A stretch of DNA of 38,022 nucleotides from Burkholderiales bacterium (GCA_043775155.1 JAYVSR010000135.1:1-38022), one strand, 5' to 3'. Counted from the stretch's first letter, positions 1 through 38,022 are shown. Numbers and translations: made by a program. Notes: generated by a model from the sequence alone, not told the origin.

Positions 1-54
1 GTCTAATTCGTCCGACACTTCGTCGAACAATGCCTTAAGCGTGAGTGTCTGCAT
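1..54 (-). CDS. hprK: Probable HPr kinase/phosphorylase, N-terminal 18 codons only (runs off the window)
   Basis: ATG at 54 opens MQTLTLKALFDEVSDELD and overlaps the ptsN 3' end; hprK typically follows ptsN in Betaproteobacteria. Mostly synteny-based. Confidence 0.55.
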   Translation of the reverse strand, partial: MQTLTLKALFDEVSDELD

Positions 55-547
55 GGGGGTTGTAAGTGATGAGCGACTGATGGATGGCGGCGGGTTCCGA
101 TAACGTCGCGAGCAGAGTGCGCATCGAGGCGTCGGAGAACAGTTCGGCCAGCGAAGCGAGTATGAGTAAATGCGTATGGGCAGCTTTTTCCGGCACCAGG
201 ACAAAAAATAAAAGGTTGACCGGTTTCGCGTCTGGCGCGTCGAACGGGATCGCGTCCTTAAGCCGCAGGAACGCGCCTATCGGCGACTTGAGGTGCGCGA
301 TCCGGCCATGTGGAATGGCCACCCCGTGTCCCATTCCGGTCGAACCTTGACGCTCGCGCGCAAACAGGCTGTCGAAAACCGTCGCGCGTGCAATGCCCTG
401 ACAATTTTGGAATAACAAACCCGCCTCGTCAAAAACCCGGCGCTTGCTCGAAAGACTGAGATCAAGCGCTACGTTTGACGGCGGCAAGAGCCGGGAAATG
501 ACGTGGGCAGCGGGAGCGTGGGACGGTGCGTTGCCGTCTAGTTTCAC
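35..547 (-). CDS. ptsN: PTS IIA-like nitrogen regulatory protein PtsN
   Basis: RERQGSTGMGHGVAIPHGR motif and FDAPDAKPV; follows rpoN-hpf. Start moved to the GTG at 547 just after the hpf stop (exact start uncertain). Confidence 0.92.
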   Translation of the reverse strand: MKLDGNAPSHAPAAHVISRLLPPSNVALDLSLSSKRRVFDEAGLLFQNCQGIARATVFDSLFARERQGSTGMGHGVAIPHGRIAHLKSPIGAFLRLKDAIPFDAPDAKPVNLLFFVLVPEKAAHTHLLILASLAELFSDASMRTLLATLSEPAAIHQSLITYNPHADTHA

Positions 548-560
548 GTGTTCCGCGGGT

Positions 561-893
561 TCAGGTGGCTTCGGAGCCCAGTTCTTGGCGCTTGAGCGCC
601 GCGTGGTTGTGACTGTAAGCGCGGTCCTTGTACTTGAGCACCTGGCGGTCCAGTTTATCGGCCAGATTGTCAATCGCGGCGTACATGTTTTCGTCGACGG
701 TTTCGACATGAATATCTTTGCCACGCACGTGCAGGCTGACCTCGGCCTTGTGAGCGAGCTTTTCGACCGAGAGTATGACGTTGACGTCGATCACGTTGTC
801 AAAGTGGCGATTGACGCGGTCGAATTTGGAGAGAACGTAGTCGCGGATGGCGGGAGTCACGGAAACATGATGGCCGCTGACGGTGAAGTTCAT
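561..893 (-). CDS. hpf: Ribosome hibernation promoting factor / sigma54 modulation protein
   Basis: MNFTVSGHHVSVTPAIRDYV...MYAAIDNLADKLDRQV; AGGAGG upstream of the ATG; directly downstream of rpoN. Confidence 0.95.
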   Translation of the reverse strand: MNFTVSGHHVSVTPAIRDYVLSKFDRVNRHFDNVIDVNVILSVEKLAHKAEVSLHVRGKDIHVETVDENMYAAIDNLADKLDRQVLKYKDRAYSHNHAALKRQELGSEAT

Positions 894-913
894 TGTTGCC
901 TCCTGAGTTTGAC

Positions 914-2389
914 TTATAAGGACTTGCGGAGATTGGCAGGAGGAATCCTTAAGGCGTCGCGGTATTTTGCAATGGTGCGGCGCGCGACGACGATGCCCTG
1001 CTGCCCGAGAATGTCGGCAATTCTTGAATCAGATAGTGGTTTCTTGGTCTCCTCCCCGGTAACGAGTTGCCTTATTAAAGCGCGGATTGCGGTGGAGGAG
1101 CAAGCCCCCCCGGTGTCGGTAGCGACGTGGCTGCCAAAAAAGTATTTCAATTCAAAGATGCCGCGTGGTGTGAGCATATACTTATTTGTCGTCACGCGCG
1201 AGATGGTGGACTCATGCAGGCCGAGTTCGTCGGCGATTTCGCGCAGCACCAAGGGGCGCATTGCGACCTCGCCGTGATCAAAAAAGTGGCGTTGCCGTTC
1301 GACGATGGCTTGCGACACCCGCTCGATGGTTTCGAAGCGCTGCTGCACGTTTTTGAGCAGCCACTTGGCTTCTTGCAATTGAGTGACGAGTCCGCTGTTG
1401 TCCGCCGTGCCACTGCCGCGGCCGCGCTCGCGCGCAAGGATGTCGGCATACAGGCGGTTGATCTTGAGCCGCGGCACCGCCGCCGGGTTGACATGCACGC
1501 GCCAGACTTTGCTGACTTTGCGCAGGATCACATCGGGCGTGACATAGCGGGTATCAGGGGAGCCAAATTGCGCGCCGGGGCGCGGGTTGAGCGAGAGAAT
1601 CAGGTCGCGCGCGGCCTTGAGCTGCTGGTCATCGCACTTGCAACTTCTTTTCAGCGCGGAGAAATCGCGCGCAGCGAGTGTGTCTAGCTGGGTGGCGCAA
1701 ATGCGCAGAGCGAGATCGCGCGCGTTCGATTGGCGTTGCGCGCGCAACTGTAATCCAAGGCAATCGGCCAAATCACGCGCGCCGACACCGGCGGGCTCGC
1801 ATGACTGCAGCAACGCGAGCGCGACATTGAGTTCTTCGAGGAGCGGCTGTTCGAGTATCGGGTCTGGCAGGTTCGCGGTATTCGCTGCAGCGGACTGAGC
1901 TTCATCGCCGCCTGCCAATAGAGAGTGGATTTCCTCCAGTGACTGGGTGAGATACCCATCTTCATCGAGCGCCTGGGCGAGCGTGATGGCGAGCAATAAA
2001 TCGCGGGTAGATAGACGCTTCAAGCTCAGTTGTGCCACCAGATGATCGAGCAGCGTTGTCGCGGCAGCGGGCTGGCGCTCGGCCGGGTTGTCGTCGTCAT
2101 CGTCGCGTTGGGTGCGTGTGCCGCTGGAGAAATCGCGTTCGCCCCATTCCGGCGGCGCATCGCCGCCCTGCGGCCCGAACGCATCAGGCAGTGATTCGGT
2201 GACCGGCGTCTCGGCACCGGCGTAGTTGGGGGCGTCGTCCTCCCGTTCGAGCAGCGGGTTGTCCGCCATGATCTGCTCGATCTCTTGTTCCAATTCGAGT
2301 GTCGACAGTTGCAGCAGGCGAATCGACTGCTGCAACTGCGGCGTCAGTGTCAGATGCTGCGAGAGCTTGAGATGAAGCCCCTGTTTCAT
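914..2389 (-). CDS. rpoN: RNA polymerase sigma-54 factor
   Basis: N-terminus MKQGLHLKLSQHLTLTPQLQQSIRLLQL, HESTISR helix-turn-helix and RpoN box ARRTIAKYR. Start moved to the ATG at 2389. Confidence 0.97.
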   Translation of the reverse strand: MKQGLHLKLSQHLTLTPQLQQSIRLLQLSTLELEQEIEQIMADNPLLEREDDAPNYAGAETPVTESLPDAFGPQGGDAPPEWGERDFSSGTRTQRDDDDDNPAERQPAAATTLLDHLVAQLSLKRLSTRDLLLAITLAQALDEDGYLTQSLEEIHSLLAGGDEAQSAAANTANLPDPILEQPLLEELNVALALLQSCEPAGVGARDLADCLGLQLRAQRQSNARDLALRICATQLDTLAARDFSALKRSCKCDDQQLKAARDLILSLNPRPGAQFGSPDTRYVTPDVILRKVSKVWRVHVNPAAVPRLKINRLYADILARERGRGSGTADNSGLVTQLQEAKWLLKNVQQRFETIERVSQAIVERQRHFFDHGEVAMRPLVLREIADELGLHESTISRVTTNKYMLTPRGIFELKYFFGSHVATDTGGACSSTAIRALIRQLVTGEETKKPLSDSRIADILGQQGIVVARRTIAKYRDALRIPPANLRKSL

Positions 2390-2405
2390 GGCTGCGCGCG
2401 GGCTC

Positions 2406-3128
2406 TCAAAGGCGGAAGTGTTCGCCGAGGTAGACGCGGCGTACGTTCTCGTTGCTGACGATGGCCTCTGGCGTACCGGACGCCAGCACGCGGCCTTCGT
2501 TGATGATGTAGGCGCGATCACAAATGCCCAGCGTCTCGCGCACGTTGTGATCGGTGATCAGTACGCCGATGCCGCGATCTTTGAGGAAGCGGATGATTTT
2601 TTGAATGTCCAGCACGGCAATCGGATCAACGCCGGCAAACGGCTCGTCTAGCAGAATGAAGCGTGGCCGGGTGGCCAGTGCGCGCGCGATCTCGACGCGG
2701 CGGCGCTCGCCGCCGGACAAAGACATCGCCGGGTTGCGCGCCAGGCTGGCGATGTTGAGTTCGCCCAACAGATCGGCGAGACGCCGGTCGATTTCGACTT
2801 TCCGAAGGTCTTGCAGCTCCAGCACCGCGCGCACGTTTTCTTCCACCGACAGCTTGCGAAACACCGAGGCCTCTTGCGGCAGATACGACAGACCGAGACG
2901 CGCGCGCCGGTGGATCGGCAGATGGGTGGCGTCGTCGCCGCCAATGCTGATGCTGCCGGCGTCGGCACCGGTCAGGCCGACCACCATGTAGAAGCAGGTG
3001 GTTTTGCCCGCGCCGTTTGGCCCGAGCAGACCGACGACTTCGCCATTGGCGACTTCGAACGAAACATCTTTGACAACTTCGCGCGCTTTGTATTTTTTCT
3101 TCAAGCCGCGCGTGACGAGGGAACTCAT
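2406..3128 (-). CDS. lptB: LPS export ABC transporter ATP-binding protein
   Basis: [35 protein letters not shown] and C-terminal VYLGEHFRL; lies between lptA and rpoN. Start moved to 3128. Confidence 0.97.
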
Positions 3129-3135
3129 TTTTTCC

Positions 3136-3798
3136 TCATTTTTTCTTTGGCTCCGGGTATTCGTCACGCGGCGCAATAATGCCGCCGGATGGCTTCAGAC
3201 TGAGATCGCCGGGTTTGGCTGCTGGTGCGCTCGCCGCTGGTGCGCTCGCAGCGGGGCTGCGCGGCTGGATCACGGCGCGCACGCGGCCGTCCGGGTTGCT
3301 GGCGGTCGCCGCTTGCGCACCGCCGCCAAGTACGCTGTAAAACTCGGTGCGGCCATCGTAGACAATCGTGTTGCCGCGCACCTCGTCATCGCCGCGTTTG
3401 AACCGGGCGCGCCCGGTGAGCTCGGCTTTTTCTGCCTTGGCGCTGTACTCGATACGGTCGCCCCAGCCTTGCACAATTTCATCGATGCCTTCGCGCTTTT
3501 GGCGAAAGTAAGCAAAGCCGTCCGGCCCTTTGTCGGCAATGCCGTGCTGAAAACCTTCCGGGTCCTGACGTACCGTAATGCGATCCGCCAGAATCGTGAG
3601 CGTGCCTTGGGTGAGGACGACGCGGCCCTCAAAGATGTTGACCTGGCGCAGGTCGTCGTAGGTCATGCGCTCGGCTTCGATGTCGACTGGTTTGTCGCGG
3701 TCGGCTTTTTCGGCCAAGGCGGGTGTAGCGATGCAGGATGCCGCCAAAGCAGCGGCGAGCGCAATGGAGCGCGCAGCGGAGAGAGGGCGGGATGGCAT
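3136..3798 (-). CDS. lptA: LPS transport periplasmic protein LptA
   Basis: Signal peptide, [35 protein letters not shown]; synteny. Confidence 0.93.
3221..3250. repeat. 15-bp in-frame tandem duplication in the lptA linker
   Basis: gctggtgcgctcgcc / gctggtgcgctcgca, encoding [10 protein letters not shown]. Confidence 0.8.
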
Positions 3799-4391
3799 TA
3801 TTTTTTTCGCTCAAAGACGGCAGTGACGGTCGAGTGCAACGCGATCCGGCGATAGCGATTGTCGAAATCCATGCCGGTGCCGGTTAACAAAGACTTGCCG
3901 CGCTCGATCTCGACCCGCTCGGGTGTGTCGGCCTTGTCGTCGTCCGGCAATACGCGCAAATAGCTGGTGCGCACGCGCAGTTCCTCAGAAGGCTTGGGGC
4001 CGCGCTCGCCCGCCTTGTGCAGCTCGACGTTGTCGTAGAGGCGTACTTCCCGGCCATCGGCGGAGACCAGGCCGCGCGCGGCGCTGATGCGGGTCTCCGG
4101 CCTGCCCGGCTGCGATTGCACCAGGCGTGGTGCGGTGAGATGCGAAGTGTCATCGTCGGGGTAGTGCAACATGTTTGCCGCCGCCAGCGAGTAGCGCGCA
4201 TCACCGGTGTCGCTCAAGCGCGTGAGCATGAATTTGTTTACCGTGTAATCGGGGGTGTGGGTAAGCTGCCGCGGCGTGGCCGGCACCGCCAGTTCAACCG
4301 TGCGGTCAAGCCAAAACGTGAGCATCGCCAAGAGCAGCATGATCACCAAGGGCAATACGGCACCCAGAGAGGCGCGTGGCAAACCTTTCAC
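3798..4391 (-). CDS. lptC: LPS export periplasmic protein LptC
   Basis: N-terminal TM helix, HTPDY, HYPDDD, TGTGM; GTG start with AGGAG upstream; synteny. Confidence 0.92.
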   Translation of the reverse strand: MKGLPRASLGAVLPLVIMLLLAMLTFWLDRTVELAVPATPRQLTHTPDYTVNKFMLTRLSDTGDARYSLAAANMLHYPDDDTSHLTAPRLVQSQPGRPETRISAARGLVSADGREVRLYDNVELHKAGERGPKPSEELRVRTSYLRVLPDDDKADTPERVEIERGKSLLTGTGMDFDNRYRRIALHSTVTAVFERKK

Positions 4392-4509
4392 TGAGGCTCC
4401 TGAGCGAGTTCGAACATGAGCATGAGTCCAGCTCGGCAGGCGGGCAGGTGCGGCGTCGCCGGCAGATTGCGCAAGCCATGCACATGGAGCGTTGCCGTTG
4501 CCATTTGCG

Positions 4510-5037
4510 TCATTTGCAATACCCGGTCAAGAGTCCGTCGTACAAACCCTGGGCGCGCAAAATCATGTCACACACTTCGCGCGCCGCACCCATCCCGCCC
4601 GGCAGCGCGGTGACGTAGTGGCAGCGGCTGCGCACGTCAGCCACCGCTGCGGGTACTGTGGCCGCAAACCCGGCGCGGGTTAATACCGGCAGGTCGATTA
4701 GGTCATCGCCGATGTAGCCTGCTTGGGCGGCATCGAGTTTTAGTTCGTCCAGCACTTCGGTGAAGGCACCGAGCTTGGCCTCAACCCCTTGAAAGCAAAA
4801 ATGGACGCCGAGGTCACGCGCGCGGCGGTCCACCAGATCGGAGCGCCGCGCTGTAATCAGCGCGACCTTGATCCCCGCATCGCGCAGCATCTTGATCCCT
4901 TGCCCGTCCGCTGCGTGGAAGGCTTTGATCTCGCTGCCGCTGTCGGTGTAGTACAAGCGGCCGTCGGTGAGGACGCCATCGACATCAAATGCCATCAATT
5001 TGATGGCGGCGAGACGCTGGGTTAGGCTTGCATCCAT
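4510..5037 (-). CDS. kdsC: KDO 8-phosphate phosphatase (HAD family)
   Basis: FDVDGVLTDG, GDDLIDLP, GGMGAAREVC. Confidence 0.95.
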   Translation of the reverse strand: MDASLTQRLAAIKLMAFDVDGVLTDGRLYYTDSGSEIKAFHAADGQGIKMLRDAGIKVALITARRSDLVDRRARDLGVHFCFQGVEAKLGAFTEVLDELKLDAAQAGYIGDDLIDLPVLTRAGFAATVPAAVADVRSRCHYVTALPGGMGAAREVCDMILRAQGLYDGLLTGYCK

Positions 5038-5092
5038 GAGGGGCGGGGATCCGGAGGGGATGTGACGTGAAGATGGATAGTGGCTGGTGGGA

Positions 5093-6103
5093 TCAGACGA
5101 CTTTGGCGTGAAATAAGTCGTGCATGTTGAGCGCGCCGATCAGGCGGCCATCCGGGCTGGCTACCAGCAGCTGATTGATCTTGCGCAGTTCCATCAAACG
5201 TACCGCTTCAGCCGCCAACGCATCACCGCCAATCGTGGCCGGGTGGGGCGTCATGACATCGGCGACACGCGCGGTTTTGAAATTGGCAACACGCTCCAGA
5301 GCGCGGCGCAGGTCGCCATCGGTGAACACGCCGGTGATGGTGCTGTCAGGATTGAGCACCGCAGTCATGCCCATGCGTTTGGCGGTGATCTCGAGCACTG
5401 CCGTGGCCAGCGTGGCCGTGTTGGGTACAGAAGGCACGTCGTCGCCCTGACGCATGACATCACTGACGCGCGTGAGTAACTGCCGCCCCAACGCGCCACC
5501 GGGGTGCGAACGGGCGAAATCTTCCGCCCCAAACCCCTTCGCGTCGAGCAAGGCAACGGCAAGGGCATCGCCCATGGCCAGTTGTGCCGTGGTGCTGGCG
5601 GTGGGGGCGAGATTGAGCGGGCAGGCCTCTTTGGCGACGGCGGTGTTCAGGTGCGCGTCGGCCAGGCGCGCCAAAGTTGATTCAGGGTTGCCGGTGATGG
5701 CAATCAAACCGGCCCCCAGGCGCTTGATGGCCGGCGTAATCGCCAGCACCTCGGCAGTTTCGCCTGAGTTTGAAAAGGCGATCACCACGTCGGTGCTGGT
5801 GATCATGCCCAAATCACCATGCCCCGCCTCGGCTGGATGGACAAAAAACGCCGCCGTACCGGTGGAGGCAAAGGTCGCCGCGACCTTGCGGGCGATGTGG
5901 CCGGATTTGCCGATACCGAGCACCACCACCCGGCCGCGACAGGCGAGCAGCAGATCGACGGCGTGGGAGAACGCGGCGTCGATCCGCTGTGCCAATTGAG
6001 CGACCGCCTCCGCCTCGATTTGCAGCACCTGTCGTGCCAATTCGAGCGTTTGCGCACGCGAGCGTTGCGGCGGCTTTTCGCTGGAGAGAACGACCGAAAT
6101 CAT
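5093..6103 (-). CDS. kdsD: Arabinose 5-phosphate isomerase (KpsF/GutQ family, SIS domain + CBS pair)
   Basis: GIGKSGHIARK, HPAEAGHGDLG, EACPLNLAPTAST, HPGGALG, C-terminal CBS pair. Confidence 0.96.
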   Translation of the reverse strand: MISVVLSSEKPPQRSRAQTLELARQVLQIEAEAVAQLAQRIDAAFSHAVDLLLACRGRVVVLGIGKSGHIARKVAATFASTGTAAFFVHPAEAGHGDLGMITSTDVVIAFSNSGETAEVLAITPAIKRLGAGLIAITGNPESTLARLADAHLNTAVAKEACPLNLAPTASTTAQLAMGDALAVALLDAKGFGAEDFARSHPGGALGRQLLTRVSDVMRQGDDVPSVPNTATLATAVLEITAKRMGMTAVLNPDSTITGVFTDGDLRRALERVANFKTARVADVMTPHPATIGGDALAAEAVRLMELRKINQLLVASPDGRLIGALNMHDLFHAKVV

Positions 6104-6110
6104 GCTCCTG

Positions 6111-6119
6111 AGTATAGCA
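6111..6119 (-). promoter_or_regulatory. Extended -10 (TGcTATACT) for the kdsD operon, possibly leaderless
   Basis: Minus strand reads TTGCTATACT-caggagc-ATG, i.e. 7 nt between hexamer and start codon. Confidence 0.55.
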
Positions 6120-6188
6120 AACCAACTTGCCCGTCTGGCAACATGGCATCAAGTTTGCAGAGGGCGTTGCAGAGGAAGTGCCAACAAC

Positions 6189-6216
6189 AAAAAACCCGCT
6201 ACAAGAGCGGGTTTTT
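6189..6216. terminator. Intrinsic terminator (bidirectional geometry) after the pilin gene
   Basis: aaaaaa-cccgct-acaag-agcggg-ttttt, 16 nt past the pilin stop. Confidence 0.88.
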
Positions 6217-6232
6217 GAGGGGGGTTGAATGA

Positions 6233-6910
6233 TTAGTTAATCAGCGTTGCGCCGCCGCAATTTGCCGCAATGGTGTTTTGCGTGGTCATCCAGTTGGTGC
6301 CGCTTTTGCAGGTGGCGGCGGTCGGGGCGGTACCAGTAGCGCCATCCCATACGCTGAAGCGGAACTGACCGGTTTCGGGCACGCTATCGTCGATCTTCAC
6401 GTCAGCTTCAAAAATGACATTCGACGGGATCAATGGGCCGGTTTTGATGTTGTGGCGCAGCGTAGGGGTCACGCCGGTAGGCGTGTTATACGCCGCATCG
6501 GAAACTAGTTGCAGGGCACCACCGTAGGCATTTACAGGGCTATTTGTGTTGGCGGCGGTACCCGTCGTCGTGCATACCTGACAGCTTATAAATCCCGTCG
6601 TAGTGATGTTTTGAAAGGCGGTTGCGGCATCGGCCGCATCAATCTGACCATTTCCGGGATTTGTCGTTGCAGCCGTCACACCCGCGCCGACTTGAGTCAC
6701 TTGACCCGCCGTCAAGTCGCCAGGCGTCATGCGAAACCGGTCCTGAAAGCCAAAAAACGCCGCCTTCACGCTGTTTTGCTGGTCGATGATATTGCGCACG
6801 CGCGCGTTTTGGATCAACTCTTGGCCGCGCAAAATGCCGCCCAGCAAGAGGCCAATGATTACTAGCACGATCGCAATTTCGACTAAGGTAAATCCACTTT
6901 GTTTGCGCAT
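6233..6910 (-). CDS. Type IV pilin-like protein, probable major subunit
   Basis: Class III signal MRKQSG|FTLVEIAIVLVIIGLLLGG with Glu5; AGAGGA RBS; own sigma54 promoter and terminator; CQVC plus a C-terminal Cys pair. Confidence 0.9.
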   Translation of the reverse strand: MRKQSGFTLVEIAIVLVIIGLLLGGILRGQELIQNARVRNIIDQQNSVKAAFFGFQDRFRMTPGDLTAGQVTQVGAGVTAATTNPGNGQIDAADAATAFQNITTTGFISCQVCTTTGTAANTNSPVNAYGGALQLVSDAAYNTPTGVTPTLRHNIKTGPLIPSNVIFEADVKIDDSVPETGQFRFSVWDGATGTAPTAATCKSGTNWMTTQNTIAANCGGATLIN

Positions 6911-6958
6911 GATGTCCTCTAATCTGGTTGGTGTGACGGGGTTACACCCGATTCATGG

Positions 6959-6975
6959 TGCAAGCTGCATGCCAA
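6959..6975 (-). promoter_or_regulatory. Sigma54 (-24/-12) promoter of the pilin gene
   Basis: Minus strand TTGGCATGCAGCTTGCA has exact GG-N10-GC spacing and is near-consensus TGGCAC-N5-TTGCA; 48 nt upstream of the ATG. Confidence 0.85.
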
Positions 6976-7055
6976 GCAATGAGTGCCAAAAACACACCAT
7001 TTTCTCACTCGCAGGCCCAATTTGCCGCTCATTCTAGTGAATTATTCGGTGTTTG

Positions 7056-7091
7056 TGTTGGGAAACCGTCACCGCTGATGGAAACACGTCA
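7056..7091 (-). promoter_or_regulatory. Candidate upstream activator sequence: two imperfect 16-bp palindromes at 20-bp period
   Basis: Minus strand TGACGTGTTTCCATCA (7091-7076) and TGACGGTTTCCCAACA (7071-7056), about 80-115 bp upstream of the -24 element. Confidence 0.55.
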
Positions 7092-7874
7092 TCGGGCCGC
7101 TGGCGATCCGGTGTCTTCCAGCTCTTTGAGCCGCCCGGCCAAAAATCGGTATTCAGTGACGTCTGTCACGTGCCCGCTGGACAGCAACGCGCCAAGTAAC
7201 ACTTTCGCGGCCTCGGTCTGGTTCATCTCCGCACGCAAAAAAATTTCCATTTGCCGCGCCCAGGAGGGTACGTCAGACGCGGTGGCGTACAGACGCAGCG
7301 ATTCGGCATAGCGCACCGCGAGTTCGAGATCATGTAATTGATGTTTAGCGACGTAGGTGCTGTGCGCCAGCCATTGCCAGCGCTGATTTGGCGCCTTGAG
7401 AAACTGGTGATGCACGAACTCCAGCATGACGCGTTGGCGGGCGGGATCGTCGACCGCTGCGTAGAGGCGGCTGGCGGCCAGAAGCGGATACTGGCCCGCC
7501 GGGTCGAGTTCCAAAATGCGTTCGAGCCAGGCGCAGACGCGGGTGTAGTCGAGGCGCTTGAACGGCAGGCTGATCCCTGGCTGGTTGTCATGGGTTTGCA
7601 GCGCGAGGTTCAGCCACTTGGCGTAGGCGAGCGGCTCGTTCAGGCTTGACATCCGCGCATCGGTGACGCTTGGCGGAGTGCCCAAGTCTTCGGCGGAGGG
7701 GCGCTGCGGCGCTTGCGCGAGCGACCAGACGGCCTGCGCGCAGATCAGCGCGGCGAGACTCAGGCCGATTGCCAGCGGCACCGCGCTGAGCGGGCGTTCG
7801 TCGCGGTGCGATGTGGCACGGATGCGCCGGGTGAAGCGCGAAACCGCAGTACGAGTTACGGAGGTGTGGCTCAC
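7089..7874 (-). CDS. Membrane-anchored helical (TPR-like) hypothetical protein, partner of the ABC permease (PilG-like by position)
   Basis: One N-terminal hydrophobic helix, then helical segments (WLERILELDPAGQYPLLAA); GTGA overlap with the permease stop. Confidence 0.7.
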   Translation of the reverse strand: MSHTSVTRTAVSRFTRRIRATSHRDERPLSAVPLAIGLSLAALICAQAVWSLAQAPQRPSAEDLGTPPSVTDARMSSLNEPLAYAKWLNLALQTHDNQPGISLPFKRLDYTRVCAWLERILELDPAGQYPLLAASRLYAAVDDPARQRVMLEFVHHQFLKAPNQRWQWLAHSTYVAKHQLHDLELAVRYAESLRLYATASDVPSWARQMEIFLRAEMNQTEAAKVLLGALLSSGHVTDVTEYRFLAGRLKELEDTGSPAAR

Positions 7875-8707
7875 AAGTTTTTACGATAAAAATCAAACCC
7901 GGCCAGCAACAACAAGAGCGGCACATAAATCGCGGCTTGCGCCGCTGCTGCCGGCAATTGCCACCACACTGCCGGGCCTTGCCAGAGCCATGCCGACGAA
8001 GCAAACCGGTCCAGCGCCGGCAACATCGTCGCGATGCCGTGCAGCACAAAGCTCATGAACTTGAAGCTCGGCGCGCCGGATGGTGCCACCGGGCTGGCGG
8101 TGATTGCCAGCAAGGCCGGCATGATCCGGCTCAACGCATAAAACGCCGTGACCACTAGGAGACACAGAGCGCTCTGGCCGATGACCAAGGCGCAGGCCAT
8201 CGCGGCGGCGGCGACAATCGCGAGTTCAAACGCCAGAGCGATGCCCCAGGCTGCGACATTGAGCGCTGGTGCAAATAACAGCAGCGGCAGGCTAAACAAC
8301 GCCGCGCTGAGCGACGCCAGCACGACGTAGCCAAGCAGTTTTCCGGTTACGTAGCTGGCGCGCGGCAGTGCCAGCGAGAGCAATAGCTCCAAGCCCTTGT
8401 CGGCCTGCTCACGGGTCAGCCCCGAGACGACAAAGCTCATCACCAACAGCATGGCGGCAATGCGTAAAAACGCCGCCAGTGCAGATCCTTGAATGTTTGC
8501 CGCTTCGGTGATTGCCATTTCGCCGGCAAACCACGCCACGCCCATCCCGGCCAAGGCAATCACCATGGCCGCCAGCGCCAGCCGGCCGAACAATGCTTCG
8601 GCAAGCACATAGCGCGCGATCGTGATCACACCGGGCAATGCGCCGGTCAATCCGCCACGGCGGCGAATGTCGGCGAAAATGGGGGGCGGGCTAGCGGGGT
8701 TGACCAT
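7871..8707 (-). CDS. ABC-2 type transporter permease (PilI-like)
   Basis: About 6 TM helices; REQADKGLELLLSLALPRASYVTGKLLG signature; C-terminal DFYRKNL. Start is ATG 8707 or GTG 8713. Confidence 0.85.
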   Translation of the reverse strand: MVNPASPPPIFADIRRRGGLTGALPGVITIARYVLAEALFGRLALAAMVIALAGMGVAWFAGEMAITEAANIQGSALAAFLRIAAMLLVMSFVVSGLTREQADKGLELLLSLALPRASYVTGKLLGYVVLASLSAALFSLPLLLFAPALNVAAWGIALAFELAIVAAAAMACALVIGQSALCLLVVTAFYALSRIMPALLAITASPVAPSGAPSFKFMSFVLHGIATMLPALDRFASSAWLWQGPAVWWQLPAAAAQAAIYVPLLLLLAGFDFYRKNL

Positions 8708-8854
8708 CGGCACATTTTACGGCCCTGCGGCTGGTCTCGCCGTTGACATCGCCGCCGGTCTAATTGGTTGATCCGGTTAATCACTTGCGAGTATCCTAGC
8801 CGCCCGGCCCCGTCCGGTTTCACCAGCACGGTTTACTCCACCCCATCGCTCCCC

Positions 8855-10633
8855 ATGCCTGCAATTGAGTCCTACCGTAACCGCGCGCTGATATTTGCGC
8901 TGCTACTGCTATTGACACTGCAAGCTTCGGCAGACGGCGGCTGGCGGCCGATGCTGTTTTTTGCGCACATTGGCACAGCATTGTTGTGGCAGCCATTGGT
9001 GCCTCACAAACGCAACTTGACGCCATGGCAAATCGCGCTGGTGGCGGGCGTGGGCGCGCTGCTTGCCGCATTGTTGAGTCCGTGGGTGTTGCTGGCCTGG
9101 ACGATCTTGATTACCGGCCTCGCGGCAGGCCGCATCACAATGCTGGCCCCGAGGACTGAGCGCGCGTTCTACGTCGCTATTTTGGCGTTCATGGTGGTGG
9201 TGATGTTTTTGTTGCTGGTGCCCGGATTGTTGCCCTCCTACTTGCAGGCAGGCTTGCCGAGCGAGACGGCGCGTGATTGGCTGACAGGCGGTTTGGCTGT
9301 GGTCTTGTTGCCACTGGCGGTACTGGCGTGGCGCGCCGATATTGCCGCAGTTGCACACCCCGCAGCGAGTCGTCAAATCGTCGGCACCTACGATCTGGTC
9401 TACACCGCGTGGGTCGTGGGGCTGCTGCTGCTATTGATTTTTTTTTGCATCGCGCTGATGGCCCTGACCCGGTATGGTTACCTGCAAAGCATGGCCATCA
9501 CGCTGATTGGATTCAGCTCGTTGCTGCTGACGTTCTCGTGGGTATGGGCGGGAGTCGATCATGGCGGCCGGGACGGCACCGGCGGTGGTCTGTCGGTGCT
9601 GCTATCGCGTTATCTACTGTCTTTTGGTTTGCCATATGAAAAATGGCTCGACAAATTAACCACGCTGAACCGCACGCAAACCGACCCGGTGCGTTTTTTT
9701 GATGGTGCCATGCAGGCACTCGGTGATTTGGCGATTGTGGCCGGCGCCGAATGGACCGGCACCTCAATGAAAGGCGGCTTCGGCGCAACCGAAGGCGGGG
9801 AAGCCGTGCGCATCACCGCGCAAACCAGCGAAAACGACACTGTCCGTCAAGTCGAGGTGCTGCTGCGCACGCGCGAGCCGCTGTCGCCGGCATTCCTATG
9901 GCACTTTCAACTGTTGATTGGTCTCGCAGCAGAGTTCTACTGGGCCAAAACACGCGAGGCGCGCCTCCTGCAGCGCAACTATTTGCGTGCGGTGCATGAG
10001 ACCGGGGCGCGCCTGACACACGACATCAAGAACCTCCTGCAATCGCTCAACGGCCTAGTCGAGGCGATTGACTATGTTGAAGATGACCGCCAGGTGCGAA
10101 AGCTGGTCGGCCGGCAATTGCCTGCCATTTCGGCACGGCTGGCGGCAACGCTCGCCAAGCTGCAACAACCATCGACAGACAGTCAGCGCCTGCGCAATTT
10201 GTCTGCATGGTGGGACGGTCTGACAAAACGCTACGCGCCTGAGGGCATTCACTTTCGCGATCCGCAGTGGGACCACGATCTGCCCATCGTTGAGGCTCTG
10301 CTCGACAGTGCAGCAGACAACCTGATTCGAAACGCGGTGCGCAAACGTGCGGTCGAGCCGGGTGTAGTCATCACGGCGTCGCTCACTTGCCGCGTTGGCG
10401 AAATTGAATTTGCGGTCGAAGATGGCGGCGCCGCAGTGGACGATGAGGTTGCACGACAGTTGTTTAATTCGCCAGTCGCCTCGCGCGACGGTTTGGGCAT
10501 CGGCCTGTTCCAACTCCAGGAGCAAGCAGCAGAACTCGGATATGCCGTCTCTCTGGCGGAAAACCGGTGCGGTTGCGTTAGATTTGTGCTGACCAATCGC
10601 GCTGCCGCGCGGTCGGTGAATTGGCGGGCGTGA
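8855..10633 (+). CDS. Multi-TM sensor histidine kinase (PrsK-like H-box)
   Basis: Roughly 8-9 hydrophobic segments, H-box LTHDIKNLL, N-box DNLIRNA, VEDGG, G2 box GLGIGLF. Start moved to ATG 8855. Confidence 0.88.
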   Translation: MPAIESYRNRALIFALLLLLTLQASADGGWRPMLFFAHIGTALLWQPLVPHKRNLTPWQIALVAGVGALLAALLSPWVLLAWTILITGLAAGRITMLAPRTERAFYVAILAFMVVVMFLLLVPGLLPSYLQAGLPSETARDWLTGGLAVVLLPLAVLAWRADIAAVAHPAASRQIVGTYDLVYTAWVVGLLLLLIFFCIALMALTRYGYLQSMAITLIGFSSLLLTFSWVWAGVDHGGRDGTGGGLSVLLSRYLLSFGLPYEKWLDKLTTLNRTQTDPVRFFDGAMQALGDLAIVAGAEWTGTSMKGGFGATEGGEAVRITAQTSENDTVRQVEVLLRTREPLSPAFLWHFQLLIGLAAEFYWAKTREARLLQRNYLRAVHETGARLTHDIKNLLQSLNGLVEAIDYVEDDRQVRKLVGRQLPAISARLAATLAKLQQPSTDSQRLRNLSAWWDGLTKRYAPEGIHFRDPQWDHDLPIVEALLDSAADNLIRNAVRKRAVEPGVVITASLTCRVGEIEFAVEDGGAAVDDEVARQLFNSPVASRDGLGIGLFQLQEQAAELGYAVSLAENRCGCVRFVLTNRAAARSVNWRA

Positions 10634-10681
10634 TCGGTCTAAAACCGTTGGTGGAAGCGGGTCTTGGCCGGTCGCAGCTGG

Positions 10682-11572
10682 TTAAGGCATGCGGTTGGCG
10701 ACCACCATGCGGCTGATCAGGGTATGTGCCGAGACCCACACAAGCTGGTCATCAAATTCGCACATTTCGCTCGTGCCCGTCGTATCGCTGCAGGTGTTTG
10801 CCGCATCTTTTGAGTTGCGGACGATAAACGCCAGTGCAAACGACGCGCCGGCCGCCAGCGCAGCGTTGGGGTTGGTCGTGGCGTTCGCGGTTTCATCGAC
10901 GTTCGCTGCCGGTGCCCCTGGCCGTACTGTGCCGCCCGCTTGCGTTGCGCCGTAGCCATTTTTGCCAAACGACCAGACGATCGCGGTGGCGCCGGGCGGG
11001 TTTGCCCCGGCCCCGCCTGCCAGAGTGGTTTTCGATTTATCGGCATTCCGTTGATTGATCACAATTGCGCCGGACGTGGCGGCGGCGTAGGACAGGCCGT
11101 ACAGCACACTCGATGGCCGCGGTGAGGTATCGGACGCCACAGAAAATTCATCGGATACGCGATATCCGAAACGATTGTTCCAAGCGTCGCCTTCGCTCAT
11201 ATTGAGTGAGGCCCAAGGAAACGTGCCGATGACGTTACTGCAAGCGCCGGTGTTGGCACCCGCTGCGATCCGGTCTTCAAGACCGTCGCCGGTGCTGTCG
11301 GGGCAGGGCAGCCGCTTGTAGATGACGGCATAGCCCAATAACGACTCGCGAATTTCTTCGAGTTGTCGTTGTGTGCTGTTGACCTGACTTTGCTCGACCT
11401 GGCGGCTGAGCGGGCCGAGCAATCCGCCAATCAACAGCGCAATAATGACCATGCTGATGGCGAGTTCGGCCAGGGTGAAGCCGTGTTGGCGCGTTCTGAA
11501 GCCGTGTTGGCGCGCCCTGCAGCCGTGTTGCTGCGCCGGCGTGGCGAATGGGGTTATTGAATGCCGTACCAC
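10682..11572 (-). CDS. Minor pilin / pseudopilin (prepilin-type N-terminal cleavage/methylation domain)
   Basis: RQHG|FTLAELAISMVIIALLIGG; RLPCPD, FPWASL and FDDQLVWVS motifs. Confidence 0.88.
   Translation of the reverse strand: MVRHSITPFATPAQQHGCRARQHGFRTRQHGFTLAELAISMVIIALLIGGLLGPLSRQVEQSQVNSTQRQLEEIRESLLGYAVIYKRLPCPDSTGDGLEDRIAAGANTGACSNVIGTFPWASLNMSEGDAWNNRFGYRVSDEFSVASDTSPRPSSVLYGLSYAAATSGAIVINQRNADKSKTTLAGGAGANPPGATAIVWSFGKNGYGATQAGGTVRPGAPAANVDETANATTNPNAALAAGASFALAFIVRNSKDAANTCSDTTGTSEMCEFDDQLVWVSAHTLISRMVVANRMP
11477..11539. repeat. 3 x 21-bp tandem repeat in the prepilin leader
   Basis: gaagccgtgttggcgcgttct / gaagccgtgttggcgcgccct / gcagccgtgttgctgcgccgg, encoding PAQQHGC-RARQHGF-RTRQHGF. 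Confidence 0.9.
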
Positions 11573-12939
11573 GTGGAGAGGCCGTTGATGGTGATTCGCA
11601 GCGTTACTTTGTAAGCACCCGATTTTCCGGGAATCGAGAGTGAGCCGGCACCGCTCCAGCCGCCTGCAACTGCGTGCGTTGGTGAGACCGCATAGTCAAC
11701 CACGCGTTGCCAACTGTCCCAGTACAAATTGCTGAAGAACGGACAGTAGGGGAGCCAGTCAGCGAGCGAACCGGTGTCATCCCAATAGCTGCTGGGCAGG
11801 TAACCGCTCGTCGCACCAGTATCGGCCCGGCGGTCCAGGGTATTGTCCGCAAATGGTGTCCGGTCATTCGTCTTCGCGAAGGCGTTTATGCAGCTGATCG
11901 CCTCGACCGCAATCCGGTCGCTTGCGACCTGCATTAACTCATCGATCGTGATGTAAACCAACCGGTCATTGCATGAGTACGGTTGAGTGAAGCGCGCGTC
12001 TTTCGTCGTTGTCACAGCAGGCACGCATTGAATGAATTCCATCGGTGACGTCGCCGCTGTGCGGTATCGTGCGTTGTCACAAAACCCGCCGGTGCATTGG
12101 GTGTTGCGTACTGTGTCCAAAAATTGATCCGGGTTGACGCGCACCGTTCCGCGGCTGGCCTGCGTCAGGGTGCCGGTTTGCCGCGCCGCCGGAGGGCCGG
12201 GCAAGAGGATGACGGCTGCGACCCGGTTCGAAATAATGGCACCAAACGGATCGCGCACCACTAGCCAGGGGAACGGTCGCGTCGCTGCGCCGGCCACCGT
12301 ACCGCACCCCGTCGCGCCGGCGGTTGCAATCGAGGCGTCCAGCCGCGCCGGACATTCGGCACCATAGCTGTGATCGACCAAATTTGCCGAGACGGCGTAC
12401 CACGGAACCACTCCAGCACCGTCCGTCGTACCGTCCTGACGCAGATTTACACCGAGCATGCGCCAAGGTAGTTTGCCGAGGCACCGAATCGTAGTCGGTG
12501 CGAGATAGGGTGTGACCAGAGTTTGGCTTGCGGCGACCGTCCAGGTGCGAATAATGCAGCCGAGATCTTGCATGCCGTCATACAAGATTGGACCCGAAGA
12601 AGTCGCCGTGCCGTAGACATCCGGGTACGGCAGCGCACCAGGCCGCACGGCCCGGTATCCCTGCGTGCTGGTGATGTCGACCGACCGTGACCACGCCAAC
12701 AAGGCGTCTTTTGCCAGGGCGAGTGTTTTGGTTGCCTCGGCGGATTCCCCCCCCCCCTTGGCGCCGGCGAGATTCAAGGCGCGAATTCCCAGCGTGCCGC
12801 CCAGCACCAGCACGATGAAAATCAGTAACAACAGGGCGACGCCCCGCTGGCGATGGGTGCAGGCGAGGTACCGCCGGTCGCGCTGCTTGCTCGCGTCACC
12901 GTGGGTCTGCACCCACCGGAGAGTTGGCTGGCTCGCCAT
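11554..12939 (-). CDS. Large Cys-rich minor pilin, GspK/PilX-like N-terminus (no Glu5)
   Basis: RQRG|VALLLLIFIVLVLGG; 10 Cys after the cleavage site; motifs shared with 10682-11572. Confidence 0.78.
   Translation of the reverse strand: MASQPTLRWVQTHGDASKQRDRRYLACTHRQRGVALLLLIFIVLVLGGTLGIRALNLAGAKGGGESAEATKTLALAKDALLAWSRSVDITSTQGYRAVRPGALPYPDVYGTATSSGPILYDGMQDLGCIIRTWTVAASQTLVTPYLAPTTIRCLGKLPWRMLGVNLRQDGTTDGAGVVPWYAVSANLVDHSYGAECPARLDASIATAGATGCGTVAGAATRPFPWLVVRDPFGAIISNRVAAVILLPGPPAARQTGTLTQASRGTVRVNPDQFLDTVRNTQCTGGFCDNARYRTAATSPMEFIQCVPAVTTTKDARFTQPYSCNDRLVYITIDELMQVASDRIAVEAISCINAFAKTNDRTPFADNTLDRRADTGATSGYLPSSYWDDTGSLADWLPYCPFFSNLYWDSWQRVVDYAVSPTHAVAGGWSGAGSLSIPGKSGAYKVTLRITINGLSTWYGIQ
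12747..12757 (-). repeat. G11 homopolymer in the coding strand of the minor pilin
   Basis: Plus strand has C x11; coding strand reads AAG GGG GGG GGG GAA (KGGGE). Confidence 0.9.
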
Positions 12940-12948
12940 GCGAAGTCG

Positions 12949-13530
12949 TTACCTGGGGGCGGTGGTTGAATGCGTCGACGCCCGGGGCGGTGGATTCGCA
13001 CCGGGCGTGGGTGTCGCGGCAACAGTAGCGCCGCTGGCTCGTGGTTCGGCCAGCGGACTGCCAGATTGGAGCGGCACCGTCGTCTGATAGCCATCCATCG
13101 TCCGCCCATTGGTGAGATCCACCATCTGACCTGGCCGTGCCGACACGACCGGCCCGCCATCGGCCTGGATCCGCACCGATTGATTGGACTGCGGTGCAAT
13201 TGTCACGCCGGCTGGGCCTTCGCCTTGACGGACTTCTTTGCCGTCGAGAAACAGGATGGGTGTTTTGCCCGGCCTGACGATGATGCCGTTGACGATGACA
13301 GTCTGAGGCGCGTTGGTGTCGGCTGGCGCACCGCGCCGCAGGTCGAGCGCTTGCCGTTCTGCGGGCGTGTAGAAAAGGCGGCCGAGGCGGTTGTCTTGGC
13401 TCTGCGCTTGACCGCAGATACAGATCAACACAGACACCAGCAGCGCGAACAATTGGCGCGGCGTCAGAAGGCGCGGCCACCCCAGAAGGTCGCGTCGCCT
13501 GACGGGATGGCGTGATCCGTGGTGGCTCAT
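12949..13530 (-). CDS. Exported pilus assembly accessory protein (PilP/MshK-like by position)
   Basis: Hydrophobic signal, LGRLFYTPAERQALD, short beta-rich domain, Pro/Thr tail; ATGA-coupled to the upstream gene. Confidence 0.65.
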   Translation of the reverse strand: MSHHGSRHPVRRRDLLGWPRLLTPRQLFALLVSVLICICGQAQSQDNRLGRLFYTPAERQALDLRRGAPADTNAPQTVIVNGIIVRPGKTPILFLDGKEVRQGEGPAGVTIAPQSNQSVRIQADGGPVVSARPGQMVDLTNGRTMDGYQTTVPLQSGSPLAEPRASGATVAATPTPGANPPPRASTHSTTAPR

Positions 13531-14231
13531 CGGTTGCCCTTTGCCGCCGCGCTGGCGGCAGGTACGGCGTCTTCAACGAGCGTGATCCAGTCAATTTCAC
13601 AGGTGGCCGCGAGATTGCCGGCTGCCGCTGCGCTGCCTAAACCGAAACTGCTGGTCACGCGTGCGGCCCCACCCGCCCCCGCACGCGCGGTTCCCGGCTT
13701 GGCACTTTGCAGTGTGCATTGTTCGATCTGAAAAATCCCGGCGGGCGGGCTGGCGAGCCGCCGCAGGTAGCCGATGAAATCTCCTTCATGCACCAGACCA
13801 AGTTCGAGTTTCATCCGGCTCGCTTGCAGCGACCAGCCGCTCGCTGGCGCAGCGCCAGTGTCATACGGCCGGCGCGCGGCAATCGAGTACACCACACGTG
13901 GCAGCGCTTGGGCCTCGCGCGCCTCGACGACACGTTCAACCCAGTCGAGCCGCTCACCCTGCTCGGCACTTTGGGGGCTAGTGGGGCGGATCGCGTTCAT
14001 CTTGACATAGCGCTTGTATCGCTCCTGATAGGCAGTGATTTGCTGGCTCTCGTCGTTGGCACGTGCCAGGCGGCCACTTGCATCGAGCGCTTGTTTGCGC
14101 ATTTGCAGTTCACGATTGGCTGCATCGGCTTTGAGCCAGTTTCCAGCCCAAGCGGCACCGATGCCAAGAACTGCGAGTGCGGTACCCAAACCGGCAGCGA
14201 CTGACAGCTCGCGCATCTGTTGGGAGTTCAT
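13527..14231 (-). CDS. PilO/MshJ/GspM-like inner-membrane alignment protein
   Basis: N-terminal TM, coiled coil, then SRMKLELGLVHEGD...CEIDWIT domain; ATGA overlaps on both sides. Confidence 0.7.
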   Translation of the reverse strand: MNSQQMRELSVAAGLGTALAVLGIGAAWAGNWLKADAANRELQMRKQALDASGRLARANDESQQITAYQERYKRYVKMNAIRPTSPQSAEQGERLDWVERVVEAREAQALPRVVYSIAARRPYDTGAAPASGWSLQASRMKLELGLVHEGDFIGYLRRLASPPAGIFQIEQCTLQSAKPGTARAGAGGAARVTSSFGLGSAAAAGNLAATCEIDWITLVEDAVPAASAAAKGNR

Positions 14232-15841
14232 GGGGGCACCTTGCGGGTGACGCGCAACACGATCGGCTCGGCCGCTTCGCTGGCGTTGTCATCGTCGCCA
14301 CCTTTGAGCGCGCCGGTCGGTGACACATCCATCGGCAGGCGTACGGCGGTGACTTCCACCCCCGGGATGGACCGCAGCGCGTCGATGGCGGCGCGTGCCG
14401 CCGCCACCTTGCGGCGTGGCGTCGCGGCGCGCTCCTGCGACAGCGCGCCGGTGAGAATCACGACCTCGTAGCGGTCGGCTACAGGCACGCCTGCGGCGCC
14501 CGGCGCGGCGGGTGCGCGCGGCGCTGCTGCGGGGAGGGCCGCGCCGCCATTGGCGGCGGCATCGGGATTATTGCTGGTGAGCCAATCAATTTTGTCAATT
14601 GCAAATGCCGGCGCCTGCATGAGTGCTTGACTGATCTGTATCAGGATCGGCTCAGGACTAAGCGGATGGGTCGCCAACGGGTCGAGTGCGAGAACCGCAC
14701 TTTTGAGCAGATCTGGCGTGATCAATGTTTTTGGGAATGACTTTGCAATATTTTGATACTGCGCGTTGGCCCGGGCGACACTGGCCATGTGGGCATCGGT
14801 GCCCGCGTCGATCGCGCTCGCCTGGCTATACAAAATACCGCCTGCGGCAAGACCGGCGGCACAGGCCACTGCGCCAGCAGTGACAATGCCGGCGCGCCAG
14901 CGCCAAAGTCTGAAATGGTCGCTCACCCAGGACGGCGCCAGATTCACGCGCGGAATGGTGCGGAGCGCACCCGCCGCCCACTGCGCGTCGGCAAAACGAG
15001 CGTCCGTGCCGCTGGTTTCCAGCCCAGTATGGGGTCCCACAGAATCGGATAAATCGGCGAGATCAAACTCGAGCCTTTCTGTATTGACGCACGTGGTACG
15101 CCAAGCTGCCTTAACCCCCGGCGGACACAACACCAGCACCGCTAACGGGCCAGAGGTACGTTGTAGCCAGCGCATGGTGGCAAGGTACTGCTGGGTGCGC
15201 ATGATTTCTGCGGCGATCCGGGGACCGGCTGCAATCAGATCGTCCAGTTGGATCGATGCGAGGCGGGAAAACCGGGGTTGGCCATTTTCCAGATACACCT
15301 GACGCAGACCGGCGCGATTGAGCGTGACGGCCAGTACGCCGCGCCCCGCCAGTGCAGCGTGCTGACCCAGCCAAGCCGAGGCAACCGCGGGCGAATAAAC
15401 ACCGCGCACCTGATTCTGCGCCGCATGCATGACCTCAAGCCAGGGATCGAGCGCTTGCTGATTGGTCAGCGCCATAAATAGTACCTGCTCATCGCGCCGC
15501 CGCGAATTGGCCGCCGGATTTGCTTCGCGCCCGATCGACGCGCAAGCGCGGTAAGGCATGCTGCGATACAACTGGTCGAACTTGCGCGCCAGCAACTTGC
15601 TGCGGGTCGGGCCGATGACGTAAGGAATCGTCTCAAACTGAAAGTCTTCTTCGACCAAATCGGCGAGCACGACAAACTGGCTGCGCCGGCGGCTCTGGCA
15701 GTAACCCTGAAACAACTCCATCTCATCCAGGGCAAAGGCTGCTTCGAGAGTCAGTTTGCCGCGGCTCAGCAGATAGGCCTCTGCGCCTCCAGCGTGAATC
15801 ATCAGGGCACGCCGGCGAATGCCGGGCAAGGAAAAATTCAT
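14228..15841 (-). CDS. PilM-PilN-like / GspL-like (MshI-like) alignment protein
   Basis: Cytoplasmic domain (DLVEEDFQFETIP, GLRQVYLENGQPRFSRL), one TM around residue 320, periplasmic domain; coupled to the GspF gene. Confidence 0.7.
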   Translation of the reverse strand: MNFSLPGIRRRALMIHAGGAEAYLLSRGKLTLEAAFALDEMELFQGYCQSRRRSQFVVLADLVEEDFQFETIPYVIGPTRSKLLARKFDQLYRSMPYRACASIGREANPAANSRRRDEQVLFMALTNQQALDPWLEVMHAAQNQVRGVYSPAVASAWLGQHAALAGRGVLAVTLNRAGLRQVYLENGQPRFSRLASIQLDDLIAAGPRIAAEIMRTQQYLATMRWLQRTSGPLAVLVLCPPGVKAAWRTTCVNTERLEFDLADLSDSVGPHTGLETSGTDARFADAQWAAGALRTIPRVNLAPSWVSDHFRLWRWRAGIVTAGAVACAAGLAAGGILYSQASAIDAGTDAHMASVARANAQYQNIAKSFPKTLITPDLLKSAVLALDPLATHPLSPEPILIQISQALMQAPAFAIDKIDWLTSNNPDAAANGGAALPAAAPRAPAAPGAAGVPVADRYEVVILTGALSQERAATPRRKVAAARAAIDALRSIPGVEVTAVRLPMDVSPTGALKGGDDDNASEAAEPIVLRVTRKVPP

Positions 15842-17040
15842 AGCTTCAACTTGCTGATCGTGTCATACAGCGGGCCGAACACCGCAAGCAGCACCCAGGA
15901 CAGGACGACGCCCAGCACCAGCACCAAGGCCGGTTCGATCATTGCCTGCACCCGGTCAATGCTTTCCTTGACTTCACGATTGTAAAAATAGCTGACGTTG
16001 AGCAGCGCTTCATCGAGCGCGCCGGTGGTCTCACCGATCCGCAGCATGCGCAACACCAACGGTGGAAACAGCTTTACCGAATCAAACGCAACGCTGATGC
16101 CTTGGCCTTCGCGGATCAATGCGCCGGCGCGCGCCAAGCCCTCGCTGATCACGCGGTTGGCCGCGACGGTTTCTGAAATCTGCATCGCTTCTAGCACGGT
16201 GATGCCAGACGAATACATCAGCGCAAACGTGCTGGCAAAGCGGGTCAGAATAATCTTGCGCAAGATCGGGCCGATATACGGCAACCCGATCTTGACGCGA
16301 TCTGCAGTGTAGGCGAGCTGGTCGGAGGCGCGGATCGCGGCGAGCAGCGCAAAGATTGCCAGCACCGGCAGGCCGAACACGAGATACCAGTATTTGACGA
16401 CGAATTCGGACACGCCAATTAACAAGCGGGTTTGCAGCGGCAGGGCCTGATTCATGCTCTTGAGGAACTTGGCCATTTCCGGCACCAGAAACAGCAGCAA
16501 CATGGCGATCACCCCGAGTACGATGGAGCCAACAAAGGCGGGGTAGAGGACAATCTTTTTCGCGTGTGCCGCCAGCTCATCTTGCCACTTGAGCGTATCG
16601 GATAGGCGCTTCAACACCTCGACCAACTGGCCGGTGCGTTCACCGGCCGACACCAGGCTGACGAAGATGTCGCCAAACACTGCGGGTTGATCGGCCAGCG
16701 CTTGCGACAGCGATTTGCCGCCCTCAATCGCCTCGATCAAACTGCCTAGCACTTCGCGAAATGGCGCTGATTCGACGCTGTCGCGCAACTCCGCCAGGCC
16801 GTCGAGCAACGGCACCCCGGCGGCGGTCATCATCTCCATCTGAAAGCAAAAGGTGATCACGTCTTGCCGCGTGACCTTGCCGCCGAACAGCCGCCGTCTG
16901 CCCGACGCCGACTCGGCGGTCAATAAGTCGAGGCCGATGCGGGTTAAGCGTTGTTCAAGGTCAATCAGATTGGCGGCTTCAAGCCTGCCGCTGACGCGAT
17001 GGCCATCGTGATCAATCGATTTGTAAGCGAAGACCGCCAT
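15838..17040 (-). CDS. Type II secretion / type IV pilus platform protein (GspF/PilC/MshG family)
   Basis: MAVFAYKSID, AGVPLLDGL, GERTGQL, YPAFV, GETTGALDE, IEPALVLVLG. Confidence 0.94.
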   Translation of the reverse strand: MAVFAYKSIDHDGHRVSGRLEAANLIDLEQRLTRIGLDLLTAESASGRRRLFGGKVTRQDVITFCFQMEMMTAAGVPLLDGLAELRDSVESAPFREVLGSLIEAIEGGKSLSQALADQPAVFGDIFVSLVSAGERTGQLVEVLKRLSDTLKWQDELAAHAKKIVLYPAFVGSIVLGVIAMLLLFLVPEMAKFLKSMNQALPLQTRLLIGVSEFVVKYWYLVFGLPVLAIFALLAAIRASDQLAYTADRVKIGLPYIGPILRKIILTRFASTFALMYSSGITVLEAMQISETVAANRVISEGLARAGALIREGQGISVAFDSVKLFPPLVLRMLRIGETTGALDEALLNVSYFYNREVKESIDRVQAMIEPALVLVLGVVLSWVLLAVFGPLYDTISKLKL

Positions 17041-17056
17041 CGCTTCACCGCCGCCG

Positions 17057-18793
17057 TCAGATAGCCGCGAGCGCGCGGCCGGTGAAATCGATCACCCGCG
17101 CCACTTCGTCAAGCGTGGTCGAGCCGTCGAGGACGCGGCGTACGCCGTCTTCCGCCAGCGGGATAAAGCCTTTGGTGTACGCCACGGCGAGAAACTCGCG
17201 CGTGGTGGCACGGCGCGCCACCATCTCATCGAGATCGGCATCCATTTTCAGGATTTCCATGATGGTCAGCCGGCCTTTGTATCCCTGATGCTCGCAGTGG
17301 TCGCAGCCGACCGCGCGGTAGATTACGGGCGGCTCGTCAGCCGGCGACCCCATAAAGCGGCATTCAATCGCGTCTGCCTCGTGCGCTTCGCGGCAGTGCT
17401 GGCAGACGCGGCGCACCAGCCGCTGCGCGATGATGCCAATGATGCTGCCGGACATGATGTCCGGCACGATGCCAATATCAAGCAAGCGCGGAATCGCTCC
17501 CACCGCCGAATTGGTGTGCAAGGTTGAATACACCTGATGGCCCGTCATGGCGGCGCGGAATGCCATCTCGGCGGTGTCGGCATCGCGGATCTCGCCGACC
17601 AAAATCACATCCGGGTCTTGCCGCATGAGTGAGCGAATGCCAGTGGCGAAGTCGAGCTTCACCGCGTCGCCGACCGAGGTTTGCCGCACCATGTTGAGCG
17701 GGTACTCCACCGGGTCTTCGAGGGTCATGATGTTAATGCCCTCTTGATTGATGTGCGACAAAATCGAGTACAGCGTGGTGGTTTTTCCGGAGCCGGTCGG
17801 GCCGGTGACCAGGATGATGCCCTCGGGCCGCGCGATCATGATTTTGAGCAGGTCAAGCTGGCCGTCTTGCAACCCGAGGCCATCGAGCGGCACCAGATTG
17901 CGCTGCCGGTCAAGGATGCGCAGCACAAAGTTTTCGCCGTGAATGGTGGGCTGGGCGGCAACGCGAAAATCGACCTGGCGCCCAGACAAGGTGAGCGAAA
18001 TATGGCCGTCCTGGGGGGCGCGCACTTCGGCAATATTCATCTCCGACATCACTTTGATCCGCACCACCATCGCCGGCCAATACTGCTTGTGCAGGGAGCG
18101 GATCTGCCGCAGAACGCCATCTACCCGATAGCGGATGCGCAAAAAATTTTGCTCCGGTTCGAAGTGGATGTCGGAAGCGCCGCGTTGTACTGCGTCCGCC
18201 AGCAGCGCATCGATCAAGCGTACTACCGGCTGGCTGTATGCGTCGGCGCTGCTGGCAATGCTCTGGTAATCGATTTCACCGGTTTCGATTTCGTGCAGGA
18301 TGCCGTCAATCGACAGCTCGTGGCCAAAATATTGATCAATCGCGCGAATCACTTCCGATTCGCTTGCGAGCAAGGACACAATGTCGAAGGCAACGCCGGT
18401 GCGCTGGATCAGCAGGGCGCGTAGCTGATCGAGCGCAACGACATTGGATGGATCAGCCAAGGCGACTGAAAAACGCCCGGCATCGCGCTTCATCTCCAAG
18501 GGGAACATGTTGTGACGTTTGGCAAAGTCGCGCGGCACCGCGCGAATCGCACCCGGATCAATGATGATGTGGGTCAGGTCGATGCCCTTGGTACCGAGGT
18601 TTTCCGACAGGGCATCGCGCAACGTCGCTTCAGTGACGAAGCCGAGCGCGATCAACTGTTTGCCGAGCGAAAGATTGCTGCGCGTTTGCTCCTTAAGGGC
18701 GATACGCAACTGATCTTCGGAGATCAGGCCACGCTCGATCAGGATGCGCCCGATCGGTTTGCGCGCTTGCGGTTTCGGCTCCGGCGCGTTCAT
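17057..18793 (-). CDS. Assembly ATPase (GspE/PilB/MshE family) with MshEN-like N-terminus
   Basis: ASDIHFEP, GPTGSGKTTTLY, TLEDPVEY, RQDPDVILVGEIRD, tetra-Cys (CQHC/CDHC). Confidence 0.96.
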   Translation of the reverse strand: MNAPEPKPQARKPIGRILIERGLISEDQLRIALKEQTRSNLSLGKQLIALGFVTEATLRDALSENLGTKGIDLTHIIIDPGAIRAVPRDFAKRHNMFPLEMKRDAGRFSVALADPSNVVALDQLRALLIQRTGVAFDIVSLLASESEVIRAIDQYFGHELSIDGILHEIETGEIDYQSIASSADAYSQPVVRLIDALLADAVQRGASDIHFEPEQNFLRIRYRVDGVLRQIRSLHKQYWPAMVVRIKVMSEMNIAEVRAPQDGHISLTLSGRQVDFRVAAQPTIHGENFVLRILDRQRNLVPLDGLGLQDGQLDLLKIMIARPEGIILVTGPTGSGKTTTLYSILSHINQEGINIMTLEDPVEYPLNMVRQTSVGDAVKLDFATGIRSLMRQDPDVILVGEIRDADTAEMAFRAAMTGHQVYSTLHTNSAVGAIPRLLDIGIVPDIMSGSIIGIIAQRLVRRVCQHCREAHEADAIECRFMGSPADEPPVIYRAVGCDHCEHQGYKGRLTIMEILKMDADLDEMVARRATTREFLAVAYTKGFIPLAEDGVRRVLDGSTTLDEVARVIDFTGRALAAI

Positions 18794-18827
18794 GCGGCGA
18801 TGATCCGGCGAGAGGAATCAGCGCGTG

Positions 18828-20279
18828 TCATTTTGCTGTGTCGCTCAGTTGGCCGAGCCGCGTCTGCGCGCGACTGGTGTCGAACCCGGCTGGGCGCGCA
18901 CGCGCCAGTTCCAGCGATTTGGCATAGAAGTCGCGCGCCAGGCGTGACTCATGGATCCGGTCCAGACTGACCGCGAGGTTGTAGCAATAGTCGGGGTTGT
19001 TTGGATCGGCACGATGGGCATTGAAGTAGGCCTGTTGCGCTTCGTTCCAGCGCCCTTGCGCTGCCAACTGATTGCCCTGAATGAAGGGCAGGGCGCCATT
19101 GCCGGCGTCGGTGCGATCGGATTCGCGTGCAATCAGGCTGTTGACTTGGCTCAGAGCGCCGACTGGGTCGGTACCCGACTGCAATGCCGCCAATTGCGCC
19201 GCTGCGTAGGCGTCTTGCGGGTGCAGCCGTAAGACGCGCCTGAACGTCGCTTCTGCCACGTCGTTGCGGTTCAAGCGCAACTGGATCGTCGCCAGTCCGA
19301 GCAGTGCGTCACGGCTGGCGGAGTCGGCCCGCAGTGCGCGCTCATAGGCCTGGGTCGCACCCTCCAGGTTACCGCGCTGCAATGCGGCGTAACCCTCGGC
19401 GATATCGGGATTAACGGTTGCCGACCCGGCTGAGCGGGTGATTTGCAAATTGGCCGGGGTGTCTACGGCGGTACCGCCGTCGGCGCGCGCGGCGTCACGT
19501 CTCATCTCCCGTGTGTCCCGCGCATCCGGCAGTTTAGGTGCATTTTCGCGACCGGGCGGTACAGCCTGAGGGTTGACGCGACCAGCGCCCGTGTCGCCGC
19601 TGGCGGCGCGCGGGGTACGCTCCAATGTTTCTTCTCCGGGCGAAGGTTCCTTGTCGGCGGCAGGATCAGCCTGCCCGGTTACCGGTGCGCTTGGCGATGC
19701 TACGGTTGATCCCGTGTGCTGCGCAGGGGCCTGCACCGCTGGGGGCAGGTTGCGCACAGCGAGTGCCGCACGAGACGGCGGCTGCATTTGCTGCCAAATA
19801 TAAACGGCGTAACCGGCACCGGCCAATAGACACGAACCAACCAGAACGAAAAACGGCTTGCGGGAATTTCCATCCGACAGCCCCTTGCCGACCGATGGTG
19901 TCTTCTTCGCATTAAATACGTTGCGTACCGACTGCGCCGCGTCTACTGAGGAAAGGACAGGCGTCGTGGAGCCGCGAGAGGCAGGCATAACATCTTCAGA
20001 CGAAGGTCTGTTCGGAACTGCCGCCTCGGGCTCCAACTCTAGACCTAAGCTGGAGATTGACTCCACAGCGGGGGCGGTGAACTGAACCGCCGCGTCTGGC
20101 TCGATCCTGGCCGAACGCGAACGACCGACCGGCGGCGGATCAAGTCCCAATTCCTTGACCATATCGCGCGTGCCGACGGAAGCGGCAGTGGGCGGAACGG
20201 CGGTTGACTGGGCAGCATCAAGCTCTCCCGCCGACTTCGCAGACTCCGCCTTCTTCAGAGCATTCATTAAAAGGCTCAT
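18828..20279 (-). CDS. TPR-containing membrane protein (MshN/GspB-like)
   Basis: MSLLMNALKKAE N-terminus, one TM, Pro/Ala linker, C-terminal TPRs (WNEAQQAYF...YNLAVSLD). Start moved to 20279. Confidence 0.82.
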   Translation of the reverse strand: MSLLMNALKKAESAKSAGELDAAQSTAVPPTAASVGTRDMVKELGLDPPPVGRSRSARIEPDAAVQFTAPAVESISSLGLELEPEAAVPNRPSSEDVMPASRGSTTPVLSSVDAAQSVRNVFNAKKTPSVGKGLSDGNSRKPFFVLVGSCLLAGAGYAVYIWQQMQPPSRAALAVRNLPPAVQAPAQHTGSTVASPSAPVTGQADPAADKEPSPGEETLERTPRAASGDTGAGRVNPQAVPPGRENAPKLPDARDTREMRRDAARADGGTAVDTPANLQITRSAGSATVNPDIAEGYAALQRGNLEGATQAYERALRADSASRDALLGLATIQLRLNRNDVAEATFRRVLRLHPQDAYAAAQLAALQSGTDPVGALSQVNSLIARESDRTDAGNGALPFIQGNQLAAQGRWNEAQQAYFNAHRADPNNPDYCYNLAVSLDRIHESRLARDFYAKSLELARARPAGFDTSRAQTRLGQLSDTAK

Positions 20280-20297
20280 GTCCGCGATCTCCACCGT

Positions 20298-22361
20298 TTA
20301 TTGTTGGCCGGCACCAGAAGAATTGCTCTGGGTGCGGGAGCCAAATTGGATCGGCGCGGGCTTGAGCGCATTGGGCTGATCAAAAAAATCATGTCCCGGT
20401 AAAAACTCGCGAAATTTCTGAAAATCGCCATCGAGTGAGGGATCCTTGATGACGATGGGACGCAAAAATATCACCAGTTCGGAACGAGTGGAGCGCTCGT
20501 TCCGGTACCGAAACAGTTCGCCGGCAACCGGAACGCGTCCCAATCCCGGCACCGCATCCTCGCCATTATTCAGATCGTCTTGCATCAGACCGCCCATTAC
20601 CGCAATCTGATTATTGTTGACTTTCAAAATCGACTCAATTTCGCGCGTTTGTATCTCCGGAACCAAGTTGGTTACGTTGGCCAGAGCGAGCTGCGGATTC
20701 GGGTCGTTGACAAAGCGAAGAATGCGCGAGATCGAAGGCCGGACGTTCATCGTGACTTGATCGGCATCGTCGATCTGCGGCGTGACAGCCATAACGAATC
20801 CGACCGGTACGGTATTGGGAGTTGTGTTGTACGCGACAGTCGGTGCCACGCCAGCGACGGTAGATGGCACGACGGTTGCCGTCACCGTAAAGTAGACCCG
20901 GTTATCGACTACTTTGAGTAACGCAGTCTGGTTGTTAAGCACCGACAATTTGGGACTGGACAATACCTTGACGTTGCCAAATGATTCGAGCAGCGAGAGC
21001 GCGGCGGCGATATTGCCGATGCTCGACCCAGGATTGATATACGAGACTTGGAGTAGTCCACGATTGGTGGCTCCTGGATTAGTCAGCCCTGGTGTCAGAA
21101 CATTAGGCGCGCCAAACCCGCCACCACCGGGTGCCGCTCCGCCTGGCAGCGCTCCCACCGCTCCGGTGCCCCCGGGTTGCTGGGTAATTGAAAAACCATC
21201 GTTGCCCAAGCGCAGGCGTTGCCAGTTGATACCTTGTTGATATTGGCCGGATAGTTGAACCTCTACCACGGTCGCCTCGATCAGCACTTGACGGCGAATG
21301 CGTGACACTAGGCTTTCGATGAACTGGCGGACGATTTTGTGTTGCTTGGAGGTGCCGTTAATCGTCAACGTACCACTCTCACGGCTCACCATCACGTTGG
21401 GGTAGGTTCTAGTGGCGACGGTTGCGTTGGCGGCCGAACCGCCAATCGCGGGACAAGGATTGGAATCATCTTCTCCCGCAGAGGCGGCGGTGGCATTGTT
21501 TGACTGCGCCTGACCCTGCGCCTGGTTCGCGCTGCTGAGGTTTGCGTTGCTCTGCGAGTTGGCGTTAAAGCCCTGTCCGCTGACGCCGGTTTGACTTTGC
21601 GACTGAGCGTTTCCTTGAGACTGAAAAGCTGCGGCGGCAGCACGCGATTGATTCAACCTGATCTCACGCGCTTGCCTGCGTTCAGTGCGGGCAGTTTCTC
21701 GCTCTTCACGCGTCAGTGTGTAAGTGAGGATGGAGCAAAGATTTTGCGCCAAAGAATCCCAAAACCGCTGGGACGACACCATGCGGATTTCGGTCGAGGA
21801 ATTATTGCTTCCCCCGCCGCCCTGCGCTGCACCTGATCGTCCAGAAGTGCTGATTTCCGAGGCAAGACTCAGACTTGTGACGGTGTCCCGGTTCAAATTG
21901 ACGTAGTCAATCTTGTACACCAATGGATAGGGGTCGTCCGGAAGGATGGCAATCAAGCCGTCATCAAATGTGTAGCGCAACGAAACTTGCTGAGAAATGC
22001 GCTCCAGCAACTGCGGCATGGTTTGACTGATCGCATTTAAGGTCACGCTACCCGAGATGGATGGGTGGATATCAACGTTTAATTTGGCGTCGCGCGCGAG
22101 GGCGAACAATAGCGATCTAACCGGAACCTCATTGACCACCACACTAAAGGTCTCGGGCTTTGCGGCTGCTTGTGGAGGCGGGGGCAGTGGTGCTGCGAAT
22201 ACTGGCGGTGGAATGTCGGCAACCGGGCGAGGCGGTGCATTCTCGCGGCTCACGTGCTGTGGCGACGGTTTCAACGGCAGCGGCGCGCAAGCAGCGGTGG
22301 CAAGCACGAGTGCGAGCACGCGTGCAAGCAACAGCACGGAGCCGACATCCTTCTGCGGCAT
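20298..22361 (-). CDS. mshL: Outer-membrane secretin, MshL-like lipoprotein
   Basis: Lipobox-like LATAAC, ETFSVVVNEVPVRSLLFALARDAKLNVD, QVLIEATVVEV, GNVKVLSSPKL, VPGLGRVP, SELVIFLRP. Start uncertain (22361-22448). Confidence 0.88.
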   Translation of the reverse strand: MPQKDVGSVLLLARVLALVLATAACAPLPLKPSPQHVSRENAPPRPVADIPPPVFAAPLPPPPQAAAKPETFSVVVNEVPVRSLLFALARDAKLNVDIHPSISGSVTLNAISQTMPQLLERISQQVSLRYTFDDGLIAILPDDPYPLVYKIDYVNLNRDTVTSLSLASEISTSGRSGAAQGGGGSNNSSTEIRMVSSQRFWDSLAQNLCSILTYTLTREERETARTERRQAREIRLNQSRAAAAAFQSQGNAQSQSQTGVSGQGFNANSQSNANLSSANQAQGQAQSNNATAASAGEDDSNPCPAIGGSAANATVATRTYPNVMVSRESGTLTINGTSKQHKIVRQFIESLVSRIRRQVLIEATVVEVQLSGQYQQGINWQRLRLGNDGFSITQQPGGTGAVGALPGGAAPGGGGFGAPNVLTPGLTNPGATNRGLLQVSYINPGSSIGNIAAALSLLESFGNVKVLSSPKLSVLNNQTALLKVVDNRVYFTVTATVVPSTVAGVAPTVAYNTTPNTVPVGFVMAVTPQIDDADQVTMNVRPSISRILRFVNDPNPQLALANVTNLVPEIQTREIESILKVNNNQIAVMGGLMQDDLNNGEDAVPGLGRVPVAGELFRYRNERSTRSELVIFLRPIVIKDPSLDGDFQKFREFLPGHDFFDQPNALKPAPIQFGSRTQSNSSGAGQQ

Positions 22362-22559
22362 GGCAGCGTTTCGCGAGCGAAAAAAAGGCGCGATCTGGCC
22401 GGTCATTCGTCGAGTCCGGGTTGTCATGAAGAGCAGGGAGAATAGCATAGCAAGCAGGCTGACTACTGCATTGCAGCGCAGGGGCGCAGGGCGAAGCGGC
22501 TCGTCCAGGATGGTTCAGCGCTGCATGGTTCGCGGTGTCACCGCGCGTGTCTAATGACG

Positions 22560-23879
22560 CTACTCAGGCAGTGGATTTGGCACTATTTCCGTAGCCGGGT
22601 CGCCAAACTCACTGGCCTGAAGTGCGCGGTGCGCCGCGCCGCGCCGCGCCACCGCCGATTCGACGGGAGGGGGTGTGGGGGCGGAGTTTGTGCGCACGGG
22701 GGCGGTCTTGGTAGCGCCGGTTTGAATCACGGTTGCCGCCGAGCCGGTGGCTGGCGTTGCCGATGCCGAGAAAGTTGGAACTGGCAGCGCAATCATGCGC
22801 TCAGTACCGGTTAGCTGGGGCGAGACGCGTGCGAGCGCTGCTGGGGGGGTGGGCACTACGGGCGCGACCGGTGTGGGTGCCGATGTCGGCGGCGCTACAA
22901 CGGTAGGGACAGGAGTTGATGCCGATTCGACCGGTGCAGTAGGCCGATTCATGTTCGCGCCGGCAAACATGCCGCCCCCAATCAACAGCGCCGCCGCCGC
23001 ACCGCCGCCGGCCCAGTAGCCTGCGCGGGTCCAGCCGCCGGTGCCAGCGCCAAACGCATGGCGTTTTTGCAGCGGCGCAAACTCGGAATCGTTGATCGCC
23101 GCCAATGCGTGTTTGCGGGTGATGCCGTGCTCACCTTCCATGTAGGCGGATAGCAGCGCCTTGTCGGCGAGGATGTTGACGCGGCGGGTTAATCCTTCGG
23201 AAGTTTGCGCGATCAATTTGAGTGCATCGCGGTCAAACAGGTCTGGCCCTTTGTAGCCGGCCTGACGCAATCGAAACATCAAATATTGGCCGACATCCGC
23301 ATGCACCAACGGTTCCAGCCGAAAGCTATGGGTTACGCGCTCACGTAATGGGCGCATTCGCGGAGTGAGTAAGTGTTCATCGAGCTCCTGCTGGCCAAAC
23401 AGCGCAATTTGCAACAGCTTGTGCCGGTTCGACTCCAGATTCGAGAGCAGGCGAATCTCTTCGAGCGTTTCGGCGGGCATCGCGTGGGCTTCGTCGATCA
23501 ACAGGACGACGCGTTTGCCAGCGGCGTAGAGATCGATCAAGTGCTCTTGCAAGGCGCGCAGCAACTGGTGCGGTCGTTGCTCGGCAGCCGGCAACTTGAG
23601 GTCATCGAGAATCGCCAAGACTATTTCGTCCCGCGCGAGCGATGGATTGGCCAGATAGACGGTTTCCACCTCGGCCGGCAAGCGCTCGATCAACACGCGG
23701 CAGAGCATGGTTTTGCCCGAGCCGACTTCGCCGGTAACTTTGACGATGCCTTCGTCGTGGGTGATGGCGTAGAGCAGCGCTTCGAGCGTCGCACCGCGAT
23801 TCGCGCCGGCAAAAAAGAAGTCGGTGTGCGGGGTGATCCGGTAGGGGGCTTCGTTCAAGCCGAAATGGGAGAGGTACAT
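22560..23879 (-). CDS. ExeA/GspA/MshM-family AAA ATPase
   Basis: MYLSHFGLNEAPY, GEVGSGKTMLCR, LLIDEAH, LFGQQEL, GLTRRVNILADKALL; TM plus Pro-rich tail. Confidence 0.92.
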   Translation of the reverse strand: MYLSHFGLNEAPYRITPHTDFFFAGANRGATLEALLYAITHDEGIVKVTGEVGSGKTMLCRVLIERLPAEVETVYLANPSLARDEIVLAILDDLKLPAAEQRPHQLLRALQEHLIDLYAAGKRVVLLIDEAHAMPAETLEEIRLLSNLESNRHKLLQIALFGQQELDEHLLTPRMRPLRERVTHSFRLEPLVHADVGQYLMFRLRQAGYKGPDLFDRDALKLIAQTSEGLTRRVNILADKALLSAYMEGEHGITRKHALAAINDSEFAPLQKRHAFGAGTGGWTRAGYWAGGGAAAALLIGGGMFAGANMNRPTAPVESASTPVPTVVAPPTSAPTPVAPVVPTPPAALARVSPQLTGTERMIALPVPTFSASATPATGSAATVIQTGATKTAPVRTNSAPTPPPVESAVARRGAAHRALQASEFGDPATEIVPNPLPE

Positions 23880-23899
23880 GGCGCTGTGGTTCTACTTTC

Positions 23900-25339
23900 C
23901 TACCCTTGTTTTTCCAGCACACTCATGCGTGAGTACAGGGTGGTGCGGTTGACGCCGAGCATGCGCGCCGCCTGGCTGACGTTGCCGTGGCTTAGTTGCA
24001 TGGCGGCGGCAACATAGGCGCGCTCCCACGCCATCAGCCTGTCGTCGAGATTGAACGGGCCGCGCCGGGTGAGTTCGCGCAGCGCATTTTCGTCCAGCGA
24101 ATCTTCGTCACGCGCGTCGCTGCCGGCGGCGGTGGCGCCAGGGTCGAATTCGAGTTCGAGTTGACGCGCATCAACCAGGCGCCCGGCGTGCTTCGTGACA
24201 AGACGGATGACGACATTGCGCAGTTCGCGCACGTTGCCAAAAAAAGGATAGTCAAGCCACGAGCGTTCGGCTGCCGCATCGAGCGTGAACGGCACCACCC
24301 CAGCAGAACTGGTGTACAAATTGCGGAAGTGGGTCAGCAGTAACAGCCGGTCACTGCCTAGTTCGCGCAGGGACGGCACGTGCATGGTGAACACCGACAG
24401 ACGGTGGTACAGGTCGGTGCGGAACGCGCCGTTCTTGCACTCCGCTCGCAGATCGCGGTTGGTCGCGGCAACAATCCGCGCCTGCGATTTGCGCACCTGA
24501 GTTTCGCCAACCCGGTTGTACTCGCCGTTCTCCAGCACGCGCAACAGCTTCGATTGCAAGTCCAGCGGCAGCTCGCCGATTTCGTCAAGAAACAGGGTGC
24601 CGTCACCGGCGTCTTCAAAATACCCTGCTTTGGCAGTTTGCGCGCCGGTAAATGCGCCTTTGGCGTAGCCGAACAACGTCGGCTCCATCAACGATGGAGA
24701 AATCGCAGCACAGTTGAGAGCAAAGTACGGCTTGGCGCGGCGCAAGCCTTTGGCATGCAAGCTGGATGCTGCCACCTCTTTGCCGCTGCCTGACTCCCCT
24801 TCGATCAGCACCGGAAACGGCGAGTCGGCATACAGCGTGATCTGCGTTTTGAGCGCCTGCATTGGCTCGGAGCTGCCGATCAAGGCATCGAGCGGATCGA
24901 AACGCGGACTGGTCGCCTGCCACGCAATGTTGCCGCTTTCAGCCTGGCTGGCGCGGAGGGCGTCGAGCAGGATCAGTTTCAGGCGCGCCGGGTGGGCGGG
25001 CTTGGATACAAATTCAGTCGCGCCGAGCGCGCGGGCATGGCGCCCGGCGGCATCTTCCGACTGCCCCGACAAGACGATGATTTTGGTCGCGGGCGCATGC
25101 GCCAGCAGGGCGCTAATCAGCAGGTAGCCTTCGTCGGGGGCATGCTGCGCGGGGGGCAACCCAAGATCGATCAGCGCCAGGGGCGGCGGCTCGGGCAGCG
25201 CACGCACGCGGTCGATGGCGTCGATCCGCGTGCCAGCCGATACGATGTCAAAGTCGCGACCGAGCACGATCGATAGCGTATCGACAATCAACTGATCATC
25301 GTCGACCAGTAACAACCGCGGCAGTATTGGAGTAGGCAT
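23900..25339 (-). CDS. Sigma54-dependent response regulator (REC-AAA-Fis HTH), PrsR-like receiver
   Basis: LLLVDDD, IDLGLPP (phospho-Asp), [11 protein letters not shown], intact [38 protein letters not shown]. Confidence 0.94.
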
Positions 25340-25351
25340 GCGCTTATTTTC

Positions 25352-26092
25352 TCAGTGGCTCTCAATCACCTGCAGGAACGCCCGCTCCAGCGTCGGCGCG
25401 CCAGTCTCGTCGATCAAATCGCGCGGCGCCCCTAGAAATGCAATCCGGCCCGCGTGCAGGATCGCGATGCGATCACAAATTTCTTCGACGTCGGCCAAGG
25501 CATGCGAGGTGAAAAACAGCGCCCCGCCCTGGTCGCGCAAGGCGAACAAGCGGTCTTTGACGCGGGCGCGGGCTTTCGGGTCGAGGCCGCTCATTGGCTC
25601 GTCGAGAATCATTAGGTCGCGCCGCGCCAGAAACGCTGCCGCCAGACCAAGCTTTTGTGTCATCCCCTTGGAGAAGGCGCGCACCGGACGGGTGAGGGCA
25701 GATGGGTCGAGGTCGAGGTGATCAAACATGGCCAAAGCTTCCGCCTCGTCGTGGGCGTGGCCATGCAGCGACGCCATCATGTTGAGAAAGCCCCGGCCAG
25801 ACAGGTAATGCGGCGGGATGAAGCGCTCGGGCAGATAAGCCAAGCGGCGGCGCGCTTCAAAGCGCGCGCTCGACTCACCAAAAATTGAAATTTGACCAGA
25901 GGAGAAATCGGCCAAATCGAGCAGACACTTGATCAGCGACGTCTTGCCCGCGCCATTGACGCCAGCCAAGCCGAAGAACTCGCCGGGCCGGACCTCAAAA
26001 CTGATTTGATCGAGCACCAGCGGCCCGCCGCCGTAGCGCTTGGTGACGGCGGCGAACTGGAGGGCGGGAGTGACGGGGACGGGCGCTGGCAT
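25352..26092 (-). CDS. ABC transporter ATP-binding protein (PilH-like)
   Basis: GVNGAGKTS, YLPE, FSKGMTQKLGLA, LDEPMSGLDP; first gene of the pilus operon. Start moved to ATG 26092. Confidence 0.92.
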   Translation of the reverse strand: MPAPVPVTPALQFAAVTKRYGGGPLVLDQISFEVRPGEFFGLAGVNGAGKTSLIKCLLDLADFSSGQISIFGESSARFEARRRLAYLPERFIPPHYLSGRGFLNMMASLHGHAHDEAEALAMFDHLDLDPSALTRPVRAFSKGMTQKLGLAAAFLARRDLMILDEPMSGLDPKARARVKDRLFALRDQGGALFFTSHALADVEEICDRIAILHAGRIAFLGAPRDLIDETGAPTLERAFLQVIESH

Positions 26093-26101
26093 GGAGCGCG
26101 G

Positions 26102-26131
26102 ACTATAACCGATGCCCTGTGCTGTTAAAAT
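26102..26131. promoter_or_regulatory. Back-to-back -10 elements of the divergent pilus and mla operons
   Basis: Minus strand TATAGT (26107-26102), 9 nt before ATG 26092; plus strand TGtTAAAAT (26123-26131). Confidence 0.45.
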
Positions 26132-26180
26132 TAGCTGCTCTGCCGATGATTTTTCCGGACGTATTTTTCGATTGATCTCT

Positions 26181-27125
26181 GTGCCAGCCGACCAGGATTT
26201 TGTTTCCCTCAACGCCGTCTCGTTCGGCTATCCCACGCTGACCGGCGCGCCGGGGCGGCGTATTTTGGATGGCGTGAACCTGCGTTTGCCGAAAGGCTCG
26301 TTGGTCGCCTTGATGGGCGGCTCGGGCAGCGGCAAGACTACTATTTTGCGGTTACTGGGGGGGCAAGTAAAGCCGCAGACCGGTGCGGTGCAAGTCGGTG
26401 GCCTCGATGTACCGTTGCTCAAGCACGCCGAGTTGTTTGCGCTGCGCCGCCGCATGGGCATGCTGTTTCAGTTCGGTGCCTTGTTCACTGACATGCCAGT
26501 GTTTGAGAACGTCGCATTTCCGCTGCGAGAACATACCTCGTTGCCGGAGAGCGCGATTCGCGATCTGGTGTTGATGAAGCTCCACGCGGTGGGCTTGCGC
26601 GGCGCAGCCGGGTTGATGCCGTCGGAAATTTCTGGCGGCATGGCGCGCCGGGTGGCGTTGGCACGGGCGATTGCACTTGACCCTGAATTGATCATGTACG
26701 ACGAGCCGTTCGCCGGCCTCGACCCGATCTCGCTTGGCATCACCGCCAATTTGATTCGCAGTCTGAATCACTCTCTCGGCGCGACCTCGATCATCGTCAC
26801 TCACGATGTTGAAGAGTCGCTGGAGATCGTGGACTACGTTTACTTTCTGGCCGAGGGCAAGATCGTCGCGCAGGGCACGCCGGATCAAATTCGCGCGTCT
26901 GAATTGCCTTATGTAAAGCAGTTTGTGTCGGGCGCACCAGACGGCCCGGTGCGGTTTCATTACCCGGCTGCTGACTACGCAGCGGATTTGGGTTTGGCGC
27001 GCTCGGTAGCTTCGATGGGTTCGGGTGGTTCGGGTGGTTCAGATGGTTCAGATGGTTCGGATGGGTCGACCAGTGCGCCGCCCGGCAACTCCAACGCCGC
27101 CGCCGCCGGTCAGGTGCCGCGATGA
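26181..27125 (+). CDS. mlaF: Phospholipid ABC transporter ATP-binding protein MlaF
   Basis: [53 protein letters not shown]. Start moved to GTG 26181. Confidence 0.95.
27018..27068 (+). repeat. 9-bp in-frame minisatellite in the mlaF tail
   Basis: ggttcgggt x2, ggttcagat x2, ggttcggat, gggtcg; encodes [17 protein letters not shown]. Confidence 0.88.
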
Positions 27126-27898
27126 TGCAAGCCGTCGCAAAACTCGGCGCCGCGATCGTCGATAGCGTGGTCAAACTCGGCTACGGCGCGCGCCTGTTTG
27201 CGCTGTTGTTGGCGCAGTCCGGCACGGCATTCCGGCGTCTGCGCCTGACGATTGCGCAGACCCATTTCATTGGCAATTACTCCCTCGTCATCATCGTCGT
27301 GTCGGGCTTGTTCGTCGGCTTTGTGCTTGGCCTTCAGGGTTACAACACCTTGCAGCGCTATGGCTCAGAGCAGGCGCTCGGCTTGCTGGTGGCGCTGTCC
27401 TTGGTGCGCGAGCTCGGCCCGGTGATTACCGCCCTGTTGTTTGCGGGTCGCGCCGGCACCTCGATCACCGCCGAAATCGGGCTGATGAAAGCCGGCGAGC
27501 AACTGTCGGCGATGGAGATGATGGCAGTGTCCCCCATCGCCCGCGTGCTGGCGCCGCGCTTTTGGGCCGGCGTGATTTCGATGCCGCTGCTGGCAGCGAT
27601 GTTTTCTGCCGTCGGTGTGGTCGGTGGTTACGTTGTCGGCGTGGTGTTGATCGGTGTCGACGAGGGCTCGTTCTGGAGCCAAATGCAGGGCGGCGTCGAT
27701 TGGCTGCAAGACGTCGGCAATGGCGTGGTCAAGAGCATCGTGTTCGGTATTGCCGTGACCTACATCGCGGTTTTCGAGGGCTACGACTGCCACCCAACAC
27801 CCGAAGGTGTCTCGCGCGCAACAACCCGAACCGTTGTTACTTCATCTTTGGCGGTACTGGGGTTAGACTTCATCCTCACCGCGCTAATGTTCACCTAA
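27122..27898 (+). CDS. mlaE: Lipid asymmetry ABC transporter permease MlaE
   Basis: [35 protein letters not shown]. Confidence 0.97.
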
Positions 27899-27929
27899 GC
27901 ACACACCTCAGTCGCAAGTCTGGACCACC

Positions 27930-28487
27930 ATGAACCGAAAATTAGTCGATGTCTGGGTAGGATTGTTCGTCATCGCGGGCTTCGCCGCGGTATTGCTGCT
28001 GGCGCTCAAAGCGGGCAATCTGGCGTCGTTCAATTTTTCCGAGACGTATGAAGTACTCGCCAAATTTGATAATATCGGTGGATTAAAGCCCCGCGCGGCC
28101 GTCAAAAGCGCGGGCGTGGTGGTCGGGCGGGTATCAAAAATCAGTTTTGATGACCAGACTTACGAGGCGATTGTCTATCTGGCAATGGAGAAAAAATACA
28201 GTTTTCCGAAGGACACCTCGGCCAAAATTTTGACCGCAGGTTTGTTGGGTGAGCAGTACCTCGGGTTAGAAGCTGGCGGCGATAGCGCAAAATTGGCGGA
28301 CGGTAGCAAGATTAAAGTGACGCAATCGGCGATCGTGCTGGAAAACTTGATCAGCCAGTTTTTGTATAGCAAGGCGGCGGACGGCAAACCCGCCGAAGGT
28401 GGTGCGGCAGGTAGTACAGCGGGCAGCGCGTCCGGTGGCGGAAACGGCGCAGCGAAAGACAACAGCGGAACCAAGGACAGGAAATGA
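27930..28487 (+). CDS. mlaD: MCE-domain protein MlaD
   Basis: WVGLFV, FDNIGGLK...GVVVGRV, ILTAGLLGEQYLGL. Confidence 0.96.
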   Translation: MNRKLVDVWVGLFVIAGFAAVLLLALKAGNLASFNFSETYEVLAKFDNIGGLKPRAAVKSAGVVVGRVSKISFDDQTYEAIVYLAMEKKYSFPKDTSAKILTAGLLGEQYLGLEAGGDSAKLADGSKIKVTQSAIVLENLISQFLYSKAADGKPAEGGAAGSTAGSASGGGNGAAKDNSGTKDRK

Positions 28488-29395
28488 ACGCGATTTTTTG
28501 GTCGAAATTTAAATCCGCAGCGCTTGCGCTGATGTTCGCTGCGATTGCGGGCGGCTGCGCGTCGAGCAACACCCCAGGTGACCCGTTCGAGGGTTTTAAC
28601 CGCGCCATGTTTGGCTTTAATGAGGGCGTAGACAACGCCGTCCTCAAGCCGATTGCTACCGGTTATCGCGCGGTGATGCCGGAGCCGGCCCGCGAATGCG
28701 TTGGCAACGTGTTCTCCAACATCAACGATGTGTTTGTTGCCGTCAACAGCTTGTTGCAGGGCAAAGTGGGCGATGCCGTATCCGATGCTTGCCGTGTTCT
28801 GGTCAATTCGACTGTCGGTCTGTTGGGCTGCATAGACGTGGGCTCAAAAATTGGCCTGGAAAAACACAATCGTGATTTCGGCCAGACGTTTGGTAAATGG
28901 GGCATCGGCAGCGGGCCGTATCTGGTGCTGCCGATCCTCGGGCCGTCGAATCTCCGTGATGGTCTGGCGTCGGTGATTTATTCGAGTCTTGATCCGGTGT
29001 GGGCCAATCACATTCCAACCCGCAACGTCGCCTACAGTCTGCGCGCGGTGAACCGCCGCTCTGAGTTGTTGACCGCATCGAGCGCGATTGAAGACGCAGC
29101 TCTCGACAAATATGCGTTTGTGCGCGATGCGTATAGCCAGCGCCGTCAGAGTTTGATCAACGACGACGACAACAAGGCGTCCAAGGCTTCTGATGCGGCT
29201 GATGGCCCGCTGCCGTTGGCGTTCCAGCCTCCTGGCATTGCTCCGGTGGTGCCTGTCGCCCCAGTGGCTGCGCAGCCCGCACCGCCTGCGCATGTTTGGC
29301 TGGATGAGGCAAATCAGCGCGGCGGGCGCGGTGGCATTGGGAAATCAGCCACTAATGCGCCGGTTCGTATCGCTGGCCTAAAACCTGCGCTGTAA
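28484..29395 (+). CDS. mlaA: VacJ/MlaA lipoprotein
   Basis: Lipobox AGGC, DPFEGFNRAMF, DFGQTFG, GPYLVLPILGPS; Pro/Ala-rich tail. Confidence 0.94.
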   Translation: MNAIFWSKFKSAALALMFAAIAGGCASSNTPGDPFEGFNRAMFGFNEGVDNAVLKPIATGYRAVMPEPARECVGNVFSNINDVFVAVNSLLQGKVGDAVSDACRVLVNSTVGLLGCIDVGSKIGLEKHNRDFGQTFGKWGIGSGPYLVLPILGPSNLRDGLASVIYSSLDPVWANHIPTRNVAYSLRAVNRRSELLTASSAIEDAALDKYAFVRDAYSQRRQSLINDDDNKASKASDAADGPLPLAFQPPGIAPVVPVAPVAAQPAPPAHVWLDEANQRGGRGGIGKSATNAPVRIAGLKPAL

Positions 29396-29463
29396 TTTTG
29401 CCGTTTTGGCGCTGAACGTGGTGCCGGGTGCATCGCATGGATATGCTTGAGATGAGAGCCACA

Positions 29464-30096
29464 ATGCGATTTAAAAAAATGATCTGGATGGCGCTGGCCG
29501 GCTTTGCCGCTGGCGCAATGCACTCCGCTGCCTGCGCCCAGGAAGCGCCAGACGCATTGATCAAGCGCGTGGTGGACGATGTCACCTCGGCGCTCAAGTC
29601 TGACCGCACGATTCAGTCTGACCGGAGCAAAATCAACGCGCTGGTGGATGCCAAGATTGCCCCCTCGGTTAATTTTTCCCGGATGACGCAGTCCGCCGTG
29701 GGCCGCCACTGGCAGCGCGCCACCCCGGAGCAGCAAGCCGCGCTGACGCGCGAGTTCAAAGCCTTGCTGACCAACACGTATGCTTACGCCTTCGCCGAAT
29801 ACAAACCCGACACCGTGATTGATTACCGCCCGCTCCGCATGCAGGCCGGTGAGACTGACGCGGTGGTCAAGTCATTGATCAAAACCGGCGGTGGACGTGA
29901 ACCGATCCAGATCGACTATTACGTTGAAAAAGGCGATAGCGGCTGGAAAGTGGTTGACCTCAATGTGCTCGGCGTGCGCATGGTCGAAACCTACAAAAAC
30001 ACCTTCAACGCCGAGATCAACAGCGGCGGCGTTGAGGGCCTGATCAAAAGCCTGGCGTCGAAGAACAAATCGATCGAAGCCCGGAACAAGTCCTGA
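29464..30096 (+). CDS. mlaC: Periplasmic phospholipid-binding protein MlaC (Ttg2D)
   Basis: Signal peptide, VGRHWQRATPEQQ, WKVVDLNVLGV. Start moved to ATG 29464. Confidence 0.93.
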   Translation: MRFKKMIWMALAGFAAGAMHSAACAQEAPDALIKRVVDDVTSALKSDRTIQSDRSKINALVDAKIAPSVNFSRMTQSAVGRHWQRATPEQQAALTREFKALLTNTYAYAFAEYKPDTVIDYRPLRMQAGETDAVVKSLIKTGGGREPIQIDYYVEKGDSGWKVVDLNVLGVRMVETYKNTFNAEINSGGVEGLIKSLASKNKSIEARNKS

Positions 30097-30102
30097 GCCG
30101 CG

Positions 30103-30363
30103 ATGGCCTTCACCGTTCCTGCCCGCGTGCTGCTCGATGATGCTGCTGGCGTGATGCAAGCCGGTGGCGCGGCAGTCGCGGCGGGTGAAAACCAAATAGA
30201 TCTGACGGCGGTCACGCAATCGGATTCGAGTTTGCTCGCCTGCCTGCTGGCCTGGCGGCGCGCCGCACAGAATGCCGGCCGGACACTTGCAGTGCTCAAT
30301 CCTCCCGCCAGCTTGCGTGGGTTGGCATTGCTCTACGGGCTTGAGGCAATCGCGCTCGAATAG
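30103..30363 (+). CDS. mlaB: STAS-domain protein MlaB
   Basis: IDLTAVTQSDSSLLACLLAW, LALLYGL; synteny. Confidence 0.88.
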   Translation: MAFTVPARVLLDDAAGVMQAGGAAVAAGENQIDLTAVTQSDSSLLACLLAWRRAAQNAGRTLAVLNPPASLRGLALLYGLEAIALE

Positions 30364-30424
30364 CCGGTTGGTGCCAGTTGTTTAATCACGGGCAGCGTGA
30401 AGCTGCCCGAATCATTTTTGGGCT

Positions 30425-31360
30425 ATGTCACAAGCTGCCGTTCCTGCCATCGAAGTCCGCGAGTTGACCAAACGCTTCGGCACCGGCACTAGTGCGGTAC
30501 ACGCGCTAAACAGCGTCAGCCTCAGTGTCGAACAGGGCGAATTTTTCGGCTTGCTCGGGCCGAACGGGGCCGGCAAGACCACACTCATCAGCACCGTCGC
30601 TGGCCTCACGCGGGCGGGCAGCGGCAGCGCCACCGTGATGGGGCATGATGTAGTCAGCGCCTATCGTCAGAGCCGCCGCAGTCTCGGTGTGGTGCCGCAA
30701 GAGCTGGTTTTCGACCCGTTCTTCACGGTGCGCGAGACCCTGCGAATTCAGTCCGGCTATTTCGGTTTGCGCAACAACGATGCCTGGATTGATGAAGTGA
30801 TGGACCACCTCGATCTCACCGGCAAAGCCGACGCCAACATGCGCGCGCTCTCGGGCGGCATGAAGCGCCGCGTGCTGGTGGCGCAGGCCTTGGTGCATCG
30901 CCCGCCGGTGATCATTCTCGATGAGCCGACCGCCGGGGTGGACGTCGAATTGCGCCAGACCTTGTGGAAGTTCATCGCCGGGCTGAACCGCGCCGGCCAC
31001 ACCATCGTGCTGACCACCCATTACCTTGAAGAAGCCGAAAGCCTGTGCGGGCGCATCGCTATGTTGAAAGGCGGGCGCGTCGTTGCGCTGGATAAAACCG
31101 CTGATCTATTGAAGCGCCACGCCGGCGCATTTTTGCGCGTCAAGTTTCAAGGCGCGCTGCCGGCAGCGCTCGCCGCACTCGCGCCAGCCGAAGCGGCCGG
31201 CTCCTACCGGTTTTGCCTCGCCAATTACGATGAAGTCGATGGCGTGCTCGCGCCCTTGCGCGCCGCCGGCTTGCATATCGAAGAGATGGAAGTGCAGTCG
31301 CCCGATCTCGAAGACGTGTTTATTCAGGTGATGAGCGAGCATCAGGGAGCGCCAAAATGA
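30425..31360 (+). CDS. ABC transporter ATP-binding protein (YadG-like)
   Basis: [40 protein letters not shown]. Confidence 0.93.
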   Translation: MSQAAVPAIEVRELTKRFGTGTSAVHALNSVSLSVEQGEFFGLLGPNGAGKTTLISTVAGLTRAGSGSATVMGHDVVSAYRQSRRSLGVVPQELVFDPFFTVRETLRIQSGYFGLRNNDAWIDEVMDHLDLTGKADANMRALSGGMKRRVLVAQALVHRPPVIILDEPTAGVDVELRQTLWKFIAGLNRAGHTIVLTTHYLEEAESLCGRIAMLKGGRVVALDKTADLLKRHAGAFLRVKFQGALPAALAALAPAEAAGSYRFCLANYDEVDGVLAPLRAAGLHIEEMEVQSPDLEDVFIQVMSEHQGAPK

Positions 31361-32157
31361 ATCCGTCCGCCGTGAACCCCGTACCCATCGCCATCTCCAC
31401 CGGCAGCGGCTTCCAGACCCTGCTCTACAAAGAACTCTTGCGCTTCTGGAAAGTCAGCGCGCAGACCGTCACCGCGCCAGTGATCACGGCAGTGCTGTAT
31501 CTGTTGATCTTCTCCCACGTCTTGCAAGACCGGGTGCAGGTCTACCCCGGTGTCAACTACACCGCGTTTTTGGTGCCCGGCCTGATCATGATGTCGGTGT
31601 TGCAGAACGCGTTTGCCAACGCATCGTCTTCATTGATTCAATCAAAGATCACCGGCAATCTGGTGTTCGTGTTGCTGCCGCCGATTTCGCATTTTGAGTT
31701 TTTTGCCGCTTACGTGATTGCCGCCATCGTGCGCGGCTTGTCGGTCGGCCTTGGTGTGTTTTTGGTCACGCTATTGTTCGCCCTGCCGCCGGTCAAAGCA
31801 CCGTGGTGGATTCTCACGTTTGCGGTGATGGGGAGCGCGTTTCTTGGCGCTTTCGGTTTGCTCGCTGGTATTTGGGCGGAGAAGTTCGATCACATCGCCG
31901 CGTTCCAGAACTTTTTTATTCTGCCCGCCACCTTCCTCTCGGGCGTGTTCTACTCGATCCACTCGCTGCCGCCGGTATGGCAGACGGTGTCACATTGCAA
32001 CCCGTTTTTTTACATGATTGATGGTTTTCGCCACGGCTTTTTCGGGCAAAGTGATGTCTCGCCTTGGCTGTCGCTGGGGATTGTTGCGGCCTGCTTGGGC
32101 GTCGTCACCGGATTGATTCTGTGGATTCTGGAGCGTGGGTACAAAATTAGGCACTGA
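31357..32157 (+). CDS. ABC-2 permease (YadH-like)
   Basis: KELLRFWK, PGLIMM, TFLSGVFYS, NPFFYMIDGFR. Confidence 0.93.
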   Translation: MNPSAVNPVPIAISTGSGFQTLLYKELLRFWKVSAQTVTAPVITAVLYLLIFSHVLQDRVQVYPGVNYTAFLVPGLIMMSVLQNAFANASSSLIQSKITGNLVFVLLPPISHFEFFAAYVIAAIVRGLSVGLGVFLVTLLFALPPVKAPWWILTFAVMGSAFLGAFGLLAGIWAEKFDHIAAFQNFFILPATFLSGVFYSIHSLPPVWQTVSHCNPFFYMIDGFRHGFFGQSDVSPWLSLGIVAACLGVVTGLILWILERGYKIRH

Positions 32158-32199
32158 GTCAGCCGCTAAGTTAGTCGCTCAGTACGCCACTCAGTAAGC
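32152..32199. repeat. 4 x 12-bp degenerate tandem repeat starting at the permease stop
   Basis: cactgagtcagc / cgctaagttagt / cgctcagtacgc / cactcagtaagc. Confidence 0.6.
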
Positions 32200-32268
32200 A
32201 ACGGACTACGCCACTGGCAAGGCGCAGCATTGAAAAGTTGGCAGCGCCAACTACCGAAAGGAATCGAA

Positions 32269-32505
32269 ATGGTCACCCCCGAATACGTAAAACAACTCAT
32301 CACCGCCGGTCTCGCCTGTGATCACCTCGAGGTGAGCGGCGATGGCGCGCACTTTGAGGCGGTCATCGTCAGCAGCGCGTTCGATGGCAAGTCGCGCGTG
32401 GCGCGGCACCAGATCGTCAACCGCGCGCTCGGCAGCCAGATGGGGAATGAGATTCACGCGCTGTCGATGAAAACGCTCACGCCTGCCGAGTGGAACCAGG
32501 GTTGA
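32269..32505 (+). CDS. ibaG: BolA/IbaG family protein
   Basis: GDGAHFEAVIVS, RVARHQIV, EIHALSMKTLTPAEW; upstream of murA. Start moved to ATG 32269. Confidence 0.9.
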   Translation: MVTPEYVKQLITAGLACDHLEVSGDGAHFEAVIVSSAFDGKSRVARHQIVNRALGSQMGNEIHALSMKTLTPAEWNQG

Positions 32506-32550
32506 AACAAGCGCTGAAACAAGCGCTGAAACAAGTGCCGAAACAAGGGC
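32503..32550. repeat. 4 x 12-bp tandem repeat starting at the bolA stop
   Basis: tgaaacaagcgc x2, tgaaacaagtgc, cgaaacaagggc, with degenerate flanking copies. Confidence 0.9.
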
Positions 32551-32553
32551 TGA

Positions 32554-33915
<1,362 letters not shown>

Positions 33916-33933
33916 CAGTTCCAAAAGCAACCC

Positions 33934-36291
33934 ATGGCGCAACCGGACCTCAGCAATCTTGATCCTGGCACCATCATCGACACGGGGGCCGGGGCGAGTG
34001 TTTACGCCGCCTCACCAAAGATCGAGGTCGCCAAGCCTGCTGCATTCCAATATCTCAAAGGCGACTTGGCCGGCGGCATCACCTCGGGCGTGGTCGCCTT
34101 GCCGCAGACCATCACCATCGGCGCGCTGGCGTTCGCGCCGCTTGGTGCCGAGTACGTCACCTTCGGCATCCTCGCCGGTTTTTACTGTGCCATCGTCTCA
34201 GGCGCTCTGGTAGCGGCTTTCGGCGGTACGCGCTTTGGTTTGGGCGGGCCGCGCTCGTCGTTTTCGCTGGTGATGGCCTTGATTGTCTCGGCCCTGATCG
34301 CGCGCGAAATCGAAGCTGTCGGCGCAGGTCTTGCTCTGTCCGATGCCAGCACCGCACGTGTGCTGGTGGTGAGCTTTCTCTGCGTTACGCTGGCCGGCGT
34401 GATGCAAGTGGTGTTTGGCCTGATCGGTGCCGGCTCTTACATCAAGTTCATTCCACATCCGGTGGTGGCGGGCTTCATGAACGGCCTGGCGTTTCTTGTG
34501 CTGGTCTCGCAAATGCCGGTGCTGCTCGGTTTGAACCGCCGCATCGACTGGTGGGATGTGCGTGCCGTGTTCGACGCCCTGCAGCCAGAAACCGCGTTGA
34601 TCGCGGTCATCACGATGGCGGCGATCTGGCGCGTCAACCTGCGCTGGCCAAAGTTTCCCGGTGCGATTGCCGGTGCCATCATCGGTACCGCGTGTTACTA
34701 CCTGATGCAGCGCTACTGGCCAGCTGCCTACCTGCATCTGCTCGACATCGGCCCGGTGGTCGGAGACATACCTGCCAAGTTTCCCGCGCCGGTGTACGCG
34801 AAAGAATTTGTGAATGCCGCGTTCGATATGGATACCTGGCAGGCAGTATGGACGGTAGCACCGTCGATCGCCGTGTTGGCGATCCTTGGCGCGCTGGAGT
34901 CCCTGATGTGCGCGGTGGCGGTCGGCCAGATCAGCGGGCGGCGGCCTGAGGCAAATAAAGAACTGGTGGCGCAAGGCGCATCGAACATCGCCGGTAGCTT
35001 GTTCGGCGCGGTGTTCGGCGGCTCGACCGGCTCGCGCACCTTGCTCAACTATCGCGCCGGCGGGCGCACGCGCCTTTCCGGTTTTATTCACGTCGCGGTG
35101 ACGCTGCTGGCCTTGATGACGGCGCAATACTGGGTCGCCTATCTGCCGCATGTCGTGCTCTCCGCCGTGCTCACCTACATCGCCTTCACCATGTTCGACG
35201 GCTGGACCCGGCAGATCGTGCTGCGCATGCGCCACCGCAATGTGCATCGTGAGGTCACCACCAACTTCGCCATCGTCGCGCTGGTTACGATTGCCACCGT
35301 TGCGTTTAATTTGGTCGCAGGCGTGATCGCGGGCTTCATCGCGACGGTGATTGTGTTTCTCGGCAAGAGCAGTAAAGCGGTGGTGCGCTCGACCCAGCGC
35401 GGCGACCGGCGGCACTCGCTCAAGCTGCGCAACTCCGAGAAGACCGCTTATCTGCGCGAACACGGCGCGCGCATTTTGTTGTTCGAACTCGATGGCACGC
35501 TGTTTTTCGGCACCGCCGATCAGCTCGCGCTCGAAGTCGAGCAACTCACGCCAACCGCCGACTACATTATTTTTGATTGCCGCCGCGTCACCGAGTTCGA
35601 TGCTACCGGCGCGCATATTCTGGAGCAGATCGGCGCGCGTCTCGCCAAGCAGCGCAAGCACGCGGTACTCTCGCATGTGATCGCATCTGACCCGCACGGC
35701 CAGTTCTTGGCCGGCATGGGCCTCGGTGCAGCGATTCCGCAAGAGCAGTGGTTCTCCGACTCCGACTACGCGCTGGAGTGGTGTGAAAACCAATTGCTCG
35801 CGCGCGAGTTTGCGGATGACGAGACGCGCTTCGAGCTGCCGTTGGAGCGCCTCGGCATCGCGCGCGAATGCGACGCTGCCGAGCTCGCGCTGCTCAAGCA
35901 AAGCCTCCAGCGTCACGAGTTCAACCAAGGCGAGTATTTGTTCCGCGAGGGCGACGCCGGTGACACGCTCTATGTGCCGGTGCGTGGCAGTATCAGCATC
36001 ACCTTGCCGATCAAAGGTCGGGTTGAAACCCAAAAGCTTGAAACCAAGCGCCTGGTCACCCTCAGCCCCGGCGTGATGTTCGGCGAGATGGTGCTGATCG
36101 AAACCCGCCCGCGCTCAGCCGATGCGGTAGCTGATGAGTACTCGGTGGTGTACGGATTGAAGCGCGATGTGCTTGATGCCTTGCGCATCGAGCATCCTGG
36201 GCTCGCGGGCAAGCTGCTGTTCAACATCAGCCGTTTGCTGGCAGAGCGATTGCGAACGACGACGGAAGAGTTGCGGGCAGCGGCGGCTTAG
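33934..36291 (+). CDS. SulP/SLC26 family transporter with STAS and C-terminal cyclic nucleotide-binding domain
   Basis: GDLAGGITSGVVALPQ, IKFIPHPVVAGFMNG, NKELVAQG, LDGTLFFGTA (STAS), LFREGDAGD and FGEMVLIETRPRSADA (cNMP). Confidence 0.92.
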   Translation: MAQPDLSNLDPGTIIDTGAGASVYAASPKIEVAKPAAFQYLKGDLAGGITSGVVALPQTITIGALAFAPLGAEYVTFGILAGFYCAIVSGALVAAFGGTRFGLGGPRSSFSLVMALIVSALIAREIEAVGAGLALSDASTARVLVVSFLCVTLAGVMQVVFGLIGAGSYIKFIPHPVVAGFMNGLAFLVLVSQMPVLLGLNRRIDWWDVRAVFDALQPETALIAVITMAAIWRVNLRWPKFPGAIAGAIIGTACYYLMQRYWPAAYLHLLDIGPVVGDIPAKFPAPVYAKEFVNAAFDMDTWQAVWTVAPSIAVLAILGALESLMCAVAVGQISGRRPEANKELVAQGASNIAGSLFGAVFGGSTGSRTLLNYRAGGRTRLSGFIHVAVTLLALMTAQYWVAYLPHVVLSAVLTYIAFTMFDGWTRQIVLRMRHRNVHREVTTNFAIVALVTIATVAFNLVAGVIAGFIATVIVFLGKSSKAVVRSTQRGDRRHSLKLRNSEKTAYLREHGARILLFELDGTLFFGTADQLALEVEQLTPTADYIIFDCRRVTEFDATGAHILEQIGARLAKQRKHAVLSHVIASDPHGQFLAGMGLGAAIPQEQWFSDSDYALEWCENQLLAREFADDETRFELPLERLGIARECDAAELALLKQSLQRHEFNQGEYLFREGDAGDTLYVPVRGSISITLPIKGRVETQKLETKRLVTLSPGVMFGEMVLIETRPRSADAVADEYSVVYGLKRDVLDALRIEHPGLAGKLLFNISRLLAERLRTTTEELRAAAA

Positions 36292-36486
36292 ATAGCGCAT
36301 CGAAATCTTCGTAGGCTGTGTCGCCAAGATTGGCTCTAGGAGCGCCTCTTGTGGAAACGACCCACGTAGAAGCGCATGAACAGGGCCTCTCCGGGCAGTG
36401 CCTTGGTGCGATTTTTACAGATGGCGCGAAGCCCTGAGGTAAAATAGTGTCTTTATCCAGCAGCGAATTTCAGCCGCGCCCGCCAC

Positions 36487-37137
36487 GTGATTACCCTCGC
36501 CCTCTCCAAGGGCCGCATCTTTGAAGAGACGCTGCCGCTCCTCTCCGCCGCCGGCATTACCGTCACCGACGACCCGGAAACATCGCGCAAGCTGATTCTC
36601 GGCACCAACCGTGATGACGTGCGCATCATCATCGTGCGCGCGTCCGATGTGCCGACCTATGTGCTCTATGGTGCGGCGGATCTCGGCGTTGCCGGTTACG
36701 ACGTGCTGCTCGAACACGACGCGCGCCACGGCATTGAGGGGCTCTATCGCCCGGTCGATCTGAACATCGCGCGCTGCCGCATGATGGTGGCGACGTCGGA
36801 AGGTTTTGATTATGAAAACGCCGTGCGCTCCGGCGCGCGCATCCGCGTAGCGACAAAGTACGTTGATACAGCGCGCGAACACTTCGCGGCCAAAGGTATG
36901 CACGTGGACTTGATCAAGCTCTACGGCTCGATGGAGTTGGCGCCGCTGGTTGGCCTGGCCGATGCCATCGTCGATATGGTCTCGACTGGCAGCACGCTTA
37001 AGGCAAACAAGCTGGTCGCGGTTGAGGAGGTGTGCGAAGTCTCGGCGCGCCTTGTCGTTAATCAAGCGGCGTTGAAGGTCAAGCGAGTGCAGGTGCAGGC
37101 GCTAATTGATGCGTTTGAGCAAGCGGTCACGGCCTAG
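36487..37137 (+). CDS. hisG: ATP phosphoribosyltransferase, short form
   Basis: [44 protein letters not shown]; 216 aa, so HisZ-dependent type. Confidence 0.97.
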
Positions 37138-37182
37138 CGTTACTGGTTGACTGTCGCGTCTTTAGAGAACTCAATTTACGCC

Positions 37183-38022
37183 ATGAACATCACGCGTCTC
37201 GATGCTTCGTCGCCGGATTTTTCCGCGCGCTTGAAGACCTTGCTCGCGTATGCAGAGGATGCCGACGACGCCGTCGAGCGCGCCGCGCAATCGATTTTGG
37301 CTGACGTGAAAGCGCGTGGCGATGCCGCCGTACTCGAATACACCGCCAAGTTCGATGGCGTGACAGCCGCTTCCACCAACGATCTTCGCGTTTCGCCCGG
37401 CGACATTGCCAGCGCGTTGCAAACCATTCCCGCCGCCACCCGCGCCGCGCTCGAAGCCGCCGCCGCCCGCGTGCGCGCGTATCACGAGAAGCAAAAAGCC
37501 GCGTCATGGACGTACACCGAGGCGGACGGCACCGTGCTCGGGCAGCAGGTCACACCGCTCGATCGCGCCGGCCTCTACGTACCCGGTGGCAAGGCCGCGT
37601 ACCCCAGCTCGGTGTTGATGAACGCGATTCCCGCCAAGGTGGCCGGCGTGCGCGAACTCATCATGGTCACGCCGACGCCGGGCGGCGAGGCGAATGCGCT
37701 GGTGCTGGCTGCTGCGGCGATTGCCGGTGTCGATACGATTTACCGGATCGGCGGCGCGCAGGCCATCGGCGCGCTCGCCTACGGCACCCAAACCATTGCT
37801 CAGGTAGACAAGATCACCGGCCCCGGCAACGCCTACGTCGCAGCGGCGAAGCGGCACGTGTTCGGCACAGTGGGTATTGACATGATCGCCGGGCCGTCGG
37901 AGATTTTGGTGATCAGTGATGGCAGCGCCGCGCCCGGCAAAACCGTGATGGAGACCGCTGATTGGGTGGCGATGGATTTATTCAGCCAGGCCGAGCACGA
38001 CGAGATTGCCCAGGCGATTTTG
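37183..38022 (+). CDS. hisD: Histidinol dehydrogenase (3' end beyond the window)
   Basis: Absent from the ORF track because there is no stop. My translation from ATG 37183: MNITRLDAS...[22 protein letters not shown]...GGAQAI...GPGNAYV...IDMIAGPSE...DLFSQAEHD. Confidence 0.96.

Follow-up and report, generated by a model that had tools for sequence, protein, structure and literature searches.

A probable MSH-related type IV pilus gene cluster with variable ABC-2 and two-component modules in Betaproteobacteria

The window analyzed here, a 38,022-nucleotide stretch of DNA from a Burkholderiales bacterium, carries at positions 6233–26092 a type IV filament machine together with an ABC-2 trio and a kinase/sigma54 activator pair, and the question it raises is whether this is a known MSHA or type II secretion (T2SS) machine in other surroundings or a filament system of its own. 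Enumeration gave 16 tightly packed genes rather than the 15 counted in an earlier note on this DNA, and the gene types named there were all found where it had placed them. All lie on the minus strand, with the exception of the kinase gene, which is on the plus strand. The genes and predicted regulatory sites are:

25352..26092, minus: ABC transporter ATPase, 246 aa from ATG 26092 (PF00005, E 8.9e-22)
23900..25339, minus: sigma54-dependent response regulator (bacterial enhancer-binding protein; Response_reg, Sigma54_activat E 6.7e-63, HTH_8)
22560..23879, minus: ExeA/MshM-like AAA_22 ATPase with a Pro/Ala/Thr-rich tail (PF13401, E 2.4e-29)
20298..22448, minus: MshL-like lipoprotein secretin (PF00263, E 3.1e-37)
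18828..20294, minus: TPR protein in MshN-like position (several TPR families, E ~1e-10)
17057..18793, minus: assembly ATPase with MshEN c-di-GMP-type N-terminal domain (T2SSE, E 2.5e-127)
15838..17040, minus: inner-membrane platform protein, GspF/PilC/MshG family (T2SSF, E 5.9e-50)
14228..15841, minus: 537-aa PilM-PilN/GspL-like fusion (fold match; no Pfam or NCBIfam match)
13527..14231, minus: 234-aa bitopic protein in PilO/GspM position (position, size, N-terminal membrane helix)
12949..13530, minus: 193-aa protein with signal-like N-terminus in PilP/GspC position (position; orthologues align)
11554..12939, minus: 461-aa protein with pilin-like N-terminal helix (weak fold and feature hints)
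10682..11572, minus: 296-aa prepilin, minor pilin candidate (N_methyl, E 5.3e-7)
8768..10633, plus: histidine kinase with 6–7 membrane helices (HATPase_c)
7871..8713, minus: ABC-2 type permease (ABC2_membrane_3, E 3.9e-5, below cut-off)
7089..7874, minus: 261-aa membrane-anchored TPR-like partner of the permease (profile vs. PDB; no Pfam match)
7076..7091, minus: palindrome TGACG-N6-CATCA, candidate enhancer and putative activator site (alignment of pilin upstream regions)
6960..6974, minus: predicted sigma54 promoter TGGCATGCAGCTTGC, 50 nt before the start codon of the pilin gene (pattern and nine-locus alignment)
6233..6910, minus: 225-aa major pilin candidate, leader MRKQSG|FTLVE (N_methyl, E 4.5e-8)
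6190..6216, minus: predicted intrinsic terminator 3' of the 225-aa pilin gene (11-bp stem, then T run)

The locus is flanked by the envelope operons kdsD-lptCAB-rpoN and mlaFEDAC. The ABC ATPase frame is open upstream to a TTG at 26212; the end at 26092 given previously is right, because the orthologues align only from about residue 39–49. An overlapping 234-aa frame at 12896–13600 is less likely than that of the 193-aa protein.

As judged from its sequence, the cluster probably encodes a distinct, MSH-related lineage of type IV pilus machine, here called window-type. Its core had been likened to MshM-L-N-E-G, and each counterpart is present: the assembly ATPase is MshE-like, the platform belongs to the GspF family, the secretin is MshL-like, and an MshM-like ATPase and a TPR protein complete the set. 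The assembly ATPase scored 52.4 bits with MshEN (cut-off 23.1) and 65.2 bits with NF053729, above the cut-off of 38, and fell below the NCBIfam cut-offs for both PilB and GspE (520 vs. 630). Inspection by eye located tandem MshEN motifs in window-type and canonical MSH ATPases, and not in PilB or GspE. With NCBIfam, the secretin reached 246.8–248.9 bits against the MshL model TIGR02519 (cut-off 250.2, passed by other window-type secretins), 172 against GspD (equivalog cut-off 351) and 126 against PilQ. It had been called a lipoprotein secretin, consistent with a lipobox-like Cys in 68 of the 79 secretin N-termini examined. The platform protein scored 307 bits with GspF (cut-off 424) and the AAA_22 ATPase 213.6 bits with TIGR03015, below the 324.5 cut-off; the TPR protein has a membrane helix at residues 148–166, and its position is kept in related loci. 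Among the loci surveyed, 44 could be evaluated upstream, 39 downstream and 33 on both flanks; in the first set the ATPase (E) and platform (F) were each found in 44, the MshM-like protein in 43 and the secretin in 40.

An MshL-type lipoprotein secretin, an MshM-like AAA_22 ATPase, an MshN-like TPR protein and an MshE-type ATPase bearing MshEN are shared with Vibrio cholerae MSHA, as are, according to the available part of PMC6668835, a fused PilM/N-type protein, a mostly single locus and the absence of its own prepilin peptidase. The secretins' MshL scores, MshEN, the MshM- and MshN-like proteins and the missing peptidase would also fit a canonical MSH pilus whose genes have simply been rearranged, i.e., the Vibrio machine in shuffled order with a few neighbouring genes, which we consider unlikely. 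"Rearranged" MSH clusters in Gallionellaceae are mentioned in the available part of Emerson 2013 (PMC3770913), and the TFFscan MSH model, in which mshA, E, G, L and M are mandatory, might call the locus MSH. Clade membership points the other way. In unrooted trees from a quick search, with canonical MSH references typed by gene order and NCBIfam cut-offs only and named Vibrio sequences not among the rows, window-type loci formed their own clades for the ATPase (27/27 rows, SH-aLRT 99) and the platform (23/23 rows, support 100), apart from canonical-order MSH, PilB/PilC and GspE/GspF; the typed MSH and T2SS clades include neither protein. In favour of a rearranged MSH, the ATPase tree did join window-type and canonical-order MSH, weakly (80) and along with two long branches; in the platform tree canonical MSH grouped with GspF and PilC and not with window-type. 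The window ATPase shares 58–63% identity with the window-type ATPases from other families, compared to only 34–42% with canonical-order MshE, 35% with the PilB of its own genome and 37–44% with typed GspE. Furthermore, a second cluster in the same genome has the Vibrio gene order I-J-K-L-M-N, and the two architectures coexist there and in at least four other genomes (G000, G162, in which they are adjacent, G213, G088 and G064). The separate clades and this coexistence bear out the suggestion that the locus represents a distinct, little-characterized type IV filament subtype.

The window-type order, M-L-N-E-G-I'-J'-K', also differs from the MSHA order, msh[H]IJKLMNEGFBACDOPQ (available part of PMC13648600). 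The 537-, 234- and 193-aa alignment-type proteins showed no detectable profile similarity to the I, J and K proteins of the same genome, which again argues against a rearranged canonical MSH. The 537-aa protein matched no Pfam or NCBIfam model. Its AF2 model (pLDDT 79.5) comprises an actin-like cytoplasmic domain, one membrane helix (319–337) and a periplasmic alpha/beta part, and was matched by Foldseek to PilM (5eou_B, E 3.7e-12) and to EpsL/GspL cytoplasmic domains (E 1.7e-8 to 5.5e-7; EpsL 1yf5, E 1.7e-8). The label "PilMN-like" thus holds for this protein by fold and not by family. For the other two, the label "PilO/P-like" is based on where they lie, how large they are and a single membrane helix near the N-terminus, and no tool detected homology: the 234-aa protein, with its N-terminal membrane helix, is kept in 32 of the 39 downstream-evaluable loci and found neither family nor fold match (Pfam, NCBIfam, profile and fold searches), and the 193-aa protein, whose orthologues align, found no family match (Pfam, NCBIfam, profile searches).

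The GspL-like architecture of the 537-aa protein, the ExeA-like ATPase and the GspF-family platform are likenesses to T2SS (Gsp), which belongs to the same superfamily; an ExeA-like ATPase is an accessory of the Aeromonas T2SS. The cluster might then be a T2SS-like machine, with a short pseudopilus that pushes proteins out and no surface pilus. The fusion of PilM and PilN parts, best NCBIfam rows of GspE for the ATPase and GspF for the platform, a weak GspG resemblance of the 296-aa pilin and a locus that lacks a retraction ATPase would all agree with this. However, every equivalog cut-off was missed (GspE 520/630, GspF 307/424, GspD 172/351, GspG 26/89), typed GspE and GspF sit in other clades, GspC, H, I, J and K were not found with Pfam or NCBIfam, and the ATPase N-terminus is of the MshEN type. 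In addition, the 225-aa pilin gene has its own strong predicted promoter and a terminator, like that of a fibre subunit. We consider a secretion machine improbable, and retain the MSH-related pilus as the preferred reading.

The 225-aa protein, inferred to be the major pilin, has more than 120 full-length relatives at 47–80% identity, all with generic names, and the terminator following its gene is the strongest terminator-like site of the region. The 296-aa prepilin, encoded in 36 of the 39 downstream-evaluable loci, scored 26 with T2SSG/GspG (NCBIfam cut-off 89). Three pilin-like proteins had been listed; two are N_methyl prepilins, while the third, of 461 aa, offers only an N-terminal helix and weak hints. 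That helix lacks the G|F..E motif. The AF2 model of the protein (pLDDT 64.9) has a helix at 32–85 and found no Foldseek match; for residues 330–461 the top VIA-align rows were pilins and pseudopilins at Z of only 3.5–4.2, and 4 of 30 Atlas neighbour clusters carried N_methyl. The protein may be a large minor pilin or sit at the tip. Window-type loci have two or three pilin-like genes and no MshQ/DUF6701 protein, compared to seven structural genes in MSHA; the absence of both DUF6701 and the five-pilin set is another departure from canonical MSH.

The locus had been described as self-contained, which does not hold for processing and retraction: neither a prepilin peptidase nor a retraction ATPase (PilT) is encoded in the cluster. 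The single PF01478 match of the genome lies on contig C254, beside PilB, and the PilD of that contig, used as a tblastn query, matched no window-type locus. Presumably, the prepilins would be cleaved by this type of T4aP peptidase, PilD, encoded elsewhere. On a platform kept in place by the 537-, 234- and 193-aa proteins, the ATPase, activated by c-di-GMP through MshEN, would polymerize the 225-aa pilin; the 296- and 461-aa proteins would prime the fibre, which would exit through the secretin, with the AAA_22 and TPR proteins helping in secretin assembly. A role in c-di-GMP-dependent surface attachment is likely.

The gene set is kept in one order across Betaproteobacteria. Relatives of the 537-aa protein are encoded at 349 of 362 pattern matches in species-representative genomes; among the best 80 of the 349, none is titled outside Betaproteobacteria, and many are MAGs filed as unclassified Burkholderiales, Pseudomonadota or "uncultured bacterium". 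At E ≤ 1e-3, a search of 1.84 billion representatives gave 2923 clusters for the family. From these matches, the window-type MSHA relative appears widespread in environmental Betaproteobacteria, and it has been noticed in print only in passing. Similar clusters had been expected under generic annotations, and public sources indeed name the 537-aa marker merely "hypothetical" and the major pilin "prepilin-type ... domain-containing protein".

Unlike MSHA, some members of the window-type family add an ABC-2 module and control by a sigma54 two-component pair. The response regulator shows the GAFTGA motif and receiver Asp in its translation and is encoded in 29 of the 44 upstream-evaluable loci; the kinase, with a visible H-box and 6–7 membrane helices by hydropathy, in 12 of the 39 downstream-evaluable loci. 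Across the window, the sigma54 pattern by itself is no more frequent than chance predicts (62 matches vs. 61 expected). Aligned upstream regions of the pilin gene nevertheless showed an invariant GG and TTGCA in 9/9 loci, as well as TGACG/TGTCG..CGTCA/CGACA palindromes in 9/9. The promoter was seen only in kinase-bearing loci: among 17 loci with a recognized major-type pilin gene, kinase and promoter occurred together in 11, neither in 5, the kinase alone in 1 and the promoter alone in 0. PilS-PilR control pilA in the type IVa pili of Pseudomonas, Myxococcus and Geobacter. The multi-helix kinase, NtrC-type activator, and predicted promoter and upstream site before the major pilin gene resemble that arrangement, and by this analogy the kinase would phosphorylate the activator, which would bind the palindrome and turn on the pilin gene. 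The nearest NCBIfam rows differ, being PrsK/PrsR and NtrC, below cut-off, and the pair is missing from many window-type loci.

The ABC ATPase (best NCBIfam match DrrA-type, 145.9 bits, below cut-off) has orthologues of 52–77% identity confined to loci that also have the permease, a protein with multiple membrane helices. Over 86 loci, the permease and 261-aa genes occurred together in 22, the permease alone in 1 and neither in 63. By profile against PDB, the 261-aa protein matched consensus TPR proteins (E 1.7e-7). A complex of the two was predicted, from alignments made in this analysis, with a score of 0.41 (best of three controls 0.00), weak support, since the mark is reached by 58/80 solved complexes and 2/110 mismatched pairs, yet at scores ≤0.60 by only 7/80 solved complexes plus both passing mismatches; runs agreed in at least 78% of contacts, with a partner pLDDT of at least 68. 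PilG-PilH-PilI are required for piliation in Myxococcus xanthus. They are a precedent for an ABC transporter within a type IV pilus cluster, with ATPase, permease and accessory protein beside pilA (available part of PMC6060248); there the host machine is T4aP and here MSH-like, with a TPR-like anchored partner. The exporter and its partner are optional; their substrate may be a glycan or lipid associated with the pilus, or a factor that modifies pilin.

Could the ABC genes and two-component pair be unrelated neighbours, such as envelope or PEP-CTERM/exopolysaccharide genes? In NCBIfam, the kinase, activator, TPR protein and AAA_22 ATPase matched best to the PEP-CTERM system families PrsK, PrsR, PrsT and TIGR03015, the flanking operons are envelope operons, and both modules are absent from many related loci; response regulator, kinase and ABC genes are all present in just 7 of the 33 loci with both flanks. 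We nevertheless hold this to be very improbable. All PEP-CTERM scores are below cut-off, neither XrtA nor an above-cut-off PrsR was found in the 70.7%-complete genome, and the pilin promoter and palindrome track the kinase. In class tallies that take in the unpublished genomes G039 and G141, the 537-aa family occurs in 52/301 genomes and the 261-aa family in 39/300; 36 of these 39 genomes carry both families, and in 19 of the 36 the two genes lie within about 13 kb on one contig. These and the other co-occurrence counts overstate the case, because kin are not independent. The ABC module and sigma54 circuit, described as the machine's own, are co-conserved with it as variable accessories, and the ABC module appears to be an optional accessory linked to the major pilin gene. 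Even in the split locus of the complete genome G088, where a kinase-permease-261-pilin block adjoins kdsD 183 kb from the machine, the 261-aa gene sits beside the major pilin gene.

The stretch between positions 6233 and 26092 contains 16 closely spaced genes, all on the minus strand except that for the histidine kinase, as determined by listing the ORFs and by Pfam and NCBIfam scans. The gene types of a filament machine that had been reported earlier from the sequence were all confirmed; the count of 15 genes, however, was one short. The boundary at 26092 was placed correctly: alignments with ABC ATPase orthologues begin only at about residue 39–49 of the long ORF, which fits an ATG at this position.

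Genes of the cluster in order of transcription (minus strand unless stated otherwise; unnamed proteins are denoted by their length).
1. ABC ATPase
2. sigma54 response regulator (activator), 23900–25339
3. AAA_22 ATPase, ExeA/MshM-like, 22560–23879
4. secretin
5. TPR protein, 18828–20294
6. T2SSE ATPase with MshEN domain
7. T2SSF platform protein
8. 537-aa protein
9. 234-aa ORF
10. 193-aa ORF
11. 461-aa ORF
12. 296-aa prepilin
13. histidine kinase, 8768–10633, plus strand
14. ABC-2 permease
15. 261-aa protein
16. 225-aa prepilin

The cluster is flanked by housekeeping envelope genes, kdsD-kdsC-lptC-lptA-lptB-rpoN-ptsN on one side and mlaFEDAC, an ABC-2 pair, murA and hisGD on the other, and the GC content is uniform over the region. 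Among loci built in the same way (called window-type here), mlaF lies beside 18 of 44 and kdsD beside 4 of 39. Since these genes flank many loci, the chromosomal site is old and not a recent island. Elsewhere in the window, at 33934–36291 on the plus strand, there is a gene for a 785-aa SulP-family permease fused to STAS and cyclic-nucleotide-binding domains.

The machine proteins fit neither the type II secretion system (T2SS) nor the type IVa pilus (T4aP). In comparison with T2SS, all equivalog cut-offs were missed (bits/cut-off: GspE 520.3/630.25, GspF 307.3/424, GspD 172.4/351.35, GspG 25.7/88.85), as were those for PilB (508.2/675.65) and PilQ (126.1/284.35) of the type IVa pilus. The closest resemblance is to MSH, which the excerpt of Denise et al. 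(2019, PMC6668835) defines by mshA, E, G, L and M in a single locus. As in MSH by these criteria, the MshM (AAA_22) protein, the MshG platform and a pilin are encoded in one locus that has no prepilin peptidase gene. The ATPase scored 52.4 bits with PF05157 (the c-di-GMP domain MshEN; cut-off 23.1) and 65.2 with NF053729 (cut-off 38), an assignment taken from the curated models because our own motif expression undercounted. The secretin reached 246.8 and 248.9 bits with TIGR02519 (MshL), just below the cut-off of 250.2, which several other window-type secretins exceed (e.g., 274.8 in both G213:C9 and G162:C1, contigs of the class sample described below). The cluster is not a canonical MSH locus, however. 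Its order is M-L-N-E-G-537-234-193-461-pilin, unlike the mshIJKLMNEGF and BACDOPQ arrangement of Vibrio (msh[H]IJKLMNEGFBACDOPQ in the excerpt of PMC13648600), and its ATPase and platform protein fall outside the clades of canonical-order MSH (see below).

The source genome itself contains a second cluster in the Vibrio order, on contig C5, comprising a PilX_N pilin, DUF6701, I, I2, a T2SSM-like J, K, an MshL secretin (257.6 bits, above the cut-off), AAA_22 and TPR proteins. This cluster (locus L101, 1021–10945) has no ATPase or platform gene after MshN, and the same E/G-less form was found in four other genomes (L109, L110, L112 and L114), all without the 537-aa family. In 300 genomes drawn evenly from the class to which the window belongs, the MshL model scored above its cut-off in 113. 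The 537-aa family occurred in 52 of 301 genomes, which places the window-type lineage in about one-sixth of the evenly sampled class genomes. Nineteen 20-kb regions that were fetched fell into two architectures: the canonical I-J-K-L-M-N(-E-G), with ATPases 34–42% identical to that of the window, and the window-type [RR]-M-L-N-E-G-537-234-...-pilins-[HK]-[ABC], in which RR, HK and ABC are the activator, the kinase and the ABC-2 module and the ATPases are 58–63% identical. Both architectures were present in five genomes (G000, G162, G213, G088 and G064). In G162 they are adjacent, lying head to tail within 20 kb of one chromosome (L118, G162:C1:76000–95999).

Unrooted trees were calculated by quick search, with group labels taken from the gene neighbourhood rather than from the proteins being placed; references were typed by curated cut-offs as five GspE and six PilB, and the canonical MSH references by gene order only. 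In the ATPase tree (54 rows, IQ-TREE quick, LG+C20), all 27 window-type sequences formed one clade (SH-aLRT 99, stem 1.22), separate from a canonical-order MSH clade (100; nine rows plus L133). PilB formed its own clade (100), as did four of the five GspE (100). The window-type and canonical MSH clades were joined weakly (80), together with two long branches. The platform tree (42 rows, LG+G4) gave four clades: window-type 23/23 (100), canonical 8/8 (100), PilC 6/6 (100) and GspF 5/5 (98). The separation from canonical-order MSH in both unrooted trees bears out the distinct subtype proposed in the earlier note, and the sequences support the window-type loci as a putative distinct type IV pilus lineage related to MSH.

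This lineage rests on five protein families for which there is no Pfam model. The 537-aa protein had no match in Pfam or NCBIfam. Its structure model, built together with 22 relatives (pLDDT 79.5), combines an actin-like domain at the N-terminus with a long helix that carries the sole membrane segment (residues 319–337) and an alpha/beta part at the C-terminus. In Foldseek, PilM was the top match (5eou_B, E = 3.7e-12), ahead of FtsA and EpsL/GspL cytoplasmic domains. Based on these modelled domains and this ranking, the protein is a predicted PilM-PilN/GspL-type fusion. The 234- and 193-aa proteins occupy the PilO/GspM and PilP/GspC positions and have one N-terminal hydrophobic helix each; PDB profile searches with their families gave only chance-level rows, and the 234-aa protein fell only among “hypothetical” clusters in the Atlas. 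When the 537-, 234- and 193-aa families were compared with the I-, J- and K-position proteins of the genome’s own canonical cluster, hhalign probabilities were 0.3–4%, a weak negative, the templates being single sequences. The 461-aa protein has a long N-terminal helix and lacks the G|F..E motif. There are weak hints that it is pilin-like: N_methyl appears in 4 of 30 Atlas neighbour clusters, and residues 330–461 gave Z = 3.5–4.2 in VIA-align (best 4.2), too low for a fold claim. Foldseek found no match for it at E ≤ 0.001, and Pfam found none in 15 family members. The 261-aa protein is anchored in the membrane and weakly TPR-like. In the secretin family, 68 of the 79 N-termini examined carry a lipobox-like Cys.

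The earlier expectation that similar clusters occur elsewhere under generic annotation held. A word-indexed search returned 34 relatives of the 537-aa protein, none of which carries a Pfam domain; those that are named at all are called “hypothetical protein”. A conserved-peptide pattern, applied to one genome per species, yielded 362 stretches, 349 of which encode a relative. The best 80 of these 349 include several cultured isolates, such as Undibacterium danionis CCM 8677, Sapientia aquatica SA-152, Parachitinimonas caeni DQS-5 and Sulfuricella sp. T08; the named groups among them are Gallionellaceae, Sulfuricellaceae, Oxalobacteraceae, Methylophilaceae, Rhodocyclaceae, Usitatibacter, Parachitinimonas and Pelomicrobium, and many others are titled just Burkholderiales, Betaproteobacteria, Pseudomonadota, proteobacterium or “uncultured bacterium”. 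An exhaustive profile search of 1.84 billion representatives gave 2923 clusters at E ≤ 1e-3 and 1334 at E ≤ 1e-30. By tblastn of the 16 proteins against window-type loci, a core is conserved with its order kept. Where the full upstream flank was available (44 loci), the ATPase and the platform protein were found in 44, the MshM-like ATPase in 43 and the secretin in 40; in the 39 loci with at least 9 kb downstream, a pilin of the 296-aa type was found in 36, the 234-aa protein in 32 and the 461-aa protein in 26.

Contrary to the earlier note, the cluster is not self-contained, since it has no peptidase. The source genome, a metagenome-assembled genome of 2.9 Mb in 302 contigs that is 70.7% complete, has a single Peptidase_A24 match, on contig C254, adjoining a true PilB (822.6 bits, cut-off 675.65) and PilC. 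With this PilD as the query, tblastn found T4aP loci only, with no match in the window or in 86 window-type loci. MSH loci likewise have no peptidase, according to the excerpt of Denise et al. (2019, PMC6668835). PilT/PilU-like genes are located on contig C75. Another contig, C282 (L102, 3552–5957), encodes an 801-aa ATPase with GAF, MshEN and T2SSE domains among CHASE2-cyclase, class-II phosphodiesterase-like, cNMP-binding/rhodanese and GAF-HD proteins, apparently a PilB-like motor wired to cyclic-nucleotide signalling.

The regulatory and ABC genes are less constant than the core. Their uneven distribution over the 33 loci with both flanks indicates that activator, kinase and ABC module are accessory.

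Accessory genes in 33 window-type loci with both flanks.
Activator, kinase and ABC: 7
ABC only: 6
Activator only: 12
Activator and kinase: 3
None: 5

The permease and 261-aa genes occurred together in 22 of the 86 loci, the permease alone in one and neither in 63. Orthologues of the ABC ATPase (at least 45% identity) were found only in permease loci (9 of 23), most of the others being cut off at that flank. The 261-aa family was present in 39 of 300 class genomes, 36 of which also had the 537-aa family; the exceptions were G010 (75% complete), G094 (78% complete) and G141 (1400 contigs, unpublished). In 19 of these 36 genomes, cross-tabulated by hand, the two families share a contig and are no more than about 13 kb apart. 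In the complete genome G088, a kinase-permease-261-pilin block adjoins kdsD, 183 kb from the machine, which suggests that the module follows the major pilin gene and not the motor. A complex prediction for the permease with the 261-aa protein scored 0.41 (best of three controls, 0.00), lending this pairing weak support. The ABC-2/TPR module is optional and pilin-linked. Myxococcus pilGHI is an earlier case of an ABC transporter encoded within a pilus cluster, according to the excerpt of PMC6060248, and the likeness of the present module to PilGHI is an analogy.

The following sites surround the 225-aa gene, which encodes the candidate major pilin.

Sites near the 225-aa pilin gene.
7076–7091: palindrome, overlapping the stop codon of the 261-aa gene
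6960–6974, minus strand: candidate sigma54 promoter TGGCATGCAGCTTGC, 50 nt before the pilin ATG
After the pilin gene: terminator with an 11-bp stem
6169–6183, minus strand: second sigma54-like motif TGGCACTTCCTCTGC, between the pilin terminator and the kdsD start (6103), which may be due to chance

The sigma54 pattern is not enriched across the window (62 found, 61.15 expected), and terminator and promoter scans overall were not above shuffles. The weight of the promoter comes from its position and conservation only. In nine aligned pilin upstream regions, GG..TTGCA was kept in all nine, and so was the palindrome TGACG/TGTCG-N6-7-CGTCA/CGACA, about 110–150 nt upstream. In the 17 of 86 loci where a separate search pattern recognised a gene for a major-type pilin, the promoter was present in 11 and absent in one of those with the kinase, and absent in all five without it. 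The activator consists of a receiver, an AAA+ domain with GAFTGA and HTH_8, and the kinase has 6–7 membrane helices and an H-box; their nearest NCBIfam rows, PrsR and PrsK, were far below cut-off. PilS/PilR is a two-component system with sigma54 logic, and the likeness extends to the NtrC-type activator, the multi-helix kinase, and the candidate promoter with its upstream site ahead of the pilin gene. By analogy, the circuit of the cluster would follow PilS/PilR logic. Three loci without the kinase and sigma54 activator (L021, L048 and L064) have a short receiver-domain gene after the 261-aa gene, at about 16.4–17.8 kb in each locus and 33–38% identical to the receiver of the activator, which may represent a different regulatory input.

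Type IV filaments are sorted into few families, and MSH has been studied by experiment almost exclusively in Vibrio and related bacteria. Our literature search turned up no experiments on an MSH-like system of these Betaproteobacteria, only remarks in genome papers. The excerpt of Emerson et al. (2013, PMC3770913) describes MSH-homologous clusters in Sideroxydans ES-1 and Gallionella ES-2 as “significantly rearranged” compared with Vibrio; it gives their function as unknown and does not show the data. The available part of a rice-plaque preprint likewise lists Gallionellaceae with MSHA clusters. The stretch is present in four DNA runs of one sediment study, and no RNA dataset is listed as containing it. 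As judged from its sequence, the window-type pilus is widespread and generically annotated, with a putative PilS/PilR-like sigma54 circuit on its candidate major pilin. It is a solid lead for pilus classification and ecology, and no surprise in kind. It coexists with canonical MSH and T4aP, and among its named carriers are Gallionellaceae, Sulfuricellaceae, Methylophilaceae, Oxalobacteraceae and Rhodocyclaceae. Characterization would give the classification of type IV filaments a further branch, assign a function to thousands of proteins now called “hypothetical”, test the ABC exporter as a possible pilus accessory, and perhaps account for the attachment of lithotrophic Betaproteobacteria to minerals, roots and flocs. 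A bolder reading, which we regard as rather doubtful, would make the window-type system a separate family on a par with MSH, T2SS and T4aP, with its own Pfam-less alignment proteins. The ABC-2 exporter and TPR-like anchor would then be coupled to the pilin, e.g., by exporting a modification or matrix polymer needed by the fibre, or by attaching it; the kinase would sense the membrane pilin pool to tune sigma54-driven pilin synthesis, and mineral-associated iron- and sulfur-oxidizing and methylotrophic Betaproteobacteria would have the fibre as their main organelle of attachment.

The best NCBIfam rows for the AAA_22 ATPase, activator, kinase and TPR protein were XrtA/PEP-CTERM families. A link to that system was rejected: all scores were below cut-off (PrsK 34.4/300, PrsR 325/502.6, PrsT 47.7/312.2, TIGR03015 213.6/324.5), and no XrtA match was found in the 70.7%-complete assembly. 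The rows may mean that this polysaccharide system and the window-type pilus have accessory parts of common ancestry.
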